A DNA stretch of 64,000 nt, taken from assembly GCA_963816315.1 (NCBI GenBank), contig CAWFJZ010000032.1, positions 46,030 through 110,029 of the forward strand, read 5' to 3'. The translations under genes and the position numbers were made by a program. The DNA is from an uncultured beta proteobacterium (GTDB lineage Bacteria; Pseudomonadota; Gammaproteobacteria; Burkholderiales; Burkholderiaceae_C). The notes beneath the pieces were generated by a model. That model saw only the letters and a program-made list of their open reading frames with translations. It made no database searches and was not told where the DNA came from. How positions within the stretch are numbered: position 1 is the first letter of the stretch; every line of letters starts with the position of its first letter. Positions 1 through 64,000 of this stretch are shown piece after piece.

Positions 1-288
1 CGCTTCGACAGCACACAAAGCGGAGGCCAGAACCTGGCGCGTTTCAAGAACGCGCGCATGGACGAGATCTACAAGCAGCTCTCTTCGCTGCCCAACGGGC
101 CCGAACGCCTGGCCCTGTTCAAGGAGGCCAAACAGATCAGCGTCGCCTACATGCCGTACAAGGGCCTAGGCCACCGCAAGTCCACCGACCTCTGGCACCC
201 CTGGGTCATCGGCTACAAGCGCCCGCTGTTCTGGCAGGAGTGGATGCACATGGTCGATATCGACCTGTCAAAAAAGCCGGCGCACTGA
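1..288 (+). CDS. ABC transporter substrate-binding protein, family 5 (C-terminal fragment, 5' end outside window)
   Basis: Frame open from the window edge. The tail (NGPERLALFKEAKQISVAYMPYK...WHPWVIGYKRP) parallels the C-terminus of the complete SBP gene that follows. Confidence 0.7.
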   Translation, partial: RFDSTQSGGQNLARFKNARMDEIYKQLSSLPNGPERLALFKEAKQISVAYMPYKGLGHRKSTDLWHPWVIGYKRPLFWQEWMHMVDIDLSKKPAH

Positions 289-297
289 GGATCTGCG

Positions 298-2088
298 ATG
301 AAGCGGCGCGACCTCCTTGCCGCCGCCGGCATCGCACCGGCCGCCGCGCTGGCGCAATCGCCCTCCGCCCCGTCGCGCAAAGTCTTGCGCGCTGCGTTCA
401 ACTTCGCCGAAACCGGGTTCGATCCGGTGCAGGTCGGCGACAACTCGTCGTTCATCGTCTGCGACCTGATCTTCGAGTCGCCGCTGACCTACGACCCGCT
501 CGGATTGCCGCCGCGCCTTGTGCCGGCCACCGCTGCGGGCATGCCGGAGGTGTCGGCCGATTTCAAGCACTTCGTGTTCACCATCCGCCCAGGCATCTAC
601 TTCGCCGACGACCCGGTGTTCAAAGGCAAGCCGCGCGAACTCGTGGCCGCCGACTACGTGTACGCGATCAAGCGCTTCTACGACCCGGCGGTGCGCACCG
701 AGCGCCTGTTCCTGTTCGAGAACGCAAAGCTCCTCGGCCTGTCCGAGCTGCGCAAGAAGGCACTCGAGGATCGCACGCCCTTCCCCTACGACGTGGAGGT
801 GCCGGGCCTGCGCGCACTCGACCGTTACCGCATCGAAGTGCGCCTGGCGCAGCCATCGCCGCGCTTCACGCAGAACTTCTCGACGCCACTGAACGTGCCC
901 GGCATGGCGCGCGAAGCGGTCGAAGCCTATGCGAGCGATCTGATGGCGCACCCGGTGGGCACGGGCCCGTACCGCCTGGCGCAGTGGCGGCGCAGTTCGC
1001 GCGTGGTGCTGGAACGCAACCCGACCTACCGCGAGGTACGCTTCAATGCCCAGGCGCCCGAAGGCGATGCACAGGCGCAGGCCACCGCGCGCGCCCTCGC
1101 CGGGCGGCGGCTGCCGCTGCTCGACCGCATCGAGATCAGCGTGATCGAAGAGTCGCAGCCGCGCTGGCTGGCCTTCGTCGGCGGCGAGATCGACACCATC
1201 CGCCTGCCGCCGGCCGTGGCGCCGCTGGCGATTCCGAACAACGAACTGGCGCCCTACCTGGCCAAGCGCGGCGTCTGGATGCGGCGCACGGTCACGGCGA
1301 CCGTGGCGCACACCTTCTTCAATTGCGAGGACGCGACGGTCGGCGGCACCACGCCCGACAAGGTGGCGCTGCGGCGCGCCATCGCGCTGGCGCACGACGC
1401 GCGCGACGAAGTGCGCCACATCTACAACGGCCAGGCCGTCCCCGCGCAATCGATGATGGCGCCGCACAACATCGGCTACGACCCGGCGTTGAAGACGCAC
1501 TTCTCCGACCACAGCGTGGCCCGCGCCAACGCGCTGCTGGATGTCTATGGCTACGACCGACGCGACGGCGAGGGCTTTCGCACGCTGCCCGGCGGCGCGC
1601 GCCTGGAGCTGCGCTACGCGACGCAGCAGGATCAGCGCTCGCGCAAACTGTCCGAGCTGTGGAGCAAGCACATGCACACGGTCGGCCTGCGCCTGCGCAT
1701 CGAGATCGCGCCCTTCGGCGAGCTCATCAAGCGCTCCCTGGCCGGCCAGTTGCAGATGTGGGGCTTCACCTGGAGCAACGGCCCGGACGGCGACTTCTTC
1801 CTCGGCCTGGCCTACAGCGCCAACGTTGATCAGAGCAACGACGCGCGCTTCAAGCTGCCGGCCTTCGACGCGCTGTACGAACGCCAGCGCGTGATGCCCA
1901 ACGGCCCCGAGCGCCTGGCGGTGATGCGCCAGGCCCTGAATCTGATGACGGCCTACGTGCCGTACATCCCGGCCCTGCACCCGATCGAAACCGACCTGTC
2001 GCATGCGCATGTGCGGCACCTGATCCGCCATCCGTTCAAGCCGACATGGTGGCACTTCACGGATCTGGCCGACACGCCCCCCGCCTGA
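298..2088 (+). CDS. ABC transporter substrate-binding protein, family 5 (peptide/opine/nickel type)
   Basis: 596-aa ORF with an N-terminal Tat/Sec-like signal (MKRRDLLAAAGIAPAAALAQ) and a length and tail typical of DppA/OppA-type SBPs. Paralogous to the upstream fragment. Confidence 0.85.
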   Translation: MKRRDLLAAAGIAPAAALAQSPSAPSRKVLRAAFNFAETGFDPVQVGDNSSFIVCDLIFESPLTYDPLGLPPRLVPATAAGMPEVSADFKHFVFTIRPGIYFADDPVFKGKPRELVAADYVYAIKRFYDPAVRTERLFLFENAKLLGLSELRKKALEDRTPFPYDVEVPGLRALDRYRIEVRLAQPSPRFTQNFSTPLNVPGMAREAVEAYASDLMAHPVGTGPYRLAQWRRSSRVVLERNPTYREVRFNAQAPEGDAQAQATARALAGRRLPLLDRIEISVIEESQPRWLAFVGGEIDTIRLPPAVAPLAIPNNELAPYLAKRGVWMRRTVTATVAHTFFNCEDATVGGTTPDKVALRRAIALAHDARDEVRHIYNGQAVPAQSMMAPHNIGYDPALKTHFSDHSVARANALLDVYGYDRRDGEGFRTLPGGARLELRYATQQDQRSRKLSELWSKHMHTVGLRLRIEIAPFGELIKRSLAGQLQMWGFTWSNGPDGDFFLGLAYSANVDQSNDARFKLPAFDALYERQRVMPNGPERLAVMRQALNLMTAYVPYIPALHPIETDLSHAHVRHLIRHPFKPTWWHFTDLADTPPA

Positions 2089-2135
2089 AACGGAAGAAGG
2101 CAGCCGCGCCGAGCGTATCCTGCTCACAGACCCGC

Positions 2136-2675
2136 ATGAGCGCCCCACCCGCCTTCCGCCAGCAACTGCTCGTCGCCATCCCGCGGCTGCGCCGCTATGC
2201 GCGCTCGCTGGTCTTCGACAGCGCCACGGCGGACGACCTGGTGCAGTCCGCGCTCGAACGTGCGCTCAACCACTGGCGGCAGTTCGACCCGAAGCGCGAC
2301 CTCGTGCTCTGGCTGCTGGCGATTGCGCACAACGCCTATCTCGACAGCCTGCGCCGCGACAAGCACCTCGACATCGTCTCGCCCGAGCGCGTGGCCGACA
2401 CGCTCGACCGCGAGCGCCGCCACGAGCCCGACATCGGCCTGCAGATGGACCTGACGGCTGCGCTGGCCCGCCTGGTGCCCGACCAGCGCAGCGCGCTGAT
2501 GCTGGTCATCGTCGAGCAACTCAGTTATGCCGAAGCGGCCGAAGTGCTGCACGTGCCCGAAGGCACGGTGATGAGCCGCGTCAGCCGCGCCCGCGTGCTG
2601 CTGCGCGGCTGGCTCGACGGCAGCGTGCAACCGGCCGCGCACATCAACAAGCCGGATTTGAGGCGGGTCATCTGA
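2136..2675 (+). CDS. ECF-type RNA polymerase sigma-70 factor
   Basis: Region 2 (DDLVQSALERALNHWRQFD) and region 4 HTH (LSYAEAAEVLHVPEGTVMSRVSRAR). Start moved to the internal ATG at 2136, after the upstream gene's stop. ATGA overlap with the next gene. Confidence 0.85.
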   Translation: MSAPPAFRQQLLVAIPRLRRYARSLVFDSATADDLVQSALERALNHWRQFDPKRDLVLWLLAIAHNAYLDSLRRDKHLDIVSPERVADTLDRERRHEPDIGLQMDLTAALARLVPDQRSALMLVIVEQLSYAEAAEVLHVPEGTVMSRVSRARVLLRGWLDGSVQPAAHINKPDLRRVI

Positions 2676-3490
2676 TGAACCAGCGCCCTGATTTCACCGA
2701 CACCGACCTGTCTGCCTGGCTCGACGGCGAAGGCAGCGCCGACGAGCGCGCACGCATCGAAGCGCATTTGCGCAGTGACGAACAGGCGGCCGCCAAGGTG
2801 CGCCTGTGGTCGGCCGACCGCGATGCGCTGCGCGCGCGTTTCGATGCCGTGCGCGGCGAAGCCGTTCCCGAGCGACTGGCTGACACGGTGGCCAACGGCA
2901 AAGCCTGGAGCGGGCGTTGGGCGCAAGCCGCGGCGGTGGCGGCGCTGCTCGCCACCGGCGGCGTCATCGGCTCGGCGCTGACGTGGCAAGTGCAGAGCCA
3001 GCGCGTGGCCAAGGCGCAGGCCGGCACGCCGGCGGGCTGGGTGCAGCGCGCGGCCTATGCGCACAGCGTCTTCGTGCCCGAGCCGCGCCACCCGGTGGAA
3101 GTGCGCGCGCAGGAAGAACACCTGTCGCGCTGGTTGACGCGGCGCATCGACATCCCCGTCAAGCTGTTCGACCTGCGCGACGAAGGCTTCGAGCTGATGG
3201 GCGGGCGCCTGCTGCCCGACGCCACGGGCAAGAGTGCGCAGCTGATGTACGACAACGCGCGCACCAAGGAGCGCGTCACCGTCTATCTGCGCAAGCCCGA
3301 CGCCGATGCACCGACGGCCTTCCGCTATTTGCAGCAAGGCGACCTCGGCACGTTCTATTGGGTCGAGGCCGGCGCAGGCTATGCGTTGGTCGGGCCGCTG
3401 CCGAAGGAGCGGCTGCTGGCACTGGCGCAGGCGATTTATCGGCAGGGGGTGGCGCCGGCGGCGGTGCCGGCCTCCGCGCCTGCGCGCTGA
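2675..3490 (+). CDS. anti-sigma factor (single-pass membrane)
   Basis: Translationally coupled to the ECF sigma gene (ATGA). N-terminal anti-sigma motif (LSAWLDGE...ARIEAHL), then a central hydrophobic segment (AAAVAALLATGGVIGSAL). Confidence 0.7.
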   Translation: MNQRPDFTDTDLSAWLDGEGSADERARIEAHLRSDEQAAAKVRLWSADRDALRARFDAVRGEAVPERLADTVANGKAWSGRWAQAAAVAALLATGGVIGSALTWQVQSQRVAKAQAGTPAGWVQRAAYAHSVFVPEPRHPVEVRAQEEHLSRWLTRRIDIPVKLFDLRDEGFELMGGRLLPDATGKSAQLMYDNARTKERVTVYLRKPDADAPTAFRYLQQGDLGTFYWVEAGAGYALVGPLPKERLLALAQAIYRQGVAPAAVPASAPAR

Positions 3491-3508
3491 AGCAACGCCA
3501 CAGGCGGC

Positions 3509-4426
3509 TCATTCACTCGACTTCATCGGCATCGTGGTTCTGCAGCGCGGATAGTTCTTGCATCCCCAGAAGGCCTTGCCGGCACGCCTGGACTCGCGCT
3601 CCATCAACTTGATTCCGCAGTTCACGCAGGTGGGTCGCCAGTAGTCCCCTTCAAGCGCCACGCTCAACAGCTCCGCCTGTTGCTGCGGACTGCGCTGCGC
3701 AATCAGGTCCAGCAAGCGATCAATGTCGAGCACGTTGATGTTGTTAGCTCGGGCAAACTCAACGGCGTCACTGCTGAAGGTCGATGTCGTGGCGAACTGC
3801 CCGCGCGCTACCGAGTGCGCCGCCATCACGCCGCGCAGCTCGCGAATCTTGTCGACGCCAACTCGTTTGCCGGTCCAGTGCTTGCACTGCACCAAGCTGA
3901 CTGGCTGGCCGGGCTGGTTGCGCGAGTACAACCACACATCGACCCCCATATCGGCGCCATGCGATTGCGCCCTGGTTTCGAAACCCGCCTGCTGGAAGAG
4001 CCGCTCGACGACGGCCTCGAAACGCCGCCGCTCGATAGCGTCGAAAACCTCGGCGCCCCAATGCACCGGCGCTTCGAGGCGTGCGTTGGCAGATACCCGC
4101 TCGGCAACGTTGCGCAGCAACTCTGTGACGGTGCGATCCACAACATCGTCTCTGGTCGCGAACGGCGTCCGTGGCGGGCGAACAGGCGAAGCGGTGACAC
4201 CGGTCCCGCGTACAACACTGCGGCGACGCCCGAGCCAGACCAAGCCGCCGCCCAGCACAAGCAACAACAGTCCCAACGGCAACAGCGCCTTGACGACGCC
4301 ACCCATCATCAGCGTGTCGCCGAAGAACAGGCTGGTCACAGTGATCGCCAAACCAATCAACAGAAGGCGCGCAGCCGCGTCAAACAGTTCCTCTTTGGCG
4401 CTCGCTTTCCTGCTGCGGCGGCTCAT
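3509..4426 (-). CDS. membrane-anchored Mrr-like restriction endonuclease domain protein with C-terminal topoisomerase-type C4 zinc finger
   Basis: N-terminal TM segments (LLLIGLAITVTSLFF, ALLPLGLLLLVLGGGLVWL). Mrr_cat-like core (GVDVWLY...VQCKHW...VGVDKIRELRGV...ATTSTFS). C-terminal CVNCG...FWGCKNYPRC zinc ribbon. Confidence 0.75.
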   Translation of the reverse strand: MSRRSRKASAKEELFDAAARLLLIGLAITVTSLFFGDTLMMGGVVKALLPLGLLLLVLGGGLVWLGRRRSVVRGTGVTASPVRPPRTPFATRDDVVDRTVTELLRNVAERVSANARLEAPVHWGAEVFDAIERRRFEAVVERLFQQAGFETRAQSHGADMGVDVWLYSRNQPGQPVSLVQCKHWTGKRVGVDKIRELRGVMAAHSVARGQFATTSTFSSDAVEFARANNINVLDIDRLLDLIAQRSPQQQAELLSVALEGDYWRPTCVNCGIKLMERESRRAGKAFWGCKNYPRCRTTMPMKSSE

Positions 4427-4476
4427 GACTCAGCGCCCATTGCCCTCACCCTCTCGATGCCTTCTGCAAGCCTATT

Positions 4477-4989
4477 TTAGGGAAGGAGGTAAAGCCAGTC
4501 ACCCACTTGCACATCCATCGCCGTGGCCTGCGCCGCATCGGCACGGGCAAACCCCAGCCTCTCGAGCAGTCGCCACGAGCGTTCGTTGCGCCGGTCCACC
4601 GTGGCCATGCATTGCGTGACGGCGTAGTGCGCGATCAGGTGCTCGATCATGGCCCGCGTGGCTTCGGTGGCGATGCCTTGGCCCGACTGCGCATGCGCCA
4701 CCTGGTACGCGACCCAGGCGCGGCGGTCCACCTGCACCGTGGCTTGCACGAAGCCGATGGCATCGCCTTCGCCCAGCACGATGGCCCAGTTGAGCCAGTG
4801 CTCGCGTCCATCGCCCGAGCGGCGTGATTCGAGTTTGCGGTAACGCTCGCGCAAGGCTTCGAGCGACGCCGGCGCACCATGGTCCAGATACTCGAACTGG
4901 AGCGGATCGCACAGCATCGGGTACAGCGCATCGGCATGCGCGGCCACGAGCGGCTCCAGCACGAGGCGTTGTGTGTGCAGTGTTTGCAT
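4477..4989 (-). CDS. GNAT family N-acetyltransferase
   Basis: 170-aa reading from the internal ATG (MQTLHTQRLVLEPL...) with an acetyl-CoA motif (AQSGQGIATEATRAMIEH). The rest of the 431-aa ORF is off-frame shadow over ampG. Confidence 0.8.
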   Translation of the reverse strand: MQTLHTQRLVLEPLVAAHADALYPMLCDPLQFEYLDHGAPASLEALRERYRKLESRRSGDGREHWLNWAIVLGEGDAIGFVQATVQVDRRAWVAYQVAHAQSGQGIATEATRAMIEHLIAHYAVTQCMATVDRRNERSWRLLERLGFARADAAQATAMDVQVGDWLYLLP

Positions 4990-5022
4990 CGCTGCGCATT
5001 GTGTGCTCCCTAGAATGCCGCG

Positions 5023-6621
5023 ATGCCCCTGACCGACACCGCCGCCGTGGCGCACCGCCCGCACCGTTTCGCCGCCTGGCAGCGCGCTGTCGTCGTCGTC
5101 GTGCTCGGCTTCGCGTCGGGCTTGCCGCTGGCACTCACCGGCCAGGCGATGCAGGCCTGGCTGTCGATGGAAGGGCTCGATGTGGCCACCATCGGATTCC
5201 TCTCGCTGGTCGGCCTGCCCTACACCTTCAAGTTCTTGTGGGCGCCGTTGATGGACCGCTTCGACCTGCCGTGGCTCGGCCGGCGGCGCGGCTGGCTGGT
5301 GTTGACGCAGCTCGCGCTGGCCGTGGCGCTGTTCGTGCTCGCCGGCGTGTCGCCGAAGGGCGCGACGCAGGCCTTTGCGCTGATGGCCGTCGCCGTGGCT
5401 TTCATCTCGGCGTCGCAGGACGTGGTCATCGACGCCTACCGCACCGACATGCTGCCCGCGGCCGAGCGCGGCATCGGCGCGTCGCTGAACATCGCCGGCT
5501 ACCGCATGGCGATGATCCTGTCGGGCGGCATCGCGCTGATCTGGACCGACGCGCAGCAGGGCGGCGGCTGGAGCTGGCCCGACGTCTATCGCTTCATGGC
5601 CTGGTTGATGGTCGGCGCGGCGGTGTTGTCGGCGACGCTGCTGCCGCGATTGAACGTGGCCGCGGCGCCGCAGAGCGTGCCGCGCAACGACCTGATCGGC
5701 TTCGTCGCCGTGATCGCCGCGGTGGCCGCGGGCTACCTCGTCACCGACCGCCTCGTCGCGCCGGCGATGCATTCGCTGCTGGCGCCGCTGTGGCAGGGCA
5801 GCACGCTGAGCGCGAATCTGCAGGGCCGCTGGGCCGATCTGGCGGCGCTGCTCGCCGGCATCGCGATCACGCTGCCGCTGGCGGCGTTTGCCGCGCGGCG
5901 CGCCAAGTTCGAGACGCTGCTGTCGGGCTTGTCGAACTACTTCAGCACGAAGGGCGCGGCGGCGTTTCTGATCCTGATCGTGCTCTACAAACTCGGCGAC
6001 GCTTTTGCCGGCTCGCTGATGACGCCGTTTCTGCTCAAGGCGATGGCGTATTCGCCGGCCGAAGTCGGCGTCGTCAACAAGGTGCTCGGCCTGTGGCTGA
6101 CGATCGCCGGCGCGCTGATGGGCGGCGCGCTGATGATCAAGCTCGGCCTGTGGCGCTCGCTGATGCTGTTCGGCGTGTTGCAGATGGCGAGCAACCTCGC
6201 CTTCTGGTGGCTGGCCGTCGGCGGCAAGGGCACGATGGGCGCGCTGACGATTCCGGCGTTCGACTGGCAGTTCGTGCAGCTCGCGTCACCCACGCCGGTC
6301 GATGGCGCGCTGCTGATGGCGGTGGCGGTGGAGAACCTCACCGGCGGCATGGGCACCGCGGCCTTCGTCGCCTTCCTGATGAGCCTGACCAACCAGCGCT
6401 TCACCGCCACGCAGTTCGCGCTGCTGTCGGCGTTTGCGTCGATCGGCCGCGTCTGGGTCGGGCCGCTGGCGGGTGTGCTGGCCGAGAGCATCGGCTGGCC
6501 GACGTTCTTCATCGTGTCCACCGTGGCCGCGGTGCCCGCGTTGGCGCTGCTCTGGTGGCTGCGGGCGAGCGTGCGCGCGCTCGACCACAATCCTTCGACG
6601 GTGTCTGCAGAGGAGTCGTGA
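5023..6621 (+). CDS. ampG: AmpG family muropeptide MFS permease
   Basis: 532-aa multi-TM protein. The N-terminus (LGFASGLPLALTGQAMQAWL...GLPYTFKFLWAPLMDRF) is characteristic of AmpG. Confidence 0.85.
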   Translation: MPLTDTAAVAHRPHRFAAWQRAVVVVVLGFASGLPLALTGQAMQAWLSMEGLDVATIGFLSLVGLPYTFKFLWAPLMDRFDLPWLGRRRGWLVLTQLALAVALFVLAGVSPKGATQAFALMAVAVAFISASQDVVIDAYRTDMLPAAERGIGASLNIAGYRMAMILSGGIALIWTDAQQGGGWSWPDVYRFMAWLMVGAAVLSATLLPRLNVAAAPQSVPRNDLIGFVAVIAAVAAGYLVTDRLVAPAMHSLLAPLWQGSTLSANLQGRWADLAALLAGIAITLPLAAFAARRAKFETLLSGLSNYFSTKGAAAFLILIVLYKLGDAFAGSLMTPFLLKAMAYSPAEVGVVNKVLGLWLTIAGALMGGALMIKLGLWRSLMLFGVLQMASNLAFWWLAVGGKGTMGALTIPAFDWQFVQLASPTPVDGALLMAVAVENLTGGMGTAAFVAFLMSLTNQRFTATQFALLSAFASIGRVWVGPLAGVLAESIGWPTFFIVSTVAAVPALALLWWLRASVRALDHNPSTVSAEES

Positions 6622-6630
6622 CCATGGTCG

Positions 6631-7551
6631 TTGATGATGATGTTTCCTGCTCGTGCCCGATGCACCTGCTGCGCTCGCGGCGTCTGTTCACCAGCCTGCT
6701 CGCCGGCGCGGCGTTGCCGGTGTGGGCGCAGCAGGACAAGAAGCGCTGCCGCCGACGAAGGTGTGAAGCGCGACGTCGGCAAGGAAAGCAAGTTCACCAA
6801 GCTCATCTCGGCTGAACAGATGGAAGGCGCGGCGCAGAAGCAGTACGCGCAGATGCTGACGCAAGCGCAGCAGCAACGCGCGCTGGCGCCGGACAGCCAC
6901 CCGCAGGTCGAGCGCCTGCGCTACATCGCGCAGCGCCTGATCCCGGCCACCGAGGGCTGGAACTCGCGCGCCAAGCAGTGGAAGTGGGAGGTCAACCTGC
7001 TCGGCAGCAAGGACCTGAACGCGTTCTGCATGCCCGGCGGCAAGATCGCCTTCTACTTCGGCATCCTGTCGCAGCTGCAACTGAGCGACGACGAAGTGGC
7101 GACGATCATGGGCCACGAGATGGCGCATGCGCTGCGCGAACACGCCCGCGAGCGCATGGGCAAGACGGCGGCCACGCGCCTGGGCGCCGGCGCGCTGTCG
7201 GCGCTGCTCGGCCTGGGCAACGTCGGCGACGCCGCGTTGAACATGGGCGCGCAGATGCTGACGCTCAAGTTCAGCCGCGAAGACGAAAGCGAAGCCGACA
7301 TCGTCGGCATGGACCTCGCCGCCCGCGCCGGCTACGACCCCGCCGCCGGCGTGACGCTGTGGCAGAAGATGATGGCCGCGGCCAAAGGCGCGCCGCCGCA
7401 GTTCATGTCCACGCATCCGGCGGGCGAAACGCGCATCCGGGACATCGAAGGCAAGCTGGGCAAGGTGCAGCCCATCTACTCGCGGGCGGCGAAGCCGGAG
7501 CGCAAGTTCGCGCCGCCGGCCAAGGCGGAGGCGGCGGCGCCGAAGAAGTAG
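6631..7551 (+). CDS. M48 family metallopeptidase (N-terminus probably disrupted by a frameshift)
   Basis: HEMAHALREH zinc motif and downstream ESEADIVG. A good signal peptide (MHLLRSRRLFTSLLAGAALPVWAQQ, ATG 6660) lies in a different frame and joins the body near 6741-6750. Confidence 0.75.
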   Translation: MMMMFPARARCTCCARGVCSPACSPARRCRCGRSRTRSAAADEGVKRDVGKESKFTKLISAEQMEGAAQKQYAQMLTQAQQQRALAPDSHPQVERLRYIAQRLIPATEGWNSRAKQWKWEVNLLGSKDLNAFCMPGGKIAFYFGILSQLQLSDDEVATIMGHEMAHALREHARERMGKTAATRLGAGALSALLGLGNVGDAALNMGAQMLTLKFSREDESEADIVGMDLAARAGYDPAAGVTLWQKMMAAAKGAPPQFMSTHPAGETRIRDIEGKLGKVQPIYSRAAKPERKFAPPAKAEAAAPKK

Positions 7552-7676
7552 TTTTGTTTGCCGCAGGGCCAATGCGTTGCTGCTCGCAGCGCCGGCCTGG
7601 GATCAGAATCGCCAGGCAGTCCAACGAAAGGGCCTGCCGTGATCCTGCGCCTGCGCTGCAACGCGAGGCCTGCGCC

Positions 7677-10600
7677 ATGAGCGGCGAGGTGGCGCCGACG
7701 CCGCCGGCGCCTGCGGGGCGCCCGGCGCAGCGTCGTCAATACCTGACGATGCTGTTCGCTGACCTGAGCGACTCGACCCGCCTCGGCGCGAGCATGGAAG
7801 CCGAGCTGTATGCAGCCCTGCTGCAAGAGTTGCATCAGCTCTACCACGATGGCGTCGCACGCTACGGCGGCCAAGTGGTGCGCATGCAGGGCGACGGCAT
7901 GTTGGCCGTGTTCGGCCTCGGCGAGCCGAGCGAGGATGACGGCCGGCGCGCCACGGAGGCCGCGCTCGCGCTGCACACCGCCGTCAAGGCGCTGGCGACT
8001 CGCCACCGCGGGGATCTCGCACCGGGTTTGAATCTGCACAGCGGCATTCACGCCGGTTTGGTCTTGGTCAGCGAGGGCGACATGTTGCGCGGCCGTGTCG
8101 ATCTGATGGGTCACGCGCCCAATGTCGCCGCCAAGCTGGCCGACGCCGCCAGGCAGGACGAGATCCTGGTCAGCGAGGGCACGCTGGGGCCGCACGCCCA
8201 CCGTTTCCGCGTCAGCGAGCGCAGCACGCTGAGTCCCGGCGGCGGCGACGCGCGGCTCTCGGTGCTGCGCGTGTCGGGTCTGGCGAGCAACGCCGACCGG
8301 TCGCTGGCAGGCCAGGTCGTGGGTCAACTGATCGGGCGCGAGCGTGAACTTGCCGACCTGCTGGCTGCGCTCGAGGCCGCGCGCGGCGGCACACCGGGCC
8401 GCATCGCGTTGCAAGGGCCGGCCGGCGTCGGCAAGTCGCGCTTGGCGCAGGCTTTTCTCGAGCAGTGCGCCGCGGCCGGCTGCACAGTGTTGCAAGGGGC
8501 CTGTGACGGCGTCGCATCGGGCAGCCCGCTGGGGCCCTTCGTGCAAATGCTGCGCACCTGCCTTGCGATGCCACAACAACAGCCGGCCAGCGAGGGCTTT
8601 GATGCGGCGGCCGGCGCGCTGGCCCGCCTGGGCATCGACGCGGCCAGCGAGCGCGCGGCGTGGGTTCAGTTGCTCGGCGCCGGCGATGGCCGCAGCGATG
8701 CCACGGTGCCGCCCAGCGCCCTGGTGGCCGCGCTGCTGCGGCTGACGCAGGCCCTTGCGGCCAGCGCACCGGTGGTGATGTTCATCGACGATTGGCACTG
8801 GGCCGACGATGCGAGCCACCACCTGCTGAGCCTGTTGTGCTCGGCGCCGAAGGCGTCGCGCCCCAGGCTGCTGCTGGTGCTCGCCGCCCGGGGCTTCAGC
8901 ACGCAAGACATCGGCCTGCTCGAAGCCTTCGAGCCGATCGAGTTGCAGCCGCTCGATGACGAAGCGACGGCGCGCTGCGTCGGCCAGTTGATGCCCCAGG
9001 CCAACCCGCTGCAGGCCGCCGAGGTTTGCCGCTACGCCGGCGGCAACCCGCTGTTCATCGAGGAGCTGTGTCACCGGCTGTCCCGCGGCGGCGCCATCGT
9101 CGCGTCGCGCGGCAACTCCGAAGACGCTGCCTGGCTCGATCTGCTGATCGAGTCGCGCGTGGCCCGGCTGCCCGACAGGCTGGCGGTGCTGGTGCGCAGC
9201 GCGGCGGTGCTCGGCTTCACCATGCCGGTGTGGCTGTTCGAACAGATCACTCAGTGCCGCGCCGACAGCGATGCGGTGCGCGCGCTGGCGCAGCAGGACC
9301 TGTTGTTCCCCGGCGAGCAACCCGAGACGCTTCGCTTCAAGCACGCCATCGCGCGCGACGCGATCTACCGCTCGGTGGGGCTGCACCAGCGCCGGGCGCT
9401 GCATCTGGCGGCAGCCACGGCGCTGCTGCAACGCAGCAGCACGTCGGCCGAACGCGAAGACGCCAGCGAGGCTCTGGCGTACCACTATGCCGCTGCCGGC
9501 GATGCGCAGCGTGCGGCTGACTTCGCCGTGCTGGCCGCGCAGCGGGCGATGCGTGCGTCGGCATTGGACCGCGCGCAAGCGCAGTTCCGCGCCGCGCTCG
9601 GTGCCCTCGACGGCCTCGACGTCAACCCCGACATGGCGCGGCAATGGGACCTCGCTGCGCAAGGCCTGGGCCTGGCTTGCGTCTTCGACCCTTCGAGCAC
9701 CGACCTGCCTTGGTTCGACCGCGCCATCGAGCTGGCGCGCGGAGCCGCCGACCCGCCACGGCTGGCGCGTGCGCTCTATTGGCGCGCCTACATCGACTAC
9801 GCCTTGGGCAACCAACGTCAGGCCGTGCAGGGTGCGCGCACCGCCTTGCAGGCCGCCGCCGATTGCGGCGATGCGAGGTTGCATGTGCAGCTTCAGGCCA
9901 CGCTCGGCCAGGCCCTGGTGGCCGCAGGCCGCAACGACGAAGCGCTGCCCTGGCTCGAGCGCGCCGTGGCCGTCAAGCGCGAACACCGCAGCGGCAAGGG
10001 CGCTGCGGTCGGGCTGGTCTATTCGCTGATCACCCTCGGCCACGCGCAAGCCGACCTGGGCCGTTTCGCCGAGGCCCAGACCGGCTTCGACGAAGCTTTT
10101 GCCCTGGTCGGCGGCGTGCCGCACGAGGTCATGGCCTCGGCCAAGGGCCTCTATGCCGCGGTCCTGCTCTGGCAGGGCCGTTGGGCCGAAGCGCAGGAGG
10201 CTGCGACGCAGGCCTATCGGATCGGCCAGCAGGTGCGCAGCCTGTTCACCTTGAGCATGGGCCGCGCGGCGGCAGCCTATGCGCGCTGGAAAGCGCAGGG
10301 CGAGGCCGCGGCGATCACGGAGTTGCAGGAGGCCACGGCGTGGCTGGTGCCGCGCGGCAACCGACTCTTCAGCTCACTCAACCACGGCTGGCTGGCCGAC
10401 GCGCTGGCGCATGCCGGCCAGCGGCAGGCGGCGCGCCACCATGCCGCGCAGGCCTTGCAGCGCGCACGTCAGCTCGACCCGCTGGGCGCGCCGCTGGCCT
10501 GCCGCGCCATGGCCGCACTCGCCGCGCGCGAAGGCGATGCCGCTGCCGTGCAGCGCTGGCTGCGCCGCGCCGGGCGTTGCGCGCAGGCGCGCGGCTCGCT

Positions 10601-10748
10601 GCATGAGCTGGCGAGCAACCGCTGGTGCGAGGCCCAGGCGCTGGCGCAGTTGGGCCAGCCGGCGGCCGCGCGGGCCGCGCGCGACGACGCCCGGGCGCAG
10701 TTCGAGCGCCTGGGCATGGTGTGGCACGGCGAGCCGGTGGCGCGCTGA
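7677..10748 (+). CDS. class III adenylate/guanylate cyclase domain fused to AAA/STAND ATPase and TPR-like C-terminus
   Basis: Start at the internal ATG 7677. Cyclase core (LTMLFADLSDSTRL...GGQVVRMQGDGMLAVFG...HSGIHAGLV), Walker A (LQGPAGVGKSRLA), Walker B-like (VVMFIDDWHWAD) and a long helical repeat tail. Confidence 0.8.
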   Translation: MSGEVAPTPPAPAGRPAQRRQYLTMLFADLSDSTRLGASMEAELYAALLQELHQLYHDGVARYGGQVVRMQGDGMLAVFGLGEPSEDDGRRATEAALALHTAVKALATRHRGDLAPGLNLHSGIHAGLVLVSEGDMLRGRVDLMGHAPNVAAKLADAARQDEILVSEGTLGPHAHRFRVSERSTLSPGGGDARLSVLRVSGLASNADRSLAGQVVGQLIGRERELADLLAALEAARGGTPGRIALQGPAGVGKSRLAQAFLEQCAAAGCTVLQGACDGVASGSPLGPFVQMLRTCLAMPQQQPASEGFDAAAGALARLGIDAASERAAWVQLLGAGDGRSDATVPPSALVAALLRLTQALAASAPVVMFIDDWHWADDASHHLLSLLCSAPKASRPRLLLVLAARGFSTQDIGLLEAFEPIELQPLDDEATARCVGQLMPQANPLQAAEVCRYAGGNPLFIEELCHRLSRGGAIVASRGNSEDAAWLDLLIESRVARLPDRLAVLVRSAAVLGFTMPVWLFEQITQCRADSDAVRALAQQDLLFPGEQPETLRFKHAIARDAIYRSVGLHQRRALHLAAATALLQRSSTSAEREDASEALAYHYAAAGDAQRAADFAVLAAQRAMRASALDRAQAQFRAALGALDGLDVNPDMARQWDLAAQGLGLACVFDPSSTDLPWFDRAIELARGAADPPRLARALYWRAYIDYALGNQRQAVQGARTALQAAADCGDARLHVQLQATLGQALVAAGRNDEALPWLERAVAVKREHRSGKGAAVGLVYSLITLGHAQADLGRFAEAQTGFDEAFALVGGVPHEVMASAKGLYAAVLLWQGRWAEAQEAATQAYRIGQQVRSLFTLSMGRAAAAYARWKAQGEAAAITELQEATAWLVPRGNRLFSSLNHGWLADALAHAGQRQAARHHAAQALQRARQLDPLGAPLACRAMAALAAREGDAAAVQRWLRRAGRCAQARGSLHELASNRWCEAQALAQLGQPAAARAARDDARAQFERLGMVWHGEPVAR

Positions 10749-10749
10749 A

Positions 10750-13700
10750 CTACGGGCGTCGCGGCTCCTCCTCGGGGGCTTCCGGTGTGATCAGCGTCAA
10801 TGGCACGGGGCTGGGACGCAGCGATCCGAACTCGAACAGCGCCGCCACCACGCCTTGCATGACCTGCAACGCCAACTCATAGCCGGGACAGGCGTGGGCG
10901 TAGGTGCCCTTCGCATCGCGCGCGCCGCCGAACATCAGCATGCGGTCGGCGCCATCAGACGCAGCCTCGGCAACGGCGCCGAGAGCGATGATGACCCTCT
11001 CGCCCTCCTTCAGCGCCAGGCCGTGCCACTCGTGGTCACGCGCCACGGTGCGAGGCAGCGCATAAGGCACGCTGTCTTGCGTCATCGCCCGCAGCACCTC
11101 CTCTCGCAGCCACGCCCATCGCGCCGGTCCGTCCTCCAGGTGCAGCCACTGACGCTGCAACTCCCACAACTGGCCGCTGGCGATCCAGCGTCTGAGCACG
11201 CCGATCAGGTTGCCCATCGTCGTCGGCGGAAAGCCCAAGATGATGCCGGCCAAGGTGGTCGGCTGGTGCTCCTTGTCAACAACATCGAGGATCGCTTTGG
11301 CCAGCGCTCCTCGCTCCGCATTGTCGGCTTGCAGCCACTGCTCGACGGCGAGCCGGACTCTCTGGCCCTGCGCCCGCCCGAGCTCGCTCACCATGTCGGA
11401 AGGCTGCGAAGCCGAGAACACGAAGCGCGAAATGCGCAGGAAGTGGCCCGGGCATTGCGGCATCTCGTTCGGGTCTTCGCTGCCTCGGCCCAATGCCATG
11501 TAGGTGGCCGCCTTGTCGGGCAGGCCGAACCACGCTTGGCACAGGCGGCCAAGCACGCCACCGCCGAGCTCGAGCAGATCGATCGACGGATCCTGGTCGG
11601 GGTACGACCTCTTGGCGCGCTGCCGCAGCCCGCCGAGCACAGCCGTGGCGACAGCCTGAGCTTCCGCCAACGCGCGCTGCTCGTTCGCGGGCGAGAAGTC
11701 CTCGATCGCCTGGTTCACCGCCTCCGCGAACTTCGCGCGGTTGGCACGCCCTTGCTCGTCTTGCCCCAGGTAGCCTTCGCCGATCGAATCGCGCATGCGC
11801 TGGCCGTACTCGCTGACGCTGAACAACACGCCTTTGTCGGCGAGCACCTCTTTGACGAGCGCAGGGTCGGCCACCAACACGGCATACGGCCGCGCGTCGC
11901 AAAGGCCACGGTGATCCTCGAGCACGCGCTTCCAGGCTGGTTCGCGGGTTTTGACGTCGTCGAGCAGCAGCGGCCACAGCAATTCATCAGCCGGTTGGGC
12001 TTGCTCGTGCGCGGCGGCCTGCGCCGGTGGCGCCTTGATGATGCGACTCCACTGCGCGAGCGCGGCCGGCGCCGGGGCCAACGCATACAGGCCCCACTTC
12101 AAAGTCACCAGCGCCTGATCGCCAAGGTCGACGCGCACCAGCCTGCCATCGACCTCGCAGGCGAAGACGCGAGAGCGGCCGGGCACCGGCACGCCGAGAA
12201 ACGGATCGCTCTGTTCAGACGACACGCCGCTGGAATTGCCGCCGGCCAGCCAACGCTGGATGACCTCGAACTGCTCGGCAATGCGCGAGGCATAGCACAT
12301 GAAGACCAGGCCGCGGTCCTTGTGGTCGTCGGGCTGGCCCGGCGGGTTGGACGGCCCGTACGACATGCCGCGACGTACGATGCGCGGCAGCGGCATGCCG
12401 CGCTGCGCCTCGCGCGGGTTGGCGCGGCGCACGTGCGAGGCGTGCGGGCATTGCAGGCCGGCCGCGTCGTGGCGGTAGCTGAAGTCGTTGGCGCCGCCGC
12501 TGCCCATGCCCGGCACCAGCGGCTGTCCGTCCTGGCGGCGGCCCATCATGCGCGCCTTGATCTCGTCCTTGAGGCGCGTGGCCTGATCGGACGGCGCCTG
12601 GTCGGCCGCGGCGTTGAGCACGGCTTCGAGCCGGTCGCCATGCTGCTGCAACTTGCGCACGACGAGAAAGCTGGCGTTGTTGAGCAGCAGGTCGTCGGCC
12701 GCGGCCGGCGGCCGCGCGACCGCGCCGTGCGAGGGCTGCAGATCGGCCGCCACCGGGTAGCCGAGGAACAACTCGCCCGGCGCCACCTGATCGCTCCAAT
12801 TCACGGCCGCGCTCGCAGCGCCGTTTACACGAGGCTGGCTCACGCCATCGACGAAGCCGAAATGGCCTCGCCGCTGGGCATCGCCCGGCAGGGTCGGGTT
12901 GTGGCTGCGCATCGGCTCGACGTGCAGCACTTCCAACCCGCTGTTGTCCAAGAGGGCATTGGCTTGCTGTTGAAGTCGCCGCAGCAGCGACCCGTCGGCC
13001 GGATCCTCTTCCCCGTCAGCCAGCACGCTGCGCAACTGAAGCAGCACATGGACTGCGCGCAGATCGACGGTGCGACGGTCTTGCGTCAACGGCCGATCCC
13101 AGTGGTGCGGATGGTTGCTGCGCGCATCGCCCAGCACGCCGGCGCGCGCTTCCATGCCGTCCTGAAACTCCTGCGGCAGCAGCGCCAGACGCTGTTCGGG
13201 CACGTCGAGCGCGCGCAGGCCGGTGAAGGTGATGGCCAGGTTGCGGCAGACATCGCTTTTAGGTGCGAACTGAAACTTCTCGAGCCAGCCGATGGCGGCC
13301 TCGCGATCGGCCACGCGCAGCAGCCACAAGCCGCCGTGCGTGACCGGCTGGCCGCTGACCTGGTGCTGCGTGGCGATGCCGGGTTGCACCTCGGCGGCGT
13401 CGAAGGCGGGTGTCTGCAGGTCATGTTCGTTCAACGGCAGCCGCTGCATCAACCACTTGATGGCGTCTTGGTCGCCGTTGCGGCGCACGTCCGCGAACTC
13501 GGCGCCGGGGTCGAACAAGCCTTCGCGCACCCAGCCGCGCAGATCGCGCAACAGCTCTTGCGCGAAGCGCAGCAGGATCGCGCCCTGCGAATCGACGCCG
13601 TCGCCGGGAAACAGCGGGCGCATGCGATGCAGCGAGCGCAGCACGCGCATCGCCAGGGCCACGGCGTGCGGCGTGGCCATCGGCGGCTCGGGCGTCAGCG

Positions 13701-14289
13701 GCATTGCCAGCTCGGCCAGCTCACGCTCAATGTCAGAACTCGAGCCTTGCGCGCGTTGGCGCTGCGCCAACGCGTTCAGGTAGTGGTTGTCAGCCACGGT
13801 GGCCGCCGAGTCGGCATAGAAGAACTGCGCCGGCACTTCGTGCTGGCGTACCCAGCGCATGTACTCCTCGAAGGTGCTCTTGCAGGCCAGCTCGTAGCCC
13901 TCGCAGTGGCAGAAAATCAGATCGAGCAAAGTGCCCAGCGGGCCCCATATCAGGCGCATGTACGGCTCCCAGCCGCCATCGAAGGTGACGTTGAGCAGCA
14001 GCTGGTCGCGCGAAGACACCGTCGGCGGCAGGGCCACCTCGGCCACCGTTGGCACAACCGCGAAGCGGAAGAAGTGGATCGCGCGAAAGCGCCCGATCGA
14101 GTCGGCGAACGGGCTCGGCTGGATCTCCGATTCGCGCGCCTGGCGCACGAGGTTGAGCACCGCGAGCACTTTCTCCAGGCGCGTGCGGTGCGACTCGCTG
14201 TCGAACGTGCCGCCGATGAAGCGCTGTTTGAGCGGCGCCAGCAAAGTCAGGTCGGTGACACCTTGCAGTTGGGTCGAACGGTAGGTCAT
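10750..14289 (-). CDS. three-part fusion: unknown N-domain + DyP-type peroxidase + cytochrome P450-like domain
   Basis: DyP motifs (GHFGFVDGVSQPRV, FLVVRKLQQ, CPHASHVRRANPR, RRGMSYG, GLVFMCYASRIAEQFEVIQ). C-terminal P450-like ExxR (REEVLR) and Cys-ligand loop (FGGARDAKGTYAHACPGYELA). AGGAG RBS 6 nt upstream of the ATG. Confidence 0.75.
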   Translation of the reverse strand: MTYRSTQLQGVTDLTLLAPLKQRFIGGTFDSESHRTRLEKVLAVLNLVRQARESEIQPSPFADSIGRFRAIHFFRFAVVPTVAEVALPPTVSSRDQLLLNVTFDGGWEPYMRLIWGPLGTLLDLIFCHCEGYELACKSTFEEYMRWVRQHEVPAQFFYADSAATVADNHYLNALAQRQRAQGSSSDIERELAELAMPLTPEPPMATPHAVALAMRVLRSLHRMRPLFPGDGVDSQGAILLRFAQELLRDLRGWVREGLFDPGAEFADVRRNGDQDAIKWLMQRLPLNEHDLQTPAFDAAEVQPGIATQHQVSGQPVTHGGLWLLRVADREAAIGWLEKFQFAPKSDVCRNLAITFTGLRALDVPEQRLALLPQEFQDGMEARAGVLGDARSNHPHHWDRPLTQDRRTVDLRAVHVLLQLRSVLADGEEDPADGSLLRRLQQQANALLDNSGLEVLHVEPMRSHNPTLPGDAQRRGHFGFVDGVSQPRVNGAASAAVNWSDQVAPGELFLGYPVAADLQPSHGAVARPPAAADDLLLNNASFLVVRKLQQHGDRLEAVLNAAADQAPSDQATRLKDEIKARMMGRRQDGQPLVPGMGSGGANDFSYRHDAAGLQCPHASHVRRANPREAQRGMPLPRIVRRGMSYGPSNPPGQPDDHKDRGLVFMCYASRIAEQFEVIQRWLAGGNSSGVSSEQSDPFLGVPVPGRSRVFACEVDGRLVRVDLGDQALVTLKWGLYALAPAPAALAQWSRIIKAPPAQAAAHEQAQPADELLWPLLLDDVKTREPAWKRVLEDHRGLCDARPYAVLVADPALVKEVLADKGVLFSVSEYGQRMRDSIGEGYLGQDEQGRANRAKFAEAVNQAIEDFSPANEQRALAEAQAVATAVLGGLRQRAKRSYPDQDPSIDLLELGGGVLGRLCQAWFGLPDKAATYMALGRGSEDPNEMPQCPGHFLRISRFVFSASQPSDMVSELGRAQGQRVRLAVEQWLQADNAERGALAKAILDVVDKEHQPTTLAGIILGFPPTTMGNLIGVLRRWIASGQLWELQRQWLHLEDGPARWAWLREEVLRAMTQDSVPYALPRTVARDHEWHGLALKEGERVIIALGAVAEAASDGADRMLMFGGARDAKGTYAHACPGYELALQVMQGVVAALFEFGSLRPSPVPLTLITPEAPEEEPRRP

Positions 14290-14319
14290 GGTGGCTCCTG
14301 GACGATGGCGGGAACGAAC

Positions 14320-16167
14320 TCAATACGGCGCGCGGGGCTGCAGCAGCGAGCGCGGCTGCGGCGCGTTTTCTTCGATCGGCGACACGGCCGCACCGTCGCC
14401 CAGCTCGCGCAGGCCTTGAAGCAGGCGACGGCCTTCTTGCACTGCGGCCGGGCCCGACAGCGGCGGCATCGGGCTCGGCCGCGCCGACAGCAACCCCAGG
14501 TAGTCGGGCGTGCCGCTTTCGCTGCCGCTCTTGACGTCGCGCGCAAAGACCTTGAGCGCCGCCAGCGCAATGCGCAGCCGCTGCCAGCGATGGCGTTCCC
14601 AGCGGCTGGGCGCCGGCGGAAGCGCCTGCTCGCCGTGACCGTCGTCACTGCCGTCGAGCACCTGGTAGTTGGCCAGCGCCTTCGCGCCTTGCGCGCCGGC
14701 CCGCGCCAGCGCGTCGATTTGCCGGGGCGCCATATTGAGGTTGAGGCCACCCAGCTCCGGCGGCAGGCCGACATGCAGCACGCGCTCGCGATAACCAGGC
14801 AGCGCGCGTTGCAGGTTGTCGCGCCAATTCAGCGCCGTCATCACCACGGAGATCAGCAGCGCAGGGATGGCTGCCGCCCCGCACCGGGCATTGGCCACCG
14901 GTTGGTCTTCCGGGCCGTCGCCCTTCTCCGGAAAACGCACCTCGGGCGGCTGGCCACGAGGCAGCTCGAACAGGTTGACGGTGAAGGTCGGGCGGCGGGG
15001 CAAGGGCCGGTCGAACATGTCCACCGGGCAATTGCTGGTGATGCCGCCGTCGCTGAAATCCACGGGGTGCGCCTCCTGCTCGTCATCGCCGCCGCTTTGC
15101 GTGCCTGGCCGCCGACGCAATTGGTACATCGGCACCGGCGACAGCAGCAGCGGAAAGCTCAGGCTCAGCCGCGCAGCGACGACGACGGGGCACTGCGCCA
15201 TCGGCGGCATGGGGCGCAGGACGCGGCGTTTGGGCCCTTGCACGACCGCCGCGCCTTCGGCCGCATGGTCGAGCGCCTGCATCACGCGCGCCGGAAACAA
15301 CCGCGCCCAGTCCTTCGGGTCATAGCAGAAACCCGCCAGCGGCTCGGTGCCGGGATCGCCCGGCAGGCGCATCGGCCGGCGCAGTTGCAGCGCCGTGGTC
15401 ACGACCTGCAAGTTGACCGCGCGCGCGCCATCGGGCGGCGGCGCGTCGGGCGTGGCGTACCAGAGGTCGGCAAAACACACCGGCGCGTCTTCCGGCCGAC
15501 GCGCGAACTGGCCGTTGTAGAGCTTGTGCAGGTGATCGCACAGAGCGTTTTCGGCGAGGCTGTGTCCGGTGCACAGGCCCCGCAGGTTGCGCGGCGCGCA
15601 CAGCAGCACGGCCCACGCCAGACCCGCCGCCGCACCAACCAGCGCCAGCACCAGCGAGGCGAGCAGCGTGCACAGCGCCGCCAGCCACCCCGCCGACGAG
15701 CCCGCCAGCGTCGCGCCGAACCACGCCGCCCACGGCAGCAGCGCGGGCACGAGCGCCCACAGCGCAAAGCAGCGCAGCAGCATGAGCGCGGCCCGGGGCA
15801 AGACGCGCGCGACGCCGCGGTGCCACGGCAGCTGCATCACCGCCAGCAGGCCATCGAGCGTGGGTTTGAGACCGGGCCCCGGCTGAAACAGGCGCAAGAG
15901 CTGCGTGCGGCCCCAACGGTCTTGCTGCGCAAGCTGTTCGATAAAAGCACCCAGGGCGACGAAGCCCTGGCCGCTTTTGCTGTGCGTGCGCCGGGCCTCG
16001 GCCACCGCGGCGGCCGTCGCGGCCACGGCGCCTGAGGACGTACCGCCGATGCTGCGCAAACGGTGCGTCTTGGCCAGCTCGACCAACAGCCCAGCGTGAA
16101 TCACCGCGCTGGTGACACCGCCTTCGAGCACGAGATCGCATTCCAGCGTGGCACTGTCGTAGGCCAT
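14320..16167 (-). CDS. patatin-like phospholipase with inserted transmembrane region
   Basis: Oxyanion/GxSxG motifs (LEGGVTSAV...GGTSSGAV) and the catalytic Asp motif (FSDGGITSN). Several hydrophobic helices lie between them. Start set at the ATG preceded by GGAGGA. Confidence 0.8.
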   Translation of the reverse strand: MAYDSATLECDLVLEGGVTSAVIHAGLLVELAKTHRLRSIGGTSSGAVAATAAAVAEARRTHSKSGQGFVALGAFIEQLAQQDRWGRTQLLRLFQPGPGLKPTLDGLLAVMQLPWHRGVARVLPRAALMLLRCFALWALVPALLPWAAWFGATLAGSSAGWLAALCTLLASLVLALVGAAAGLAWAVLLCAPRNLRGLCTGHSLAENALCDHLHKLYNGQFARRPEDAPVCFADLWYATPDAPPPDGARAVNLQVVTTALQLRRPMRLPGDPGTEPLAGFCYDPKDWARLFPARVMQALDHAAEGAAVVQGPKRRVLRPMPPMAQCPVVVAARLSLSFPLLLSPVPMYQLRRRPGTQSGGDDEQEAHPVDFSDGGITSNCPVDMFDRPLPRRPTFTVNLFELPRGQPPEVRFPEKGDGPEDQPVANARCGAAAIPALLISVVMTALNWRDNLQRALPGYRERVLHVGLPPELGGLNLNMAPRQIDALARAGAQGAKALANYQVLDGSDDGHGEQALPPAPSRWERHRWQRLRIALAALKVFARDVKSGSESGTPDYLGLLSARPSPMPPLSGPAAVQEGRRLLQGLRELGDGAAVSPIEENAPQPRSLLQPRAPY

Positions 16168-16255
16168 ACGGGCATCCTCCGGCGCAGGACTGTGCACCGG
16201 CGCGGATCGCGTGTCGTCAACAAACTTGGGGGTACGCAGGCGGCGTTCTTTCGCG

Positions 16256-16909
16256 CTACCAGCGCGCCGGCAAATTGCGCAGCAGCCGCAAACCGCCGGT
16301 GACGCTGAGGTAGCCCCCGGCTTCGAGATCCTTCATCAGCCGGCTGACCATCTCGCGCGAACAGCCGACGCGCGATGCGATCTCGGCATGCGTCAGCCGC
16401 TCGGCGATCAAGCGCGTGCCGTCAGGCTGCGTCACCGCCAACGATTCGAACAGTTGCACCACACGCCCGTACACGTCGAGCAAGGCCATGCTGCGTGCGC
16501 TCTGCGTGGCCACGCGCGCGCGGCGCGCCACGCGGGCGATGAGCTCGAAGGCGAACTCGGGTTCGGCCTGGATGTGCTCGCGCAGCGTCTGCCGCGTCAG
16601 TACGGCGCAGGTGCACGCCGCATCGGCGATCACGCTGGCCGAGCGCGGGCCGCCGTCGAGGCTCATCTCGCCGAAGTAGTCGCCGGGGCCATAGACGCCA
16701 TAGACGACCTCGCGCCCGCGCGCGTCGCTGGAGAAGGCTTTGACGCGACCCGTCAGCAGCACGTACAGCGTGTCGCCGTGCGTGCCTTCTTCGATGATCA
16801 ATGTGCCCTTGCGGTAGCTGCGCAGCGTGCCGCGCGCAGCCATGGCGTGGAGCGCCGGCGGCAAGGTTTTGACGAGGTCGTGAAGGTCGGGTTCTTTTTG
16901 CGGCGCCAT
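16256..16909 (-). CDS. Crp/Fnr family transcriptional regulator (cNMP-binding domain + HTH)
   Basis: cNMP-binding beta-roll (GDTLYVLLTGRVKAF...GPGDYFGEMSL) and C-terminal HTH (THAEIASRVGCSREMVSRLMKDL). Start at the internal ATG 16909. Confidence 0.8.
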   Translation of the reverse strand: MAPQKEPDLHDLVKTLPPALHAMAARGTLRSYRKGTLIIEEGTHGDTLYVLLTGRVKAFSSDARGREVVYGVYGPGDYFGEMSLDGGPRSASVIADAACTCAVLTRQTLREHIQAEPEFAFELIARVARRARVATQSARSMALLDVYGRVVQLFESLAVTQPDGTRLIAERLTHAEIASRVGCSREMVSRLMKDLEAGGYLSVTGGLRLLRNLPARW

Positions 16910-16968
16910 CCGGCGCGCGCCGGACGGCAGGTCCGGCGCGCGCCGCGATGGTAGCCAATCGACGTCGG

Positions 16969-17697
16969 TCAATTCATCGCGCTGCTGCACATCGCGTTGG
17001 TGCCCACGGCGCCGGTGCACACGGCGCTGGTGCGCAACGCGCCCACCAGCGGCGGCAGCACCGCCAGTTGCCGCACCAGCGCCGAGATGCTGGCCGAGCC
17101 GGTCTTGATGCGGATGGCGCCGATCTGCGCGCGCACCGTCGAGATGGCCACGCCCTGTTGCCGCGCGATGTCGATCGGCGGCAGGCCATCGCACAGGCCG
17201 GTGAGCACGCGCGCCTCGGCCGGGGTGAGGCCATGCTCGCGCGCGAACCAGTGCGTGGACAAGGTCTCGCAGACGCGGCGCTTGCCGAACATCAGCAGCG
17301 TCAGCGCTTCGTCGCCGGCGGCGCCGGGCAACGGCACCACCGCCAGCGACAGGCGGTGCTCGCCCGCGCCGAGACTCAACAACCGGCGCAAGCCGCGCTC
17401 ACGCGCCGCGGCGAGTGCCTCGCGCAGCGGCGCCACGTCTTGCGAGTGGCGCACGCGCAGTGCCGCGCCGAGCAGTTGCAGCGGGTGTTGGGCATCGAGC
17501 TCGGCGCGCGCCACGTGGTTGGCATGCAGCACGATCATGTCATCGGCCACCAGCAACATGCCGTAGTCCACTTCATCGAGCATCAGGGCGTAGCAGTTCG
17601 GCAGCGCTGCAGGCGTGGCGGCGATGCCGGTGCTGTCTTGCAGGCGGGGCCGCCGCGGTGCCAAGGGAGCAGCGGTGAGAGCGATCGGGTCGAACAT
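16969..17697 (-). CDS. LuxR family transcriptional regulator (N-terminal sensor-like domain)
   Basis: C-terminal LuxR HTH (LTPAEARVLTGLCDGLPPIDIARQQGVAISTVRAQIGAIRIKTG). Confidence 0.75.
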   Translation of the reverse strand: MFDPIALTAAPLAPRRPRLQDSTGIAATPAALPNCYALMLDEVDYGMLLVADDMIVLHANHVARAELDAQHPLQLLGAALRVRHSQDVAPLREALAAARERGLRRLLSLGAGEHRLSLAVVPLPGAAGDEALTLLMFGKRRVCETLSTHWFAREHGLTPAEARVLTGLCDGLPPIDIARQQGVAISTVRAQIGAIRIKTGSASISALVRQLAVLPPLVGALRTSAVCTGAVGTNAMCSSAMN

Positions 17698-17814
17698 GGC
17701 GCTTCCTTCTCGTGGTGCGCTGAACCGCTCAGCGCATGGGGAGAAAGGTAGGCGTCAATGCGTTCGGCAAGTGGTGAATCTGACCACCGCCGTTTGTGAC
17801 TTATTCACATCGGC

Positions 17815-18600
17815 TCAGAGCTTGAAGTCGTAGTCGATGACCACCGGCGCGTGGTCCGAAAACCGCTGCGTCAGCACGATCTCCTCGCGCTTTGCGGTCG
17901 CCGCCATCGCCGGCGTGGCGATGTGATAGTCGAGCCGCCAGCCGACGTTCTTCGCCCGCGCCTGGCCGCGCTGGCTCCACCACGTGTACTGCTCAGGCTT
18001 GTGGTTGAGCGTGCGGAACACATCCACCAGCCCCGCCTTGTCGAACAGCTTGGTCAGCCACGCGCGTTCTTCGGGCAGGAAGCCGCTGTTCTTCTGGTTG
18101 CTCTTCCAGTTCTTCAGGTCGATCTCGTGGTGGGCGATGTTGACGTCGCCCATCAACACGAACTCGCGCTCGGCCTTGAGTTTGACCAGGTGCGGGTACA
18201 TGCGGGCCAGAAAGCGGAATTTGGCCTGTTGGCGCTCTTCGCCGGTGGTTCCGCTCGGAAAGTAGCAGCTGATCACGCTGAACTTTTTCTTCGCCGTGTC
18301 GAAGCGCGTTTCGATCCAGCGGCCCTCGGCATCGAACTCCCTGGAGCCGAAGCCGATCTTGACGTCGCTCGGCGCTTTTCTGGCGTACAGGCCAACGCCG
18401 GCGTAGCCCTTCTTCTGCGCATAGTGGAAGTGGCCTTGCAGATCGCCGAGGGTGTCGAAGCGCCCCTGCACCGTGTCGGCCTGCGCCTTGACCTCCTGCA
18501 CGCCAATACAATCGGCCCCCGTTTGCTCGGCCCAGGGCACGAAGCCCTTGTCTGCCGCGGAGCGGATGCCGTTCAGGTTGAGCGTGACGAGGCGAAACAT
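17815..18600 (-). CDS. xthA: exodeoxyribonuclease III
   Basis: 261-aa reading from MFRLVTLNLNGIR. Contains EEP nuclease motifs (CIGVQEVK, LMGDVNIAH, RLDYHIAT, SDHAPV). Confidence 0.9.
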   Translation of the reverse strand: MFRLVTLNLNGIRSAADKGFVPWAEQTGADCIGVQEVKAQADTVQGRFDTLGDLQGHFHYAQKKGYAGVGLYARKAPSDVKIGFGSREFDAEGRWIETRFDTAKKKFSVISCYFPSGTTGEERQQAKFRFLARMYPHLVKLKAEREFVLMGDVNIAHHEIDLKNWKSNQKNSGFLPEERAWLTKLFDKAGLVDVFRTLNHKPEQYTWWSQRGQARAKNVGWRLDYHIATPAMAATAKREEIVLTQRFSDHAPVVIDYDFKL

Positions 18601-18627
18601 GCAACGCGCTTTCTTCGATTGGAGACC

Positions 18628-19308
18628 ATGGTGACGAGCGATGCGCAAGGCGACGCGTTGGCGCAGGAGTTCGTGCAGTTCGCGGTCGGCGCCGGTGTGC
18701 TGCGCTTCGGCGAATTCAAGACCAAGGCCGGGCGATTGTCGCCCTACTTCTTCAACGCCGGCGGCTTCGACGACGGCGCCAAGCTCGGCCGCGTGGCGGG
18801 CTTCTACGCGCGGCGGCTGCTGGCTTCGAGCATCGAGTTCGACATGCTGTTCGGCCCGGCCTACAAGGGCATCACGCTGGCCGCGGCGGTGGCCATCGAG
18901 CTGGCGCGGCTCGGCCGCAACGTGCCGTTTGCCTACAACCGCAAGGAAGCGAAAGACCACGGCGAAGGCGGCACGCTGGTCGGCGCGCCGTTGGCCGGGC
19001 GCGTGGTGATCGTCGATGACGTGATTTCGGCCGGCACTTCGGTGCGCGAGTCGATCGCGATGATCCGCGGCGCGGGTGCGACCCCGGTCGGGGTGGCGAT
19101 TGCATTGGACCGCCAGGAGAAGAGCGCGGAAAACGGTGAAGACTTGCCGTTTTCGGCAGTGCAGTACATCACGGCGCAACTCGGCCTCAAAGTTTGTGCC
19201 GTTGCGACGCTGGCCGACCTGTTGCACTATCTGAGCGTTACATCTGACGCCGCACTCGCCCCACATCGCCAATCCGTGTCAGCTTACCGAGCGCGTTACG
19301 GCGTTTAA
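18628..19308 (+). CDS. pyrE: orotate phosphoribosyltransferase
   Basis: FGEFKTKAGRLSPYFFNAG, PAYKGI and the PRPP loop VVIVDDVISAGTS. Start at the internal ATG 18628. Confidence 0.9.
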   Translation: MVTSDAQGDALAQEFVQFAVGAGVLRFGEFKTKAGRLSPYFFNAGGFDDGAKLGRVAGFYARRLLASSIEFDMLFGPAYKGITLAAAVAIELARLGRNVPFAYNRKEAKDHGEGGTLVGAPLAGRVVIVDDVISAGTSVRESIAMIRGAGATPVGVAIALDRQEKSAENGEDLPFSAVQYITAQLGLKVCAVATLADLLHYLSVTSDAALAPHRQSVSAYRARYGV

Positions 19309-19349
19309 CCCCTTGCCGAGCCGTCATCGGTTTCAATTGCCACAGCACC

Positions 19350-20090
19350 ATGACTGACCGCCGCCGCTTCTCCCCGCACCGCCTCTTCGGCTGCGCCCTG
19401 CTGGGCTTCTGCACCCTCACCTGCGCCCAGGCCAACACGCGGGTCAACGACCAGGTATTCACCTGCGTCAACGCAGCAGGGCGCTCGCTCACGTCCGACC
19501 GTCTGATCGGCGAGTGCATGGACCGCGAGCAGCGCGTGCTGTCGCGCGACGGCACCTTGCTGCGCATCGTGCCGCCCTCGCTGACCGCCGATGAGCGCGC
19601 CGAGAAAGAGGCCCGTGAGCGCAAGTTGGCTGCCGAGCGCGAGGCCAAGTCAGAAGCCGTGCGCCGCGACCGCAATCTGATGCAGCGCTTTCCCAACGTG
19701 GCTGCGCACCAGAAGGCGCGCGAGCAGGCGCTGGAGGTGACGCAGTTTGCGATCACGCAATCGGAAGCCCGCCTGGCCGATCTGGAGCGCGAGCGCAAGC
19801 CGCTGATGGACGAGTCGGAGTTCTACAAGGGCAAGACGATGCCGGGCAAGTTGAAGGGCCAGCTCGACGCCAACGACGCCGCCACCGCGGCGCAGAAGGA
19901 ATTGCTGGCGCAGCAGAAGGCCGAACTGGAGCGCGCCTCAAAGCTCTACGACGTGGAGTTGGCGCACCTGAAGAAGCTGTGGGCCGGCGCGCTGCCGGGC
20001 TCGCTGCAGATGCCGAACGACAGCACCACGGCCAGGGCCAAGCACTCCGGCGCCGTGCCGGCGGTGGACAGCGCGCGCGGCACGAACTAG
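19350..20090 (+). CDS. secreted coiled-coil protein (DUF4124-like)
   Basis: Signal peptide (LFGCALLGFCTLTCAQA), Cys-containing N-domain, then a charged helical region rich in E/K/R/A. Confidence 0.6.
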   Translation: MTDRRRFSPHRLFGCALLGFCTLTCAQANTRVNDQVFTCVNAAGRSLTSDRLIGECMDREQRVLSRDGTLLRIVPPSLTADERAEKEARERKLAAEREAKSEAVRRDRNLMQRFPNVAAHQKAREQALEVTQFAITQSEARLADLERERKPLMDESEFYKGKTMPGKLKGQLDANDAATAAQKELLAQQKAELERASKLYDVELAHLKKLWAGALPGSLQMPNDSTTARAKHSGAVPAVDSARGTN

Positions 20091-20106
20091 CCTCGCACGG
20101 GGCGCC

Positions 20107-21546
20107 TCAGCCGGCGCCGAGTTTCTTCTTCAGCAGCTCACCTGCCTGGGCCGGGTTGGCTTGGCCTTTGGACGCTTTCATCACCTGGCCGACGAGGGCG
20201 TTGAAGGCCTTGTCCTTACCGGCGCGGAACTCGTCAACCGACTTGGTGTTGGCAGCAAGCACGTCATCGACGATCTTTTCGAGGGCGCTGCTGTCGTTGA
20301 TTTGCTTCAAGCCTTTGGCGGCGATCAGTGCATCGACATCCGAGCCCTCGCCGGCCCAAAGCGACTGCAAGACCTGACGTGCACCGTTGTTGCTGACGGT
20401 GCCGTCCGCGACGCGACCGATCAGCGCGGCCAACGCGTGCGCGCCGACCGGCGAAGCGTCGATCTCGCGCTCCTCGGCGTTCAGGCGCTTGCTGATCTCG
20501 CCCATCACCCAGTTGGCGACGAGCTTGGGCTGCTTGCACGCATCGCGCGCGGCTTCGTAGTAGCGCGCCACGGCCAGGCTCTGCGCCATCATCGCGGCGT
20601 CGTATGCACCGAGACCGTCGTCGCGCTCGAAGCGCGCCGCCATCGCAGCGGGCAACTCGGGCATCGTCGCCTTCACGCGCTCGACCCACTCCGGCGCGAT
20701 CACCAGCGGCGGCAGGTCGGGGTCGGGGAAGTAGCGGTAGTCCTGCGCGTCTTCCTTGCTGCGCATCGCGCGCGTCTCGCCGCTGCCGGGATCGAAGAGC
20801 ACGGTGGCCTGCTCGATCTTCAGGCCGTCTTCGACGCGGTCGATCTGCCACTGCACCTCGAAATCGATCGCCTGCTGCATGAACTTGAAGCTGTTCAGGT
20901 TCTTGATCTCGCGCCGCGTGCCGAAGGGCCGGCCGGGCTTGCGCACGGAGACGTTGGCGTCGCAGCGGAAGCTGCCTTCCTGCATGTTGCCGTCGCAGAT
21001 GCCGAGCCAGACGACGAGCGTGTGCAGGGCCTTCGCATAGGCCACCGCCTCGGCCGACGAGCGCATGTCGGGCTCGGAGACGATCTCGAGCAGCGGCGTG
21101 CCGGCCCGGTTCAAGTCGATGCCGCTCTGGCCTTGATAGTCCTCGTGCAGTGACTTGCCGGCGTCTTCTTCGAGGTGGGCCCGCGTGAGATGGACCGTCT
21201 TCTTCTCGGTGCCGACGACGAACTCGACCGTGCCGCCCTGCACCACCGGGATCTCGTACTGGCTGATCTGGTAGCCCTTGGGCAGATCCGGGTAGAAGTA
21301 GTTCTTGCGCGCGAAGATCGATTGCGGCGCGATCTTCGCGCCGACCGCCAGACCGAAGCGGATCGCGCGCTCGACGGCGCCCTTGTTCATCACCGGCAAC
21401 GCACCGGGCAATGCGAGATCGACCGCGCTGGCCTGCGTGTTTGGCGCCGCGCCGAAGGCCGTCGATGAGCCGCTGAATATCTTGCTCGCGGTCGAGAGTT
21501 GGGTGTGCGTCTCCAGGCCGATGACGACTTCGTAGCCGCGGATCAT
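20107..21546 (-). CDS. gatB: Asp-tRNA(Asn)/Glu-tRNA(Gln) amidotransferase subunit B
   Basis: [17 protein letters not shown]...[19 protein letters not shown]...RCDANVSVR. Full-length 479 aa. Confidence 0.95.
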
Positions 21547-23036
21547 GCAAACCCCCTCGGCATTTGCGCGTGAAAGTCCGTCGCCTGCTGAAACGCATGC
21601 GCGGCATGCAGCAGCCCACCTTCGGCGAAGTAGTTGCCGATCAACTGCAAGCCGACCGGCATGCCGGCTTCACCAAACCCTGCCGGTACGCTCATGCCCG
21701 GCAGGCCTGCCAGGCTCGCGGGCAGCGTGAAGATGTCGGCCAGGTACGCGGCCACCGGGTCGTCATCCTGCGCGCCGATCTTCCACGCCACCGTCGGTGC
21801 AACCGGGCCGGCGATCACGTCGCACTGCTGGAAGCATTGCTGAAAGTCATCGGCGATCATGCGGCGCAGCTTTTGTGCCTGCAGGTAGTACGCGTCGTAG
21901 TAGCCGTGCGAGAGCACGTAGGTGCCGATCATGATGCGGCGCTTGACCTCGGCGCCGAAGCCTTCTGCGCGCGACTTCTTGTACATCTCCATCAGGTCGC
22001 CGTACTGCGCGGCGCGGTGGCCGTAGCGCACACCGTCGAAGCGCGACAGGTTCGAGCTCGCTTCGGCCGGCGCGATGATGTAGTACACGGGAATCGAGAG
22101 TTCGGTGCGCGGCAGGCTGACATCGACCAGCGTGGCGCCAAGCTTCTGAAACTCTGCCAGCGCGGCGCGCACCGAGTTGTTGACGTCGGTCGAAAGGGCT
22201 GACGGAAAGAACTCTTTGGGCAGGCCGATGCGCAGGCCGGCGAGCGGTTTGCCCGCGCTCGCGCCGTCGCGCGCACTGAGCATCTGCGCATGGAAGTCTT
22301 GCGGCGGCCGTTCGGCGCTGGTCGAGTCGCGCTCGTCGAAACCGCTCATCGCCGACAGCAGCAGCGCGCAGTCTTCGGCCGAGCGCGCCAGCGGCCCGGC
22401 CTGGTCGAGGCTCGACGCAAACGCGACCATGCCCCAGCGCGAGCAGACGCCGTAAGTCGGTTTGATGCCGGTGATGCCGGCAAAGCTGGCCGGCTGGCGG
22501 ATCGAGCCTCCGGTGTCGGTGCCGGTGGCCGCAGGCAACAAGCGCGCCGCCACGGCAGCCGCCGAGCCGCCGGAGGAGCCGCCGGGCACGCGCTCGGTGT
22601 TCCACGGGTTGCGCACGACGCCGAAGGCCGAGTTCTCGTTGGACGAGCCCATCGCGAACTCGTCGCAATTCAACTTGCCCAAGCTGACTGCGCCGGCCGC
22701 CGACAGACGCGAAACGACGGTGGCATCGAACGGGCTTTGGTAGCCGGCGAGCATCTTCGAGCCGGCCGTCGTCGGCTCGCCGCGCGTCGCAAAGATGTCC
22801 TTGTGCGCGATCGGCACGCCAGCCAAAGCGCCGAGCGCTTCGCCCTTCGCGCGGCGGGCGTCGATGGCGCGCGCGTCATCGAGCGCACGTTTGCCATCGA
22901 CGTGCAGGAAGGCGCCGAGTGCGCGCTGCGCTTCGATGCGCGCGAGCAAATGCGTCACCACCTCGGCGCTGCTGACCTCGCGCGCCGCCAACGCGCCACC
23001 AAGGGCGGCCACGCTCATCTCATGCAACGCCGTCAT
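21543..23036 (-). CDS. gatA: Asp-tRNA(Asn)/Glu-tRNA(Gln) amidotransferase subunit A
   Basis: Amidase signature ([13 protein letters not shown]...[12 protein letters not shown]). 4-nt overlap with gatB. Confidence 0.95.
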
Positions 23037-23109
23037 CTGACCCCCAAGACGCCTGCGGCGTCGGCCCCCCGAGGGGGTGCGACCCGGCTTCGGGCGGCCG
23101 TGCGCCGGG

Positions 23110-23409
23110 TCACTCGATCACCTTCGGCACGAGGTACAGACCGTCTTCCACGGCCGGTGCGCTCGCCTGATTGGCCGCGCGTTGATCCGTCTCCGTCACC
23201 ACGTCCTCACGCAGCCGCAACGCCGCGGTCTGCACGGCCGCCAGCGGCGTGTACAGCGGCTCGACGCCCGTGGTTTCGACCGCGCTCATCTGCTCGACGA
23301 TGGCGAAAAAGCCGTTCAGTTGCTGCAGCATCGCCTGCTCCTCGGCAGGTTGCAGTTCGAGCCGCGCCAGGTGGGCGATGCGGCGGACGTCGTCCAGGGC
23401 GAGGGGCAT
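23110..23409 (-). CDS. gatC: Asp-tRNA(Asn)/Glu-tRNA(Gln) amidotransferase subunit C
   Basis: 99-aa protein ([12 protein letters not shown]...) immediately upstream of gatA. Confidence 0.9.
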
Positions 23410-23548
23410 GGCGGAGCTTGAAAAACTTGAAGAAGGGGATTCGAAAGCGGATGCAACTGCTGGCCGGGCCGTGGATTTTGGGCGTTTTGCGGCGCGCCGT
23501 TGCGGCTATTGTCGAGAGGCCTTGGGGTATTATCGCGCCCCAAATTAG

Positions 23549-24694
<1,146 letters not shown>

Positions 24695-24732
24695 TCCGCC
24701 GCCTGCTGACTCATTGATTCGGAAGGCCGAAG

Positions 24733-25650
24733 TTGCAGCTCGGCACCATCGACCGCACGCCGCCGCCCTTCTTTCGCCAGGGCTACTCGGCGCTCACCAA
24801 GCTGATCTTCTTCACCGCGCTGTCGGTGTTCATGATGGTGGCCGACACGCGCTTCACCGTCATCCAGCCGCTGCGCTCGGGCATTGCCGCGGCGCTGGCG
24901 CCGGTGCAGCGCTCGCTGCTCGTGCCGGTCGATCTGGCGCTCGGCGGCAACGACTACTTCCAGGGCCTGACCAAGGCGCTGGCCGCCGAAGACGCGGCGC
25001 GCCGGCAGCTCGTGCTGCAGGCCGAGCAGGCGCAGTCGGCCGAGCGGTTGGCCAACGAAAACCGGCAACTGCGCGGCCTGCTCGAATTGAAGCCCGGCCT
25101 GACGGTGAAGTCCGTCGCCGCCGAGGTGATGTACGAAGCCGCCGATCCGTTTTCGCGCAAGCTCTATATCGACCGCGGCCTGGCGCAGGGCCTCGTGCCG
25201 AGCTCGCCGGTGATCACCGAGGGCGGCGTCATCGGCCAAGTGACGCGCGTCTATCCGCTGACCTCGGAGGTGACGCTGCTGACCGACCGCGACGCCGCGA
25301 TCCCGCTGCTCAACACACGCACGCAACTGCGCGCCGCCGCGTTCGGGGGCGTGGCGCAAGGCAGCGCGCTCGAGCTGCGCTTCGTCTCGGCCAACACCGA
25401 CGTCAAGGTCGGCGACGTGCTGCACACCTCGGGCGTCGATGGCGTCTATCCGCCGGGGCTGCCTGTGGCCAAGGTGACGCTGGTCGAGCGCCAGGCCGAC
25501 GGCGGCTTCACGAAAGTCGAACTGGCACCGCTGGCGTCGGTCGATCGCGTGCGCCATGTGCTGGTGTTGGAGCCGCTGAAGAACCAGTTGCCGCCACCGC
25601 CGGCGCCGGAGCCTGCGTCCGCGCCGAAGGCTGGAAGAGGCAGGAAGTGA
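24733..25650 (+). CDS. mreC: rod shape-determining protein MreC
   Basis: Position after mreB. Single N-terminal TM, coiled coil (ENRQLRGLLEL) and beta-rich C-domain. TTG start as given in the ORF track. Confidence 0.9.
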   Translation: MQLGTIDRTPPPFFRQGYSALTKLIFFTALSVFMMVADTRFTVIQPLRSGIAAALAPVQRSLLVPVDLALGGNDYFQGLTKALAAEDAARRQLVLQAEQAQSAERLANENRQLRGLLELKPGLTVKSVAAEVMYEAADPFSRKLYIDRGLAQGLVPSSPVITEGGVIGQVTRVYPLTSEVTLLTDRDAAIPLLNTRTQLRAAAFGGVAQGSALELRFVSANTDVKVGDVLHTSGVDGVYPPGLPVAKVTLVERQADGGFTKVELAPLASVDRVRHVLVLEPLKNQLPPPPAPEPASAPKAGRGRK

Positions 25651-25660
25651 GGATGCTTTC

Positions 25661-26182
25661 ATGAGCATCATGCCGCGCGGCGACCAGCTCCTGCTGCCCG
25701 CCAACCCGCTGTTCATCGTCATCACGCTGCTGCTGGCGCTGGCCTTCAACATGATGCCGCTCGGCCGCAGCCCGTGGCTGCCCGACATGCTGGCGCTGAC
25801 GCTGGCCTTCTGGGTGGTGCACCAGCCGCGGCGCGTCGGTGTCGGCGTGTCGTTCTTCTTCGGCCTGTTGATGGACGTGCACCAAGGCTCGATCCTCGGC
25901 CAACACGCACTGGCCTACACGCTGCTGGCCTTCGTCGCGATCGCGCTGCACAGGAGGCTGCTCTGGTTCCCGGTCTTCCAGCAGGCGGCGCAGGTACTGC
26001 CGCTGTTCATCGCCGCGCACCTGGTGTCGCTGGTGTTGCGCATGCTCGCCGGCGACCTGTTCCCCGGCTGGAGCTATTTCATTGCGCCGTGCTTCGAAGC
26101 GGTACTTTGGCCGATCGTGTCGTTCGTCTTTCTCGCCCCTCAACGCCGCGCCCCTGATCCCGACGAAAATCGTCCGCTGTGA
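25661..26182 (+). CDS. mreD: rod shape-determining protein MreD
   Basis: 173-aa polytopic membrane protein between mreC and mrdA. Confidence 0.85.
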   Translation: MSIMPRGDQLLLPANPLFIVITLLLALAFNMMPLGRSPWLPDMLALTLAFWVVHQPRRVGVGVSFFFGLLMDVHQGSILGQHALAYTLLAFVAIALHRRLLWFPVFQQAAQVLPLFIAAHLVSLVLRMLAGDLFPGWSYFIAPCFEAVLWPIVSFVFLAPQRRAPDPDENRPL

Positions 26183-28200
26183 CTGAACTCCGAGACGTCG
26201 AACGCGAACTGGGCGGCTTTCGCATCCGCCTGGTGGCTGCGGCGTTGTTCGTGCTCGTCTGCTTCGGCCTGCTGGCGGCGCGCCTCGTCTTTCTGCAGGT
26301 CATCCGCCACGACGACCTGTCCACGCAGGCCGAGAACAACCGCACGGCGATCGTGCCGGTGGTGCCCAACCGCGGCCTGATCGTCGATCGCAACGGCGTC
26401 GTGCTGGCCAACAACTACTCGGCCTACACGCTCGAGATCATGCCGTCGCGGCTGGCGCAGCCGCTGGACGCGACGATCGATGCGCTGGCCGAGCTGGTCG
26501 AGATCACGCCGCGCGACCGCCGCCGCTTCAAGCGCCAGCAGGCCGACAGCAAGAACTTCGAATCGCTGCCGATCCGCACCAAACTGACCGACGACGAGGT
26601 GGCGCGCTTCGTTGCCCAGCGCTTCCGCTTCCCCGGCGTCGATGTGAAAGCGCGGCTGTTCCGCAACTACCCGCTCGGCGAGACCGGCGCGCATCTGCTC
26701 GGCTACATCGGCCGCATCAACACGGCCGAGAAGGAAGCGATCGAGGATTGGGAAGACGAGCTGCAAGCCAACTACCGCGGCACCGAGTACATCGGCAAGC
26801 TCGGCATCGAGCAGCGCTACGAGCAGCAACTGCATGGCACGACGGGCGTCGAAGAAGTCGAGACCAGCGCCGGCGGCCGTGCGATGCGCCGGCTCGACCA
26901 CAAGGCGGCTACACCGGGCGACCAGATCTACCTGTCGATCGACATCCGCCTGCAAGCGCTGGTCGAGCAGATGTTCGGCGAGCGCCGCGGCGCGCTGGTG
27001 GCGATCGATCCGCGCAATGGCGAGGTGCTGGCGTTCGTCAGCAAGCCGTCTTTCGATCCGAACCTGTTCGTCGATGGCATCGACGTGGACAACTGGCGCG
27101 AGTTGAACGAAAGCATCGACAAGCCGTTGTTGAACCGCGCACTGCGCGGCACCTACCCGCCGGGCTCGACCTTCAAGCCGTTCATGGCGATGGCAGCGCT
27201 CAACTCAGGCAAACGCGCCGCCACCACGGTGATCCACGACGGCGGCAGCTTCGTCTTCGGCAACCACACCTTCCGCAGCCACGGCGACCATGGCCTCGGC
27301 GCGGTCGATATGTACAAATCGATCGTCAAGTCGAGCAACGTCTATTACTACTCGCTCGCCAACGAGATGGGCGTGGACCTGATGCACGAGCAGTTGTCGC
27401 CGATGGGCTTCGGCCGCAAGACCGGCATCGACCTCGACGGCGAAGTCACCGGCCTGCTGCCGTCCACACAGTGGAAGAAGAAGGCCTACAAAAAAGCCGA
27501 GCAGCAGCGCTGGTATGCCGGCGAGACGATCTCGCTGGGCATCGGCCAGGGCTACAACAACTTCACGATGCTGCAACTGGCCAGCGCCACGGCCACGCTG
27601 GTGGCCGGCGGCAAGCGTTTCGAGCCGCGGCTGGTGCGCGAGATCGAAGCCGCCGTCAAGCGCAGCAAGAGCAGCCCCGAAGCACAGGCGCTGGAGAAGC
27701 TGCCCTATGACCCGGAGCATGTGGCGCTGATCAAGCGCGCGCTCTACGGCGTGACGCAGGAAGGCACCTCGGTACGGTCGTTCGTCAATGCGCCGTACAA
27801 AACCGGCGGCAAGACCGGCACCGCGCAGGCCATCGGCATCAAGGCCAACGAGAAGTACAACGCGAGCAAGATCGACGAGTACCAGCGCGACCATTCGCTG
27901 TACATGGCCTTCGCGCCGCTCGACGAGCCGACGATCGCGTTGGCCGTCGTCGTCGAGAACGCCGGCTTCGGCTCGGAGGCCGCCGCGCCGATCGCGCGCC
28001 GCGTCTTCGACTACTGGATCTCGGGCCTGTGGCCGAGCGACGAGGACATCGCGGCCACGCAGATCGGCAAGTCCACCGCGCCGATCGGCAAGCAGCGCGA
28101 CGCGAAAGACGTGGTTCTGCCCGGGCTGCAAGGCGGTGGCTTCGCACAGTCGGTGGTGACGACCGCGCCGGGGCCGGTGGCGCTGAACACCAAACCATGA
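26179..28200 (+). CDS. mrdA: penicillin-binding protein 2 (elongasome transpeptidase)
   Basis: PBP dimerisation and transpeptidase motifs (PPGSTFKP, KSSN, KTGTAQ). 4-nt overlap with mreD. Confidence 0.95.
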   Translation: MTELRDVERELGGFRIRLVAAALFVLVCFGLLAARLVFLQVIRHDDLSTQAENNRTAIVPVVPNRGLIVDRNGVVLANNYSAYTLEIMPSRLAQPLDATIDALAELVEITPRDRRRFKRQQADSKNFESLPIRTKLTDDEVARFVAQRFRFPGVDVKARLFRNYPLGETGAHLLGYIGRINTAEKEAIEDWEDELQANYRGTEYIGKLGIEQRYEQQLHGTTGVEEVETSAGGRAMRRLDHKAATPGDQIYLSIDIRLQALVEQMFGERRGALVAIDPRNGEVLAFVSKPSFDPNLFVDGIDVDNWRELNESIDKPLLNRALRGTYPPGSTFKPFMAMAALNSGKRAATTVIHDGGSFVFGNHTFRSHGDHGLGAVDMYKSIVKSSNVYYYSLANEMGVDLMHEQLSPMGFGRKTGIDLDGEVTGLLPSTQWKKKAYKKAEQQRWYAGETISLGIGQGYNNFTMLQLASATATLVAGGKRFEPRLVREIEAAVKRSKSSPEAQALEKLPYDPEHVALIKRALYGVTQEGTSVRSFVNAPYKTGGKTGTAQAIGIKANEKYNASKIDEYQRDHSLYMAFAPLDEPTIALAVVVENAGFGSEAAAPIARRVFDYWISGLWPSDEDIAATQIGKSTAPIGKQRDAKDVVLPGLQGGGFAQSVVTTAPGPVALNTKP

Positions 28201-29354
28201 GCAGCGTTTACGAGCAGCCGTCTGCGTGGCAACGCATCAAGCCGATCCTGTTCGGCTTCGACGGCCTGCTGATCACCGGCGTCATGATCCTGGCCGCGTT
28301 CGGCCTGATGACGATGTATTCGGCCGGCTTCGACCATGGCACACGCTTCGTCGATCACGGTCGCAACATGGTGATCGCGTTCGTCATCCTGTGGACCGTG
28401 TCGCAGGTGCCGCCGCAGCGTCTGATGGCGCTGGCGGTGCCGATCTACACGCTGGGCGTGATCCTGCTCATCGCCACCGCCCTCTTCGGCATCAGCAAGA
28501 AAGGCGCGACGCGCTGGCTCAACATCGGCGTGACGGTGATCCAGCCGAGCGAAATCTTGAAACTCGCCACGCCGCTGATGCTCGCCTGGTGGTTCCAGAC
28601 CTGCGAAGGCCGCATGCGCACCGCCGAGTGGATCTTCGCCGCGGTGATCCTGCTCGTGCCCTTCGGGCTCGTCGCCAAGCAGCCCGACCTCGGCACCGCG
28701 ATCCTCATCCTCTCCGCCGGCTTGTACGTGCTGTTCTTCGCCGGCCTGTCGTGGAAGCTGATCGTGCCGGTGATGTTGGCGGCGGTGGCGGCGGTCGCCG
28801 CACTGATCATCTACGAGCCGACGATCTGCCAGCCGGGCGTCGAGTGGCCGCTGCTCAAGTCGTACCAGCAGCAGCGCGTGTGCACGCTGCTCGACCCGGC
28901 CAAGGACCCGCTGGGCAAGGGCTTTCACATCCTGCAGGGCATGATCGCCATCGGCTCGGGTGGCCTCTACGGCAAGGGCTTCATGCAGGGCACACAGACG
29001 CACCTCGAGTTCATTCCCGAGCGCACCACCGACTTCATCTTCGCCGCCTTCTCGGAGGAGTTCGGCCTGGTCGGCACGATCGGCCTGCTGCTGGCCTTCA
29101 GCTTCCTGATCCTGCGCGGCCTGTTCATCGCCGCCGAGGCGCCGACGCTGTTCACCCGGCTGCTCGCCGGCTCGATCACGCTGTCGATCTTCACCTACGT
29201 CTTCGTCAACATGGGCATGGTCAGCGGCATCCTGCCCGTCGTCGGCATCCCGCTGCCCTTCGTCAGCTATGGCGGCACGGCGATGGTGACGATGGGGCTG
29301 GCGATCGGGATGTTGATGTCGATCTCGCGCAGCCGGCGATTGATGCAATCGTGA
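28197..29354 (+). CDS. rodA: SEDS peptidoglycan polymerase RodA
   Basis: Start at ATG 28197 (ATGA overlap with the mrdA stop). SEDS motifs (QPSEILK, GGLYGKGFMQGTQTHLEFIPERTTDFIFA, PLPFVSYGGTAM). Confidence 0.95.
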   Translation: MSSVYEQPSAWQRIKPILFGFDGLLITGVMILAAFGLMTMYSAGFDHGTRFVDHGRNMVIAFVILWTVSQVPPQRLMALAVPIYTLGVILLIATALFGISKKGATRWLNIGVTVIQPSEILKLATPLMLAWWFQTCEGRMRTAEWIFAAVILLVPFGLVAKQPDLGTAILILSAGLYVLFFAGLSWKLIVPVMLAAVAAVAALIIYEPTICQPGVEWPLLKSYQQQRVCTLLDPAKDPLGKGFHILQGMIAIGSGGLYGKGFMQGTQTHLEFIPERTTDFIFAAFSEEFGLVGTIGLLLAFSFLILRGLFIAAEAPTLFTRLLAGSITLSIFTYVFVNMGMVSGILPVVGIPLPFVSYGGTAMVTMGLAIGMLMSISRSRRLMQS

Positions 29355-29370
29355 TTGCAAGACAAGAACC

Positions 29371-29435
29371 GTTCGCCCTGAGCTTGTCGAAGGGCATGCG
29401 CGCCACGCAGGGCTTCGACAAGCTCAGCCCGAACG
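29371..29435. repeat. REP-like imperfect palindrome between convergent genes
   Basis: Arms gttcgccctgagcttgtcgaaggg (29371-29394) and cttcgacaagctcagcccgaac (about 29412-29433) are near-perfect reverse complements. It translates to the spurious peptide FALSLSKG...FDKLSPNG. Confidence 0.6.
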
Positions 29436-30887
29436 GACTTCTGCCGCGGTGGGCAACCGCACCGTGAACCGCGTCCCCGGCGACACCGCCCGCGGGTTCG
29501 TCGCTTCGATCGTCACCGTGCCACCATGCCGCTCGGCGATCTCGCGCACGATCGCCAGGCCGAGGCCCGAGCCATCGACCTCGGTGCCGAGCGCGCGGTA
29601 GAACGGCTGGAAGACGAGCGCACGCTCGGACTCGGCGATGCCGGGGCCGTTGTCTTCGACCTGCAGCACCGCCACCTGGCCATACGGATCGGGCAGCAGG
29701 CGCACCGTCACCGTGCCGCCGCCCGGCGTGTATTGCACGGCGTTATCGACCAGATTGCGGATCAGCTCGCGCACCAGCACCGCCTCGCCGACGATCCGCG
29801 GCGCCGCGGCGTCCTTCGCACCCGGGCCCTCGAAGCCGAGGTCGAGCCCTTTGACCATCGCCCGCGGCACGAAGTCGTGCACGACCTCGGTGGCCACGGC
29901 CGAGAGGTTGAACGGCGTCACACGCCGCGCTTCTTTCGCGTCTTCGGCGCGCGCCATCGCCAGCAACTGGTTGACCATGTGCGCGGCCTGCTGCGACGAG
30001 CGTGCGATCTGGTGCAGTGAGCGCTTGACCGCCTTGGCGTCGCCGCCATCGACTTCGCGCTGCGCCAGCTCGGCCTGCATGCGCAAGCCGGCCAGCGGTG
30101 TCTTCAACTGGTGAGCGGCATCGGCGAGGAAGTGCTTCTGCACGCCAATCGAGCGGTCCAGCCGCGCCAGCAGGTCGTTGATCGCCGCCACCAGCGGGCT
30201 GACCTCCTCCGGCGCCGCGCTCTCGTCGATCGGCGACAGGTCGCCGATGGCGCGCTGACGGATGCGCCGCTGCAAATCGTCGAGCGGGCGCAGGCCGCGC
30301 GTCAGCGCAAACCAGATCAGCACCACGGCCAGCGGCAGGATGGCGAACTGCGACAGCATGACGCCGCGCGCGATCTCGGTGGCCAGCTGCGAGCGCTTGT
30401 CGAGCGTTTCGGCCACCTGCACCAGCGGCGGCGTGAGATCGCCGGACGACGGCGCAACGGCGGGCACCCACAGGTAGGCCACACGCACCGCACGGCCGTC
30501 GAGCTCGTCGTCGCGCAGCCGCACCTCGCCGTCTGGCTTCGGTGTCTCGTCGGGCACCGGCAAGACGCGGTCGCCGGCCACGCGTTCGCCGCGTGTGCCC
30601 AGGATCTGGAAGTAGAAGCTGTCCGATTCCTCGCCGCGCAGGATGGCCACCGAGACTTCCGGCAGGTTGATCTGCGCGCGCGGCACGGCCGCCAGCGGCA
30701 CGATGACGCGCCGCGCCAGCGTGCGCGCCGTCTCGGCCAGCTCGCGGTCGAACGGCCGGTTGGCGATGGCCTGCGCCGACACCCAGATGATGACCACCGA
30801 CAGCGGCCACAACAGCAGCAGCGGCACCAGCAGCCAGTCGAGGATGTCGCCGAACAGCGAGCGCTGCGGGCGGGCGCTGGGCACCAT
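29424..30887 (-). CDS. two-component sensor histidine kinase (periplasmic sensor, HAMP, HisKA, HATPase)
   Basis: Start at [10 protein letters not shown] (1-nt TGATG overlap with the regulator stop). H-box (FLADAAHQLKTPLA), N-box (LIRNLVDNAVQYT), G-boxes (DNGPGI, GSGLGLAIV). Confidence 0.85.
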   Translation of the reverse strand: MVPSARPQRSLFGDILDWLLVPLLLLWPLSVVIIWVSAQAIANRPFDRELAETARTLARRVIVPLAAVPRAQINLPEVSVAILRGEESDSFYFQILGTRGERVAGDRVLPVPDETPKPDGEVRLRDDELDGRAVRVAYLWVPAVAPSSGDLTPPLVQVAETLDKRSQLATEIARGVMLSQFAILPLAVVLIWFALTRGLRPLDDLQRRIRQRAIGDLSPIDESAAPEEVSPLVAAINDLLARLDRSIGVQKHFLADAAHQLKTPLAGLRMQAELAQREVDGGDAKAVKRSLHQIARSSQQAAHMVNQLLAMARAEDAKEARRVTPFNLSAVATEVVHDFVPRAMVKGLDLGFEGPGAKDAAAPRIVGEAVLVRELIRNLVDNAVQYTPGGGTVTVRLLPDPYGQVAVLQVEDNGPGIAESERALVFQPFYRALGTEVDGSGLGLAIVREIAERHGGTVTIEATNPRAVSPGTRFTVRLPTAAEVRSG

Positions 30888-31558
30888 CAGGTGTTGATTT
30901 TTTCCAGGCAGTAGCCGAGGCCGCGTACCGTCGCGATGCGGATCGGCCCCTGCTCGATCTTCTTGCGCAGCCGGTGCACATAGACCTCGATGGCGTTGTT
31001 GCTGACCTCTTCGCCCCACTCGCACAGGCGCTCGACCAACTGGTCCTTGCTGACCAAGCGGCCGGCGCGCTGCAGCAGCACTTCGAGCAACGAGATCTCG
31101 CGCGCCGACAGGTCGATCATCTGCTCGTTGATGTAGCAGACGCGCCCCGTCGCGTCGAAGGTCAGCGGGCCATGCTTCAACACGCTGCTGGCGGTGCCCA
31201 GGCCGCGCCGCATCAGCGCGCGCACGCGGGCTTCCAACTCCTGCAGCGAGAACGGCTTGGCCATGTAGTCGTCGGCGCCGAGGTCGAGGCCCTTGACGCG
31301 CTGATCGACGCTGTCGGCAGCAGTCAGGATCAGCACCGGCGTCGAAGCGCCGCGAGCGCGGAACTTGCGCAGCACTTCGAGGCCGTGCACCTTGGGCAGA
31401 CCCAGATCGAGGATCACCAGATCGAACTCGTGCGAGGCCAGCGCCGCATCGGCTTCGTTGCCCGAGGCCACATGGTCTGCCGCATAACCCGCCGCGCGCA
31501 GCGAGCGCAGCAGGCCATCGGCCAGCACTTGATCGTCTTCGGCAACGAGCACTCGCAT
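30887..31558 (-). CDS. OmpR-family response regulator
   Basis: MRVLVAEDD...[10 protein letters not shown]...ADDYMAKPF receiver plus winged-helix output ([10 protein letters not shown]...TVRGLGY). Start at the internal ATG 31558. Confidence 0.9.
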
Positions 31559-31622
31559 GGCGTGCCTCCTCCAGCAAATTTTATGCAGCCCCGGCGTTGC
31601 CCCGCTTGACGACAAACCAGAC

Positions 31623-31638
31623 CTGTACGAATATCCAG
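31623..31638 (+). promoter_or_regulatory. candidate LexA SOS box upstream of recA
   Basis: CTGTacgaatatCCAG matches CTGT-N8-ACAG with one mismatch. It overlaps a possible -10 located 17 nt after TTGACG (31606-31611) and lies 61 nt upstream of the recA ATG. Confidence 0.5.
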
Positions 31639-31698
31639 TTATCGCGGACAATCCACCGCACCCCCGAAATCGCCCTCTCACTCACCGGAGACCCCCGC

Positions 31699-32748
<1,050 letters not shown>

Positions 32749-32759
32749 GGGGCTCGAAG

Positions 32760-33251
32760 GTGGCGGCCCGGCCGCCGCTGTCGCTGAAAGGCCGCGCGCT
32801 GCAATGGCTGTCGCAGCGCGAGCACAGCCGCATCGAACTGCGACGCAAGCTGATGCGCGCGGCGCGGCTGCGTGATGAGGCCGCGGCGGCTGAAGTGAGT
32901 TCGGGTGACCGTGCCGCCGAAGTCGAAACCTTGCTCGACTGGCTCATCGAACACCGCTATCTCAGCGAAGCGCGCTTCGTTGAGTCACGCGTCCACGCCC
33001 GCGCGGCGCGCTTTGGCCAGCGCCGCATCGCGCACGAGCTGAACCAGCACGGCGCCTCGCTCGACGCCGACACGGCAGAGCGGCTGCGCGCCAGCGAGTT
33101 CGCACGCGCCCAGGCCCTGTGGGCGCGCCGCTTCGGCGCTGAGCCGGCCGCGGACGCGGCGCTGCGCGCCAAGCAGATGCGTTTCCTGGCCGGCCGCGGC
33201 TTCGCGAGCGACGTCATCCGCCGCGTCGTCAAGGGCAGCGACGACGACTGA
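32760..33251 (+). CDS. recX: recombination regulator RecX
   Basis: Immediately after rec[26 protein letters not shown], then repeated helical modules. GTG start chosen at 32760 because there is no upstream in-frame ATG; the start is uncertain. Confidence 0.75.
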
Positions 33252-33344
33252 GCGTGTCAGTCTTGGTGCAGCGCACCATGCTAAATTCACTGCGCCCCCA
33301 AAACCGCCTGACCCTGCGGCGCATTCCCAGCCTGCAGCATCCCC

Positions 33345-34505
<1,161 letters not shown>

Positions 34506-34514
34506 AGGCCCGCC

Positions 34515-35408
34515 ATGAGCATCCTCATCGACAAGAACACCAAGGTCATCACGCAGGGCATCACCGGCAAGACGGGCCAGTTCCACACCCGCATGTGCCG
34601 CGACTACGCCAACGGCCGCGCCTGCTTCGTCGCCGGCGTGAACCCGAAGAAGGCCGGCGAAGATTTCGAAGGCATCCCGATCCACGCCACGGTGAAGGAC
34701 GCCAAGGCCGCCACCGGCGCGACGGTCAGCGTGATCTACGTGCCACCCGCCGGCGCGGCGGCGGCGATCTGGGAGGCGGTCGAGGCCGACCTCGATCTCG
34801 CCATCTGCATCACCGAAGGCATCCCGGTCAAGGACATGCTCGAAGTGCGCAACCACATGAAGGCCAAGGAGGCCGCCGGTGGCAAGAAGACGCTGCTGCT
34901 CGGCCCCAACTGCCCGGGGCTGATCACGCCGGAAGAAATCAAGATCGGCATCATGCCGGGCCACATCCACAAGAAGGGCCGCATCGGCGTCGTCAGCCGC
35001 TCGGGCACGTTGACCTACGAAGCGGTGGCGCAGCTCACGGAGATCGGCCTCGGCCAATCGAGCGCCGTCGGCATCGGCGGCGACCCGATCAACGGCTTGA
35101 AGCACATCGACGTCATGAAGCTGTTCAACGACGATCCGGCCACCGACGCCGTGATCATGATCGGCGAGATCGGCGGCCCCGATGAAGCCGACGCCGCGCG
35201 CTGGTGCAAGGCGAACATGAAAAAGCCGATCGTCGGCTTCATCGCCGGCGTCACCGCGCCCGCGGGCAAGCGCATGGGCCATGCCGGCGCGCTGATTTCC
35301 GGCGGCGCCGACACGGCGGATGCCAAGCTCGCCATCATGGAAGAGTGCGGCTTCACGATCACGCGCAACCCGAGCGAGATGGCCAAGCTGCTCAAGGCGC
35401 TGCTCTGA
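34515..35408 (+). CDS. sucD: succinyl-CoA synthetase alpha subunit
   Basis: [24 protein letters not shown]...[11 protein letters not shown]...[10 protein letters not shown]. Confidence 0.95.
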
Positions 35409-35481
35409 GCGCACGGCGCCGACGCGCTTGCGTAGTTCCACGAAGTAGCGCGCGCCGAACGAGGCTCCTACACTGCCGCGC

Positions 35482-36678
35482 ATGGAAATGCTTGCTTCCG
35501 CCGGAGTTCTGGGTCGCCGTCGGCCAGATCATCCTGATCGACATCCTGCTCGGCGGCGACAACGCGGTCGTGATCGCGCTGGCCTGCCGCAAGCTGCCGC
35601 CGGCAGCAGCGCACCAAGGGCATCCTGTGGGGCACGGCCGGCGCGATCGTGCTGCGCATCATCCTGATCTTCTTCGCGCTCAAGCTGCTGGCGATCCCGT
35701 TCCTCAAGATCGTCGGCGCGATCCTGCTGGTGTGGATCGGCGTCAAGCTGCTGATGCCCGAGCACGACGAGGGCCACTCCAGCATCGAGGGCAGCGACAA
35801 GCTCTGGGGCGCGGTCAAGACGGTGATCGTGGCCGACTTCGTGATGAGCGTGGACAACGTGATCGCGATCGCCGGCGCCGCCGAGGCGTCCGGCACTGGT
35901 CACGGCATGGTGCTGGTGATCTTCGGCGTGCTGGTCAGCATCCCGATCATCGTCTGGGGCAGCCAGCTGGTGATCAAGCTGATGGACCGCTTCCCGATCA
36001 TCATCACCGCCGGCGGCATGCTGCTCGGCTGGATCGCCGGCACGATGGCCGTGACCGACCCGGCTCTGGTCAATCCGCAGGTGCTTTCGGGCTGGCCGAA
36101 GATACCCGAGAGCGACGCCCTGCGCTACGGCGCCGGGGTGGCCGGAGCGCTGCTGGTGCTGGCGCTGGGCAAATGGTTCGCCTCGCGGCGCGCTCCTGCC
36201 CCGCGTGCGGCGACGGCCGCGGCCAGCGCTTCGCCAAACGGCCAGATGCGCCGCCTGCTGCTGGCCGTGGACGGCTCCACAACGGCCGAACATGCAGTGC
36301 GCCACCTGCTGTCGATGCGCAGCGCGCTGCGCGAACCGCAGGCCCTCGAGGTGCATCTGGTGAACGTTCAGCGGCCGGTGTCCGAGCGATGTCTCGTCTT
36401 TCGTCGCCAAGGACCAGCTGGAGGAGTTTCAGCACGAGCGCTGCGACGCTGCGCTGGCACCGGCGCGGCGCATTCTCGACGAGGCGGGCCAGCCCTACCA
36501 GGAGCACCGCAAGGTCGGCCCACCGGGAGCGACCATCGCGGAGCTGGCGCGAGCGCAAGCCTGCGACCTGATCGTGATGGGCGCGCGCGGCCTGGGCAGC
36601 AACACCGCCGCGCTGCTCGGCTCGGTGGCGCAGAGCACCATCGAGCACGCCGACGTGCCCGTTCTGGTGGTCAAGTAG
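35482..36678 (+). pseudogene. TerC/YjbE-family membrane protein with C-terminal universal stress protein domain, interrupted by three +1 frameshifts
   Basis: MEMLAS (frame of 35482), then PEFWVAVGQIILIDILLGGDNAVVIALACRKLPP (next frame, shift near 35497-35503), then QQRTKGILWGTAGAIVLRIILIFF... (third frame, shift near 35597-35604). USP part MRRLLLAVDGS...VNVQRPVSE, then DVSSFVAKDQLEEF...GSVAQSTIEHADVPVLVVK (shift near 36384-36388), stop at 36676-36678. Confidence 0.65.
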
Positions 36679-36843
36679 GCCGCAAGAGCAGTTTCAACAG
36701 CCAAGCCGGCCGCTTGTGGCACGCTCGGCGCCGCATGACCCTTTGCGCATGAACCCGCTCGCTCGCCTTGCCGCCCGTTGGTCGTCGCCGGCGCCAGCGG
36801 CAGATGCCGCGCCACCGCTGCGAGCCGAGCCTTGCCGCCTGGC

Positions 36844-37707
36844 ATGTTGTTGGGCGGCGTGGCCCTGGCGCGGCTGATCGGTCGCGGCGCTACGGCGGTG
36901 GTCTATGGCGGCCTGGACAATACCAACCAAGCGCCGCGCGCCGTCAAGGTGTGGAGCCCGCAGCCCAGCCCGGCGCGGATGAGGCTTCGCGCCAGCGTTT
37001 TCTGCAAGAAGCGCAACACGCCGTCGGCCTCGACCACCCGGGCATCGTGCGCATCTTCGGCGGCGGTTCGCAATCCGGTCTGGCCTTCATCGTCATGGAG
37101 CTGCTCGCCGGCAGCAGACCTGGCGCGCTACGCACGCGCGCAGCACCGCCTGCCCGAGCCGCTGGTGCTGCAGACTCGCCGCCCAACTGGCCGCACGCGC
37201 TGGCCTACGCGCACCGCCAGGGCGTCGTGCACCGCGACGTCAAGCCGGCGAACGCGCTCTTCGACCCGGCCACGCGCCGCGCGGCGCTGACCGACTTCGG
37301 CCTGGCGCGCTGCGCCGGATGCACAGGCCTCGCGCAGCGGCGTCTTCATCGGCTCGCCGCTGTACATGGCGCCCGAACTGCTGGCCGGGCAGCCGCCCGA
37401 CGCGCGCAGCGACCTGTATGCGCTGGGCGTGATGACCTACGAGCTGCTGGCCGGCCGGCCGCCTTTCGAGGCCGCCGTCGATGGGCGCGCTGCTGCGCGC
37501 GGTGGCGCAGTCTCCACCGCTGCCGCTGTCCACGCTGCGCAGCCGACTGGACGCCCGCAGCGGCCGAGCGCCTCGACCGCCTGCTCGCACCGCTGCTGGA
37601 CAAGCAGCCCGCGCAGCGCGCCCGACGACGGCGATGCCTGGGCCGCTCAGGCCCGCCTGACGGCACAGTGGCTTATGTCCGCGGCAAACACCACGAACGC
37701 GCTTTGA
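36844..37707 (+). pseudogene. Hanks-type Ser/Thr protein kinase, interrupted by at least seven frameshifts
   Basis: All kinase subdomains are present but spread over three frames: IGRGATAVVYGG / AVKVW; RFLQEAQHAVGLDHPGIVRIF...FIVMELLAGS; DLARYARAQHRLPEPLVLQ; LAYAHRQGVVHRDVKPANALF...DFGLAR; [11 protein letters not shown]...[21 protein letters not shown]; [13 protein letters not shown]; [21 protein letters not shown]; [13 protein letters not shown]. An alternative start at ATG 36749 would add one more shift. Confidence 0.7.
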
Positions 37708-37841
37708 ATGGCCGGCACGGCGCCGGGCCGCCGCACGGACAGGCCGGCGAGCCGAGGCACAATGCTGCATCTCTCACGATCTGCCCTCGCGCCCGGCAGC
37801 GGCGCTGCTGCAACTGACTTTTTCCTGTGTCGCAGACCCAC

Positions 37842-38630
37842 ATGCCCATCGAGTTCTTCGGCGCCACGGATACGGGCCGGGCTCGCACCAACAACGAAGA
37901 CTCGGTCGCCGTTGACGCTCACAACGCCTTGGCGATCCTCGCCGACGGCATGGGCGGCTACAACGCCGGCGAAGTCGCCAGCGGCATGGCGACCTCGTTC
38001 ATCCAGACCGAACTCGGGCGCTGGCTCGGCGAAGTCGGCGACTCCGCCACCGACCCCGAAGTGCGCCGCGCGATGGACATCTGCGTCGATAACGCCAACC
38101 GCGCGATCTTCAATGCCGCCAACGCCAACCCGCAGTACTCGGGCATGGGCACGACACTCGTCGTGCTGGCGTTTCGTGGCACGCGCGTGCTGATCGGCCA
38201 TGTCGGCGACTCGCGCGCCTACCGCCTGCGCGGCGGCCGGCTGATGCAGCTCACGCGCGACCACTCGCTGCTGCAGGAGCAGATCGACGCCGGCCTGATC
38301 ACGCCCGAGCAGGCCAGCTTCTCGGCCAACAAGAACCTGGTGACGCGCGCCGTCGGTGTGGAAGACACGGTCTTGCTGGAAATCCACCAGCACGAAGTGC
38401 ATCCCGGCGACTTGCTGCTCTTGTGCTCCGACGGCCTGTCGGACATGCTCGACGACGAGACCCTGTCGCAGTTGTTGCAGGGTTACGATTCGCTCGACGA
38501 GATGGGCGCGGCGCTGATCGCTGCGGCCAACGACGCCGGCGGCAAGGATAATATTGCGGTCATTCTGGCGCGCGCGCCGGGCAGCCCGGCTGCGGCCACC
38601 AAGTCCTGGTGGGCTCCGTTCCGGCGCTGA
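37842..38630 (+). CDS. PP2C-family Ser/Thr protein phosphatase
   Basis: MPIEFFGATDTGRARTNNEDS...LADGMGG...GHVGDSRAY...CSDGL...GGKDNIAVIL. ATG 37842 is preferred over the upstream GTG at 37827. Confidence 0.85.
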   Translation: MPIEFFGATDTGRARTNNEDSVAVDAHNALAILADGMGGYNAGEVASGMATSFIQTELGRWLGEVGDSATDPEVRRAMDICVDNANRAIFNAANANPQYSGMGTTLVVLAFRGTRVLIGHVGDSRAYRLRGGRLMQLTRDHSLLQEQIDAGLITPEQASFSANKNLVTRAVGVEDTVLLEIHQHEVHPGDLLLLCSDGLSDMLDDETLSQLLQGYDSLDEMGAALIAAANDAGGKDNIAVILARAPGSPAAATKSWWAPFRR

Positions 38631-38667
38631 CAACAACGCCCTTAGAGGGGCAGACAAAGGCTACAAG

Positions 38668-39366
38668 ATGGGCAAGCTCGTGGTGTCGCTCGACGGTGTG
38701 GTGATCAAGGAAGTGCAGGTCACCAAAGACAAAACTACGCTCGGCCGGCGGCCTTACAACGACATCGTCATCGACAACCTGGCGGTCAGCGGCGAGCACG
38801 CCGTGCTGCAAATGGTCGGCGCCGATGTCTTCATCGAAGACCTGAACAGCACCAACGGCACCTACATCAACGGCAAGGCCGTGAAGAAGCAGCTGCTGGC
38901 GCACAACGACACGGTCGAGATCGGCAAGTACAAGATCAAGTACCTGGTCGAGGACGGCGTCGATTACGAAAAGACGATGATCATGAAGCCGGGCATGGTC
39001 GCAGGCCCGGGCGGCACGATGGTGAACTCCGCTGACCGGCCGACCTTCGCCCACACCATGCCGGCGAGCAGCAACTCGGGCTTCGGTGGCCTGGCCAATT
39101 CACCGGGCAGCGCGGCCATCAAGGTCTTGAACGGCGCCGCGGCCGGCCGCGAAGTGCCACTGACCAAGGTCGTCACCACCGTCGGCAAACCGGGCGTGCA
39201 GGTGGCCTCGATCACCAAACGGCCCGGGGGGTATGTGCTCGCGCACGTGGAGGGCGCGGCCAAGCCCACGGTCAACGGCTCGCAACTGGCTGGCGATTCG
39301 GCGCAACTGCGCAACGGCGACGTGATCGAGCTCGCCGGCACGCAGATGCAGTTCATCCAGATCTGA
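38668..39366 (+). CDS. FHA domain-containing protein
   Basis: N-terminal FHA (TTLGRRPYNDIVIDNLAVSGEHAVL...DLNSTNGTYINGK) and a second FHA-like C-terminal module (TVGKPG...NGSQL...NGDVIELAGTQM). Start at ATG 38668. Confidence 0.8.
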   Translation: MGKLVVSLDGVVIKEVQVTKDKTTLGRRPYNDIVIDNLAVSGEHAVLQMVGADVFIEDLNSTNGTYINGKAVKKQLLAHNDTVEIGKYKIKYLVEDGVDYEKTMIMKPGMVAGPGGTMVNSADRPTFAHTMPASSNSGFGGLANSPGSAAIKVLNGAAAGREVPLTKVVTTVGKPGVQVASITKRPGGYVLAHVEGAAKPTVNGSQLAGDSAQLRNGDVIELAGTQMQFIQI

Positions 39367-39462
39367 TGATGTCGCCGTCCTTTACTCTTTCGGGCGTGCA
39401 GTAGGTCACGCCGCCGGTAGAGTCAGCGGCGGCGGGTGCTCCCCGCACAGGAAAATCGGCGA

Positions 39463-40254
39463 ATGAAGATCCGCGTGCTCGGTTGCTCCGGCTCCATCGC
39501 CGCCGGTGACCGCACCACCTCCTTTCTGCTCGACGACGATGTGCTCATCGACGCCGGCACCGGCGTCGGCGACCTCACGCTCGACGAGATGACGGGCATC
39601 GACCACATCGTCGTCACGCACTCGCACCTCGACCATGTGCTGGGCATTGGCCTGCTTGCCGACAGCGTGGCGCGGCGGCGCCTGTCGCGCCAGCACAGCC
39701 GCCGCGGCCCGATCCGTGTGCACGCGCTGCCGCAAACAGCCGACGCCTTGCGCACCCACATCTTCAACGGCGCCATCTGGCCCGACTTCACGCGCCTGCC
39801 GAGCCCCGAGCATCCGCTGCTGAAGTTCGAGCCGTTCGCTGTCGGTCAGACCTTGCAGTTCGGCGGCCGGCGCATCGAAGTGCTGCCCGCCGAGCACACC
39901 GTGCCGGCGGTGGGCTTTGCCGTGACGCCGGAAGGCAACGAAAGCGGCGCCTGGGTCTTCACCGGCGACACCGGCCCCAACCCGGCGCTGTGGCGGCGCC
40001 TGACGGGCATGCGCATCGCGCACCTCGTCATCGAAACCGCCTTCAGCGACGACGAACAGCAACTCGCGCGCATCAGCTCGCACCTATGCCCGACGACGCT
40101 GGCGCGCGAACTGGCGCAACTGGATGGCGAGGTGCAGGTGCACATCACGCACATCAAGCCGGGCGAGGTGGCGGCGGTGATGAGCCAGATCGAGGGCCAG
40201 ACGATGCGGCACAGCGCGAGTGCGCTGCACAGCGGGCAGGTCTTCACACTTTAG
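39463..40254 (+). CDS. class II 3',5'-cyclic-nucleotide phosphodiesterase / MBL-fold hydrolase
   Basis: MKIRVLGCSGS...TSFLLDDDVLIDAGTG...IVVTHSHLDHV (HxHxDH metal motif)...HITHIKPG. Start at the internal ATG 39463. Confidence 0.75.
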   Translation: MKIRVLGCSGSIAAGDRTTSFLLDDDVLIDAGTGVGDLTLDEMTGIDHIVVTHSHLDHVLGIGLLADSVARRRLSRQHSRRGPIRVHALPQTADALRTHIFNGAIWPDFTRLPSPEHPLLKFEPFAVGQTLQFGGRRIEVLPAEHTVPAVGFAVTPEGNESGAWVFTGDTGPNPALWRRLTGMRIAHLVIETAFSDDEQQLARISSHLCPTTLARELAQLDGEVQVHITHIKPGEVAAVMSQIEGQTMRHSASALHSGQVFTL

Positions 40255-40261
40255 GTTTGCC

Positions 40262-40753
40262 GTGCAAGACAGTGCCTACCTCAACGTCAACGATCACGGC
40301 GTACTGCGCGTGCCCGGGCCGCTGTGGTTGGGCTTTGCGGTGCTCGCGCGCTACTGGCTGCTGATGCTCGTCATCATTGTCAGCAGCGGGCAATCGCAAC
40401 TATCGACTCTGCTGCTCGGCAACGATGGTGTGCCTTGGGCTTGGCTCGCGCTGCAACTGCCGATCGTGCTGCTGATGATGGCCGGCGCGCATCGCGTGCC
40501 CACCGGCGGCCGCTGGGCGCGCGTGCTGTGGCGCAATGGCCGCGTCATCGTCACGCTGACAGCGCTGTTGAATCTGGTGTGGACCGGGCGCTTGTTGTGG
40601 CTGTCAGACGACTGGGGCCTTTGGCCGGAGGTGCTGCTGGCCAGCTTCGTGCTGATCGACCTGGCCACGGCGCTCGCCGTCTGGCGCGACAGATTCTTTG
40701 CTCAACTGTTCAGCGAGTTTCCCGCAGCGCCTGACAACGCGAACAAAGCGTAG
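40262..40753 (+). CDS. DUF2919 (YfeZ-like) inner-membrane protein
   Basis: NDHGVLRVPGPLWLGFAVLARYWLL followed by three more hydrophobic helices, resembling E. coli YfeZ. GTG start chosen; the start is uncertain. Confidence 0.55.
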   Translation: MQDSAYLNVNDHGVLRVPGPLWLGFAVLARYWLLMLVIIVSSGQSQLSTLLLGNDGVPWAWLALQLPIVLLMMAGAHRVPTGGRWARVLWRNGRVIVTLTALLNLVWTGRLLWLSDDWGLWPEVLLASFVLIDLATALAVWRDRFFAQLFSEFPAAPDNANKA

Positions 40754-40762
40754 TCCGCATCA

Positions 40763-41548
40763 TCAAAAGCCGTCGAAGGGCGCAAAGCCCACGACATCGC
40801 CCTTGGCGGCGTCGAGCAGTGCCACCCAGTCACCGCGGAACGTGACCATCGGGACGTAAACCAGGTTCTGCGCAGCCCGTCCGGTTTCCAAGGCGGCTGC
40901 ATCGAGTTCCGTGCGGCGGTCAGGGTATCGCTGAGCCAGCGCGATCAGCGGCTTGGCATGAGAGACCGCTTCAGCCCGCGCCTTGTCGTCCCAAGGTTGC
41001 CACAGGGCCGGCCTCGCGCCGATGTCGTATCCGGACAAGCCCAGAGTGAGGGCATCGGACTTCTTCACCGGATCCGTCGGCAGCATGCTGCGCACAAGCC
41101 GCGGTCCGGTCAGCGAGAGGCTGCGAAACTCGGGCAGCGCAGCCGGCAGTTCCTTCTCATAGACGCCGGAAGCAGGCACGACACGAAAACGATCTTCTTC
41201 GAGCGCCAGCACGACGGGGCGCGAGATGCTGACCATGTGCAAGCCGTAGCCGAGCGCGGCTAGCTGCAATGCGATGACCACGGCAACGTCGCGGCGCAGT
41301 TCTTTCCCCGGTTTGCGACTGTCGAAGATCACGAACGTGATCAGCGGACCGAGCGCCCAATCGACACCGACGACCAGAAGAAACAGTTCGGTGCCGCCCG
41401 ACAAGGTTCGATACGCGCCGGGATACCACAGTGCAAACACCATGGCCGCCACGGCGATGGCAACGGCCAAGCTTGCGGCCAGGTGGATCAATGCGGGTTT
41501 GAATCGAGAGCGCCAATCGAAGCTTAGCGGGCTGTTCAGGTCGGCCAT
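40763..41548 (-). CDS. type IV pilin accessory protein (TfpZ/FimB-like)
   Basis: Directly downstream of the pilin genes. N-terminal membrane helices with YPG...GVDWALGPLITFVIFDSRKPGKELRRDVAVVIALQLAALGYG, as in FimB/TfpZ-type accessory proteins. Start at ATG 41548. Confidence 0.65.
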   Translation of the reverse strand: MADLNSPLSFDWRSRFKPALIHLAASLAVAIAVAAMVFALWYPGAYRTLSGGTELFLLVVGVDWALGPLITFVIFDSRKPGKELRRDVAVVIALQLAALGYGLHMVSISRPVVLALEEDRFRVVPASGVYEKELPAALPEFRSLSLTGPRLVRSMLPTDPVKKSDALTLGLSGYDIGARPALWQPWDDKARAEAVSHAKPLIALAQRYPDRRTELDAAALETGRAAQNLVYVPMVTFRGDWVALLDAAKGDVVGFAPFDGF

Positions 41549-41641
41549 GGCAAGTTCAGCGAATGCGAGTTGAGAAAGGATAGTTCGCCCATCGGAAGCA
41601 AGGAAACAAGCGCTCCGGGTACGGCCTTCGCGGCCCAATGG

Positions 41642-41667
41642 AAAAGGGCTGCCAAGGCAGCCCTTTC
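41642..41667 (-). terminator. rho-independent terminator after pilin copy 1
   Basis: Minus strand reads GGGCTGCC-tt-GGCAGCCC followed by TTTTC, 17 nt after the pilin stop. Confidence 0.6.
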
Positions 41668-41683
41668 TCGCGATCGCAGGCGT

Positions 41684-42109
41684 TTACACGCAGGACTTGG
41701 GAAGGAACTTCGCAAGCATGTCGGAGCTGCAGGTCCAGACGACCGAGCCGCCGCTCAACGACGGGGTCATGCGCACGAGACAACCGTTAACCAGCGTGCT
41801 TGCAACACCGCACATCGTCGAAGTCAGGACGCCGCCCGTGCTGTTGGTGGGCAGGCCGGAGTATTTGCCGTTAGCCACCAGCGACACCCCGGCGGTGACA
41901 CCTGTGCAGCTACCAGAATCGGTACAAGCAGCGACGATTTCCCCACGCTGGCCGTCGATCAGCGCAAACGCCTCCGACACCTGCGAGCGAGCGATGTAGT
42001 CCTGGTAAGCCGGCAGCGCGATGGCAGCCAGGATGCCGATGATCGCAACAACGATCATCAATTCGATCAGCGTGAAGCCCTTTTGTAGGCCTTTGGAAAT
42101 TCGGTTCAT
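41684..42109 (-). CDS. pilA: type IVa major pilin (copy 1)
   Basis: Class III leader and prepilin cleavage site ([38 protein letters not shown]), C-terminal disulfide loop (C...C). AAGGAG RBS 8 nt upstream. Confidence 0.9.
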
Positions 42110-42154
42110 TAGCTAACTCCTTTGAGGGGGTGGTGGGCGGATCACGAAGAAACA

Positions 42155-42170
42155 AGCGAACACCATGCCA
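42155..42170 (-). promoter_or_regulatory. sigma54-type -24/-12 promoter for pilin copy 1
   Basis: Minus strand TGGCATggtgtTCGCT (consensus TGGCAC-N5-TTGCW), about 45 nt upstream of the ATG. Confidence 0.5.
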
Positions 42171-42258
42171 TGGGGCTTCACAAAGCTCTGAGGGTCGCTT
42201 TCCACGTTTCGCTGACGAAAATCGTCGCCAGACTGTTTCGCATAGGGTCAACCGCGAC

Positions 42259-42288
42259 AAAAAAAGGGCTGCCGAGGCAGCCTTTTTT
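42259..42288 (-). terminator. rho-independent terminator after pilin copy 2
   Basis: Minus strand AGGCTGCC-tc-GGCAGCCC followed by a run of seven T. Confidence 0.6.
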
Positions 42289-42302
42289 GCGATCGCAGGC
42301 GT

Positions 42303-42728
42303 TTACACGCAGGACTTGGGGAGGAACTTCGCAAGCATGTCGGAGCTGCAGGTCCAGACGACCGAGCCGCCGCTCAACGACGGGGTCATGCGCACGAGAC
42401 AACCGTTAACCAGCGTGCTTGCAACACCGCACATCGTCGAAGTCAGGACGCCGCCCGTGCTGTTGGTGGGCAGGCCGGAGTATTTGCCGTTAGCCACCAG
42501 CGACACCCCGGCGGTCACACCTGTGCAGCTACCAGCATCGGTACAACCCTCGACGATCAACCCGCGCTGCCCGTCGATCAGCGCGAACGCCTCCGACACC
42601 TGCGAGCGAGCGATGTAGTCCTGGTAAGCCGGCAGCGCGATGGCAGCCAGGATGCCGATGATCGCAACAACGATCATCAATTCGATCAGCGTGAAGCCTT
42701 TTTGCAGGCCTTTGGAAATTCTGTTCAT
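42303..42728 (-). CDS. pilA: type IVa major pilin (copy 2)
   Basis: 141 aa, identical to copy 1 except for four residues in GQRG[E/L]IV[AA/EG]CTD[S/A]GSC. Confidence 0.9.
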
Positions 42729-42772
42729 TGACTAACTCCTTTGAGGGATGGTGGGCGGATCACGCAGAAACA

Positions 42773-42788
42773 TGCGAACGCCGTGCCA
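42773..42788 (-). promoter_or_regulatory. sigma54-type -24/-12 promoter for pilin copy 2
   Basis: Minus strand TGGCACggcgtTCGCA, in the same position relative to the ATG as in copy 1. Confidence 0.5.
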
Positions 42789-43034
42789 AGTGATTTGCCT
42801 CGAAAACCTGGGGCTTTTGTCACTTTCGCTGACGCGAATCGTCACACGTCGAGCTCCATCCGCGGGCCCCGGCGCTGCTTGACGTTGACCGATGCGACCA
42901 TTTTCGGCCCGCGGGTCAGGCGCCGCGCTTGGGCTGCGCGAATCTTCTGCCAAGGCCAAGGCCGCTACCATCCTAGGGTGTGCAACGGGTGTGCCAACGT
43001 CGCGTGCACCCGAAGAAGCGCAAGGAGATAGCCG

Positions 43035-43331
43035 ATGTTGTTCAGCTGGTTCGACGCCGCCGCCGCCAAGGAGTTTGGCACCGACCTCGCCCGTTTCTAT
43101 GTCGAGAGAGTTCCCGCCGATTCGGGCGTGAACGAAAAGAAGTTCGCCGCGAAGAACAAGGAGGTGATCGACAAGATGGCACTGCGGGTGGCGCAATTCA
43201 AAGAAGCGAACACACTGAACACCTACAAGAAGGCACAGCTTGGCAACGCCTTCAAGTGGGCCTTGCGCGATGCCGGCTACGACACGGCCTACATCGATCG
43301 CCTGACGAGTTGGCTCGTCACGCGACTCTAG
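43035..43331 (+). CDS. small hypothetical protein (98 aa), first gene upstream of the GT41 array
   Basis: The composition is unlike GC-shadow ORFs (K/F/Y/N-rich: MLFSWFDAAAAKEFGTDLARFYVERVP...NKEVIDKMALRVAQFKEANTLNTYKKAQLGNAFKWALRDAGYD). It ends 25 nt before paralogue A. Confidence 0.5.
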   Translation: MLFSWFDAAAAKEFGTDLARFYVERVPADSGVNEKKFAAKNKEVIDKMALRVAQFKEANTLNTYKKAQLGNAFKWALRDAGYDTAYIDRLTSWLVTRL

Positions 43332-43356
43332 GCCCAGCATCGAAGGCCGCACCTTC

Positions 43357-45717
43357 ATGCTGTCCTGGCTCCGTCGAAACAAGCCCGCGCCCAAACCTCC
43401 GGCCCAAGCGAATCCATCGCCGAAGCCGCTCGTCTCGTCATCGTCCAGCGGCACTGAAAGCGAGGCGCTCAGAAAGAGCGGCAACGCGCTGCTGAACCGG
43501 GGCCAAGTCGAGCAGGCCATGCGCGCATACCGCCAAGCCATCGAACTCGACCCCAGCAATCAAGGCGCCTGGGTCAACCTCGGCTTCTTGCTCAATGGTC
43601 GCCGTGAGTTTGACGAAGCCAAGGCCGTTCTCCATCGGGCCGTCGAACTCGATCCGAACAGCGACGACGCGCTGTACTTGCTGGGCACCGCCGAGCTGGC
43701 GCTCGACGATGAGGTTGCTGCGATGTCCAATTTCAGTCGCGCGCTTGCAGTCCGGCCCGACTTAGAACCCTGCCGCCGCGACCTGTGCCTGATCCACCTG
43801 CGCCGCGGTGACCAAGAGGCCGCGCGTCAGGAGGCCGCGCTGGGCATTGCCGCCGACCCGCAGGCCGCCGAGTTGCACGCGATGGTGGGCAACCTTCACC
43901 GTCAAGCCGGCGAGTTGGGGCAGGCTGTCGCCAGTTTCAGGACGGCACTCGCGCTGCTGCCGAATGCAGCACACGTTCAAGCCAGTCTGGGGGAGGCGCT
44001 GCAGGAGCAAGGCAACCTGCCCGAAGCCTTGGCCTGTTACCAGCGCGCCCTGCAGCTCGAGCCGAAGATGCTGGAAGCGCTTCTGAACATGGGCTTGGTG
44101 CGCTATTGCCAAGGTGACCTGACGGCGGCTGTGGGGATCTTTCGAGAGGCGCTGGCGATTGCACCCGACCACATCGAAGTCCTCAGCAACCTCGGCGCGG
44201 CACTGACTGGTTTGCATCGTCTGCCCGAGGCCTGCGAGGTGTTGAACAAGGTGCTTCGCTTAGCCCCGGGCCATGTGGGATCGCATATCAACCTCGGTAT
44301 CGCGCTGTGGGAGCAATCCGATCTCGATGCAGCGCAGGCGAGCTACCGTCGTGCGCTAGCGCTCAGCCCGGATCATGCCGCGGCACATGGCAACCTCGGG
44401 GCCGTCTTGCAAGAGCTTGGCGAACACGACGCGGCTATCGCAAGCTACTGCAGCGCGCTGTCGATCGAGCCGGACTTTGCGGCCGCGCAGAGCAACCTGC
44501 TTTTCACGCTGAACTATCACCCCGACAAGAGCGCAGAGGAAATCTTTGCGGCCTACCGCGAGCACGACGAGCGGGTGGGGGTGCCGCTGCGCAGCACCTG
44601 GCGCGAGCATGGCAACTCGCGCGATGCGACCCGGCGCCTGAAGGTGGGCTATGTCTCGCCGGACTTTCGCAGGCACGCAGTGCGCCATTTCCTGGAGCCG
44701 CTGCTGGCCCACCACGACAAGCGACAGGTCGAGGTATTCGCCTATGCAGAGCTGTCTGTGGAAGACGACATGACAGCACGCTACCGCGGCTTTGCTGACC
44801 ACTGGGTGCCCACGGTCGGCCTGACCGACGAGACCCTGGCCGAACGCATCCGCGCCGACGGTATCGACATCCTGGTCGATCTGGCGGGGCACATGGCGAA
44901 GAACCGGCTCGGAGCCTTCGCGCGCAAGCCTGCGCCGGTGTCGATATCCTGGATGGGGTTCGGCTATACGACGGGGCTGAGCGCCATCGACTACTTCCTG
45001 ACTGATGGCGCCTGCGCTCCCGAAGGCTGCGAGGACTTGTTTGCCGAGCAGCCCTGGCGGCTGGCAACGCCGGGCTATGCCTTTCGTCCGGCCGAAGGCA
45101 TGGGTCATGTCAGCAGCTTGCCCGCGCAAGACCGAGGCTTCGTCACCTTTGGCACGTTGACGCGCTCGGTGCGCATCAATCACCGCTCGATCCGGGTGTG
45201 GTCGCAAATACTGCATCGTGTGCCAGGGGCGCGACTGGTGGTGGACAGCAGCAACTACCAGGACGAGGGCATGCGCAACGCGCTGCTGGACAAGTTCTCG
45301 GCTCACGGCATCGGGCCTGAGCGGCTGGAGCTTGGTTTTCACTCGCCGCCGTGGGATGTGCTGCGCGGCATGGACATTGGCCTCGACTGCTTTCCGCACA
45401 ACTCGGGAACTACCTTGTTCGAGAGCCTGTACATGGGCGTGCCCTTCATCACCCTGGCCGGGCGGCCCAGCGTAGGCCGCCTGGGCAGCGCGATCCTAGA
45501 GGGCGTGGGCCACCCGGAGTGGATCGCGCGCAGCGAGGACGAGTACATCGACATCGTGGTTGCCCTGGCTAGCGATCTGCCGAAGCTGGCCACGTTGCGC
45601 GCGGGCTTGCGGTCGCAGATGCAGGCCAGCGCGGTGATGGACGAGCCCGGCTTTGCGCGCAAGCTGGAGGCGGCTTACCGCGAGATGTTCTCGCGCTGGG
45701 CCGCGGGCCCGGCCTGA
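43357..45717 (+). CDS. TPR + GT41 (OGT/SPINDLY-like) glycosyltransferase, paralogue A (786 aa)
   Basis: About 400 aa of TPRs, then the GT41-like domain from NLLFTLNYHPDKSA (VGYVSPDFRRHAVRHFLEP, FPHNSGTTLFESLYMGVPFITLAG, EDEYIDIVVALASDLPKL). Its N-terminus (MLSWLRRNKPAPKPP) is unique within the array. Confidence 0.85.
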   Translation: MLSWLRRNKPAPKPPAQANPSPKPLVSSSSSGTESEALRKSGNALLNRGQVEQAMRAYRQAIELDPSNQGAWVNLGFLLNGRREFDEAKAVLHRAVELDPNSDDALYLLGTAELALDDEVAAMSNFSRALAVRPDLEPCRRDLCLIHLRRGDQEAARQEAALGIAADPQAAELHAMVGNLHRQAGELGQAVASFRTALALLPNAAHVQASLGEALQEQGNLPEALACYQRALQLEPKMLEALLNMGLVRYCQGDLTAAVGIFREALAIAPDHIEVLSNLGAALTGLHRLPEACEVLNKVLRLAPGHVGSHINLGIALWEQSDLDAAQASYRRALALSPDHAAAHGNLGAVLQELGEHDAAIASYCSALSIEPDFAAAQSNLLFTLNYHPDKSAEEIFAAYREHDERVGVPLRSTWREHGNSRDATRRLKVGYVSPDFRRHAVRHFLEPLLAHHDKRQVEVFAYAELSVEDDMTARYRGFADHWVPTVGLTDETLAERIRADGIDILVDLAGHMAKNRLGAFARKPAPVSISWMGFGYTTGLSAIDYFLTDGACAPEGCEDLFAEQPWRLATPGYAFRPAEGMGHVSSLPAQDRGFVTFGTLTRSVRINHRSIRVWSQILHRVPGARLVVDSSNYQDEGMRNALLDKFSAHGIGPERLELGFHSPPWDVLRGMDIGLDCFPHNSGTTLFESLYMGVPFITLAGRPSVGRLGSAILEGVGHPEWIARSEDEYIDIVVALASDLPKLATLRAGLRSQMQASAVMDEPGFARKLEAAYREMFSRWAAGPA

Positions 45718-45733
45718 GTTCAGGCTAGCAGAC

Positions 45734-48322
45734 ATGTTCGCTTCATTGAAGAAGAAACTGTTCGGCGGCGCGGCGAAGAGCCAGCCGGACATGTCGGCGC
45801 GCGTTGCCGCCGCACCGCCAACAGAAGCCGAGACCGGCGCCTCGGCGTTCAAGCAGCGCGGCAATGCACTGCGCGAACAGGGCCATCTACAGGAGGCCGT
45901 GCAATGCTATCGCCAAGCTCTGGCAGCAGCGCCCAACGATGTCGGCGCGCTGGTCAATCTGGGCTTTGTGCTCAGCGAGCTCGGGCAGCACGTGGAGGCT
46001 CGCCCTCATCTCGAGAAGGCAATCGGACTCGACCCGAAGCAGGACGATGCCTTGTACATACTAGGCACCATCGAACGCGCCACAGGCAGCGCGCACAAGG
46101 CGATCGAGCGCTTTCGCTCGACACTGGCCCTGCGACCCGATTTCTCGATCTGCCGGCTCGATCTGTGCCGCTTGCTGTTCGAACACGGGTTCTTGCAAGA
46201 GGCCAGGCAAGCCGTCACCGCCGGCATCGCCATCGAACCCGACTCGGCCGACCTGCATTGCTACCTAGGCAATCTGCATCACGAAGCGCGTGAGCTGGAC
46301 AAAGCTGTCGCGTGCTTCCAGACGGCATTGGCACTTCAGCCGAACTACGCACCCGCGTATCAAGGCTTGGCCATGGCGCATTCAAATCTCGGGACGGCCC
46401 TTCAAGCTCAGGGGAAGTTCGACGCTGCCGCAGCGGCTTACCTTCGCGCGTTGGAACTGAGGCCCGATCACGCGCAGGCGCACTGCAGTCTGGCCTCAGT
46501 GCTCCACGCGCAAGGGCGGTTGAACGACGCGATCCAGAGCTATAAGACCGCGCTCTCGCTGCAGCCGGATCTCACCGAAGCTCATGCAGACTTGGGAACC
46601 GTTTTTCACGACAAGGGCGACCTGCCTGCCGCGGTCGAGAGCTATCGAGCTGCGCTCGCGATCGAGCCGGGTTTTGCGCAAGGTCATATCAATCTTGCGT
46701 TGGTGCTGCAGGCCCAGGGCAAGTTCGATGAAGCCGTCAGGAGTTATGAGACGGCGGTTGCGCTCATGCCGGCCAATCCTGAAGCCCACTGCGGCTTGGG
46801 AACTGCATTGCAGGATCAGGGAAAGCAAGCCGCCGCGATAGCCAGCTATCGCATCGCGATTTCCCTGAATCCTGAATACGCTGACGCACACAGCAACCTC
46901 GGGACTCTTCTTCAGGCTCAAGGAAAGCTCGACGCCTCGCTGACGAGTTATCGCACGGCGCTTTCGTTGAAGCCCGACAGCAGCATGGCGCACGGCAACG
47001 TCGGTTCTGTTCTACAGGAAATGGGCGAGAACGACGCGGCGATCGAAAGCCTGCGACGCGCACTCGCGCTCAATCCGGACTACGCGATTGCTCAGTACAC
47101 CTTGCTTTTCACGCTGAACTATCACCCCGACAAGAGCGCGCAGGAGATCTTCGCGGCTTACCGCGAGCACGACGCGCTGGTGGGGGTGCCGCTGCGCAGC
47201 ACCTGGCGCAAGCATGGCAACTCGCGCGATGCGACGCGGCGGCTGAGGGTGGGTTATGTCTCGCCGGACTTTCGCAAACACGCGGTGCGCCATTTCCTCG
47301 AGCCGCTGCTGGCCCACCACGACAAGCGACAGGTCGAGGTGTTCGCCTATGCAGAGCTGACGGTGGAAGACGACATGACAGCACGCTATCGCGGGCTGGT
47401 CGATCACTGGGTGCGCACCGTCGGCCTGAGCGACGAGGCTCTGGCCGAACGCATCCGCGCCGACGGCATCGACATCCTGGTCGATCTGGCGGGACACACG
47501 GCGAAGAACCGGCTCGGAGCCTTCGCGCGCAAGCCGGCGCCGGTGTCGATGTCGTGGCTGGGATTCGGCTACACGACGGGGCTGAGCGCCATCGACTACT
47601 TTCTGACTGATGGCGCCTGCGCTCCCGAAGGCTGTGAGGACTTGTTTGCAGAGCGACCTTGGCGGCTGTCAACGCCGGGCTATGCCTTTCGTCCGGCCGA
47701 AGGCATGGGCCCCGTCAGCAGCCTGCCCGCGCAAGACCGAGGCTTCGTCACCTTTGGCACGTTGACGCGCTCGGTGCGCATCAACCACCGCTCCATCCGG
47801 GTGTGGTCGCAAATACTGCATCGTGTGCCAGGATCGCGATTGGTGGTGGACAGCGGCAACTACCGGGACGAGGGCATGCGCACCACGCTGCAAGACAAGT
47901 TCTCGGCCCATGGCATCGGCCCCGAGCGGCTCGAGCTCGGGTTTCACACACCGCCGTGGGACGTGCTGCGTGGCATGGACATTGGCCTCGACTGCTTTCC
48001 ACACAACTCGGGGACTACCTTGTTCGAGAGCCTGTACATGGGCGTGCCCTACGTCACCCTCGCCGGGCGGCCGAGCGTGGGCCGCCTGGGCAGCTCGATC
48101 TTGCACGGCGTGGGCCACCCGGAGTGGATCGCGCGCAGCGAGGACGAGTACGCCGACATCGCGGTAGCCCTGGCCAGCGATCTGCCGAAGCTGGCTGCGC
48201 TGCGCGCGGGCTTGCGGGCGCAGATGCAGGCCAGCGCGGTGATGGACGAGCCCGGGTTTGCGCGCAAGGCCGAGGCGGCTTACCGCGAGATGTTCTCGCA
48301 CTGGGCCGCAGGCCCGGCCTGA
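45734..48322 (+). CDS. TPR + GT41 glycosyltransferase, paralogue B (862 aa)
   Basis: Start at the internal ATG 45734 (MFASLKKKLFGG). About 480 aa of TPRs plus the GT41-like domain. The last ~370 codons are identical to paralogue D. Confidence 0.85.
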   Translation: MFASLKKKLFGGAAKSQPDMSARVAAAPPTEAETGASAFKQRGNALREQGHLQEAVQCYRQALAAAPNDVGALVNLGFVLSELGQHVEARPHLEKAIGLDPKQDDALYILGTIERATGSAHKAIERFRSTLALRPDFSICRLDLCRLLFEHGFLQEARQAVTAGIAIEPDSADLHCYLGNLHHEARELDKAVACFQTALALQPNYAPAYQGLAMAHSNLGTALQAQGKFDAAAAAYLRALELRPDHAQAHCSLASVLHAQGRLNDAIQSYKTALSLQPDLTEAHADLGTVFHDKGDLPAAVESYRAALAIEPGFAQGHINLALVLQAQGKFDEAVRSYETAVALMPANPEAHCGLGTALQDQGKQAAAIASYRIAISLNPEYADAHSNLGTLLQAQGKLDASLTSYRTALSLKPDSSMAHGNVGSVLQEMGENDAAIESLRRALALNPDYAIAQYTLLFTLNYHPDKSAQEIFAAYREHDALVGVPLRSTWRKHGNSRDATRRLRVGYVSPDFRKHAVRHFLEPLLAHHDKRQVEVFAYAELTVEDDMTARYRGLVDHWVRTVGLSDEALAERIRADGIDILVDLAGHTAKNRLGAFARKPAPVSMSWLGFGYTTGLSAIDYFLTDGACAPEGCEDLFAERPWRLSTPGYAFRPAEGMGPVSSLPAQDRGFVTFGTLTRSVRINHRSIRVWSQILHRVPGSRLVVDSGNYRDEGMRTTLQDKFSAHGIGPERLELGFHTPPWDVLRGMDIGLDCFPHNSGTTLFESLYMGVPYVTLAGRPSVGRLGSSILHGVGHPEWIARSEDEYADIAVALASDLPKLAALRAGLRAQMQASAVMDEPGFARKAEAAYREMFSHWAAGPA

Positions 48323-48376
48323 GTTCGGGGCTTGCCGGCATGTTCACGTCGTTGAAGAAGAAGCTGTTCGGGAACG
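47218..48376 (+). repeat. identical tract 1, copy a (3' end of B + spacer + first 12 codons of C)
   Basis: Matches 52040-53198 at an offset of 4822 nt. Spot-checked lines are identical, and so are the six-frame ORF translations (47669..48301 = 52491..53123, 47823..48167 = 52645..52989, 48049..48267 = 52871..53089). Confidence 0.85.
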
Positions 48377-50244
48377 GGACCACGCGGCTTCAAACCGCCG
48401 AACTCTTAGAGCAAGGCCAAGCAGCCGAAGCGCGGGGCGAGGTCGATGAAGCAGAGCGGCTTTATCGGCGTGCGGTTGCGGCCGACGATGCGTCAGCAGA
48501 TGCACATATGAATCTGGGTAACGTCTTGAACGCGAAAGGTCATGGGTTGGCCGCGGTTGAGTCGTACGAGCGGGCTATCTCGATCAACGCCAAGCACGCT
48601 TCCGCACACTACAACTTGGGCCTCGCGCTGCTTTACGCGGGCGACAACGCGCGAGTTGTACAACTCTTTCGCACAGCAGTTCGGCTTCGTGAGGCGTTCC
48701 CGCAGGCTTGGGTCGGTTTGGCGCTGGCACTGGAAGCTCAAGGCGATTTCGAAGGGGCCATTGAAAGCTACCGCCAAGCGGTGCGTGTGAAGCCTGACTT
48801 TGTCGAGGCGCACAGAAACCTCGGGTTGATCTGCCTCCAGCGAGGTCAGGTCAAGGCAGCGGACGAGAGCTATCGCAGGGCGCTGCTGGCCAGTCCTGGA
48901 GATGCCGAGTCATACCTCGGCCTCGCTAGCGTCCTGAAGGAACGAGGCGACATCGATGCGGCGATCGAGGCGTGTTGTAAGGCGCTGGATGTTGATCCGA
49001 ACCACATTGCCGGGCGGAGCAACTTGCTGTTTGCTCTCAACTACCACCCCGACAAAAGCGCGGAGGAGATCTTTGCGGCTTATGTCGAATACGACGAGCG
49101 CTTTGGTCTGCCGCAACGCCGTAGCTGGCGCGCTCACGACAACGATCCGAACACGGCTCGGCGATTGAAGGTTGGTTATGTCTCACCAGACTTCAATCAT
49201 CACCCGGTGCGCCACTTTCTCGAGCCTCTGCTCGCGAACCATGACAAGACCGCGGTGGAGATCTACGCATACGCCGAACTGACACAGGAGGACGCCGTCA
49301 CTTCGCGCTACAGGGCCATCGTTGACCATTGGATTCCAAGCAGGGGCTTGACCGACGCTGCGTTGGCCGCGCGCATTCGTGACGACAAGATCGATGTCCT
49401 GGTGGACCTGGCAGGGCACACCATGAACAGTCGTCTCGGTGCGTTTGCGATCAAACCGGCACCGGTATCGATGTCGTGGCTCGGCTACGGCTACACAACA
49501 GGGCTGAGCGCCATCGACTACTTCCTTGCTGACAGCGCAAGTGCACCGCAGGGCGCCGACGGCCTGTTTGCCGAACGCCCCTGGCGCCTTGCAACCCCTG
49601 CCTATGCCTACCGGCCGGCCGACGGGATGGGCCCGGTCGGCACGTTGCCGTCGGCTCGGCGCGGCCATGTCACGTTCGGCACATTGACGCGGGCCGTGCG
49701 AATCAATCATCGATCGATTCGCGTCTGGTCGGAGATACTCAGGCGGGTGAAGGGCGCTCGGTTGGTCGTGAACAGCAGAAGTTACCTGGATGCCGACATG
49801 CGGTCGAGGCTTGCTGAGAGGTTCGCCGAGAACGGCATCGCAGCGGACCGGCTTGAGCTTGGTTTTTCCTCCCCGCCGTGGGACGTGTTGCGCGATATGG
49901 ACATCGGCCTCGACTGCTTTCCGCACAACTCGGGCACGACACTGTTCGAATCGCTGTACATGGGTGTGCCCTACGTCACGTTGGCCGGGCGGCCCAGCGT
50001 GGGCCGCCTGGGCAGCTCGATCTTGCACGGCGTGGGCCACCCGGAGTGGATCGCGCGCAGCGAGGACGAGTACGCCGACATCGCGGTGGCCCTGGCCAGC
50101 GATCTGCCGAAGCTGGCCGCGCTGCGCGCGGGCTTGCGGGCGCAGATGCAGGCCAGCGCGGTGATGGACGAGCCCGCTTTCGCACGCAAGCTGGAGGCGG
50201 CTTACCGCGAGATGTTCTCCCGCTGGGCCGCGGGCCCGGCCTGA
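48340..50244 (+). CDS. TPR + GT41 glycosyltransferase, paralogue C (634 aa)
   Basis: Start ATG 48340 (MFTSLKKKLFGN). Short, divergent TPR region (about 250 aa) plus a GT41-like domain (NLLFALNYHPDKSA...). Confidence 0.85.
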   Translation: MFTSLKKKLFGNGTTRLQTAELLEQGQAAEARGEVDEAERLYRRAVAADDASADAHMNLGNVLNAKGHGLAAVESYERAISINAKHASAHYNLGLALLYAGDNARVVQLFRTAVRLREAFPQAWVGLALALEAQGDFEGAIESYRQAVRVKPDFVEAHRNLGLICLQRGQVKAADESYRRALLASPGDAESYLGLASVLKERGDIDAAIEACCKALDVDPNHIAGRSNLLFALNYHPDKSAEEIFAAYVEYDERFGLPQRRSWRAHDNDPNTARRLKVGYVSPDFNHHPVRHFLEPLLANHDKTAVEIYAYAELTQEDAVTSRYRAIVDHWIPSRGLTDAALAARIRDDKIDVLVDLAGHTMNSRLGAFAIKPAPVSMSWLGYGYTTGLSAIDYFLADSASAPQGADGLFAERPWRLATPAYAYRPADGMGPVGTLPSARRGHVTFGTLTRAVRINHRSIRVWSEILRRVKGARLVVNSRSYLDADMRSRLAERFAENGIAADRLELGFSSPPWDVLRDMDIGLDCFPHNSGTTLFESLYMGVPYVTLAGRPSVGRLGSSILHGVGHPEWIARSEDEYADIAVALASDLPKLAALRAGLRAQMQASAVMDEPAFARKLEAAYREMFSRWAAGPA

Positions 50245-50261
50245 GTTCGGGGCTTGCAGGC

Positions 50262-53144
50262 ATGTTCGCGTCGTTCAAGAACAAGCTGTTCGGCGGCGCG
50301 GCGAAGAGCAAGCCGGACACGTCGGCACGTGTTGCCGCCGCACCGCCAACCGAAGCCAAAGCCGGCGCCTCGGAGTTCAAGAGGCGCGGCAACGCGCTGC
50401 GCGAGCAGGGCCATCCACAGGAGGCGGTGCAGTGCTATCGGCAGGCCCTCGCACTGGCGCCCAACGATGTCGGCGCGCTGGTCAACCTGGGTTTCGTGCT
50501 GAGCCAGCTCGAGCAGTTCGTGGAGGCTCGCTCGCACCTCGAGAAGGCGGCTCTGCTCGACCCGAAGCAGGACGATGCCTTGTACATCCTGGGCACCATC
50601 GAGCGCGCCACGGGTAACCCGGACAAGGCGATCGAGCGCTTCCGCTCGACGCTGGCCCTGAAGCCCGACTTCTCGATCTGTAGGCTCGACTTGTGTCGCC
50701 TGCTGTTCGAGCGCGGGTTCGTTCACGAGGCCAAGAACGTCGTCGCAGCCGGCATCGCCGTCGAGCCAAGCTCGGCCGACCTGCACCACTACCTAGGCAA
50801 TCTGCATTACGAGGCCCGCGAGCTGGATGCTGCCGTCAAGAGTTTCGAGCGCGTAACGGCGCTTCAACCCGACTTGGCGCCAGCGCATCAAAGCTTGGCC
50901 ATGGCGCTTCAGTTGTCCGGGAAGTTGGACGCCGCAATCGACAGCTATCGCCGTGTGATCGCTTTGGTACCGGACTCTGCTGATCTTCATTCGAATCTCG
51001 GGACGGCTCTTCAGGCTCAGGGGAAGCTCGACGCGGCGGCAGCGGCGTACCGTCGGGCATTGGAGTTGAGGCCGGAATATGCGCAGGCGCATTGCGGTCT
51101 GGCCTCAGTGCTCTACGCGCAAGGACGTTTTGATGCGGCGGAGGAAAGCTATCTCAAGGCGCTCGAATCGAATCCGAGTTTCATCGAAGCGCTTGCCGGT
51201 CTGTCGGCGACGCTTCAAGCTCAAGGCCGATTGAACGAGGCTGTTTCCCGGCTCGAACACGCTGTGCTCCTCCAGCCAAATGAGCCTTCCAGGCACTCGC
51301 TGCTGGCAGCGGCTTTTCACGCGCAGGGTCGGTTGAACGACGCAATCAAGAGCTACAAGACCGCGCTTCTACTAAAACGGGATCTCACGGAAGCCCATGC
51401 CAACTTGGGAACCGTTTTTCACCACAACGGCGACCTGCTTGCTGCGATCGAGAGTTATCGAGCTGCGCTCGCGATCGACCCGAATTTTGCGCAAGTTCAT
51501 ATCAATCTTGCCTCGGTGCTGCAGGCCCAAGGCAAAGTCGGCGAGGCCATCAGGAGTTACGAGAAGGCAGTTGCGCTCGTGCCAACCAATGCTGAGGCCC
51601 ACTGCGGCTTGGGAACCGCATTGCAGGATCAGGGACAACAATCTGCCGCGATGGCCAGCTATCGCATCGCGATTTCCCTGAACCCTGGCTACGCCGACGC
51701 ACACAGCAACCTCGGAACCATTCTTCAGCAACAAGGAAAGCTCAATGCCGCGTTGACGAGCTACCGCAACGCGCTTGCGTTGAAGCCCGACAGCGGCTTG
51801 GCGCACGGCAATGTCGGTTCTGTTCTACAGGAAATGGGCGAGCACGACGCGGCGATCGAAAGCCTGCGACACACACTTGCTCTCAAGCCGGACTACCCCA
51901 TCGCCCAGTACGCCTTGCTCTACCTGCTTTTCACGCTGAACTATCACCCTGACAAGAGCGCGCAGGAGATCTTCGTGGCCTACCGCGAGCACGACGAGCG
52001 GGTGGGGGTGCCGCTGCGCAGCACCTGGCGCAAGCATGCCAACTCGCGCGATGCGACGCGGCGGCTGAGGGTGGGTTATGTCTCGCCGGACTTTCGCAAA
52101 CACGCGGTGCGCCATTTCCTCGAGCCGCTGCTGGCCCACCACGACAAGCGACAGGTCGAGGTGTTCGCCTATGCAGAGCTGACGGTGGAAGACGACATGA
52201 CAGCACGCTATCGCGGGCTGGTCGATCACTGGGTGCGCACCGTCGGCCTGAGCGACGAGGCTCTGGCCGAACGCATCCGCGCCGACGGCATCGACATCCT
52301 GGTCGATCTGGCGGGACACACGGCGAAGAACCGGCTCGGAGCCTTCGCGCGCAAGCCGGCGCCGGTGTCGATGTCGTGGCTGGGATTCGGCTACACGACG
52401 GGGCTGAGCGCCATCGACTACTTTCTGACTGATGGCGCCTGCGCTCCCGAAGGCTGTGAGGACTTGTTTGCAGAGCGACCTTGGCGGCTGTCAACGCCGG
52501 GCTATGCCTTTCGTCCGGCCGAAGGCATGGGCCCCGTCAGCAGCCTGCCCGCGCAAGACCGAGGCTTCGTCACCTTTGGCACGTTGACGCGCTCGGTGCG
52601 CATCAACCACCGCTCCATCCGGGTGTGGTCGCAAATACTGCATCGTGTGCCAGGATCGCGATTGGTGGTGGACAGCGGCAACTACCGGGACGAGGGCATG
52701 CGCACCACGCTGCAAGACAAGTTCTCGGCCCATGGCATCGGCCCCGAGCGGCTCGAGCTCGGGTTTCACACACCGCCGTGGGACGTGCTGCGTGGCATGG
52801 ACATTGGCCTCGACTGCTTTCCACACAACTCGGGGACTACCTTGTTCGAGAGCCTGTACATGGGCGTGCCCTACGTCACCCTCGCCGGGCGGCCGAGCGT
52901 GGGCCGCCTGGGCAGCTCGATCTTGCACGGCGTGGGCCACCCGGAGTGGATCGCGCGCAGCGAGGACGAGTACGCCGACATCGCGGTAGCCCTGGCCAGC
53001 GATCTGCCGAAGCTGGCTGCGCTGCGCGCGGGCTTGCGGGCGCAGATGCAGGCCAGCGCGGTGATGGACGAGCCCGGGTTTGCGCGCAAGGCCGAGGCGG
53101 CTTACCGCGAGATGTTCTCGCACTGGGCCGCAGGCCCGGCCTGA
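50262..53144 (+). CDS. TPR + GT41 glycosyltransferase, paralogue D (960 aa)
   Basis: Start ATG 50262 (MFASFKNKLFGG). Longest TPR region (about 580 aa) plus the GT41-like domain. Confidence 0.85.
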   Translation: MFASFKNKLFGGAAKSKPDTSARVAAAPPTEAKAGASEFKRRGNALREQGHPQEAVQCYRQALALAPNDVGALVNLGFVLSQLEQFVEARSHLEKAALLDPKQDDALYILGTIERATGNPDKAIERFRSTLALKPDFSICRLDLCRLLFERGFVHEAKNVVAAGIAVEPSSADLHHYLGNLHYEARELDAAVKSFERVTALQPDLAPAHQSLAMALQLSGKLDAAIDSYRRVIALVPDSADLHSNLGTALQAQGKLDAAAAAYRRALELRPEYAQAHCGLASVLYAQGRFDAAEESYLKALESNPSFIEALAGLSATLQAQGRLNEAVSRLEHAVLLQPNEPSRHSLLAAAFHAQGRLNDAIKSYKTALLLKRDLTEAHANLGTVFHHNGDLLAAIESYRAALAIDPNFAQVHINLASVLQAQGKVGEAIRSYEKAVALVPTNAEAHCGLGTALQDQGQQSAAMASYRIAISLNPGYADAHSNLGTILQQQGKLNAALTSYRNALALKPDSGLAHGNVGSVLQEMGEHDAAIESLRHTLALKPDYPIAQYALLYLLFTLNYHPDKSAQEIFVAYREHDERVGVPLRSTWRKHANSRDATRRLRVGYVSPDFRKHAVRHFLEPLLAHHDKRQVEVFAYAELTVEDDMTARYRGLVDHWVRTVGLSDEALAERIRADGIDILVDLAGHTAKNRLGAFARKPAPVSMSWLGFGYTTGLSAIDYFLTDGACAPEGCEDLFAERPWRLSTPGYAFRPAEGMGPVSSLPAQDRGFVTFGTLTRSVRINHRSIRVWSQILHRVPGSRLVVDSGNYRDEGMRTTLQDKFSAHGIGPERLELGFHTPPWDVLRGMDIGLDCFPHNSGTTLFESLYMGVPYVTLAGRPSVGRLGSSILHGVGHPEWIARSEDEYADIAVALASDLPKLAALRAGLRAQMQASAVMDEPGFARKAEAAYREMFSHWAAGPA

Positions 53145-53198
53145 GTTCGGGGCTTGCCGGCATGTTCACGTCGTTGAAGAAGAAGCTGTTCGGGAACG
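52040..53198 (+). repeat. identical tract 1, copy b (3' end of D + spacer + first 12 codons of E)
   Basis: See copy a. Mismatches bound the tract at 47217/52039 (g/c) and 48377/53199 (g/c). Confidence 0.85.
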
Positions 53199-55744
53199 CG
53201 GCGAGCAAGCAAGGGGAGTCGGCGCGCGGTGCCGCCGTATCGAGCGAAGCCGAGGCCAACGCCTCGGAATTCACGCAGCGCGGCAACGCGCTCCGCGAAC
53301 AGGGCCGCCTACAGGAAGCTGCACAGTGCTATCGGCAGGCCCTGGCAGCATCGCCCTACGACATCGGCGCGCTGGTCAACCTGGGCTTTGTGCTGAGCGA
53401 GCTCGAACAATACGTGGAGGCTCGCTCGCCTCTCCAGAAGGCAGCGTTGCTCGACCCGAAGCAAGACGATGCCCTGTACATCCTGGGCACCATCGAGCGC
53501 GCTACCGGCAACCAGGACAAGGCAATCGAGCACTTTGGCGCGACGCTGGCCCTGCGACCCGACTTCTCGCTCTGCCGGCTCGATCTGTGCCGTCTGCTGT
53601 TTGAGCGCGGGTTCGTGCAAGAGGCCAGAGAAGTCGTCAACACCGGCATAGCCATCGACCCCAACTCGGCCGACCTGCACTACTACCTAGGCAATCTACA
53701 TAACGAAGCGCGCGAGCTGGATGAGGCCGTCGCGTGCTTCCAGAAGGCGTTGGCACTTCAGCCGAACTACGCGCCCGCGTATCAAGGCTTGGCCATGGCG
53801 CATTCGAATCTCGGAACAGCCCTTCAAGCTCAGGGGAAGTTCGATGCCGCCGCGGCGGCCTACCGCCGTGCGTTGGAACTGAGGCCCGATCATGCGCAGG
53901 CGCATTGCGGTCTGGCCTCCGTGTCTCACTCGCAAGGGCGTTTGAACGACGCTATACAGAGCTACAAAACCGCGCTTTCGTTGCAGCCGGATTTCACCGT
54001 GGCCTGGGTCAACCTGGGAAATGTCTTTCAAGATCTGGGCGCCCTGCCGAACGCTATCGACAGCTATCAGGCTGCAATTGCGCTGGAGCCAACGATTGCC
54101 GAAGCGCATAACAACCTGGCCACCGCGCTACAAGCACAAGGCAAGCTCAGCGATGCGGTCACGAGCTACGAAACGGCGATCGAACTCAAACCGAACTACG
54201 CCGAGGCTCACTGCAATTTGGGGACGGTGTTGGCCGCGCTGGGCGATAACCCTGCAGCCATCACGAGGTATCGACTGGCGATATCCATGGCCCCCGACTA
54301 TGCCGATGCTCATAGCAATCTTGGCAATCTTCTTCAAAGCTGTGGTCAGCTAGGCGCTGCACACGAGAGTTACACCAAAGCTCTTTCGTTGACGCCTGAC
54401 AGCGCCACTGCGCACCGCAACCTGGGAGGCGTATTTCAGGAAATGGGCGAGCACGACGCGGCGATCGAAAGCTTGCAACATGCACTCACGCTCAAACCGG
54501 ACTGCGCCATCGCGCAGTTCATGTTGCTCTTCACGCTGAACTATCACCCCGACAAGAGCGCGCAAGAGATCTTTGCGGCCTATCGCGACTACGACCAGCG
54601 GGTGGGCCTGCCGCTGCGCAGCAGCTGGCGCGAGCATGGCAACTCGCGCGACTCATCCAAGCGCCTGAAGGTGGGCTATGTCTCGCCCGATTTTCGCCAG
54701 CACGCGGTGCGCCACTTCCTCGAGCCGCTGCTGGCCCACCACGACAAGCGACAGGTCGAGGTGTTCGCCTATGCAGAGCTGTCGATGGAAGACGCCATGA
54801 CGGCCCGCTACCGCGGCTTCGCCGACCACTGGGTGCCCACCGTCGGCCTGACCGACGAGATGCTGGCCGAACGCATCCGCGCCGACGAGATCGACATCCT
54901 TATTGATCTGGCGGGGCAGACGGCGAAGAACCGGCTGGGGGTCTTTGCGCGCAAGCCTGCGCCGGTGTCGATGTCGTGGCTGGGCTTTGGCTACACAACG
55001 GGGCTGAGCGCCATCGACTACATGCTCACCGACAGCGCAAGCACCCCCGAAGGCAGCGAAGACTTGTTTGCCGAGCAACCTTGGCGGCTAACGACGCCAG
55101 GCTATGCCTATCGTCCGGCCAATGGCATGGGCCATGTCAGCAGCTTGCCGGCGCAAGACCGGGGCTTCATCACCTTCGGCACGTTGACGCGCTCGGTGCG
55201 CATCAACCACCGCTCTATCCGAGTGTGGTCGCAAATACTGCATCGCTTGCCAGGGGCGCGACTGGTGGTGGACAGCAGCAACTACCGGGACGAAAGCATG
55301 CGCAACGCGCTGCTGGACAAGTTCTCGGCCCATGGCATCGGTCCCGAGCGGCTGGAGCTTGGTTTTCATTCACCGCCGTGGGATGTGCTGCGCGGCATGG
55401 ACATCGGGCTGGACTGCTTTCCGCACAACTCGGGCACGACGCTGTTCGAGTCGCTCTACATGGGTGTGCCCTACGTCACCCTCGCCGGGCGGCCGAGCGT
55501 GGGCCGCCTGGGCAGCTCGATCCTGCAGGGCGTGGGCCACCCCGAGTGGATCGCCGACAGCGAGGACGAGTACGTTGAGTTGGCCGTAGCGCTGGCCAGC
55601 GATCTGCCCAAGCTGGCTGCGCTGCGCGCGGGCTTGCGCGCGCAGATGCAGGCCAGCGCGGTGATGGACGAGCCCGCCTTCGCACGCAAGCTGGAGACGG
55701 CTTATCGCGAGATGTTCTCGCGCTGGGCCGAAGGCTCGGCCTGA
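53162..55744 (+). CDS. TPR + GT41 glycosyltransferase, paralogue E (860 aa)
   Basis: Start ATG 53162 (MFTSLKKKLFGN). About 480 aa of TPRs plus the GT41-like domain. Confidence 0.85.
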   Translation: MFTSLKKKLFGNAASKQGESARGAAVSSEAEANASEFTQRGNALREQGRLQEAAQCYRQALAASPYDIGALVNLGFVLSELEQYVEARSPLQKAALLDPKQDDALYILGTIERATGNQDKAIEHFGATLALRPDFSLCRLDLCRLLFERGFVQEAREVVNTGIAIDPNSADLHYYLGNLHNEARELDEAVACFQKALALQPNYAPAYQGLAMAHSNLGTALQAQGKFDAAAAAYRRALELRPDHAQAHCGLASVSHSQGRLNDAIQSYKTALSLQPDFTVAWVNLGNVFQDLGALPNAIDSYQAAIALEPTIAEAHNNLATALQAQGKLSDAVTSYETAIELKPNYAEAHCNLGTVLAALGDNPAAITRYRLAISMAPDYADAHSNLGNLLQSCGQLGAAHESYTKALSLTPDSATAHRNLGGVFQEMGEHDAAIESLQHALTLKPDCAIAQFMLLFTLNYHPDKSAQEIFAAYRDYDQRVGLPLRSSWREHGNSRDSSKRLKVGYVSPDFRQHAVRHFLEPLLAHHDKRQVEVFAYAELSMEDAMTARYRGFADHWVPTVGLTDEMLAERIRADEIDILIDLAGQTAKNRLGVFARKPAPVSMSWLGFGYTTGLSAIDYMLTDSASTPEGSEDLFAEQPWRLTTPGYAYRPANGMGHVSSLPAQDRGFITFGTLTRSVRINHRSIRVWSQILHRLPGARLVVDSSNYRDESMRNALLDKFSAHGIGPERLELGFHSPPWDVLRGMDIGLDCFPHNSGTTLFESLYMGVPYVTLAGRPSVGRLGSSILQGVGHPEWIADSEDEYVELAVALASDLPKLAALRAGLRAQMQASAVMDEPAFARKLETAYREMFSRWAEGSA

Positions 55745-56317
55745 GTTTCGGGGCTCACAGGCATGTTCACGTCGTTGAAGAACAAGCTGTTCGGCAGCAC
55801 AGCAAAGCAGCCGCAACCGCCCGAACCCCAGGCCGACGCCGCGGCGGTCAAGAAACGCGGCAACGCACTGCGCGAACAAGGCCATCTACAGGAGGCCGTG
55901 CAGTGCTATCGCCGGGCCCTGGCAGCAGCGCCCAACGATGTCGGCGCGCTGGTTAACTTGGGATTTGTGCTGAGCGAGCTCAAGCAGCATGCGGAGGCTC
56001 GCTCGCATCTCGAAAAGGCCATTCAGCTCGACCCGAAACAGGACGATGCCTTGTACATCCTTGGCACCATCGAGCGCGCCACCGGCAATCCGGACCAGGC
56101 GATCGAGCGCTTTGGCGCAACGCTGGATCTCAAGCCCGACTTCTCGATGTGCCGGCTCGAGCTGTGCCGCCTGCTGTTCGAGCGCGGTCGTGCTGACGAA
56201 GCCAAGCAGGTCGTCCAAGCCGGTATCGCCATCGACCCCGCCTCGGCCGATCTGCACTACTACCTGGGCAATCTGCATCACGAAGCTCGTGAGCTGGATG
56301 CGGCCATCTCGTGCTTC
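55334..56317 (+). repeat. identical tract 2, copy a (3' end of E + spacer + first 185 codons of F)
   Basis: Matches 57278-58261 at an offset of 1944 nt. ORF translations are identical (55370..55885 = 57314..57829, 55471..55689 = 57415..57633), and F and G proteins are identical through ...AISCF. Confidence 0.85.
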
Positions 56318-57688
56318 GAGCGGGCGTTGTCCATCAGTCCGGACTACGCCGAGGTGTATGGCAACCTGGCCAATTCGTTGCAAGAGCGGGGCAACTTGGA
56401 CCGTGCAGTCGATTGCGCGCGAAGGGCGCTGCAGCTGCAGCCGGGACTCGATGCAGCTCAGAACAACCTTCTGTTCGCGTTGAACTACCACCCCGACAAG
56501 AGCGCGCAGGAGATTTTTGCGGCCTACCGCGAGTACGACGAGCGCGTGGGGCTGCCACTGCGCAACACTTGGCGCGAGCATGCCAACTCACGCGACGCGT
56601 CCAAACGCCTGAAGGTGGGCTATGTCTCGCCGGACTTTCGCCAGCACCCGGTTCGTCATTTTTTGGAGCCACTGCTGGCCCACCACGACAAGCGTTTGGT
56701 CGAAGTGTTCGCCTACGCAGAACTGTTGCTGGAAGACGCAACAACATTGCGTTATCGCACCTACGTGGATCACTGGATCGCCACTGCCGGCCTAAGCGAC
56801 GATGCGCTTGCCGACCGGGTTCGCTCTGACGGCATCGACATCCTGCTCGACCTGGCCGGACACACTGGCAAGAATCGATTGGGCGTCTTCGCGCGCAAGC
56901 CTGCACCGGTGTCGATGTCGTGGTTGGGCTTCGGATACACGACGGGCCTGACTGCCATCGACTACATGCTCACCGATGGCGCGAGTGCTCCCGAAGGTAG
57001 CGAAGATTTGTTTGCCGAGCAGCCCTGGCGGCTGGCAACGCCGGGCTATGCCTATCGTCAGGCCGAAGGCATGGGCGCAGTGAGTGCTCTGCCGGCGCAA
57101 GACAGAGGCTTCGTCACCTTCGGCACCTTGACGCGCTCGGTGCGCATCAACCACCGCACCGTGCGGGTGTGGTCGCAAGTACTGCATCGAGTGCCAAGGG
57201 CGCGACTGGTGGTGGACAGCATGAACTATCGAAACCCATCGGTGCGAGACGAGCTGACCCGGAAGTTCGCCGAGAACGGCATCGGTCCCGAGCGGCTGGA
57301 GCTTGGTTTTCATTCACCGCCGTGGGATGTGCTGCGCGGCATGGACATCGGGCTGGACTGCTTTCCGCACAACTCGGGCACGACGCTGTTCGAGTCGCTC
57401 TACATGGGTGTGCCCTACGTCACCCTCGCCGGGCGGCCGAGCGTGGGCCGCCTGGGCAGCTCGATCCTGCAGGGCGTGGGCCACCCCGAGTGGATCGCCG
57501 ACAGCGAGGACGAGTACGTTGAGTTGGCCGTAGCGCTGGCCAGCGATCTGCCCAAGCTGGCTGCGCTGCGCGCGGGCTTGCGCGCGCAGATGCAGGCCAG
57601 CGCGGTGATGGACGAGCCCGCCTTCGCACGCAAGCTGGAGACGGCTTATCGCGAGATGTTCTCGCGCTGGGCCGAAGGCTCGGCCTGA
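55763..57688 (+). CDS. TPR + GT41 glycosyltransferase, paralogue F (641 aa)
   Basis: MFTSLKNKLFGS. About 260 aa of TPRs plus the GT41-like domain. The 5' 555 nt are identical to G and the 3' 411 nt are identical to E. Confidence 0.85.
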   Translation: MFTSLKNKLFGSTAKQPQPPEPQADAAAVKKRGNALREQGHLQEAVQCYRRALAAAPNDVGALVNLGFVLSELKQHAEARSHLEKAIQLDPKQDDALYILGTIERATGNPDQAIERFGATLDLKPDFSMCRLELCRLLFERGRADEAKQVVQAGIAIDPASADLHYYLGNLHHEARELDAAISCFERALSISPDYAEVYGNLANSLQERGNLDRAVDCARRALQLQPGLDAAQNNLLFALNYHPDKSAQEIFAAYREYDERVGLPLRNTWREHANSRDASKRLKVGYVSPDFRQHPVRHFLEPLLAHHDKRLVEVFAYAELLLEDATTLRYRTYVDHWIATAGLSDDALADRVRSDGIDILLDLAGHTGKNRLGVFARKPAPVSMSWLGFGYTTGLTAIDYMLTDGASAPEGSEDLFAEQPWRLATPGYAYRQAEGMGAVSALPAQDRGFVTFGTLTRSVRINHRTVRVWSQVLHRVPRARLVVDSMNYRNPSVRDELTRKFAENGIGPERLELGFHSPPWDVLRGMDIGLDCFPHNSGTTLFESLYMGVPYVTLAGRPSVGRLGSSILQGVGHPEWIADSEDEYVELAVALASDLPKLAALRAGLRAQMQASAVMDEPAFARKLETAYREMFSRWAEGSA

Positions 57689-58261
57689 GTTTCGGGGCTC
57701 ACAGGCATGTTCACGTCGTTGAAGAACAAGCTGTTCGGCAGCACAGCAAAGCAGCCGCAACCGCCCGAACCCCAGGCCGACGCCGCGGCGGTCAAGAAAC
57801 GCGGCAACGCACTGCGCGAACAAGGCCATCTACAGGAGGCCGTGCAGTGCTATCGCCGGGCCCTGGCAGCAGCGCCCAACGATGTCGGCGCGCTGGTTAA
57901 CTTGGGATTTGTGCTGAGCGAGCTCAAGCAGCATGCGGAGGCTCGCTCGCATCTCGAAAAGGCCATTCAGCTCGACCCGAAACAGGACGATGCCTTGTAC
58001 ATCCTTGGCACCATCGAGCGCGCCACCGGCAATCCGGACCAGGCGATCGAGCGCTTTGGCGCAACGCTGGATCTCAAGCCCGACTTCTCGATGTGCCGGC
58101 TCGAGCTGTGCCGCCTGCTGTTCGAGCGCGGTCGTGCTGACGAAGCCAAGCAGGTCGTCCAAGCCGGTATCGCCATCGACCCCGCCTCGGCCGATCTGCA
58201 CTACTACCTGGGCAATCTGCATCACGAAGCTCGTGAGCTGGATGCGGCCATCTCGTGCTTC
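57278..58261 (+). repeat. identical tract 2, copy b (3' end of F + spacer + first 185 codons of G)
   Basis: See copy a. The tract is bounded by t/c at 55333/57277 and g/c at 56318/58262. Confidence 0.85.
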
Positions 58262-59653
58262 CAGAAAGCGTTGGCTCTTCGGCCGGACTATCTGGAGGTG
58301 CACAACAATCTTGGCAACAGCTATCTCGCACAAGGCGAACTCGAAGCTTCGCTCGAGTCTTATCAGAAGGTGATTTTGCTCGACCCGCGCTTCCCGAATG
58401 CCTACGGCACGATGCTGTTCCCGCTGAACTACCACCCAGATCTCGGCGCGGACGAAATATTCGCGGCATATCGGGCCTACGACGCCCATGTCGGGCTACC
58501 GCTGCGCTCTGCTTGGCGGGCGCACGACAACGATCGCAGCATCACGCGGCGTCTCCGGGTGGGCTATGTCTCGGCCGACTTCTATGAGCACGCGGTGCGG
58601 TTTTTCCTGGAACCCTTGCTGGCAAACCACGACAAAGCCACCGTTGAAATATTTGCCTATGCCGAGCTGGACAAAGAAGACTCGACGACGGCAATTTACA
58701 GACGATACGTGGACCACTGGACGCCGACCATGGACCTATCGGATGACGCGCTCGCTGAGCGCATTCGGTTCGACAGGATCGACATCCTCGTCGACCTCGC
58801 GGGGCACACGGCGAAGAACCGGCTGGGTGTGTTTGCACGAAAGCCAGCTCCGGTTTCACTCTCATGGCTCGGCTACGGATATACAACCGGACTCGGTGCC
58901 ATTGACTACTTTTTGACTGACAGCATCAGCGCACCACCAGGCAGCGAGAGCTTGTTCGCTGAAAAGCCTTGGTGCCTGTCAACTCCCGCATGCTCCTACC
59001 GACCGGCGGTGCAAATGGGCAATGTCAGCAGTTTGCCGGCACAGAGCAACGGTGTGGTCACCTTCGGCACGCTGACGCGCGCAATACGGATCAATCACCG
59101 CTCCATTCGTGTTTGGGCCGAGATTCTGAAGCGAGTACGCGGTTCCCGACTGGTGGTGAACAGCACCAGCTTTCGCGAGCCGGCGATGCGTACCAGTCTG
59201 GCCGAGAAGTTTGCGGTAAACGGAATCGAAAGGGAGCGTCTGCAGATCGGCTATGACACCCCGCCGTGGGATGTGCTGCGCGCTATGGACATCGGGCTCG
59301 ATTGCTTTCCGCACAACTCGGGGACCACGCTGTTCGAAAGCTTGTACATGGGCGTGCCCTTCGTCACTCTGGCCGGCCGACCCAGCGTGGGCCGACTGGG
59401 AAGTTCGGTTTTGCACGGCGCTGGGCACCCGGAGTGGATTGCCCACAGCGAGGACGAGTACATCGACAAGGCGGTCGCACTGGCCAGCGACCTGCCAAAG
59501 CTGGCCGCGTTGCGCGCGGGGCTGCGTGCGCAGGTCGAGGCCAGCCCGATCAGGGACGAGGCCGGGTTCGCCCGCAAGGTGGAATTGGCCTACCGCGAGA
59601 TGTTCGCAATCTGGGCAAATGGAGCAAGCGACGCTCCGGCGGCCAGAACTTGA
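57707..59653 (+). CDS. TPR + GT41 glycosyltransferase, paralogue G (648 aa)
   Basis: MFTSLKNKLFGS. About 265 aa of TPRs plus the most divergent GT41-like domain in the array (MLFPLNYHPDLGA...FPHNSGTTLFESLYMGVPFVTLAG). Confidence 0.85.
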   Translation: MFTSLKNKLFGSTAKQPQPPEPQADAAAVKKRGNALREQGHLQEAVQCYRRALAAAPNDVGALVNLGFVLSELKQHAEARSHLEKAIQLDPKQDDALYILGTIERATGNPDQAIERFGATLDLKPDFSMCRLELCRLLFERGRADEAKQVVQAGIAIDPASADLHYYLGNLHHEARELDAAISCFQKALALRPDYLEVHNNLGNSYLAQGELEASLESYQKVILLDPRFPNAYGTMLFPLNYHPDLGADEIFAAYRAYDAHVGLPLRSAWRAHDNDRSITRRLRVGYVSADFYEHAVRFFLEPLLANHDKATVEIFAYAELDKEDSTTAIYRRYVDHWTPTMDLSDDALAERIRFDRIDILVDLAGHTAKNRLGVFARKPAPVSLSWLGYGYTTGLGAIDYFLTDSISAPPGSESLFAEKPWCLSTPACSYRPAVQMGNVSSLPAQSNGVVTFGTLTRAIRINHRSIRVWAEILKRVRGSRLVVNSTSFREPAMRTSLAEKFAVNGIERERLQIGYDTPPWDVLRAMDIGLDCFPHNSGTTLFESLYMGVPFVTLAGRPSVGRLGSSVLHGAGHPEWIAHSEDEYIDKAVALASDLPKLAALRAGLRAQVEASPIRDEAGFARKVELAYREMFAIWANGASDAPAART

Positions 59654-59656
59654 ACG

Positions 59657-60385
59657 TCAGTTCACGCGCCTGAGGTACCCGCCCGGCGCAACGGTAATCA
59701 AAAGCTTGCTCTCGATATCGACGTTGATCTCGAAATCACGCGACTCGCGCAGAAACTGCTGCACGGCCGTTTTCGGGTTGTTGCCCGGGCCCCATGCACG
59801 GTCGCCGACCAGCCTCGCCGGCATGTCTTCGATCAGCGTGTCCATCACGACGCAGTAACCGCCCTGGCACACCAGCGGGGCATAGGCTCGCAGCTCGGCC
59901 AGCACGTGATCGTGGGTGTGGTTGGAGTCGAGCACCACAACTGCACGCTTGCCATTCGCCAAAGCGCGCACCTGATCAATTGTTGCCGCGTCGATGGACG
60001 AACCCTGCAGCAAGCGCACGCGGCGGCTCATCGGATGCGCCTCGATGGCTTCGCGGTTGTGCGGGCGGATGTCGATATCGACGCCGAGCACCTCGCCATG
60101 ACCGATCAGTTCCAGCAGTGACGCGTAGTAGAGGATCGACCCACCGTGGGCGACGCCGGCTTCGATCACCAGATCGGGCTTCACCGACCACAAGATCTCC
60201 TGCATGGCCATCATGTCCTGCGGGAACTGGATGATGGGTCGCCCCATCCAGCTGAAGTTGTACGCGTACTTGTGCGGCGACACTTCACGCACCCAGACGC
60301 GCGACAGGGCTTGCAGATCACGGTCTTGCTTCAAGCCCTCGGTGTTGCGCCGAACTTCATCTCGGAATTCTTCATGCGGGTTCAT
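59657..60385 (-). CDS. CmcI / cephalosporin-hydroxylase-family SAM-dependent (sugar O-)methyltransferase
   Basis: YAYNFSWMGRPIIQFPQDMMAMQEILWSVKPDLVIEAGVAHGGS...VVLDSNHTHDHVL is typical of the CmcI/rhamnosyl O-methyltransferase family. Start at the internal ATG 60385. Confidence 0.8.
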   Translation of the reverse strand: MNPHEEFRDEVRRNTEGLKQDRDLQALSRVWVREVSPHKYAYNFSWMGRPIIQFPQDMMAMQEILWSVKPDLVIEAGVAHGGSILYYASLLELIGHGEVLGVDIDIRPHNREAIEAHPMSRRVRLLQGSSIDAATIDQVRALANGKRAVVVLDSNHTHDHVLAELRAYAPLVCQGGYCVVMDTLIEDMPARLVGDRAWGPGNNPKTAVQQFLRESRDFEINVDIESKLLITVAPGGYLRRVN

Positions 60386-61094
60386 TGACAAATTGCCTCC
60401 AGTCGATCGATCGGGACATGATGTGCTGAATGCCGGCCCGACCGCAATGGGCCACCAGGTCGAGCCCGGTGACGTAGGGCGTGAAAGCGCCGTGCGGCTG
60501 CGGGTAAGGGTCACAACGGTACTTCATGTATTCCACGGCAATACCGGACTCTTCGAAGAGCTTGTGGTTCAGGTAGTTGCGCGCGCCGTGCCCTGTGACA
60601 TAGATATTGCCGCCCACGCGCTGGACGACCTCCAACACGCGTTCGCTGCTCGTGCCGGGAACTCCCAGCTCGCCGACATCGATGAAGCGCGTGTCGCGGT
60701 CTAGGCCGAAGTAGTGCGCCAGGGCCAAAGTCGAGGCCCGCGCCAGTGAACCCAAGTGTGAGTGAGGCGCGTTGAAAACCTCTTCCGCCAGACGCAGCGC
60801 GTCGGTGGCGAATGGGCTGCCGCCGAAGCTGGCCCTGAGCAAGTCGAGGTGGCGATTGCGCCATTTCGCAGCCGGTGCAAGCCGCACAGCATCGATGCGT
60901 TGGCCGAGGTGAAGTCCCTCGAGCGGCAGCGTCATCCAGCGCATGCCGTCCTGGGTCTTAACTTGCACTCTGTTGACAAAACTGCCCTTGGAGAACTGAA
61001 CATCGTCGTAGTGCACGAAAACATCTGCGAGGCGGATCTGCTCCAGCATGCCGACCCACGGAAACAGCATCGATTGAGAAATGACGACGCGCAT
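60372..61094 (-). CDS. WbqC-family protein
   Basis: MRVVISQSMLFPWVGMLEQIRLADVFVHYDDVQFSKGSFVNRVQVKT... matches the WbqC-like N-terminal pattern seen in O-antigen/aminosugar clusters. Confidence 0.7.
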   Translation of the reverse strand: MRVVISQSMLFPWVGMLEQIRLADVFVHYDDVQFSKGSFVNRVQVKTQDGMRWMTLPLEGLHLGQRIDAVRLAPAAKWRNRHLDLLRASFGGSPFATDALRLAEEVFNAPHSHLGSLARASTLALAHYFGLDRDTRFIDVGELGVPGTSSERVLEVVQRVGGNIYVTGHGARNYLNHKLFEESGIAVEYMKYRCDPYPQPHGAFTPYVTGLDLVAHCGRAGIQHIMSRSIDWRQFVNEPA

Positions 61095-61098
61095 GCCT

Positions 61099-61617
61099 TC
61101 AGCCGTGCTCGAGAAAGAGCTCCATCAACAGCACGTCCTGCCAATTGCCGTCGATGAAGATGTGCTTGCGGAGATGGCCGCACGGTTGAAAACCCAGGCG
61201 CCGGTAGCAGCGGATAGCACGTTCGTTGTCTGCGCGAACGCGCAAGTTGAGCTTGCGCGTTCTCCGTACATCACCAAGATAAGGCAGCGCCAGCGTGATG
61301 GCCTCGGTGCCCGCGCCGCGACCTTGGGCCGCACGGGACAGGCAGATTCCGAGATCGGCCAAGCCATCGATCGGGTCGAGCCCCGTAAACTGAATAAAGC
61401 CGAGCGCCTCATCCAAAGGTCGGTCGGCGATGACGAACAGAACACTGTCGGTGCCGTTAGAGCGACGCTCTAGCCAATCTCGCACCTGCTCCAAGTTGCT
61501 GCCTTGCGCACGCGCCAGCAACTGCGCCTGCAACGCAACGTCATTCCTCAGCACCTGAAGCCTCGGTAGATCGCGCTCCTGCCACGCGCGCAGGCGAATC
61601 GAGGCACCCTCGATCAT
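61099..61617 (-). CDS. GNAT family N-acetyltransferase
   Basis: IRLRAWQERDLPRL...CLSRAAQGRGAGTEAITLAL...NERAIRCYRRLGF. Start ATG 61617 overlaps the upstream stop (ATGA). Confidence 0.8.
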   Translation of the reverse strand: MIEGASIRLRAWQERDLPRLQVLRNDVALQAQLLARAQGSNLEQVRDWLERRSNGTDSVLFVIADRPLDEALGFIQFTGLDPIDGLADLGICLSRAAQGRGAGTEAITLALPYLGDVRRTRKLNLRVRADNERAIRCYRRLGFQPCGHLRKHIFIDGNWQDVLLMELFLEHG

Positions 61618-62768
61618 GGTCTGCCGGATGCCTCGAGGTAGATCAACTCCATTTGGTCCTGATGCGGCCATGCCATCGATACGAGGGCAGCGCGCGCAAT
61701 CGCAGGATTCAGTCCGACGTACAGCGTACGGACATCACTTGGCAACTGCTCCGGCGCAACAACGGGCTTGCCGAACAGCGTCTTGCCTTGCTGATAAGGA
61801 CTGCGGTCCAAGAAACACTGGATCAGCTCCGGACGTTGCACGGTGCTAGCGATGTAGGCACCATAAAAACCAGAACCATAGACCGCTGCGGGCAAATCGC
61901 TTCGACGCGCCTCTGCCGAACGGATGCGCTGATTCAAAGCGGCCCAATAGCGCGCGAGAGCCTGCGCGTCGGCCAGTGTTTGTGAGGGGCTTGGAACCGG
62001 CGTGGGTGTGCCTGCCTTGCGGGCCGTGAAGATCAGCGCGCCTCGGTGTGCAGTCGAGTCGATGGAGATCTCTTGAAAGCCCGCATCTCGCAGCAGACGA
62101 TGCAGCGAAGGCGCCGTGAAATGGTTGACGTGATCGATGACGACGAAGTCGGCGACGTTGCCGAAGGTGTCGGGCACGATGCCGTAAAACACCCCTTCGT
62201 CGTTGAGCAGGCTCGCGATGTGGCTGACGGTCGCGCGTGGTTCGGGAATGTGCTCCAGCGCGAAGAACGAAGTCACCAGGTCGAAATGCTGCTCCCAGCC
62301 AGCCGGTGTGTTGTGGACGGCACAGTGCTCGACGGGCGCAAATCGACTCCAGTAAGGTCGGTACATCTCGCTGACGTCGAACAGATGCACTTGCAGGTCG
62401 GGGCGCTGGCTCAGCAGCCGCTTCGGCGTCGAGGCTTTCGCGCAACCATAGTCCAGAAGCAGCGCGCCTTCGGGTAGCTGGAGCTTGCCGAGCAGCGTGG
62501 CGACCTGATGATCGGTGCGGTAGATGATCTTCTCGTCGTGAACGGCATAGATTTGATCCTCGTCGTCCTGGTCGAGAAGAATCCGGTAGGCCGACTCGTA
62601 GTACGCGCTCGTGTCGGGCAAAGCTTCCCCGCGCAGATGACCGCACGCGCCGCAGGCCCAGACGCGTGCGCACCCTGGACGCAGCTCGCACAGCGAGGTC
62701 AGCGCCTGGTCAGACCCGGCGTCAAAAATCGGCTGGCCCAGCAGTTCGTCGCAGACGTTGCAGCGCAT
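61614..62768 (-). CDS. NDP-hexose C-methyltransferase-like enzyme (Zn-ribbon + class I SAM MTase + C-terminal Rossmann-like domain)
   Basis: N-terminal CNVC...CGACGH zinc ribbon, SAM motif (LLLDYGCAKAS...HLFDVS...DLVTSFFALEHIPEP) and C-terminal AAVYGSGFYGAYI...QGKTLFGKPVVAPEQL. The start could be 62768 or 62801. Confidence 0.65.
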   Translation of the reverse strand: MRCNVCDELLGQPIFDAGSDQALTSLCELRPGCARVWACGACGHLRGEALPDTSAYYESAYRILLDQDDEDQIYAVHDEKIIYRTDHQVATLLGKLQLPEGALLLDYGCAKASTPKRLLSQRPDLQVHLFDVSEMYRPYWSRFAPVEHCAVHNTPAGWEQHFDLVTSFFALEHIPEPRATVSHIASLLNDEGVFYGIVPDTFGNVADFVVIDHVNHFTAPSLHRLLRDAGFQEISIDSTAHRGALIFTARKAGTPTPVPSPSQTLADAQALARYWAALNQRIRSAEARRSDLPAAVYGSGFYGAYIASTVQRPELIQCFLDRSPYQQGKTLFGKPVVAPEQLPSDVRTLYVGLNPAIARAALVSMAWPHQDQMELIYLEASGRP

Positions 62769-62788
62769 TTGAATGTCTCGCTCAGAGG

Positions 62789-63634
62789 CTAGTTGGCGCA
62801 CAACTCGGGGTGCACGTCGCGAAAGTCAACGCCGGCAGCGAACGAGCCCTTCCAGGCATGGGAGCGTCCGGTAGGTTCGGCGAAGTTGAAGTACCGGAAC
62901 TGCATGGACCAACGCGCTCGCTGCCCGCGGTTGTGTCCGGAAGCATGCAACAGCAAAAAGTCGATCACCACCAGGTCGGTCGGCGATAACAAGGGGGCGA
63001 CACACGGGTAGCGTGCGATCAATGATTCTTCGTCCTTGAGCATCAGCCCATATGCGCGCGTGCGGGAGGCGTCGTTGGGATCGGAGGTGAAGACGGGCAA
63101 AGGGCCTTCACGGTGCGACCCTGGACAGAACTGGACAGGCCCGATGGTTTCGTCAACCGGCACCAGCGGGCTCCAGAACACCAGCCCGTCGAGGCTGCGC
63201 AACTGGGCGGGGTACTCCTGGTGCCATTGGGCGCGAAAGCGATCTTCGTTCGGGTTGTCGATGCGGATGCCGTAACCGCCGGCAGCGATCCCTGGCACGC
63301 TGCCGGGACGAAGCTCGCGCATCACTTGCTCGTGCGCCGGATGCGTCACCAGCCGCACGAAGGACGGTATTTGCTTGACTGCGTCGTACGTCTCTGCGCC
63401 CCAAGTGCGGTCGCTGCGGATCAGATCGAGATAGCCCGCGTCGAAGTCAGCCGGTTGGCACGGCCCACGACGGTCTTGCACACCATGGCGAACCATCACC
63501 TGCCCGATCACTTGGTGAATTGCATGTTGCACAGGTTCGATGTCGGCCCGCAGATCGTAGAAGCCTGGGATGACCAGCATTCCGGATTCCGCGAATGTCT
63601 GTCGTTGCTCAGTGCTCAGGAGCGTCGTGGTCAT
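62789..63634 (-). CDS. phytanoyl-CoA dioxygenase (PhyH) family Fe(II)/2-oxoglutarate oxygenase
   Basis: FAESGMLVIPGFY...WHQEYPA...PGSHREGPLP...LLLHASGHNRG...RWSMQFRY (His-x-Asp/Glu...His facial triad context). Confidence 0.8.
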   Translation of the reverse strand: MTTTLLSTEQRQTFAESGMLVIPGFYDLRADIEPVQHAIHQVIGQVMVRHGVQDRRGPCQPADFDAGYLDLIRSDRTWGAETYDAVKQIPSFVRLVTHPAHEQVMRELRPGSVPGIAAGGYGIRIDNPNEDRFRAQWHQEYPAQLRSLDGLVFWSPLVPVDETIGPVQFCPGSHREGPLPVFTSDPNDASRTRAYGLMLKDEESLIARYPCVAPLLSPTDLVVIDFLLLHASGHNRGQRARWSMQFRYFNFAEPTGRSHAWKGSFAAGVDFRDVHPELCAN

Positions 63635-64000
63635 CGTGCGCCCTCCTGGCTGCGGCCTGTGTGACCAAGCGCGTCGCGAACGAATCCGACAACACGATCA
63701 ATGTCGGAGTCGGTCAGGTCGTGATAGCTGGGAAGATTGATCGCTCGGGCCGTCATCCCATAGGCAACGCGGTGTTGCGGGCACGGTTCGAACATCGGCA
63801 GCTGACTCAACGGCCAGAAGAACACGCGGCCGTCGATGTTGTCGCCTTTGAAAGCATCCAACAATGCCTGACGGTTGAAAGGCACGCCTTGATCGACCAC
63901 GATGGTGGGCATCCAATAGCCATTGACCGTCTCGGCCGACTCCGGATTCATGGTCAACGGCAGCGTTCGCAATCTTTGCTCATAGGCCTTGAACACTCGG
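63631..64000 (-). CDS. DegT/DnrJ/EryC1/StrS family sugar aminotransferase (C-terminal fragment, 5' end outside window)
   Basis: C-terminal region ...NGYWMPTIVVDQGVPFNRQALLDAFKGDNIDGRVFFWPLSQLPMF...INLPSYHDLTDSDIDRVV. 4-nt overlap with the PhyH start. The frame stays open to the window edge. Confidence 0.75.
   Translation of the reverse strand, partial: RVFKAYEQRLRTLPLTMNPESAETVNGYWMPTIVVDQGVPFNRQALLDAFKGDNIDGRVFFWPLSQLPMFEPCPQHRVAYGMTARAINLPSYHDLTDSDIDRVVGFVRDALGHTGRSQEGAR

Follow-up and report, generated by a model that had tools for sequence, protein, structure and literature searches.

Gene content of the locus and integrity of the fusion gene

The window analysed here, a 64,000-nucleotide stretch of DNA from an uncultured beta proteobacterium, contains an open reading frame of 1179 codons that, with its TAG stop codon (10750-10752), fills positions 10750-14289 exactly. 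The first-pass annotation had described this 1179-residue product without giving the strand; the ORF list and the translation agree with its length and place the gene on the minus strand, with an ATG at 14287-14289 and a GGAG ribosome-binding site (14295-14298) 5 nt upstream. All the motif strings quoted in that annotation were found in the translation (Table 1). Because no signal peptide was evident when judged by eye, the fusion protein is predicted to be cytoplasmic, and we infer from conserved ligand residues that both its DyP and its P450-fold domain bind haem. The fusion is probably a cytoplasmic, two-haem enzyme of three domains.

On the same strand, the upstream gene encodes a patatin-like phospholipase with GTSSG and DGG catalytic motifs and a hydrophobic insert. 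Its stop codon lies 30 nt before the ATG of the fusion gene, which makes it a probable operon partner. Next comes a Crp-family regulator, with its start set at M96, which matched Pfam cNMP_binding (E 1.6e-23) and HTH_Crp_2, as well as the NCBIfam CRP model (E 1.7e-34, under its cutoff). On the other side, a gene with a probable start at M199 encodes a class III nucleotide cyclase joined to a STAND ATPase and to TPR repeats (Pfam Guanylate_cyc, E 4e-15; AAA_16, E 1e-28; TPR_12). Its stop codon is 1 nt from that of the fusion gene, and the two genes are convergent, not co-transcribed.

Table 1. Features of the fusion gene, its product and the neighbouring genes
Feature	Residues	Positions in the window	Strand	Basis
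CDS of three-domain protein (N-domain, DyP, P450-fold), stop included		10750..14289	-	ORF list, translation, RBS, homologues
N-terminal domain, unknown function	1-295	13405..14289	-	AF2, Foldseek, Pfam/PDB searches
DyP-type haem peroxidase domain (class V / C-type-like)	298-748	12046..13398	-	Pfam, TIGR01413, PDB 8RE3
GHFGFVDGVSQP	475-486			translation of fusion ORF
D481 codon, distal Asp of GXXDG (G478-F-V-D-G482)		12847..12849	-	conservation, D. radiodurans DyP alignment
CPHASHVRRANPR	614-626			translation of fusion ORF
H619 codon, predicted proximal haem ligand (SHVRRANPR)		12433..12435	-	conservation, D. radiodurans DyP alignment
R639-R640 codons (RIVRRGMSYG), including distal catalytic Arg		12370..12375	-	conservation, D. 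radiodurans DyP alignment
RRGMSYG	639-645			translation of fusion ORF
QFEVIQ	673-678			translation of fusion ORF
Pro/Ala-rich interdomain linker	749-769	11983..12045	-	conservation, pLDDT
Divergent cytochrome-P450-fold domain	770-1168	10786..11982	-	AF2, Foldseek, family profile, Pfam
Predicted I-helix centre, G1019-F-P-P-T1023-T-M-G1026		11212..11235	-	conservation, AF2 model
EEVLR	1063-1067			translation of fusion ORF
FGGARDAKGTYAHACPGYELA	1120-1140			translation of fusion ORF
Cys-ligand loop F1120-G-G...H1132-A-C1134-P-G1136		10882..10932	-	conservation
C1134 codon, predicted thiolate ligand		10888-10890	-	
Patatin-like phospholipase gene, upstream		14320..16167	-	Pfam Patatin E 1.3e-12
Crp-family cyclic-nucleotide-binding transcription regulator, upstream		16256..16909	-	Pfam
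Class III nucleotide cyclase + AAA_16 (STAND ATPase) + TPR gene, convergent		7572..10748	+	Pfam

The gene was found in pieces in some long-read metagenome assemblies, and an ORF of 1918 aa on the other strand (10279-16035), rejected as an antisense shadow without a Pfam match, shows that this DNA readily gives rise to long ORFs. Nevertheless, it is practically inconceivable that the fusion is an artefact, whether through an assembly or frameshift error that merged two or three distinct genes or as a chance ORF in DNA rich in G+C. The assemblies with broken copies have fragmented neighbour genes too, and independent assemblies, isolate genomes included, contain more than 118 full-length homologues of 1127-1266 aa with 36-83% identity, which rules out a chance product of high G+C content. 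The single polypeptide described at the outset, as opposed to two genes, is likewise borne out: the domains are contiguous in 118 uninterrupted full-length homologues, among them isolates of Rivibacter, Rubrivivax, Roseateles, Variovorax, Pseudorhodoferax and Ideonella, and keep the same order throughout, which refutes both forms of the artefact.

Two predicted haem domains behind an N-terminal domain of unknown function

The complete DyP signature reported in the first-pass annotation was corroborated by matches to Pfam Dyp_perox_C (PF20628, E 9e-9) and to TIGR01413 (E 2e-25), by a solved structure and by conserved catalytic Asp, His and Arg residues. D481 and H619 are conserved in 117 of the 118 homologues each, and R639 and R640 in all 118. 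In the alignment with the DyP of Deinococcus radiodurans these residues fall on the distal-Asp motif, the proximal-His motif SHIRRMNPR and the conserved-Arg motif RIIRRATAYG, respectively. Judged from its sequence, the domain is complete and its catalytic residues are intact. The closest solved structure, PDB 8RE3 (residues 351-745), belongs to this D. radiodurans enzyme (DrDyP; class V/C-type; PDB 8RE2/8RE3; PMC10820274), which aligns over nearly the whole domain with E 2e-28 and whose GXXDG Asp, proximal His and distal Arg each recur in the fusion. DrDyP, however, is a stand-alone protein of 445 aa, whereas the DyP domain of the fusion is embedded between two others and scores under the TIGR01413 cutoff (89.8 versus 100.5 bits). 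The linker that follows shows low conservation and varies in length within the family, and the C-terminal model begins with pLDDT values under 60.

The assignment of the C-terminal domain to the P450s held at the level of the fold, but the sequence, at 13.4 bits, stays under the Pfam p450 threshold of 22.8. With the family profile, all 60 PDB matches listed were P450s in one consistent register. Structure prediction per domain, as proposed in the first-pass annotation, gave a P450-fold AlphaFold2 (AF2) model (pLDDT 88, pTM 0.88), with which Foldseek matched 1637 PDB chains at E<=1e-3. The 50 matches listed were all full-length P450s (375-469 aligned columns, TM 0.54-0.65, probability 1.00); the best among them were ordinary bacterial class I P450s with similar scores, and fatty-acid or hydroperoxide P450s were not singled out.

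The Cys-ligand loop, noted earlier for its insertion, is the best-conserved part of this domain: its F, G, H, C and P are kept in 115-117 of the 118 homologues, and H-x-C-P-G is near-invariant. Relative to FxxGxHxCxG the loop carries 7 additional residues, and the insertion varies from 3 to 22 residues across the family (F-to-C spacing 10-29, mode 13-15, versus 7 in canonical P450s). The EEVLR string, previously taken as the P450 ExxR, is present but not homologous to it; E...R occurs in that register in just 4 of 118 family members, and the string was rejected as coincidental, while an ExxR at the structurally equivalent site was found in 15 of 118. Given this coincidental ExxR and the score below the Pfam threshold, we regard the domain as P450-fold and thiolate-type, not canonical by sequence. 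R1080, invariant in the family, is predicted to bind a haem propionate. The GFPPT motif lies mid-way along a long helix (residues 255-287 of the AF2 model), with G1019 conserved in 118, P1021 in 98, P1022 in 82 and T1023 in 110 of the 118 homologues; when the P450cam register is set by eye, Pro replaces the acid of the I-helix acid-alcohol pair and the Thr is kept. The domain thus appears to lack the hallmarks of reductase-driven O2 activation, i.e. a conserved ExxR, the I-helix acid and the canonical Cys loop. No redox partner is fused to it, and no ferredoxin or reductase gene was present in the gene tables of the six loci inspected. The rarity of the ExxR, the P-P-T I-helix, the extended Cys loop and the missing partner point to a reductase-independent P450-fold domain.

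The first ~300 residues, which had matched nothing recognisable, gave no significant Pfam or PDB sequence match, and hhalign revealed no similarity to the DyP and P450 parts. In the AF2 model (pLDDT 79), residues ~8-158 are ferredoxin-like alpha+beta and residues ~165-290 helical. Foldseek returned no match at E<=1e-3 and weak Dabb-type matches at E 0.08-0.5, so that the modelled fold weakly resembles a ferredoxin-like (Dabb) domain. Its conserved motifs are LNVTFDGGWEPYMR and C127-H-C129-x-G-Y132. Among full-length proteins the domain was found only at the N terminus of the DyP-P450 family, and the short proteins examined were fragments of broken genes.

Distribution of the family and its links to lipases and cyclases

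A survey of the phylogenetic distribution, also proposed in the first-pass annotation, located the family mainly in Burkholderiales and gave 360 representatives at E<=1e-30; among the top 150, almost every full-length member carries the three domains contiguously. A full-text literature search yielded no description of such a three-domain family, consistent with the earlier remark that no characterised DyP-P450 fusion was known. Proteins of this three-domain type form a large family in bacteria that is uncharacterised.

A gene homologous to the patatin gene of the window lies directly upstream of the fusion gene in five other loci (L001, L008, L009, L052 and L071). In two homologues a patatin domain is fused at the N terminus (Pfam E 2.5e-16 in P0229 and 3e-19 in P0267), and in P0155, P0154, P0242 and about 12 representatives, the 1567-aa protein of Ideonella lacteola among them, a GDSL/SGNH lipase is fused at the C terminus. 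The lipase link was therefore observed in three independent forms. It covers roughly 15-20% of the members; most have no lipase fused or adjacent, as is the case at the Roseateles/Pelomonas, Pseudorhodoferax and Variovorax loci.

A convergent downstream homologue of the cyclase-AAA_16-TPR gene (42-50% identity) is present in 54 of 67 loci, about four-fifths, and adjoins the patatin-fused and GDSL-fused variants too. In the other 13 no cyclase was found within the available sequence, and in some of these the contig ends. All neighbours other than the cyclase vary between loci; a homologue of the Crp-type regulator is near the fusion gene in L001, L014 and L064. The same cyclase-AAA-TPR architecture is found in mycobacterial proteins of the Rv0386 type. 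Bacterial class III (adenylyl) cyclases under lipid control are reported in the literature, Rv2212 and Rv1625c being regulated by fatty acids. The NCBIfam model LipJ, a lipase-cyclase fusion, is a further precedent for lipid-linked cyclases, although the neighbouring gene matches it over the cyclase domain only (32 bits against a cutoff of 800). We know of no such cyclase, mycobacterial or lipid-linked, that is paired with a haem enzyme.

Possible functions of the fusion protein

The repeated lipase links and the adjoining cyclase sensor gene suggest that the fusion may be a bacterial lipid-mediator (oxylipin) synthase. We tentatively propose, at somewhat less than an even chance, a fatty-acid oxygenase/hydroperoxide isomerase that works without a reductase and is coupled to cyclic-nucleotide signalling. 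A fatty acid would be freed from membrane lipid by a patatin or GDSL lipase, and one haem domain, the DyP being the likeliest candidate, would oxygenate it. Like COX and the fungal dioxygenases, the DyP domain would be primed by peroxide to form compound I and an amino-acid radical. The self-sufficient P450 domain would then rearrange the resulting hydroperoxide to a diol, epoxy alcohol or allene oxide. The neighbouring cyclase would read the product or the state of the enzyme and, in the window, the cyclic nucleotide could act on the adjacent Crp-type regulator. Against this proposal stand the minority of members with a lipase link, the cyclase that is not co-transcribed and was not found at 13 loci, the unspecific Foldseek matches and an N-terminal domain that is given no role. 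No DyP is known to dioxygenate fatty acids. Burkholderiales membranes are, to our knowledge, mostly saturated and monounsaturated and, hence, poorer substrates for classical oxylipin chemistry.

If the proposal is correct, the fusion would represent a bacterial counterpart to the DOX-CYP enzymes of fungi (Ppo/LDS), built on a different peroxidase fold. The likeness to Ppo proteins pointed out in the first-pass annotation gains indirect support from the three ways in which lipases are tied to the family. The fungal two-haem fusions (Ppo, linoleate diol synthases, DOX-AOS and DOX-EAS), like the protein described here, combine a peroxidase-type haem domain with a C-terminal P450 that keeps a bacterial-type HxC Cys pocket; this P450 needs no reductase, as is predicted for the bacterial protein, and the COX/DOX mechanism proceeds from compound I to a tyrosyl radical (PMC13049297). 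Their first haem domain, however, has the cyclooxygenase/animal-peroxidase fold instead of the ferredoxin-like CDE fold of DyPs, and they act on free fatty acids, which for the bacterial protein are suggested by the lipase links only. The latter also differs in its extra ~295-residue N-terminal domain, its bacterial host and its pairing with a cyclase-STAND-TPR gene. The CYP74 clan (allene oxide synthase, hydroperoxide lyase), PGIS and TXAS likewise have a P450 fold without a redox partner, and the I-helix acid-alcohol pair is altered in such self-sufficient P450s too; the GFPPT motif is nevertheless unlike the CYP74 I-helix. CYP74 enzymes have no fused peroxidase, and the fusion shows no specific sequence or structural affinity to these groups, its best listed PDB matches being bacterial class I P450s. 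CYP74 enzymes, which act on hydroperoxides, have nine additional residues inserted into the Cys loop (PMC6627107). The coral and cyanobacterial fusions of catalase-related AOS/HPL with lipoxygenase (PMC5617202) also join a fatty-acid oxygenase to a hydroperoxide-transforming haem enzyme, but they consist of a catalase-like haem domain and a non-haem-iron lipoxygenase and are not homologous to the DyP-P450 fusion.

The same lipase associations would also fit the repair or detoxification of lipid peroxides, which we consider rather unlikely. Here a lipase would cut oxidised acyl chains out of the membrane, the DyP would reduce fatty-acid hydroperoxides to alcohols, the P450 would isomerise or cleave them, and the cyclase would report oxidative damage of the membrane. 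The intact peroxidase site and the P450 features suit such peroxide chemistry, and no separate dioxygenase activity of the DyP need be assumed. This explanation, however, does not account for the fusion of two different peroxide-consuming haem sites, leaves the N-terminal domain without a role and meets the absence of lipases near most members; conserved oxidative-stress genes were not seen in the neighbourhood.

A classical DyP role, the H2O2-dependent oxidation of aromatic, lignin-derived or secondary-metabolite substrates after hydroxylation or demethylation by the P450 domain acting as a peroxygenase, appears quite unlikely. Dyes and lignin models are known substrates of DyPs, the aromatic-acid P450s CYP199A4 and PbdA are among the top Foldseek matches listed, and LigAB and tannase genes lie near the Ideonella locus. 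Yet aromatic-catabolism neighbours are not conserved, Foldseek scores do not tell P450 classes apart, and the lipase links, which take three independent forms including two covalent fusions, can hardly be incidental, as this role would require.

We also find it distinctly improbable that the P450-fold domain, perhaps together with the N-terminal one, is a non-catalytic haem-thiolate sensor of redox state, gas or H2O2, so that the protein would act as a regulated DyP or as a partner of the STAND cyclase in signalling. No other association seen is as widespread as the cyclase pairing, and the ExxR and I-helix acid are gone while haem-binding residues are retained; but the full P450 fold, including the substrate-channel region, is kept with high model confidence, the strong conservation of T1023 and the I-helix motif is what an active site would be expected to show, and the lipase fusions favour a metabolic substrate.

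Finally, an anti-phage or abortive-infection module is very improbable, in which the STAND-TPR-cyclase would sense infection and its cyclic nucleotide would activate a membrane-destroying lipase/peroxidase, possibly through the N-terminal domain. STAND ATPase, cyclase and patatin domains are frequent in defence systems, and PADLOC matched PycC models to the cyclase domain (E 2.8e-16) and PycTIR models to the cNMP domain of the Crp protein. These matches, however, are limited to generic cyclase and cNMP-binding domains, PADLOC gave none for the fusion protein or the patatin, and the convergent cyclase and fusion genes share no operon. The locus is set among housekeeping genes, gatA and gatB for example, and is syntenic, not patchy, across many Roseateles/Pelomonas species.

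The fusion gene and its product

The ORF list and the translation placed the fusion gene on the minus strand, with an ATG at 14287-14289, a TAG at 10750-10752 and a product of 1179 residues, and a GGAG ribosome-binding site was found 5 nt upstream of the ATG. The coordinates proposed in the first-pass annotation thus correspond to a real ORF, though on the minus strand, and all the peptide strings quoted there were present in the translation at the places given. A search of 5.8 billion proteins with the fusion protein retrieved 187 matches, and among the 120 that were listed nearly all were 1127-1266 aa in length, with query coverages of 96-100% and identities of 36-83%. The homologues include proteins from the isolate genomes of Rivibacter subsaxonicus, Rubrivivax sp., Roseateles agri, Variovorax sp. 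and Pseudorhodoferax sp., and the named ones among the matches listed are labelled only "Dyp-type peroxidase," "EfeB" or "hypothetical protein." Because such full-length homologues exist, including those of isolate genomes, an assembly artefact was ruled out, and the suspicion that two separate genes had been joined is refuted.

An HMM search run exhaustively over 1.84 billion representatives recovered 694 proteins at E≤1e-3, of which 360 reached E≤1e-30, and in the best 150 representatives every full-length protein carried the N-domain, the DyP domain and the P450-fold domain in the same order. Proteins P0085 and P0111 (860 and 876 aa), considered as variants consisting of the N-domain and DyP domain, were rejected because both end within the P450-fold domain and are truncations. 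A subgroup of longer proteins (P0202-P0259, 1300-1422 aa) has an expansion of 80-150 residues between the DyP and P450-fold domains. At four loci from long-read metagenome assemblies (ERZ250395xx; L070 at 5151-9830, L005, L006 and L071) the fusion is split into 2-3 overlapping ORFs in different frames, and in the same assemblies the genes adjoining the split fusion are also fragmented; the split ORFs probably result from frameshift errors and only look like stand-alone domain proteins. Stand-alone N-domain proteins of 270-350 aa encoded on long contigs (P0130 and P0137) were judged to be pieces of frameshifted genes, because the adjoining genes in the long-read assemblies are broken as well. 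A 1918-aa antisense ORF (10279-16035, plus strand) opposite the patatin and fusion genes gave no Pfam match and was discarded as a shadow ORF, of the kind that is typical of DNA with the ~70% G+C found here.

Domains of the fusion protein and neighbouring genes (residue numbers for domains, window positions for genes)
Feature	Position	Strand	Description	Basis
Fusion gene	10750-14289	-	N-domain, DyP domain and P450-fold domain	ORF list, translation
N-domain	residues 1-295		predicted ferredoxin-like alpha+beta part (~8-158), then helical region	AlphaFold2 model, pLDDT 79
DyP domain	residues ~298-748		class V (C-type)	Pfam, TIGR01413, PDB alignment
P450-fold domain	residues ~770-1168	-		family profile, AlphaFold2 model, Foldseek
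Cyclase gene	7572-10748	+	class III nucleotide cyclase + AAA_16 (STAND) + TPR protein; convergent with fusion gene	
Patatin gene	14320-16167	-	patatin-like phospholipase	Pfam E 1.3e-12; GTSSG and DGG catalytic motifs
Crp gene	16256-16909	-	Crp-type cyclic-nucleotide-binding regulator; upstream of patatin gene	

Two predicted haem sites and an N-terminal domain

The DyP domain was matched by Pfam Dyp_perox_C (E 9e-9, 35.7 bits against a cutoff of 20), by TIGR01413 at a score just under its cutoff (E 2e-25, 89.8 bits against 100.5) and by DyP_N at 14.2 bits, under the cutoff of 27.5. Its nearest structure is DrDyP of Deinococcus radiodurans (8RE3/8RE2, E 2e-28), a class V (C-type) DyP (PMC10820274), and the alignment spans query residues 351-745 and DrDyP residues 66-439 (full length 445 aa). 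The GXXDG motif is present (G478-F-V-D481-G482), and among 118 aligned full-length homologues the distal Asp D481 is conserved in 117 and G482 in all. The predicted proximal His, H619, is likewise conserved in 117/118 and aligns with SHIRRMNPR of DrDyP; R639/R640, which include the distal Arg, are found in 118/118 and align with RIIRRATAYG of DrDyP, and the pocket motif G660-x-x-F663 is invariant. The complete DyP signature claimed earlier was therefore borne out by the Dyp_perox_C match, the alignment to 8RE3 and the conservation of D481, H619, R639 and R640. Because the catalytic residues are conserved and the domain aligns to DrDyP, it looks catalytically competent, and these same features assign the fusion protein to the DyP superfamily. 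A near-invariant Cys-Pro pair (C614-P615, 12445-12450) lies just before the proximal His.

Pfam PF00067 scored the C-terminal domain at 10.9-13.4 bits, under the gathering cutoff of 22.8, and matched just 2 of 24 family members (E about 0.03). When a family profile of 24 diverse members (A1) was searched against the PDB, 64 sequences were found at E≤10; every one of the 60 listed is a cytochrome P450 (best E 0.0024), and they share one register through the K-helix, the beta-sheet region and the Cys loop. An AlphaFold2 model built on A1 (pLDDT 88, pTM 0.88) gave 1637 Foldseek matches in the PDB at E≤1e-3, and the best 50 of these are all P450s (375-469 columns, probability 1.00, TM 0.54-0.65). 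The profile, the model and Foldseek thus uphold the P450-like C-terminal domain of the first-pass annotation, and the predicted structure is that of a very divergent P450 fold. As for its matching P450 models, the fold and the PDB profile matches agreed with the claim, but the score remained below the PF00067 cutoff.

The Cys-ligand loop, F1120-G-G...H1132-A-C1134-P-G1136, has each of these residues conserved in 112-117 of the 118 homologues and was aligned by the profile search with the Cys loop of P450s, and C1134 is the predicted thiolate ligand. The H-x-C arrangement is the bacterial form of the P450 Cys pocket (PMC13049297). The loop contains an insertion, the F-to-C spacing being 10-29 (mode 13-15) versus 7 in canonical P450s. 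R1080 (W-R-T), invariant in the 118 homologues, aligns with the beta-strand Arg by which P450s bind a haem propionate.

The motif EEVLR (1063-1067), initially taken as the ExxR of P450s, proved to be coincidental, as it lies one turn early and its register (1064/1067) is kept in only 4/118 homologues. The K-helix site that does align with ExxR is 1067/1070, followed by P1073; it reads E/D...R in 15/118 and R...T in the window protein, and with the structurally equivalent site so degenerate ExxR was rejected as a family signature. The predicted I-helix centre is G1019-F-P-P-T1023, where the Thr is kept in 110/118; with the register judged by eye, the acid position of the acid-alcohol pair holds Pro in 82/118 and Ala in 33/118. 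The domain thus departs by sequence from P450s in three respects, lacking ExxR and the I-helix acid and scoring under the Pfam cutoff. P450s that work on peroxides, and not on O2 activated through a reductase, typically have lost the I-helix acid and have an altered proximal loop. No reductase or ferredoxin domain was found fused to the protein, and no reductase or ferredoxin gene appeared in the gene tables of the six loci inspected. Outside the ligand loop, the domain contains C946-P947-G948 (11446-11454), with C946-P947 in 116-117/118 homologues, and another near-invariant Cys, C917 (11539-11541).

The N-domain gave no Pfam match in any of the 24 family members, no PDB sequence match and, with its model, no Foldseek match at E≤1e-3, as anticipated by the first reading, which had recognised nothing in it. 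Overall, that reading held for the DyP domain, the P450 fold and the N-domain, and failed in the ExxR detail. The weak Foldseek matches of the N-domain (E 0.08-0.5, probability up to 0.89) were to Dabb proteins, which have a small dimeric alpha+beta-barrel, including methylmuconolactone isomerase, Passiflora hydroxynitrile lyase and olivetolic acid cyclase. With the best hhalign match at a probability <1%, the idea that the N-domain is another DyP half or a piece of a P450 was rejected. Its highly conserved motifs are LNVTFDGGWEPYMR and C127-H-C129-x-G-Y132, with C127, C129 and Y132 at least 90% conserved. The stretch C-H-C-E-G-Y-E-L-A (127-135; 13885-13911) resembles H-A-C-P-G-Y-E-L-A of the P450 Cys-ligand loop (1132-1140; 10870-10896), and the CHC motif may represent a third site for a metal or haem, or the likeness may be fortuitous (hhalign P = 0.22).

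Taken together, these data show a conserved fusion polypeptide in which two haem sites are predicted, one of them an intact DyP site and the other a thiolate site in the P450 fold. No signal peptide was evident on it by eye.

A convergent cyclase gene and recurrent links to lipases

The gene neighbourhood was compared by tblastn and ORF clustering in 67 loci, 63 from species-representative genomes and several obtained through protein-sequence look-ups. A homologue of the cyclase (42-50% identity) lies downstream of and convergent with the fusion gene in 54 of the 67, usually directly adjacent, and several of the 13 loci without it stop at a contig edge. The cyclase was the sole broadly conserved neighbour in the ORF clustering; a pectate lyase, PBP1C, a DUF2807 protein and a LytTR regulator were rejected as conserved partners, since their recurrence is a matter of synteny inside a single clade and their functions are unrelated. 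In the window the stop codons of the cyclase gene (TGA, plus strand) and the fusion gene (TAG, minus strand) are 1 nt apart (10746-10752), and therefore there is no room for separate terminators; where both genes were called in homologous loci, the gap ranges from a few to about 100 nt. A promoter and terminator scan of the 10-18 kb region found nothing above chance.

The patatin gene is directly upstream of the fusion gene on the same strand and ends 30 nt before the fusion start. Between its catalytic motifs the ORF has a hydrophobic insert of ~70 residues (about residues 130-200), which suggests membrane anchoring. An upstream patatin gene was found only in the subclade nearest the window (Rivibacter L001, L008, L009, Methylibium L052 and L071), and a Crp homologue near the fusion gene in L001, L014 and L064.

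Lipases are also joined to the protein itself. A C-terminal profile search found proteins with a GDSL/SGNH lipase domain behind the P450-fold domain, and a C-terminal tail of ~300 residues is present in 12 of the best 150 representatives, including a 1567-aa protein of Ideonella lacteola (WP_341423585.1) with a GDSL-type tail. In one family protein (P0155) the tail matched PF13472 above threshold (E 4e-9), and GDS and GGND motifs were read in its sequence; a single-sequence PDB search with this tail gave no match. An N-terminal leader of ~340 residues occurs in 3 of the best 150 representatives and is a patatin domain in P0229 and P0267 (Pfam E 2.5e-16 and 3e-19). In both the patatin-fused and the GDSL-fused variants, the convergent cyclase-AAA_16-TPR gene is still about 20 nt away. 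The lipase link thus takes three independent forms, a neighbouring patatin gene, an N-terminal patatin domain and a C-terminal GDSL lipase domain, and this attachment of two unrelated lipase folds in three independent ways is the strongest clue that the substrate may be a lipid-released acyl chain. In most family members, those of the Roseateles/Pelomonas loci among them, a lipase is neither fused to the protein nor encoded next to it.

Known systems and possible function

The nearest enzymes in design are the fungal Ppo/LDS DOX-CYP two-haem enzymes. The fusion has a C-terminal P450 fold, and the gene tables of the six loci inspected showed no reductase gene, so that this domain may be self-sufficient and may isomerise a fatty-acid hydroperoxide as theirs does, but its peroxidase domain is a DyP rather than a cyclooxygenase-like (animal haem peroxidase) fold, so it is not a member of that group; a Pfam search matched no family other than DyP in the protein. 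An unsaturated fatty acid, the substrate of Ppo/LDS, may be the substrate here too, at which the patatin adjacency and the patatin and GDSL fusions hint indirectly. In the CYP74 clan the Cys loop carries a nine-residue insertion, whereas that of the fusion family is variable (3-22 residues), and no CYP74 structure was among the best 50 of the 1637 Foldseek matches; the insertion makes the family look like CYP74 but does not show the two to be related. Full-text literature searches turned up no account of a DyP and a P450 fused in nature, of DyPs connected with oxylipins or of the neighbourhood seen here, in keeping with the earlier statement that no such fusion had been characterised. The family is uncharacterised and mis- or under-annotated in databases, and it counts as a two-haem fusion oxygenase type with an unexpected conserved cyclase-sensor partnership.

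Tyr and Trp radicals form from compound I in DyPs. In the scheme that we put forward, a lipase would supply a free fatty acid, a peroxide-primed haem domain would oxygenate it via an amino-acid radical, and the self-sufficient P450 domain would rearrange the resulting fatty-acid hydroperoxide; the adjoining cyclase would then convert the product, or the state of the enzyme, into a cyclic nucleotide, to be read by the adjacent Crp in the case of the window. COX and fungal DOX domains use haem/amino-acid-radical chemistry (PMC13049297). Regulation of class III cyclases by lipids is already known. The scheme as a whole is tentative, and we give it somewhat less than an even chance.

A bolder reading takes the module, an optional lipase and the N-domain-DyP-P450 protein facing the cyclase-STAND-TPR gene, plus Crp here, as a bacterial lipid-mediator signalling axis, in which the lipase would free a fatty acid, the two-haem enzyme would make an oxylipin without a reductase, and the STAND/TPR cyclase would be the receptor, its cyclic nucleotide output being read by the Crp-type regulator. 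This reading we hold to be unlikely.

Among the alternatives, the two haem domains might serve the repair of lipid peroxides, for which we see a small chance. A classical DyP role, in which aromatic compounds are oxidised and the P450 works as a peroxygenase, appears distinctly improbable, and a sensory, non-catalytic haem-thiolate domain slightly more so. An anti-phage module is very improbable, and a defence system (PADLOC, Pycsar) was rejected: the cyclase and Crp proteins match the PADLOC models PycC and PycTIR, but over generic domains only, neither the fusion protein nor the patatin hits any PADLOC model, and the locus shows synteny and has housekeeping genes around it.

To our knowledge, DyP peroxidases are widespread and their natural substrates and physiological roles mostly unknown; a DyP joined to a P450-fold domain, and repeatedly to lipases, offers a concrete, testable clue to that physiology. 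The architecture also marks an annotation blind spot, having gone unnoticed because the P450 domain, invisible to Pfam, was missed and the named homologues were labelled DyP, EfeB or hypothetical. Should oxylipins be the products of the protein, the DOX-CYP design of fungi would have arisen a second time, independently and around another peroxidase fold, and bacteria would gain a reductase-independent P450 lineage. The cyclase pairing points to a possible lipid-to-cyclic-nucleotide route, not described in bacteria. Were the signalling axis true, it would be a prokaryotic counterpart of the eukaryotic phospholipase A2 → COX/P450 → receptor → cAMP route, and would give the first defined physiological role of a DyP, as a radical-based fatty-acid oxygenase. 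In biocatalysis, a self-contained two-haem oxygenase could serve fatty-acid functionalisation.

Elsewhere in the window, window-wide scans found no tRNA or Rfam matches. The housekeeping genes GatA and GatB lie at 20.1-23.0 kb, and a gene whose product combines an Mrr-type restriction endonuclease domain and a zinc ribbon of the topoisomerase type (3509-4426, minus strand) lies ~6 kb beyond the cyclase gene. In the last third (~40000-64000) the G+C content is lower, at about 0.62 compared with about 0.68 before it, and this drop may mark a boundary of horizontally acquired DNA.

Follow-up and report, generated by a model that had tools for sequence, protein, structure and literature searches.

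A series of seven glycosyltransferase genes, designated G1 to G7, in the 64-kb stretch of DNA analysed here (further called the window) most likely constitutes a split, seven-module O-glycosyltransferase system for filament subunits, which would modify the adjacent pilins at multiple sites in the cytoplasm; the probability of this reading is estimated at about 50%. Each gene encodes an intact, soluble protein consisting of TPRs and a GT41 domain with the complete SPY/OGT fold, and their relatives show that they belong to an undescribed modular GT41 subfamily tied to the genes for pilus or flagellum subunits. The window locus itself, in which tfpZ, two pilA copies and orf98 are present, is of the pilin type.

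Organization of the locus

A preliminary description of this DNA had listed seven same-strand open reading frames between a duplicated pilin locus and a sugar-tailoring cluster. All seven are present on the + strand, and Pfam located both flanking loci on the - strand. TPRs and a GT41 domain were identified with Pfam in the products of G1 (43357-45717; 786 aa, ~10 TPRs), G2 (45734-48322; 862 aa, ~12 TPRs), G3 (48340-50244; 634 aa, 6 TPRs), G4 (50262-53144; 960 aa, ~15 TPRs), G5 (53162-55744; 860 aa, ~12 TPRs), G6 (55763-57688; 641 aa, 6 TPRs) and G7 (57707-59653; 648 aa, 6 TPRs). Each gene starts with ATG, ends at a single terminal stop codon and is separated by 16-18 nt from the next, with a common spacer sequence, TGAGTT(T)CGGGGCT..C.GGCATG. 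The first gene of the + strand unit is orf98 (43035-43331; 98 aa, GC3 0.82), and G1-G7 probably form an operon with orf98 at its head, divergent from tfpZ-pilA-pilA and convergent with the sugar-tailoring operon.

The - strand pilin locus contains a tfpZ-like type IV pilin accessory gene (40763-41551; 262 aa from the Met chosen), whose product has one TM-like segment and scores 206 bits against the NCBIfam model NF041437 for TfpX/TfpZ (cutoff 200). It further contains pilA copy 1, encoding a type IVa major pilin (41684-42109; 141 aa, Pfam Pilin E 1e-15 and N_methyl E 4e-10), and pilA copy 2 (42303-42728; 141 aa, Pfam Pilin and N_methyl). The two copies share exact DNA repeats, their sole difference being located in the α-β loop. 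Ser and Thr make up a fraction of 0.28 of the C-terminal domain of pilA copy 1, and the pilins encoded beside these GT41 genes are Ser/Thr-rich in general (0.24-0.31). Upstream of pilA2, two sigma-54-type -24/-12 elements are found on the - strand, a perfect match to TGGCAC-N5-TTGCA (42981-42996) and one with a single mismatch (42773-42788); no further match occurs in the 64 kb. A count of two is not above chance, but the position is appropriate.

The product of orf98 is a soluble protein with four helices (AF2 model, pLDDT 84). It had no match in Pfam or NCBIfam, and a fold search with the model gave no significant match. Its homologues (n=216) are all ~97-99 aa long, and synteny shows a conserved association of orf98 with TPR-GT41 genes that are linked to pilin.

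On the other side of the array, and on the - strand, a CmcI/rhamnosyl-O-methyltransferase-like gene (59657-60514; Pfam PF04989, E 1e-90) converges with G7, only 3 nt separating the stop codons. It is the most frequent companion of the GT41 subfamily, in pilin-type as well as flagellar-type loci. It is accompanied on the same strand by Pfam-identified genes for a WbqC-like protein (60372-61094), a GNAT protein (61099-61671), a SAM methyltransferase (61614-62801) and a PhyH-type dioxygenase (62789-63634). The stop of the last reading frame (63631-64000, - strand), which continues past the window, overlaps the start of the PhyH gene. Its translation, the C-terminal 122 codons, is presumably that of a DegT/DnrJ-type sugar aminotransferase, as recognized from the amino-acid sequence; the equivalent cluster in locus L022 contains a Pfam-confirmed DegT gene. 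As a whole, the locus looks like the dedicated protein-glycosylation island that had been proposed for it.

Repeats and growth of the array

Two exact direct repeats run across gene junctions on the + strand. One of 1159 bp (47218-48376 and 52040-53198) reaches from the 3' end of G2/G4 across the spacer to nt 37 of G3/G5, and another of 984 bp (55334-56317 and 57278-58261) extends likewise from the 3' end of G5/G6 to nt 555 of G6/G7, with the spacer between them. The first 555 nt of G6 are identical to those of G7, its last 411 nt are identical to those of G5, and the catalytic domains of G2 and G4 are 99% identical. At the other extreme, G3 is an old paralogue (dS ~0.9-1.5 relative to the other modules), and the catalytic domain of G7 is the most divergent of the seven (70-75% identity). 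G1 is the "anchor" copy with an N-terminus of its own (MLSWLRRNK...); its orthologue is module 1 of the closest relative, locus L012 (4874-7235 in L012; 80-89% amino-acid identity).

As assembled, L012 has three modules and the window seven. Because of this difference, the lineage-specific MFTSLKKKLFG N-terminus and the exact repeats across gene junctions, the array has probably expanded recently through duplication and gene conversion. There is a small chance that misassembly at the repeats, which exceed short reads and typical insert sizes, has inflated or rearranged an array with fewer modules, as the three modules of L012 might suggest. However, each module contains unique sequence, the TPR numbers differ, G3 and G7 are separated from the others by dS values of 0.9-1.5, no reading frame is disrupted and the spacing between genes is regular. 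Moreover, arrays or fusions of 4-5 modules occur in many independent assemblies, and at most one or two near-identical segments (G2/G4 and G5-G6/G6-G7) could be affected.

Enzyme family and active site

All seven proteins matched TPR families and PF13844 (Glyco_transf_41), the latter in two stretches corresponding to the N-lobe and the C-lobe, at 137-157 bits (E 1e-40 to 1e-46; gathering cutoff 25 bits). Among relatives of solved structure, Arabidopsis SPINDLY (SPY; 7y4i, E 2e-119) ranked first, the catalytic domain aligning with it over its full length, and the AF2 model of G6 (pLDDT 89.4) matched SPINDLY in Foldseek with a TM score of 0.88-0.89 at 33% identity. The HMM and structural comparisons that the preliminary description had proposed thus both returned matches, and HMM, sequence and structure agree with its assignment to the TPR + GT41 proteins of the OGT/SPINDLY type. 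The motifs that it quoted were found and are mostly invariant in a 7-way alignment, but the catalytic part measures ~396 aa rather than the ~370 aa given for the C-terminal domain. A 19-aa hydropathy scan revealed no TM-like segment in any of the seven (maximum 1.51 vs. 2.94 in a pilin control), in line with the earlier statement that TM helices are lacking, and the proteins are soluble. With dN/dS values of 0.14-0.23, the catalytic domains of all seven are under purifying selection.

SPY, a nucleocytoplasmic protein O-fucosyltransferase of family GT41 (PDB 7Y4I, 8DTF-8DTI), is the best match to the window enzymes in both sequence and structure. In both, a TPR superhelix at the N-terminus precedes a catalytic GT-B domain of two lobes, which lacks the intervening domain of the metazoan enzymes. 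The equivalents of SPY D491/H495 and T748 are kept, and the His of SPDFxxH and the Thr of GTT are conserved; in G5, the GHT motif reads GQT. In contrast, the donor contacts differ (K665 to R, N661 to T, N662 to R, H728 to P, Y744 to H, and S496 to A/P), and the window enzymes come from a bacterium, exist in several copies and are linked to pilin or flagellin genes. The catalytic Lys is replaced by Arg in all seven, in 136 of 136 subfamily relatives and in 113 of 114 metagenome homologues, and every subfamily member has His at the sugar-gating position. These two substitutions make both UDP-GlcNAc and GDP-fucose improbable as the donor, the latter not being supported by the sequence comparison. 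They also make OGT or SPINDLY, as used earlier, an unsafe name for the activity.

Genomic context of related genes

Context was surveyed in 74 loci of related GT41 genes and in a separate orf98-seeded metagenome set, of which 20 loci were scored. In the former, 25 of the 74 loci are flagellar, as verified with Pfam in L037 and L022, approximately 10 are of the type IV pilin type, and none is both. Relatives commonly have 2-5 TPR-GT41 modules, either as tandem genes or as one fused ORF of up to ~3,800 aa, in which the points where modules meet correspond to the gene boundaries of the window. The window represents the split form, with the highest module count seen among the surveyed relatives, as assembled. 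Seven adjacent copies are not an isolated curiosity, given that the subfamily is typically multi-modular.

The layout tfpZ-pilA-pilA / orf98-GT41(n) / CmcI recurs in other genomes. The pilin-orf98-GT41 pattern is found with Pfam-annotated neighbours in L076 and L077, and the convergent junction between GT41 and CmcI is common to the window and the pilin-type loci L003, L012 and L026. Homologues of orf98 are confined to non-flagellar loci. In the orf98-seeded set, GT41 genes were found in 16 of 20 loci, pilin genes in 15, both in 15 and flagellar genes in none. Given this recurrent linkage, the cytoplasmic location of the enzymes, earlier taken as an argument against pilin, loses its force.

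The tailoring cluster has other affinities. L022, L035 and L038 have the order CmcI-WbqC-GNAT-MT-PhyH as well, with a flagellin gene at its end. The window cluster is most similar to those of L022 and L038 (42-65% amino-acid identity), and its CmcI is 59-60% identical to that of the three flagellar-type loci vs. 50% to that of L012. Rhodoferax ferrireducens BE313 has a flagellar fused gene plus a separate orf98-GT41 locus, implying different jobs. The catalytic-domain tree tracks taxonomy and concerted evolution, not context, and can, therefore, not assign the acceptor.

Proposed function and alternatives

In the proposed mechanism, the TPR superhelix of each enzyme would bind an extended Ser/Thr-rich stretch of the prepilin, PilA1 or PilA2, while it is still cytoplasmic, before or during membrane insertion, and the enzyme would then move one sugar from a nucleotide sugar onto it. 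For this sugar, a 6-deoxy or amino-deoxy hexose is probable, which the products of the convergent operon would make or tailor (by amination, N-acylation and methylation). As all seven catalytic domains carry one active-site signature, the same donor is probable for all enzymes. The TPR lengths (6, 6, 6, ~10, ~12, ~12 and ~15 repeats) might function as rulers or selectors for sites or pilin variants, and the orf98 product may be an accessory or adaptor protein. A soluble cyanobacterial Ogt, encoded in synteny with pilA, is required for PilA glycosylation (PMC9306852); this support is genetic, without in vitro transfer. In FlmG, the TPR domain binds the flagellin substrate (PMC7591256).

Some observations speak against pilin as the acceptor. 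According to the general view, type IV prepilins enter the membrane co-translationally via SRP/Sec, which would leave little time for a cytoplasmic enzyme. Furthermore, the flagellar context is the commonest in the subfamily, the tailoring cluster of the window is nearest to flagellin-ended clusters, and some orf98-GT41 pairs lack a nearby pilin gene, as in L039, with chemoreceptor genes on its flanks, and in L078, which lies in a polysaccharide cluster.

Flagellin, which had aptly been listed among the possible acceptors, is a serious rival, even if an unlikely one. It would be modified in the cytoplasm and then exported by the flagellar type III system, and the array and the convergent operon would form a flagellin glycosylation island abutting the pilin locus by chance. 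Besides the prevailing flagellar context and the flagellin-ended clusters with their closer CmcI, both discussed above, the occurrence of GT41/SPINDLY-type genes in enterobacterial flagellin glycosylation islands (PMC4875605) and the lack of topological difficulty in cytoplasmic glycosylation of flagellin (PMC7591256) favor this option. Yet, no flagellar gene is present within the 64-kb window or within 10 kb downstream in L012, flagellar genes were never combined with orf98 or pilin in the 74 + 80 loci surveyed, the pilin-type signature of the window is complete (tfpZ, pilA, orf98), and BE313 keeps its flagellar fused gene apart from the orf98-GT41 locus. Improbable is a role as OGT/SPINDLY-like regulators of many cytoplasmic proteins, or of cytoplasmic pilus or chemotaxis parts, with the TPR domains picking target sets. 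The closest characterised relatives, SPY and OGT, do act on many nucleocytoplasmic proteins (PMC9715652), Yersinia HmwC is reported to O-GlcNAcylate multiple proteins (PMC11329713), and the pair in L039 lies amid chemoreceptor genes. However, the strong and repeated linkage to exported filament-subunit genes and sugar-tailoring operons is characteristic of the decoration of surfaces with glycans and not of signalling, and the locus contains no hydrolase for reversal of the modification.

The idea that most copies are catalytically dead TPR scaffolds, which lack the essential GT41 lysine, has very little chance of being correct. Replacement of K665 in SPY by alanine, or by methionine in the natural spy-19 allele, abolishes activity (PMC9715652), as does K445A in S. 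elongatus Ogt (PMC9306852), and all seven enzymes have Arg at this position. However, the change to Arg is conservative and still permits phosphate binding, neither this residue nor the rest of the pocket varies among the 136 relatives, and the dN/dS values of the catalytic domains point to selection on fold and pocket.

Other related systems

Similar to the window enzymes, cyanobacterial Ogt/OgtA (Synpcc7942_0051 of Synechococcus elongatus and OgtA of Nostoc punctiforme) are soluble TPR + GT41 proteins encoded next to pilA. However, they are encoded by a single gene, keep the catalytic Lys (K445) and use UDP-GlcNAc, whereas the window, in a betaproteobacterial setting, has seven paralogues with Arg/His active sites, a conserved orf98 partner and a tailoring operon with methyltransferase and aminotransferase genes. 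In enterobacterial flagellin islands, GT41 genes (COG3914, SPINDLY-type) lie beside flagellin and sugar-modification genes, commonly including methyltransferases, which agrees with the flagellar-type relatives of the window enzymes (De Maayer and Cowan, 2016). These islands are bioinformatic predictions with 1-3 glycosyltransferases each, in many cases joined to a methyltransferase domain. The study describes neither multi-module TPR-GT41 fusions or arrays nor the Arg variant or a linkage to pilin.

Caulobacter FlmG works by a similar principle: it is soluble, its N-terminal TPRs bind the filament subunit, its GT-B domain at the C-terminus carries out the cytoplasmic sugar transfer, and a single enzyme serves several flagellin paralogues (PMC7591256). 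Compared by description, it differs in being a single-module protein for pseudaminic acid and the first member of a separate glycosyltransferase class, not called GT41 (PMC7591256). Finally, HMW1C/NGT and Yersinia HmwC are cytoplasmic GT41 enzymes, and the HMW1 adhesin is reportedly glycosylated before export, which provides a precedent for a cytoplasmic enzyme with a surface acceptor (PMC3012730). They have an all-alpha domain in place of TPRs, perform N-linked hexosylation and keep the catalytic Lys; the NCBIfam NGT model matched the window enzymes marginally (22.7 bits vs. a cutoff of 1000).

The glycosyltransferase array and its surroundings

The array of GT41 genes is a real, well-formed feature. 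All seven plus-strand open reading frames of the preliminary description were recovered at 43357-45717 (G1), 45734-48322 (G2), 48340-50244 (G3), 50262-53144 (G4), 53162-55744 (G5), 55763-57688 (G6) and 57707-59653 (G7), each with an ATG start and one terminal stop. Their description as TPR proteins with a GT41 domain was confirmed by matches to many Pfam TPR families and to PF13844 (Glyco_transf_41) in all seven products. The latter scored 137-157 bits (gathering cutoff 25), in two stretches per protein that correspond to the N- and C-lobes. TPR numbers are roughly 10, 12, 6, 15, 12, 6 and 6 for G1 to G7. As had been reported, none of the proteins contains a hydrophobic segment resembling a transmembrane helix or signal sequence, the maximal 19-residue hydropathy being 1.51, versus 2.94 for a pilin control.

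The first 40 kb of the window consist of chromosomal housekeeping genes, i.e., gatAB, mreBCD-PBP2-rodA, a two-component system, recA, sucCD and a kinase/PP2C/FHA trio. From ~40 kb onward (~40000-64000), in the region of the pilin, GT41 and sugar genes, the G+C content is lower (0.61-0.65, down from 0.66-0.72), as would fit an island that is variable or horizontally exchanged. Two type IVa pilin genes of 141 codons each (pilA1 and pilA2; 41684-42109 and 42303-42728) are located on the minus strand, together with an accessory gene of the TfpX/TfpZ family (NCBIfam, 206 bits; cutoff 200). The pilins differ only in the alpha-beta loop, and exact repeats of 194 and 113 bp are shared between the gene copies; this tandem duplication could be a sign of pilin variation or gene conversion. 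A distance of 628 nt separates the pilin genes, on the other strand, from the start of G1, and the array is adjacent to genes for the major pilin. Between them lies orf98 (43035-43331, plus strand), a gene of 98 codons with strong coding bias that is divergent from the pilin genes. Sigma-54-type elements (TGGCAC-N5-TTGCA, minus strand) are found at 42981-42996 and 42773-42788, both upstream of pilA2. They are the only two matches in the 64-kb window, and the distal one is perfect and located directly ahead of the divergent orf98 start.

On its other side, the array converges with a minus-strand operon of sugar-tailoring genes. A gene for a CmcI/rhamnosyl-O-methyltransferase-like protein is separated from G7 by only 3 nt between the stop codons, and the operon further encodes WbqC-like, GNAT, SAM-methyltransferase and PhyH-type dioxygenase proteins and an aminotransferase. 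The gene for the latter is cut by the end of the window, and we take it to be of the DegT type by eye, not from an HMM match.

Mosaic structure and copy number of the modules

The spacers between the seven genes are 16-18 nt long and have the common sequence TGAGTT(T)CGGGGCT..C.GGCATG. In-frame read-through between modules was considered and ruled out, since spacers of this length place successive genes in different frames. Scans for promoter and terminator consensus sequences inside the array gave matches at or below chance level, and we infer from the gene spacing that orf98 and G1 to G7 probably form a single transcription unit.

The genes are mosaics, whose catalytic domains are 70-99% identical in pairwise comparisons. 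In G2 and G4, the catalytic domains are nearly identical but the number of TPRs is different, whereas G6 and G7 have an identical TPR start and catalytic domains that are only 71% identical. Exact direct repeats of 1159 bp (47218-48376 and 52040-53198) and 984 bp (55334-56317 and 57278-58261) cross gene junctions. Pairwise dN/dS values of the catalytic domains are 0.14-0.23, with dS reaching ~1.5 for G3 and G7; thus, purifying selection acts on all paralogues, whether old or young, and a loss of catalytic residues in most copies was not seen.

G1 has an N terminus of its own, and G2 to G7 start with MF(T/A)S(L/F)K(K/N)KLFG, a motif found only in the window and in two loci of other genomes, L001 and L012. 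L012, the closest relative, shows 91-96% amino-acid identity to the window in the left flank and contains an orthologue of G1 plus two modules, three in total versus seven. The copy number has, therefore, changed recently, and the speed of this change among such close relatives suggests that the glycans of the cell surface are under diversifying pressure. The count of seven is to be taken as provisional.

Fold and active site

The closest solved relative in sequence is SPINDLY of Arabidopsis (SPY), with E-values of 2e-119 for the full length and 4e-75 for the catalytic domain alone, which aligned end to end. It is followed by the OGTs of T. terrenum (TtOGT; 2e-72), human (hOGT; ~1e-34) and Xanthomonas (XcOGT; ~1e-26). 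An AlphaFold (AF2) model of G6 (pLDDT 89.4, pTM 0.83) consists of a TPR superhelix joined to a catalytic domain of the GT-B type, as in the solved GT41 structures. In Foldseek searches, it matched SPY (E 1e-47, TM 0.88-0.89, 33% identity), TtOGT (TM 0.73/0.90) and XcOGT (TM ~0.7/0.8). Both the HMM match and the structural match on which the preliminary description had made its assignment depend are, hence, present.

Donor-contact residues from the SPY structure paper (PMC9715652) were mapped onto the alignments. The Asp-x3-His pair (SPY D491/H495; hOGT D554/H558) is kept in an SPDFxxH motif, and the diphosphate-binding Thr of GTT (SPY T748) in FPHNSGTT, both motifs being invariant in the seven-way alignment. 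The essential phosphate-binding Lys (hOGT K842, SPY K665, TtOGT K341, and K445 in SeOgt of Synechococcus elongatus) is an Arg in all seven paralogues, within the motif FGTLTR-S/A-V/I-R-INHR. A K445A mutant of SeOgt is inactive (PMC9306852). Arg occupies this column in every one of the 136 related catalytic domains, which come from 74 genomic loci, and 113 of 114 matched homologues from metagenomes have it too. The residue proposed to determine the size of the sugar pocket (SPY Y744, hOGT C917) is a His in the window enzymes; among the best 120 database homologues, 113 have the Arg and 115 the His, the remainder being mostly truncated. The Arg-for-Lys substitution is conservative and looks like a family variant rather than a loss of function. 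A Met at this position in the TtOGT structure 5DJS was tried as a natural case of Lys loss and rejected, as it is an engineered K341M according to the Foldseek description.

Further residues of the SPY pocket are replaced as well. N661/N662 are T/R, and the guanine-stacking H728 is P, so that N661, K665, H728 and Y744 read T, R, P and H, and only T748 is kept. The residue set for GDP-fucose is not found and, with the donor pocket of SPY replaced in this way, the enzymes cannot be filed as POFUTs. Nor is the set for UDP-GlcNAc: Q839, K842, C917 and H920 of hOGT align to R, R, H and G (6IBO/3PE3; numbering of hOGT residues in part from PMC9715652). The Arg/His signature across the relatives defines a distinct GT41 subfamily, for whose members, on these sequence grounds, activity-based names such as O-GlcNAc or O-fucosyl transferase are to be avoided. 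With its Arg for Lys and its His gate, the subfamily would bring sugars other than GlcNAc, fucose and glucose into GT41 chemistry.

Related loci and their filament genes

A scan of one genome per species yielded 254 relatives, and 74 loci were retrieved in windows of at most ~21 kb. They belong mostly to Betaproteobacteria (Burkholderiales, Nitrosomonadales, Sulfuricellaceae, Gallionella), with some Desulfobulbales and Chromatiales. Flagellin or flagellar genes adjoin the GT41 genes in 25 of the 74 loci. The gene order is, for example, flhA-flhB-cheZ-cheY-motB-motA, GT41, C-methyltransferase, CmcI, flagellin in L037, and flhC, GT41, dehydratase, C-methyltransferase, DegT, CmcI-WbqC-GNAT-MT-PhyH, flagellin in L022 (both loci verified with Pfam). 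Type IV pilin genes are found instead in ~10 of the 74, mostly accompanied by tfpZ and in every case on the same side as orf98, and the two contexts occur together in none of the 74. Assuming that each genome has a few pilin and flagellin genes, we estimate that roughly 1% of random 20-kb windows would show adjacency to pilin genes, and as many to flagellin genes, by which measure both associations are strong. A tree of the catalytic domains was discarded as a predictor of the acceptor: pilin and flagellar types are not cleanly split in it, there are several context switches, and paralogues within a genome cluster together.

Many relatives are fused. Single open reading frames of 3,802-3,820 codons with five GT41 domains occur in L034 (2624-14029) and L063, of ~2,800 codons with four domains in L040 and L045, of ~2,550-2,690 codons, also with four, in L051 and L054, and of ~2,000-2,100 codons with three in L006, L032, L037 (8828-15070), L048 and L074; the pilin-type locus L026 (8846-13171) encodes 1,442 amino acids with two domains. 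Pfam detected nine, six and four GT41 stretches in L034, L037 and L026, respectively. Most of the giant fusions belong to flagellar loci, in genomes of Desulfobulbaceae, Rhodoferax and Pseudorhodoferax. The module junctions of the fusions are at the exact position of the gene boundaries in the window, which, therefore, shows a common multi-module design in split form; its count of seven modules is the highest among the loci surveyed in these ~21-kb windows. Such enzymes with two to five fused modules are unusual multi-catalytic glycosyltransferases and possibly useful in glyco-engineering.

The arrays of L002, L020, L027-L029, L040, L042, L044 and L047 combine GT41 subtypes. At least four signatures can be discerned: TRxVRINH/FPHNSG, the SPY-like FNNLxK/FPYxGG, SGR(S/T)ERLNH/FPHSGG and FNNFNK/DPVNVNGG. 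This mixture of pockets suggests the use of several sugar donors within one array. The seven modules in the window belong to a single subtype. In the literature searched, of which coverage was incomplete, nothing was found on multi-module GT41 enzymes, on the Arg variant, on orf98 or on pilin-linked GT41 enzymes in Proteobacteria, including Betaproteobacteria.

The small gene orf98

Homologues of Orf98 number 216 in the database and are nearly all 97-99 amino acids long. The core LNTYKKAQLGNAFKWALKDAGY is conserved among them, and a conserved cluster of Ser/Thr residues is absent. The protein has no match in Pfam or NCBIfam. Its AlphaFold model is a four-helix protein (pLDDT 84), to which no PDB entry was significantly similar in a fold search (best E 0.33, TM ≤ 0.42).

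An independent test was provided by a metagenome scan seeded with the orf98 alignment, from which 20 loci that extend for 4 kb or more to either side were considered. A GT41 gene is present within 8 kb in 16, a type IV pilin gene in 15 and both in 15 of these loci, and flagellar genes in none of the 20. Two layouts recur, i.e., orf98 followed by GT41, as in the window, or orf98 followed by pilA with divergent GT41 genes. Look-ups with annotated neighbors gave the layout of three orf98 loci, L076 to L078. L077 has an orf98-pilin pair and a TPR-protein gene further on, and in L078 orf98 and a TPR-protein gene lie within a polysaccharide cluster. In L076 (6935-14977), the order is FimB ... PglL, orf98-TPR/GT41, PglL-pilin-pilB, with genes for O-oligosaccharyltransferases of the PglL type on both sides of the orf98-GT41 pair, and periplasmic and putative cytoplasmic routes of pilin glycosylation may, thus, exist side by side. 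An exception to the linkage with pilin genes is found in R. ferrireducens BE313. Besides the three-module fusion in its flagellar locus L037, this strain has a separate orf98 with a single GT41 gene (L039). Four chemoreceptor (MCP) genes and ffh flank the latter locus, which has no pilin gene in its vicinity.

Possible acceptors and mechanism

The general reading of the array as a GT41 protein-glycosylation island was right. It consists of seven intact, selected, soluble enzymes of the SPY fold and of one active-site subtype, in a locus of the pilin type. Our verdict is that they belong to a SPINDLY-like GT41 subfamily of modular build and Arg type that is probably dedicated to filament subunits, of which the window contains the pilin-linked form with seven cistrons. 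The earlier argument against pilin as the acceptor did not hold up in view of this locus signature, the ~10 pilin loci and the 15 of 20 orf98 loci. We give a probability of about 0.5 to the reading that G1 to G7 O-glycosylate the neighboring Ser/Thr-rich pilins in the cytoplasm. The fraction of Ser plus Thr in the C-terminal domain of the pilins is 0.28, versus 0.16 for PAK pilin.

There are precedents for parts of this reading. In cyanobacteria, the soluble enzyme Ogt is required for glycosylation of PilA, ogt adjoins pilin genes in 38% of 201 genomes, and OgtA of Nostoc behaves similarly (PMC9306852). Adjacency to the major pilin gene or genes is shared by the window, by the ~10 GTDB loci and by the 15 of 20 metagenome loci. 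In FlmG, a TPR domain binds the filament subunit for the linked GT-B domain, in the cytoplasm (PMC7591256), although the likeness to the window enzymes is architectural only. The chief weakness of the pilin model is topology, as prepilins are thought to insert co-translationally into the membrane. This weakness is countered by the HMW1/HMW1C system, in which glycosylation in the cytoplasm by a GT41 enzyme, HMW1C, before Sec-mediated export is established.

The main rival acceptor is flagellin. Flagellar contexts predominate among the related loci, the tailoring cluster in the window resembles those of flagellar-type loci, and its CmcI is nearer to CmcI of flagellar loci in Curvibacter and Hylemonella (59-60% identity) than to that of L012 (50%). 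Also, GT41/COG3914 genes have been catalogued in flagellin glycosylation islands of enterobacteria (PMC4875605). However, no flagellar gene was found in the 64-kb window or in L012, and the orf98/pilin contexts are strictly apart from the flagellar ones. Flagellin is the less likely acceptor here.

As with the substrates of OGT and SPY, a pilin acceptor would lie in extended conformation inside the TPR lumen. Only two to seven TPRs per protein contain the N-L-G motif of the asparagine ladder, which is, hence, partial; OGT-like peptide binding in the lumen is plausible. The convergent operon would supply or tailor the sugar donor, for which a modified amino- or 6-deoxy-hexose is suggested by the aminotransferase, N-acyltransferase, methyltransferases and dioxygenase that it encodes. 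Depending on their TPR length, the enzymes might carry out one and the same reaction at different sites or on different variants of the pilin, with Orf98 as a putative accessory protein. More tentatively, and with the odds rather against it, the enzymes may constitute an unrecognized "assembly-line" class, in which the TPRs of each module act as a ruler for Ser/Thr sites of the filament, the 98-residue partner, in pilin-linked loci, brings prepilin to the enzymes before its insertion, and the Arg/His pair marks a new donor class (an NDP-amino-deoxy or methylated 6-deoxy hexose). If so, PglL/TfpO and TfpW would be joined by a third route for the glycosylation of pilins.

The locus amounts to a natural experiment on how O-glycosyltransferases select sites in the absence of a sequon, as it combines seven enzymes that have near-identical catalytic domains and six to ~15 TPRs with a likely substrate next door. 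With pilin as acceptor, cytoplasmic pilin glycosylation would extend beyond cyanobacteria and bear on pilus assembly, evasion of phages and predators, and surface properties of environmental Betaproteobacteria.

Other genes in the window

The kinase/PP2C/FHA trio (36768-39366, plus strand) consists of a Ser/Thr-kinase-like gene, a PP2C phosphatase gene and a gene for an FHA-domain protein in a row. Just downstream of it, at the border of the pilin island, are a gene for an MBL-fold/class-II phosphodiesterase-like protein and a DUF2919 gene. Within the housekeeping region, an unusual pair of minus-strand genes (10750-16197) encodes a protein of 1179 amino acids, whose only Pfam match is a weak one to a Dyp-type peroxidase C-terminal domain, and, following it, a patatin-like phospholipase of 625 amino acids.

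Follow-up and report, generated by a model that had tools for sequence, protein, structure and literature searches.

The window analysed here, a stretch of 64 000 nt from the MAG of an uncultured beta proteobacterium (GCA_963816315.1, contig CAWFJZ010000032.1, positions 46030–110029), contains an array of seven head-to-tail glycosyltransferase genes on the plus strand, designated A to G. In each product, a TPR array at the N terminus is followed by a C-terminal GT41 domain of the OGT/SPINDLY-like type, and all seven matched the Pfam family Glyco_transf_41 at 137–157 bits, against a cut-off of 25, as well as many TPR families. The array comprises A (43357–45717, 786 aa), B (45734–48322, 862 aa), C (48340–50244, 634 aa), which is the most divergent paralogue, D (50262–53144, 960 aa), which has the catalytic domain of B and a TPR part 98 aa longer, E (53162–55744, 860 aa), F (55763–57688, 641 aa) and G (57707–59653, 648 aa). 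No GT41 genes other than these seven occur in the genome; their reading frames are all intact and the spacers between them are conserved at 16–18 nt. The array is flanked by two type IV pilin genes on one side and by a sugar-modification cluster on the other. The pilin genes (41684–42109 and 42303–42728, together spanning 41684–42728) are in tandem on the minus strand, divergent from the array; the two are near-identical paralogues, of which the second has matches to PF00114 and N_methyl. On the far side of the array, the strand opposite to it carries, downstream, genes for an RMNT_CmcI methyltransferase, a WbqC protein, a GNAT protein, a second methyltransferase, a PhyH oxygenase and a DegT aminotransferase.

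The end of gene B and the beginning of gene C recur without change at the end of D and the beginning of E. Direct string comparison of positions 47218–48376 with positions 52040–53198 (both plus strand, offset 4822 nt) found 1159 of 1159 bp to be equal. A preliminary description of the window had noted apparent base-for-base identity from comparison by eye and from ORF translations, and the scattered mismatches that would have spoken against it were absent. These coordinates delimit the maximal exact tract, with flanking bases that differ between the copies (G/C at 47217 and again at 48377). The first copy covers the last 368 codons of B, which belong to its GT41 catalytic domain, the stop codon, a 17-nt spacer and codons 1–12 of C, and the second comprises the equivalent segments of D (its last 368 codons and the stop codon) and E (codons 1–12), again with a 17-nt spacer between them; gene coordinates and alignment thus agree with the anatomy outlined beforehand, in which about 370 catalytic codons had been counted. 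The spacer within the tract reads GTTCGGGGCTTGCCGGC at both the B/C and the D/E junction, and the first 12 codons of C and E read MFTSLKKKLFGN, beyond which the tract extends for one further base. It begins at codon 495 of B, and at the same alignment point in D, approximately 37 codons past the motif LLFTLNYHPD that opens the catalytic domain. Self-BLAST, which had been proposed as a check for 43–60 kb and was here applied to the window, and a search of the whole 5.18-Mb assembly returned exactly these two copies at 100 % identity, both on the same contig, while the five other paralogous copies were 73–91 % identical. The catalytic domains of B and D are therefore identical, and it is in their TPR parts that the two proteins diverge, both in sequence and in size (862 vs 960 aa for the whole proteins).

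The two boundaries of the tract are unlike each other. The 3′ boundary is abrupt and coincides with the end of homology between the downstream genes, as identity at the same offset drops at once to 28/100 and C and E are unalignable past codon 12. The 5′ boundary falls within continuous homology, behind a shoulder of 95 % identity. This shoulder (47103–47217, plus strand, 115 bp) is identical to 51925–52039 at 109 of 115 positions, and may be either the place where an earlier and longer conversion ended or a heteroduplex that was repaired in patches. On its 5′ side, the identity between B and D is 72–92 % per 100 bp, with 80–92 % following the shoulder.

Upstream of the tract, B and D were 84.5 % identical over 1406 alignable positions, a level at which the chance of 1159 consecutive matches is 0.845^1159, or approximately 1e-85. 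A Sawyer-type run test, based upon 707 polymorphic columns and 2000 permutations, found 514 consecutive concordant polymorphic sites between B and D, compared to a permutation maximum of 229. Three further pairs also lay above every permutation, namely E–F (159 concordant sites vs a maximum of 37), B–C and C–D (28 sites each vs maxima of 17 and 20). Taken together, these two calculations rule out chance as the source of the identity. The absence of differences over 1159 bp places the 95 % upper bound on divergence at approximately 0.26 %, from which it follows that the flanks are at least 50 times older than the tract.

Of the 30 species representatives of the genus, nearly all of which are MAGs, only G004, an ‘uncultured beta proteobacterium’ MAG of the MFD series, was found to carry a comparable array. 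The G004 locus is syntenic with the one described here (pilins and an FHA/PP2C neighbourhood), but it holds three genes (A4, F4 and G4) rather than seven, and copy number therefore changes between sister species. Exact look-ups with C and D returned no match; the 90 % clusters of all seven proteins held only this contig and three short contigs of relatives with 84–92 % DNA identity, and the best match in a metagenome scan with C had 65 % protein identity. The collections searched thus yielded no sibling strain, alternative haplotype or independent assembly of the species. Further afield, the loci fetched with A and C as queries revealed tandem GT41 arrays in several orders. Four of these arrays, in unrelated assemblies, contained exact tracts of their own, with lengths of 1207 bp (L084), 993 bp (L060, Gallionellaceae), 770 bp (L075, Curvibacter sp. 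PD_MW3) and 319 bp (L071, Oxalobacteraceae). All four lie within the GT41 domain and share the polarity seen here, in that identity rises gradually on the 5′ side and stops abruptly on the 3′ side. The pattern of a uniform catalytic half and a diverged TPR half recurs in arrays of at least four other lineages.

Conversion in the array is not confined to the B/D tract. Another exact tract, of 984 bp (plus strand), has its copies at 55334–56317 and at 57278–58261. Each copy runs from the 3′ end of one gene through the spacer and into the first 185 codons of the next, from E into F in the former case and from F into G in the latter. Gene C, too, is 89 % identical to B/D over its last ~400–445 nt, the junction included (about 49860–50304), compared to 70 % further upstream, a mark of an older conversion patch. 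Phylogenetic inference by segment produced conflicting topologies. In the 5′ catalytic tree, F grouped with its orthologue F4 of G004 (95/100) and G with G4 (100/100), and C occupied a branch of 0.4; in the 3′ catalytic tree, F was identical to E, C fell inside the cluster on a branch of 0.073, and A4 and F4 of G004 were paired. This conflict is as would be expected for conversion after speciation. The comparison of orthologues with paralogues covers the E/F tract, as B and D are without an orthologue in G004, which has the only related array.

We consider it likely, with a probability of roughly 80 %, that the B/D tract is the footprint of recent ectopic gene conversion within a single tandem array. 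Paralogues that had become misaligned would have undergone non-reciprocal homologous recombination, in which at least 1159 bp were copied between the B/C and D/E junctions, in either direction, from the start of the GT41 catalytic domain across the gene boundary. The 3′ end would have been set at codon 12, where the homology of C and E stops and a heteroduplex could go no further. The boundary pattern is the expected trace of such homology-dependent, non-reciprocal copying, possibly superimposed upon older events. This conversion would form part of an ongoing concerted evolution in which the catalytic halves and the junctions of the seven genes are kept alike, while the TPR halves, which are presumed to bind the substrate, diverge. 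The analysis establishes that the tract is identical, where it begins and ends, that coding constraint does not account for it, that the array is a mosaic and that its trees conflict; the recombination mechanism is what we infer. No outgroup copy is nearer to one flank than to the other, as A, A4 and E are all 88–91 % identical to the tract, and B/C and D/E may each have been the donor.

Other origins for the identity were also considered. If strong purifying selection on the catalytic domain kept the two copies identical, the near coextension of the tract with that domain would follow, and the catalytic-domain dN/dS is indeed low in all pairs (0.14–0.23). However, the coding part of the tract contains approximately 279 synonymous sites with a dS of 0 by Nei–Gojobori counting, and the stop codon and the non-coding 17-nt spacer are identical too. 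The same codons display dS values of 0.25 (A–B), 0.37 (B–E), 0.54 (B–F), 0.93 (B–C) and 1.36 (B–G), and the TPR parts display 0.46 (B–D) and 0.72 (B–E). The synonymous sites and the spacer, set against a dS of 0.25–1.4 in every other pair, bear out the earlier judgement that ordinary purifying selection was not responsible, and we regard selection as refuted for practical purposes. The preliminary description had left the choice between gene conversion and segmental duplication open, and here our analysis retains the former, on account of the bounded identity, and not the latter. Simple tandem duplication with a period of 4822 bp was rejected, as it would make the whole unit identical and C double, whereas only 1159 of the 4822 bp are identical, C is single, the stretch that separates the tract copies (C and the 5′ part of D) is present once, and identity at the 4822 offset is 17–37 % per 100 bp outside the tract and its shoulder. 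A subtler version, in which the tract is what is left of a recent duplication (segmental or tandem) or unequal crossover, with the other parts later overwritten or lost, gains some weight from the clear change in array copy number relative to G004, from the collinearity of A+B with D+E (85.6 % over 3.9 kb), suggestive of an earlier duplication of several genes, and from the 5′ GT tree, in which B and D are mutually closest. It would nevertheless need at least two further events, only 24 % of the period is identical, and no third paralogue is nearer to the TPR part of B or D than these are to each other, so that no overwriting donor is visible; we judge this origin to be very improbable. The C–D unit was also considered as a mobile element, which the Pfam analysis does not support, as the interval consists of C and the 5′ part of D and its Pfam matches are to TPR and GT41 families only.

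An artefact of assembly or polishing is somewhat easier to entertain, though still unlikely. The copies may be 97–99 % alike in the cell and have been made identical by a collapsed repeat edge or by mis-assigned reads; near-identical repeats can be rendered perfectly identical by long-read and de Bruijn assemblers alike. The genome is a fragmented MAG (48 contigs, 82.6 % completeness) in a genus known almost entirely from MAGs, its sister genome is a ‘contig_’-named MAG of the MFD series, and an indel-rich stretch nearby (30 gaps in 1135 bp compared to G004, many of them of 1 nt) suggests consensus errors. However, homogenization of this kind requires copies that are already near-identical and the flanks are only 84.5 % identical, so a recent conversion would still be required, and an artefact would therefore alter only the word ‘perfect’ and not the conclusion of conversion. 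G004, which isolate and contig names indicate to be apparently from the same project and pipeline, has paralogues that are 84–96 % alike, of which those at 90–96 % remain distinct, with a longest exact repeat of 183 bp in its syntenic array, and such a pipeline therefore does not by itself homogenize paralogues at that level. The seven intact reading frames also argue against an artefact, as do the comparable tracts in assemblies whose contig names point to other assemblers: those of L060 and L075 lie on NODE_-named contigs, and NODE_ as opposed to contig_ suggests, from the names only, that different assemblers were used.

Recombination between tract copies could also change the copy number of the array. 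In silico recombination between the B/D tract copies removed exactly 4822 bp and left B (862 aa) and E (860 aa) intact, and recombination between the copies of the 984-bp tract removed 1944 bp and left all remaining genes intact. The tract had previously been proposed as a substrate for loss or gain of the C–D unit, which is correct as a property of the sequence. A bolder suggestion, which we offer tentatively and hold to be rather doubtful, is that the junction-centred tracts are a working part of the locus, a portable recombination anchor and not a mere by-product; the predicted deletions spare the remaining genes, and the sister species has three genes against seven here. The anchor module would consist of the catalytic 3′ half, the 16–18-nt spacer and the N-terminal peptide, and would allow frequent loss, gain or in-frame re-pairing of entire TPR-GT41 genes. 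If this were true, members of the population would differ in the TPR specificities by which a modified sugar is attached to their pili, which could, for example, serve to change the surface that pilus-specific phages or grazers encounter.

Ectopic conversion and concerted evolution are established for other duplicated bacterial genes, such as tufA/tufB of Salmonella, the rRNA operons and the babA/babB outer-membrane protein genes of Helicobacter pylori. The B/D tract resembles these cases in that an identical tract of ~1 kb sits within diverged flanks, silent and non-coding sites are homogenized, and the process appears homology-dependent, with an end point where homology stops. Unlike in those cases, conversion here would have acted between members of a head-to-tail array of seven genes, across a gene boundary and with a domain-specific outcome, in which the catalytic half is homogenized and the TPR half stays diverged. 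The mechanism is ordinary and well known, and the locus is a clean example of it in an under-studied family; a literature search on concerted evolution in bacterial glycosyltransferase arrays found nothing specific. Our study documents active concerted evolution in a seven-gene bacterial OGT/SPINDLY-like array, from a family whose bacterial roles have barely been studied, and reveals a division of labour along each gene, in which the catalytic half is uniform and the TPR half is free to diverge. This has practical consequences, as trees of array paralogues are meaningless unless they are made segment by segment. Furthermore, it is at such tracts that assemblies break, collapse or skip genes, and MAG-based counts of GT41 genes therefore need caution.

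The position of the array makes the two neighbouring pilins candidate substrates of the glycosyltransferases, a suggestion drawn from adjacency. The TPR+GT41 protein Ogt of Synechococcus elongatus (Synpcc7942_0051), encoded beside tandem pilA genes, is needed for PilA glycosylation, and an ogt gene lying next to a pilin gene was reported in 38 % of 201 cyanobacterial genomes (PMC9306852). Like the products of the array, S. elongatus Ogt combines TPR and GT41 parts, is encoded beside two tandem pilin genes and is without a secretion signal. It is, however, the product of a single gene, compared to seven paralogues in a betaproteobacterial MAG, and the present array differs further in having a modified-amino-sugar cluster alongside and an arginine where an essential lysine aligns. 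This cluster indicates that the donor sugar is probably not plain GlcNAc. By analogy, the array may attach a modified amino sugar to the pilins, and the TPR halves may determine which targets are chosen. Among the other arrays fetched, a pilin gene was found nearby in G004 and L021 only.

The best solved relatives of the tract product, over the whole catalytic domain, were Arabidopsis SPINDLY (E 1.5e-74), a GT41 protein O-fucosyltransferase (PDB 7Y4I, 8DTF), and Thermobaculum terrenum OGT (E 9e-71; 5DJS). All three lack the intervening domain of human OGT, although SPINDLY and T. terrenum OGT are encoded by single-copy genes, unlike the array. The phosphate-binding lysine K665 of SPY is reported to be essential (PMC9715652). 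At this position, all seven paralogues have an arginine (...SVRINHRS...) and T. terrenum OGT has a methionine, and the alignment therefore suggests that charge is kept at the K665 position in the array and that the lysine is not universal in the GT41 family.

Alignment of the A-G array, in which seven TPR+GT41 glycosyltransferase genes lie head to tail, revealed two collinear stretches with 85.6 % identity over 3.9 kb: one (window 44495-48371) comprises the 3′ end of A and the whole of B, the other (51922-55794) the 3′ end of D and the whole of E. This collinearity suggests that a multi-gene block was duplicated earlier, before the conversions inferred within the array. Five tandem GT41 genes were also found in each of two loci from Desulfobulbaceae and Desulfocapsaceae MAGs (L080 and L069), and neither array contained an exact repeat of ≥40 bp; large GT41 arrays without recent homogenization therefore exist. 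In two other genomes, no stop codon separates the tandem TPR-GT41 units: L084 has a stop-to-stop frame of 2081 aa with three GT41 domains (L084:9827-16072) and Curvibacter sp. PD_MW3 one of 1514 aa with two (L075:7625-12169), and these frames harbour internal exact repeats of 1207 and 770 bp, respectively.

How far base-level identity in the window's assembly can be trusted is a question upon which the Ser/Thr-kinase region has a bearing. Here, alignment of window 36782-37900 to the sister-species MAG G004 (L018:2672-3792) spans 1135 bp with 30 single-base gaps, and in the same region the reading frames of both the kinase and TerC are broken up. Indel errors in the consensus of one MAG, or of both, would fit these observations, as would real decay.

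All seven paralogues carry Arg at the position aligned with K665 of SPINDLY (SPY), the Arabidopsis GT41 protein O-fucosyltransferase, as seen, for example, in gene B near 47780 (...FGTLTRSVRINHRS...). K665 binds a GDP phosphate and its mutation abolishes SPINDLY activity (PMC9715652). The Thermobaculum terrenum OGT has Met at this position. Given Arg here, the donor-binding chemistry of A-G may differ from that of both OGT and SPY.

Two flanking ORFs had no Pfam match, namely a 98-aa ORF directly upstream of gene A (43035-43331, + strand) and a 291-aa ORF (40763-41638, − strand) adjoining the pilin genes. Pilin copy number is also variable at this locus, as the window contains two genes (41684-42109 and 42303-42728, − strand, within region 41642-42788), whereas G004 contains three (L018:7630-9374). 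The window pair forms a tandem repeat with 94.9 % identity over 529 bp.

Follow-up and report, generated by a model that had tools for sequence, protein, structure and literature searches.

Gene content of the locus

The analysed window is a 64,000 nt stretch from the metagenome-assembled genome (MAG) of an uncultured betaproteobacterium; the MAG comprises 48 contigs and is 82.6% complete. It carries seven tandem genes (A to G), each coding for a protein with tetratricopeptide repeats (TPR) and a GT41 glycosyltransferase domain. These genes constitute an operon-like array and belong to a putative glycosylation island for type IV pilin. The features of the window are:

40763–41638, minus strand: pilin accessory gene of the TfpX/TfpZ family (NCBIfam NF041437, 205.5 bits, cut-off 200)
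41684–42112, minus strand: type IVa pilin gene 1 (141 aa; Pfam Pilin and N_methyl)
42303–42731, minus strand: type IVa pilin gene 2 (141 aa, with 4 differences relative to gene 1), in divergent orientation to ORF98
43035–43331, plus strand: ORF98, coding for a conserved protein of 98 aa with four predicted helices; leads the array operon
43357–45717, plus strand: paralogue A, 786 aa; leader MLSWLRR; 10 TPR (aa 35–374); GT41 aa 381–786
45734–48322, plus strand: paralogue B, 862 aa; N-module aa 1–205; 12 TPR (aa 36–450); GT41 aa 457–862
48340–50244, plus strand: paralogue C, 634 aa; leader as in B; a different set of 6 TPR (aa 19–222); GT41 aa 229–634
50262–53144, plus strand: paralogue D, 960 aa; N-module aa 1–205; 15 TPR (aa 36–545); GT41 aa 555–960
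53162–55744, plus strand: paralogue E, 860 aa; N-module aa 1–203; 12 TPR (aa 34–448); GT41 aa 455–860
55763–57688, plus strand: paralogue F, 641 aa; N-module aa 1–195; 6 TPR (aa 26–229); GT41 aa 236–641
57707–59653, plus strand: paralogue G, 648 aa; 6 TPR; N-module 97% identical to that of F; most diverged GT41 domain (70–74% aa identity)
59657–64000, minus strand: convergent nucleotide-sugar tailoring cluster (CmcI-type O-methyltransferase, WbqC, GNAT, SAM methyltransferase, PhyH)

Genes B to G span 45734–59653, with A upstream. A preliminary description of this DNA had placed these limits correctly, at the ATG of B and the stop codon of G. Intergenic spacers are 16–18 nt long and all seven ORFs are intact across the 16.3 kb of the array. 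Each of the seven proteins matches the Pfam GT41 model with 137–157 bits (cut-off 25), and TPR matches were likewise obtained for all seven. As judged from their sequences, all are predicted to be cytoplasmic glycosyltransferases of the SPINDLY/OGT type (GT41).

The sugar cluster extends past the window (contig positions 110030–126000) with genes for DegT, a C-methyltransferase, a 3,5-epimerase, a 4,6-dehydratase and a nucleotidyltransferase, followed by pglL. The island order (two pilins with tfpZ, ORF98, array, deoxy-amino-sugar cluster, pglL) is repeated in contigs L011 and L012, where the gene syntenic to tfpZ is listed as PF27166 FimB. ORF98 is 60–68% identical in syntenic contigs. It has no Pfam or NCBIfam match, and none of its 730 homologues is named. 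Its AF2 model consists of four helices (pLDDT 85.5), for which no PDB fold match was found. Among the genome contigs searched, ORF98 occurs at 75 loci from several orders; within 10 kb there is a GT41 gene at 44, a pilin gene at 49 and a PglL gene at 23 of these. Carriers of such loci include named, cultured strains of Polaromonas, Rhizobacter and Undibacterium. Other ORF98 loci carry TfpW-like GT-C/TPR and GtrB-like GT2 genes, recognised from sequence alone.

Protein anatomy and the donor pocket

All array proteins are ordered alike: a short conserved N-terminal peptide, a disordered linker, the TPR solenoid, a cap helix with connector, and a GT-B domain of about 406 aa. The three-part cassette anatomy proposed earlier (N-module, variable TPR block, catalytic domain) is thus borne out, with TPR totals in the in-register map of A10, B12, C6, D15, E12, F6 and G6. 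The central blocks are genuine TPRs rather than linkers, as seen from Pfam, the in-register map and the AlphaFold (AF2) model of B (pLDDT 91.8, 12 helix pairs). The N-module is indeed shared by B, D, E, F and G but is not a separate domain: the entire pre-catalytic region is a single unbroken TPR array in a 34-aa register, and the N-module consists of a short leader (MF[AT]S[LF]K[KN]KLFG) plus TPR1–5 of that array. Leader and the following approximately 170 aa show 71–80% aa identity among the five paralogues (97% between F and G). A carries a diverged version (40–43% identity), and C has the leader in common with the five but nothing more of the N-module. In F and G, the central region had been estimated at about 70 aa; it is instead a single TPR (34 aa) between N-module and cap helix.

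Length differences are mostly whole 34-aa units, as had been anticipated and as is evident from the TPR map and from the spacing in homologues. D had been described as B plus about 100 aa of TPR, and the difference is 98 aa (27 + 68 + 3): an exact indel of two TPRs (68 aa), a 27-aa out-of-register deletion present in B and E alike, and 3 aa. A 7-aa remnant lies at aa 206–212 of B, and E carries the same one; in the AF2 model, helix 206–225 of B is stretched to 20 aa. The string QPNYAPAYQGLAMAHSNLGTALQAQGKFDAAAAAY, reported as common to B and E, was located in both. The extra TPR units of D are not recent internal duplicates, the best unit-to-unit nucleotide identity being 65%.

The catalytic domain, described as near-identical, is so for B and D (99%) but not for other pairs (70–91% overall), in which the C-terminal ~127 aa are the sole part with 78–100% identity. 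The notion of one catalytic scaffold is supported by invariant donor-pocket residues in all seven paralogues and by homogenised 3' ends; in C and G, however, the N-terminal lobe of the GT domain has diverged (67–71% aa identity), so that the scaffold is not uniform. The DIGLDCFPHNSGTTLFESLYMGVP block and the motif FGTLTR..RINHR are kept in all seven.

The analogy to OGT-type enzymes calls for adjustment: the closest match is Arabidopsis SPINDLY (SPY), a GT41 protein O-fucosyltransferase (PDB 7Y4I, 8DTF), and the defining Lys and gatekeeper are replaced. SPY is the best sequence match (E 1e-119 in the alignment of paralogue F) and the top fold match of the B model (8dtf/7y4i, E 1e-52, TM 0.71–0.80), followed by OGT, TtOGT and XcOGT. 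It has the same layout of N-terminal peptide, TPR solenoid, connector and GT-B domain, devoid of the metazoan OGT insert. It differs in its fixed number of 11 TPRs, compared to 6–15 in the array, whose genes are bacterial, tandem and pilin-linked. Equivalents of SPY D491, H495 and T748 are retained, whereas K665 is, unusually, replaced by Arg and Y744 by His; S496 is replaced by Ala/Pro and N661 by Thr (for the roles of pocket residues, including K665 and gatekeeper Y744, see PMC9715652). With these four replacements, the donor is probably not GDP-fucose. Among the 120 best homologues, the K665 position is Arg in each of the 117 sequences that cover it, and the Y744 position is His in each of the 118 that cover that one. 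Because the essential Lys of SPY and OGT is Arg in the array, enzymatic activity of the array proteins is an assumption. Given a common catalytic pocket combined with 6–15 TPRs and swapped gene segments, the array looks like one enzyme provided with different reach or recognition arms.

Mosaic evolution of the array

A mosaic relation of the blocks had been proposed, and is corroborated by region-specific dS values, discordant trees and perfect repeat tracts. The latter are:

47218–48376, plus strand: 1159-bp tract, copy 1 (from aa 495 of B through its stop codon and the spacer to aa 13 of C)
52040–53198, plus strand: 1159-bp tract, copy 2, an exact match to copy 1 (from aa 593 of D through its stop codon and the spacer to aa 13 of E)
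55334–56317, plus strand: 984-bp tract, copy 1 (from aa 725 of E through its stop codon and the spacer to aa 185 of F)
57278–58261, plus strand: 984-bp tract, copy 2, an exact match to copy 1 (from aa 506 of F through its stop codon and the spacer to aa 185 of G)

Sequences surrounding these repeats show 63–90% identity, and chance is ruled out. Within one gene pair, dS differs up to 40-fold between regions. For A and B it is 1.77 in TPR1–5 versus 0.23–0.26 in the GT domain; more generally, the TPR region of A has dS 1.3–1.8 to B/D/E/F/G while its GT domain has 0.23–0.26 to B/D. For F and G it is 0.045 in TPR1–5 versus 1.8–2.3 downstream. C resembles B/D at the 3' end only (dS to B of 1.5–1.7, falling to 0.34 at the 3' end), and B is close to E in TPR4–6 and to D from TPR8 onward. 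The dS differences, together with perfect tracts across gene boundaries, identify the cassettes as recombinational mosaics.

The TPR tree and the GT tree are discordant. For L012 and L058, and with weaker support for L049 (80/73), the 3' ends of one genome group together. The two genes of L058 are identical in their GT domains but very different in their TPRs. The TPR region of C has as its partner L049_13468, which belongs to a different genome (100/100), and G has orthologue-like relatives (P0002/P0003/L011c, 100/100). Whole repeats are gained or lost by unequal recombination between TPR units, and gene conversion moves tracts that comprise the 3' catalytic end, the 16–18-nt spacer and the 5' end of the next gene. 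Together, these processes cause the TPR block and the catalytic block of one gene to differ in age. Omega is mostly 0.1–0.5 (0.18–0.5 in the middle TPRs), and all parts of the array genes are under purifying selection.

The fragmented, incomplete nature of the MAG, and the frameshifts in the array of the same-genus MAG G004, raise the question of whether copy number or perfect tracts in part reflect assembly errors, or a polishing step in which paralogous repeats were made alike. We consider such an artefact very improbable. Polishing could erase only differences between copies that are already very similar. All seven ORFs are intact, omega values are low and every array gene contains unique segments. 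Furthermore, separate close relatives of the A-, C-, F- and G-types occur in other metagenomes, and arrays of 3–4 genes exist in other genomes.

Candidate function and acceptor

The closest functional precedent is the cyanobacterial Ogt/OgtA (Synechococcus elongatus Synpcc7942_0051; Nostoc punctiforme OgtA). As in the array, these are TPR plus GT41 proteins devoid of a secretion signal and encoded next to pilin genes. By genetics, they are required for PilA glycosylation or accumulation (PMC9306852), which does not imply direct transfer. There too, pilA and ogt are separated by a hypothetical gene, in a position like that of ORF98; no named cyanobacterial protein is among the 120 ORF98 matches listed. 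In contrast to the array, cyanobacterial Ogt is encoded by a single gene, has the canonical catalytic Lys (K445) and has UDP-GlcNAc as proposed donor. The cited study reports neither a tandem array nor a series of TPR numbers nor an adjacent deoxy-amino-sugar cluster.

With about evenly balanced confidence, we favour the reading that the array, as part of the pilin glycosylation island, uses one donor and a protein acceptor, with TPRs setting the acceptor or site. All seven enzymes would use the same or a closely similar nucleotide sugar, probably a methylated, N-acylated 6-deoxy-amino sugar made by the convergent cluster. It would be transferred onto Ser/Thr of a protein gripped in the TPR lumen, and TPR number and identity would decide which acceptor or site is reached. 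The likeliest acceptor would be the pilin encoded beside the array, given the analogy with Ogt/OgtA and the repeated co-occurrence of GT41 genes with pilin and ORF98 genes. Pilin glycans shield against pilus-specific phages (bioRxiv 10.1101/150227).

Several observations are counted against this reading. The TPRs that contact the acceptor in SPY are GT-proximal, and their array counterparts lack extra variability in the lumen (entropy 1.74 at concave positions versus 1.88 elsewhere). The best-conserved TPRs are instead the distal ones, which fits a docking or regulatory role. Among 44 non-redundant homologues with the TPR4 motif, TPR1–5 are slightly less variable (entropy 1.46–1.70) than the two GT-proximal TPRs (1.79–1.88) and contain family-specific motifs. 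In N-module-bearing homologues, this motif is usually at a nearly constant distance from the N-terminus, and its distance to the GT domain is congruent modulo 34 in 40 of 42. This pattern is equally compatible with diversified recognition and with a shared module for docking or regulation followed by a spacer of variable length. In the latter model, TPR1–5 and the N-terminal peptide would serve for docking, dimerisation or autoinhibition, with ORF98, the membrane or another protomer as possible partners. The number of TPRs would set distance and rotation relative to the catalytic site, so that paralogues differ in reach along one acceptor rather than in partner. The sharing of leader and TPR1–5 by five paralogues and the position of a GT41 gene directly downstream of ORF98 in 37 of 75 loci agree with this. 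However, A and C do without the common N-module and are still in the array under purifying selection, and the middle TPRs are more constrained than a passive spacer requires. A membrane-anchor helix is unsupported because the hydrophobic moment of the leader is not above that of shuffled sequences. We regard this model as unlikely.

Pilin accessibility is a further concern for direct transfer. In the species studied, the globular part of pilin is exported co-translationally, so that access of a cytoplasmic enzyme to it may be small. In addition, pilin could be glycosylated entirely by another route, through pglL of the island. Periplasmic systems (PglL/TfpO en-bloc O-oligosaccharyltransferases; the GT-C enzyme TfpW) occupy the same niche beside pilA and tfp accessory genes, but are membrane proteins with lipid-linked donors, whereas the array proteins are soluble and, by homology, would use nucleotide sugars. 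Alternatively, the array proteins might work at the cytoplasmic face and lengthen a lipid-linked or polysaccharide acceptor; PglL would then move the glycan to pilin in the periplasm, or it would go to another surface glycan. This would avoid the topological problem, and among the scanned island ORFs no further glycosyltransferase was found that could use products of the sugar cluster. PglL also accompanies 20 of the 44 GT41-bearing ORF98 loci, but the other 24 have no PglL-like gene within 10 kb (e.g., Polaromonas L050–L055), and the scanned island ORFs include neither an initiating phosphoglycosyltransferase nor a flippase. Moreover, characterised GT41 enzymes (SPY, OGT, NGT) act on proteins (PMC9715652), and many array repeats have Asn at position 6, long TPR solenoids of this kind serving to bind peptides in SPY and OGT. 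It would also be odd to assemble a hetero-oligosaccharide with seven enzymes that share one invariant pocket. We consider this route slightly less likely still.

The linkage to pilin may also be incidental, the targets being other cytoplasmic proteins such as regulatory ones or flagellins prior to export. SPY and OGT have hundreds of substrates. In Caulobacter, the flagellin pseudaminyl transferase FlmG binds its acceptor by an N-terminal TPR domain and transfers the sugar by a C-terminal GT-B domain, acting in the cytoplasm before export (PMC7591256). Its modular logic resembles that of the array, but it is encoded by a single gene, has flagellin as acceptor and is described only as GT-B-like, GT41 membership not being stated. 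Two flagellin genes lie in tandem elsewhere in the genome, in which a Maf homologue was not found. Nevertheless, we regard incidental linkage as distinctly improbable: the flagellin genes are on contig 33, apart from the array on contig 32, the linkage of GT41 genes to pilin and ORF98 genes recurs at many loci in several orders, and the genetic precedent is pilin.

The seven-gene array and its island

The span 45734-59653 of the preliminary description, which holds six tandem TPR-containing GT41 paralogues (B to G), was borne out by the gene calls: 45734 is the ATG of B and 59653 the stop of G. A further paralogue, A, is located upstream of B and brings the array to seven. The genes are co-oriented, and the spacers between them are conserved and 16-18 nt long. 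All seven proteins match Pfam PF13844 (Glyco_transf_41) with 137-157 bits (cut-off 25); each of them also hits a large number of TPR models. No GT41 genes beyond A-G were found in the host MAG (5.18 Mb, 82.6% complete). Among 24 sampled genomes of the same genus, GT41 genes are absent from most, and one MAG (G004) carries three. Arrays in other genomes have 3-4 members, and seven is the largest number in the sample. The array is part of an island with the following gene order.

Island gene 1, + strand: metallo-beta-lactamase-fold gene
Island gene 2, + strand: DUF2919 gene
Island gene 3, - strand: tfpX/tfpZ-family pilin accessory gene
41684-42112 and 42303-42731, - strand: two type IVa pilin genes in tandem, 141 aa each
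43035-43331, + strand: ORF98, coding for a 98-aa protein, next after the pilin genes
43357-45717, + strand: paralogue A, the first gene of the array A-G
45734-59653, + strand: paralogues B to G
After the array, - strand: ten-gene nucleotide-sugar cluster, convergent with the array
After the sugar cluster, + strand: PglL-type O-oligosaccharyltransferase gene
Last in island order, - strand: moaC

The pilin genes are divergent from A and about 0.6 kb upstream of it. The two pilins differ at four residues (E/L, A/E, A/G, S/A), which fall in a 9-residue stretch just past the N-terminal helix. The sugar cluster codes for a nucleotidyltransferase, a 4,6-dehydratase, a 3,5-epimerase-family enzyme, a C-methyltransferase and a DegT aminotransferase, together with PhyH, SAM methyltransferase, GNAT, WbqC and CmcI-type O-methyltransferase proteins. 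The GC content of the island (0.61-0.65 in window 40000-64000) is lower than that of the upstream 40 kb (0.65-0.72), which would fit a region that is variable or acquired. Its gene order is kept in two metagenomic contigs (L011 and L012), which have three GT41 genes each. In L011, a TylF-type O-methyltransferase gene and an unknown 193-aa gene (5862-7370) have been inserted so that they separate the first GT41 gene from the second, and the former ties sugar methylation directly to the array.

Outside the island, ORFs for TerC and a Ser/Thr kinase (35574-37817) show only partial matches to their Pfam domains, which may be due to a local assembly error in the MAG. Double TPR+GT41 units within single open frames of 1404-1883 aa were encountered in two other genomes (G041:C5:45089-48646 and G043:C56:15941-19315) and in locus L036 (11055-13401). 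Judged by their sequences, these resemble array genes that have fused with their neighbours.

TPR solenoids and cassette exchange

The preliminary description saw a cassette-like architecture, with a conserved N-module, a variable TPR block and a conserved catalytic domain. As a whole, this observation is confirmed. When each 34-residue window was scored against the consensus TPR, the stretch from the leader to the catalytic domain proved to be a single uninterrupted, in-register TPR array in every paralogue, with 10 repeats in A, 12 in B, 6 in C, 15 in D, 12 in E and 6 each in F and G. The N-module is indeed common to B, D, E, F and G, but it does not form a fold of its own: it consists of the leader MFxSLKKKLFG, a disordered linker and TPR1-5. 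Its amino acid identity is 71-80% among these five paralogues (97% for F/G). A is diverged (40-43%), and C has the leader alone in common with the N-module of the others. Between the N-module and the cap helix there is one TPR in F and G, seven in B and E, and ten in D.

D had been described as B plus roughly 100 aa of extra TPR repeats. D is longer by 98 aa, but the difference is made up of three pieces, one of which is out of register. The first is an exact 68 aa, equalling two TPRs, and the junction unit in B combines parts of D-TPR8 and D-TPR10, which meet at the xAQGR motif common to both. The second is a 27-aa out-of-register deletion which is common to B and E and has left a 7-aa remnant; the third comprises 3 aa. 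In the AlphaFold model of B (pLDDT 91.8, 78-sequence alignment) there are 12 helix pairs, followed by the cap helix, the connector and the GT-B domain, and the remnant is absorbed as a longer helix (206-225, 20 residues). The extra repeats of D are not recent internal duplicates, as the nucleotide identity from unit to unit is at most 65%. On these sequence grounds, the shorter B/E form is thus best read as a probable deletion by inter-repeat recombination.

The TPR4 motif is found in 47 of the 120 closest homologues. How far it lies from the catalytic domain could be measured in 42 of these, and in 40 of them the distances agree modulo 34, corresponding to 4, 6, 9, 10, 11 or 12 repeats. Repeat number therefore changes by whole units across the N-module-bearing group and not just in the window. 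Domain swaps could be designed along the breakpoints, which are sufficiently clean for this purpose. Analysis of the TPR lumen gave no clear signal of lumen-specific conservation or variation.

The N-terminal peptide MF[AT]S[LF]K[KN]KLFG is kept in B-G (45734-45766 in B, and the equivalent starts of C-G), and about 25 of 120 homologues have a start of the MF.SLK type. The leader resembles the MinD membrane-targeting helix. A role as membrane anchor is unsupported, its hydrophobic moment of 0.25-0.32 being reached by about half of the shuffled sequences.

Two perfect repeats cross gene boundaries within the array. In the first (1159 bp; 47218-48376 = 52040-53198), the 3' end of B, the spacer and codons 1-13 of C equal the 3' end of D, the spacer and codons 1-13 of E. 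In the second (984 bp; 55334-56317 = 57278-58261), the 3' end of E, the spacer and codons 1-185 of F equal the 3' end of F, the spacer and codons 1-185 of G. Within one and the same gene pair, dS varies sharply by region.

Table. Regional dS values of paralogue pairs
A-B, TPR1-5: 1.77
A-B, GT domain: 0.23-0.26
F-G, TPR1-5: 0.045
F-G, last TPR and GT N-lobe: 1.8-2.3
C-B, most of GT: 1.5-1.7
C-B, last 129 codons: 0.34

The idea of one catalytic scaffold thus needs a restriction: the same pocket residues are present in all seven proteins, but C matches B closely only at the end of the GT domain (dS 0.34, vs 1.5-1.7 over most of it). Pairwise omega is 0.1-0.65 in all regions of useful length and reaches about 1 only in segments of 25-30 codons. 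This argues against positive selection on the TPRs and indicates purifying selection on every part of each of the seven genes.

Since the host genome is a MAG, the perfection of the identical tracts could have been exaggerated by polishing. The array itself is nevertheless argued to be real, because its ORFs are intact, purifying selection acts throughout, each gene has unique segments, and the A-, C-, F- and G-types each have separate relatives elsewhere.

Trees computed from the TPR1-5 block and from the catalytic block are discordant. The TPRs of C group with a gene of another MAG (100/100), the catalytic block of G with the last gene of related arrays (100/100), and A combines TPRs of its own lineage with a catalytic block that groups with B, D, E and F. 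When compared unit by unit, B is nearer to E in TPR4-6 and nearer to D from TPR8 onward. Outside the host genome, the 3' catalytic ends of genes from one genome group together in L012 and L058 and, less firmly, in L049 (80/73). In L058 (CAWBTF010000014.1), two adjacent GT41 genes at about 11039 and 13541 have catalytic blocks which are identical over 276 aa, while their TPRs are very different. These sequence patterns amount to concerted evolution of the catalytic end while TPR identities persist, and the L058 pair is an independent instance of it.

Enzyme type and donor pocket

The way in which OGT/SPY-type enzymes pick their substrates is still to be explained, and hardly any bacterial member has been characterised. 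By sequence, the best solved relative of the array proteins is Arabidopsis SPINDLY (SPY), a protein O-fucosyltransferase (E 1e-119, vs 1e-90 for OGT), with one contiguous alignment of aa 175-640 to SPY 376-848 and no intervening domain. Foldseek with the model of B likewise retrieved SPY (E 1e-52, TM up to 0.80), then human OGT, T. terrenum OGT and XcOGT. The TPR map, the AF2 model of B and the Foldseek results agree on the GT41 layout, a TPR solenoid joined to a GT-B domain with a SPY/OGT-like fold.

In SPY, K665 is essential, Y744 is the donor-size gatekeeper, which fits fucose, and S496 orients the acceptor (PMC9715652). The equivalents of SPY D491 and H495 are retained in the array. The essential phosphate-binding Lys (SPY K665, human OGT K842, SeOgt K445) is replaced by Arg in all seven proteins and in 117/117 aligned sequences from the 120 closest homologues. 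Because this replacement is conservative and invariant, catalytic activity of the array enzymes is a plausible prediction. The gatekeeper (Y744; C917 in OGT) is His in all seven and in 118/118 aligned sequences from the same 120, the S496 equivalent is Ala or Pro, and the N661 equivalent is Thr. These substitutions, like the retained D491 and H495 equivalents, hold in all seven and in essentially all 120 homologues.

Because the Y744 and S496 positions depart from SPY, we do not file the array as fucosyltransferases, and its members should not, judged from their pockets, be named O-fucosyl- or O-GlcNAc-transferases. Other GT41 proteins linked to ORF98 keep the Lys in 69/77 cases and have Tyr, Phe or His as gatekeeper. 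This pattern marks the array as part of a distinct Arg/His subfamily of GT41, in which Arg always takes the place of the canonical Lys. The pocket residues and the sequence blocks flanking them are the same in all seven, which supports one donor common to all. With all examined pocket residues common to seven proteins, the distal TPR module common to five and TPR number varying in whole-repeat steps, the array represents a natural experiment. The interpretation in the preliminary description, one scaffold combined with diversified substrate-recognition modules, is partly supported: TPR number may serve acceptor or site selection, or may act as a spacer from a common docking module.

ORF98 and the proposed link to pilin glycosylation

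ORF98 is a genuine gene and strongly conserved, with 60-68% identity to its counterparts in the syntenic contigs. Its protein contains the motif LNxYKKAxLGNAFKW and is represented by 730 homologues, every one listed as 'hypothetical'. The predicted structure has four helices (pLDDT 85.5); searches gave no Pfam or NCBIfam match and no PDB match below E 0.1. ORF98 occurs in 75 loci from Burkholderiales, Nitrosomonadales, Rhodocyclales and Methylococcales. Many of these loci are truncated where a contig stops. GT41 genes are found in 44 of the 75 (1-4 copies within 10 kb), directly after ORF98 in 37, a pilin gene in 49 and a PglL-like gene in 23. Among 41 sampled relatives, ORF98 and GT41 genes are adjacent in five of the six genomes that have both. 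Its usual place between pilin and GT41 genes makes ORF98 a candidate partner protein of the glycosyltransferases, undescribed so far.

The closest functional precedent is cyanobacterial Ogt; genetic evidence that an enzyme of this kind is required for pilin glycosylation or piliation comes from cyanobacteria. It is a TPR+GT41 protein without secretion signal whose gene adjoins pilA in 77 of 201 cyanobacterial genomes; in S. elongatus, both the glycosylation of PilA and normal piliation depend on Ogt and on its catalytic Lys, and OgtA of Nostoc is needed for PilA accumulation (PMC9306852). A TPR+GT41 gene is likewise found beside major pilin genes here, in L011 and L012, and in many ORF98 loci, which extends the pilin-GT41 gene link from cyanobacteria to many Betaproteobacteria. 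A second precedent is the flagellin glycosyltransferase FlmG of Caulobacter, in which the TPR part binds the acceptor and the GT-B part transfers (PMC7591256). In contrast to the FlmG system, the sugar genes adjacent to the array are of 6-deoxyhexose type rather than for nonulosonic acid. We rejected a flagellin route, as flagellin is encoded on contig 33, away from the array on contig 32, and a Maf gene was not found in the host genome.

The likeliest function, which we hold with middling confidence, is that of a pilin-directed, cytoplasmic GT41 battery that would transfer the sugar made by the neighbouring cluster. A lipid-linked glycosylation route competes with it and gains from the co-location of pglL in the island; the pilin-directed battery is favoured because the Ogt precedent and the modular logic of FlmG converge on it. 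If the pilin link is true, cytoplasmic pilin glycosylation would be widespread, with a bearing on pilus function and phage resistance. Pilin glycans block pilus-specific phages (bioRxiv 10.1101/150227), which would give cassette shuffling a selective reason. A much broader scenario, which we regard as unlikely, is a Betaproteobacterial system for cytoplasmic glycosylation of pilin or a pilus-associated protein. In it, batteries of SPINDLY-like enzymes with an Arg/His pocket would act together with ORF98, with one donor pocket and quantised TPR lengths (6-15) for different sites, and gene conversion and repeat-unit recombination would reshuffle the cassettes and so vary the glycan coat of the pilus, with defence against pilus-specific phages as one example of its use.

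About 19-23 of the ORF98 loci (e.g., L056 15382-17310 and L028 4057-4968) carry, by sequence recognition, a gene for a large, TfpW-like membrane protein resembling GT-C enzymes, with C-terminal TPRs, and a gene resembling GT2 polyprenyl-phosphate glycosyltransferases. Several alternative pilin-glycosylation systems therefore seem to use one genomic niche.
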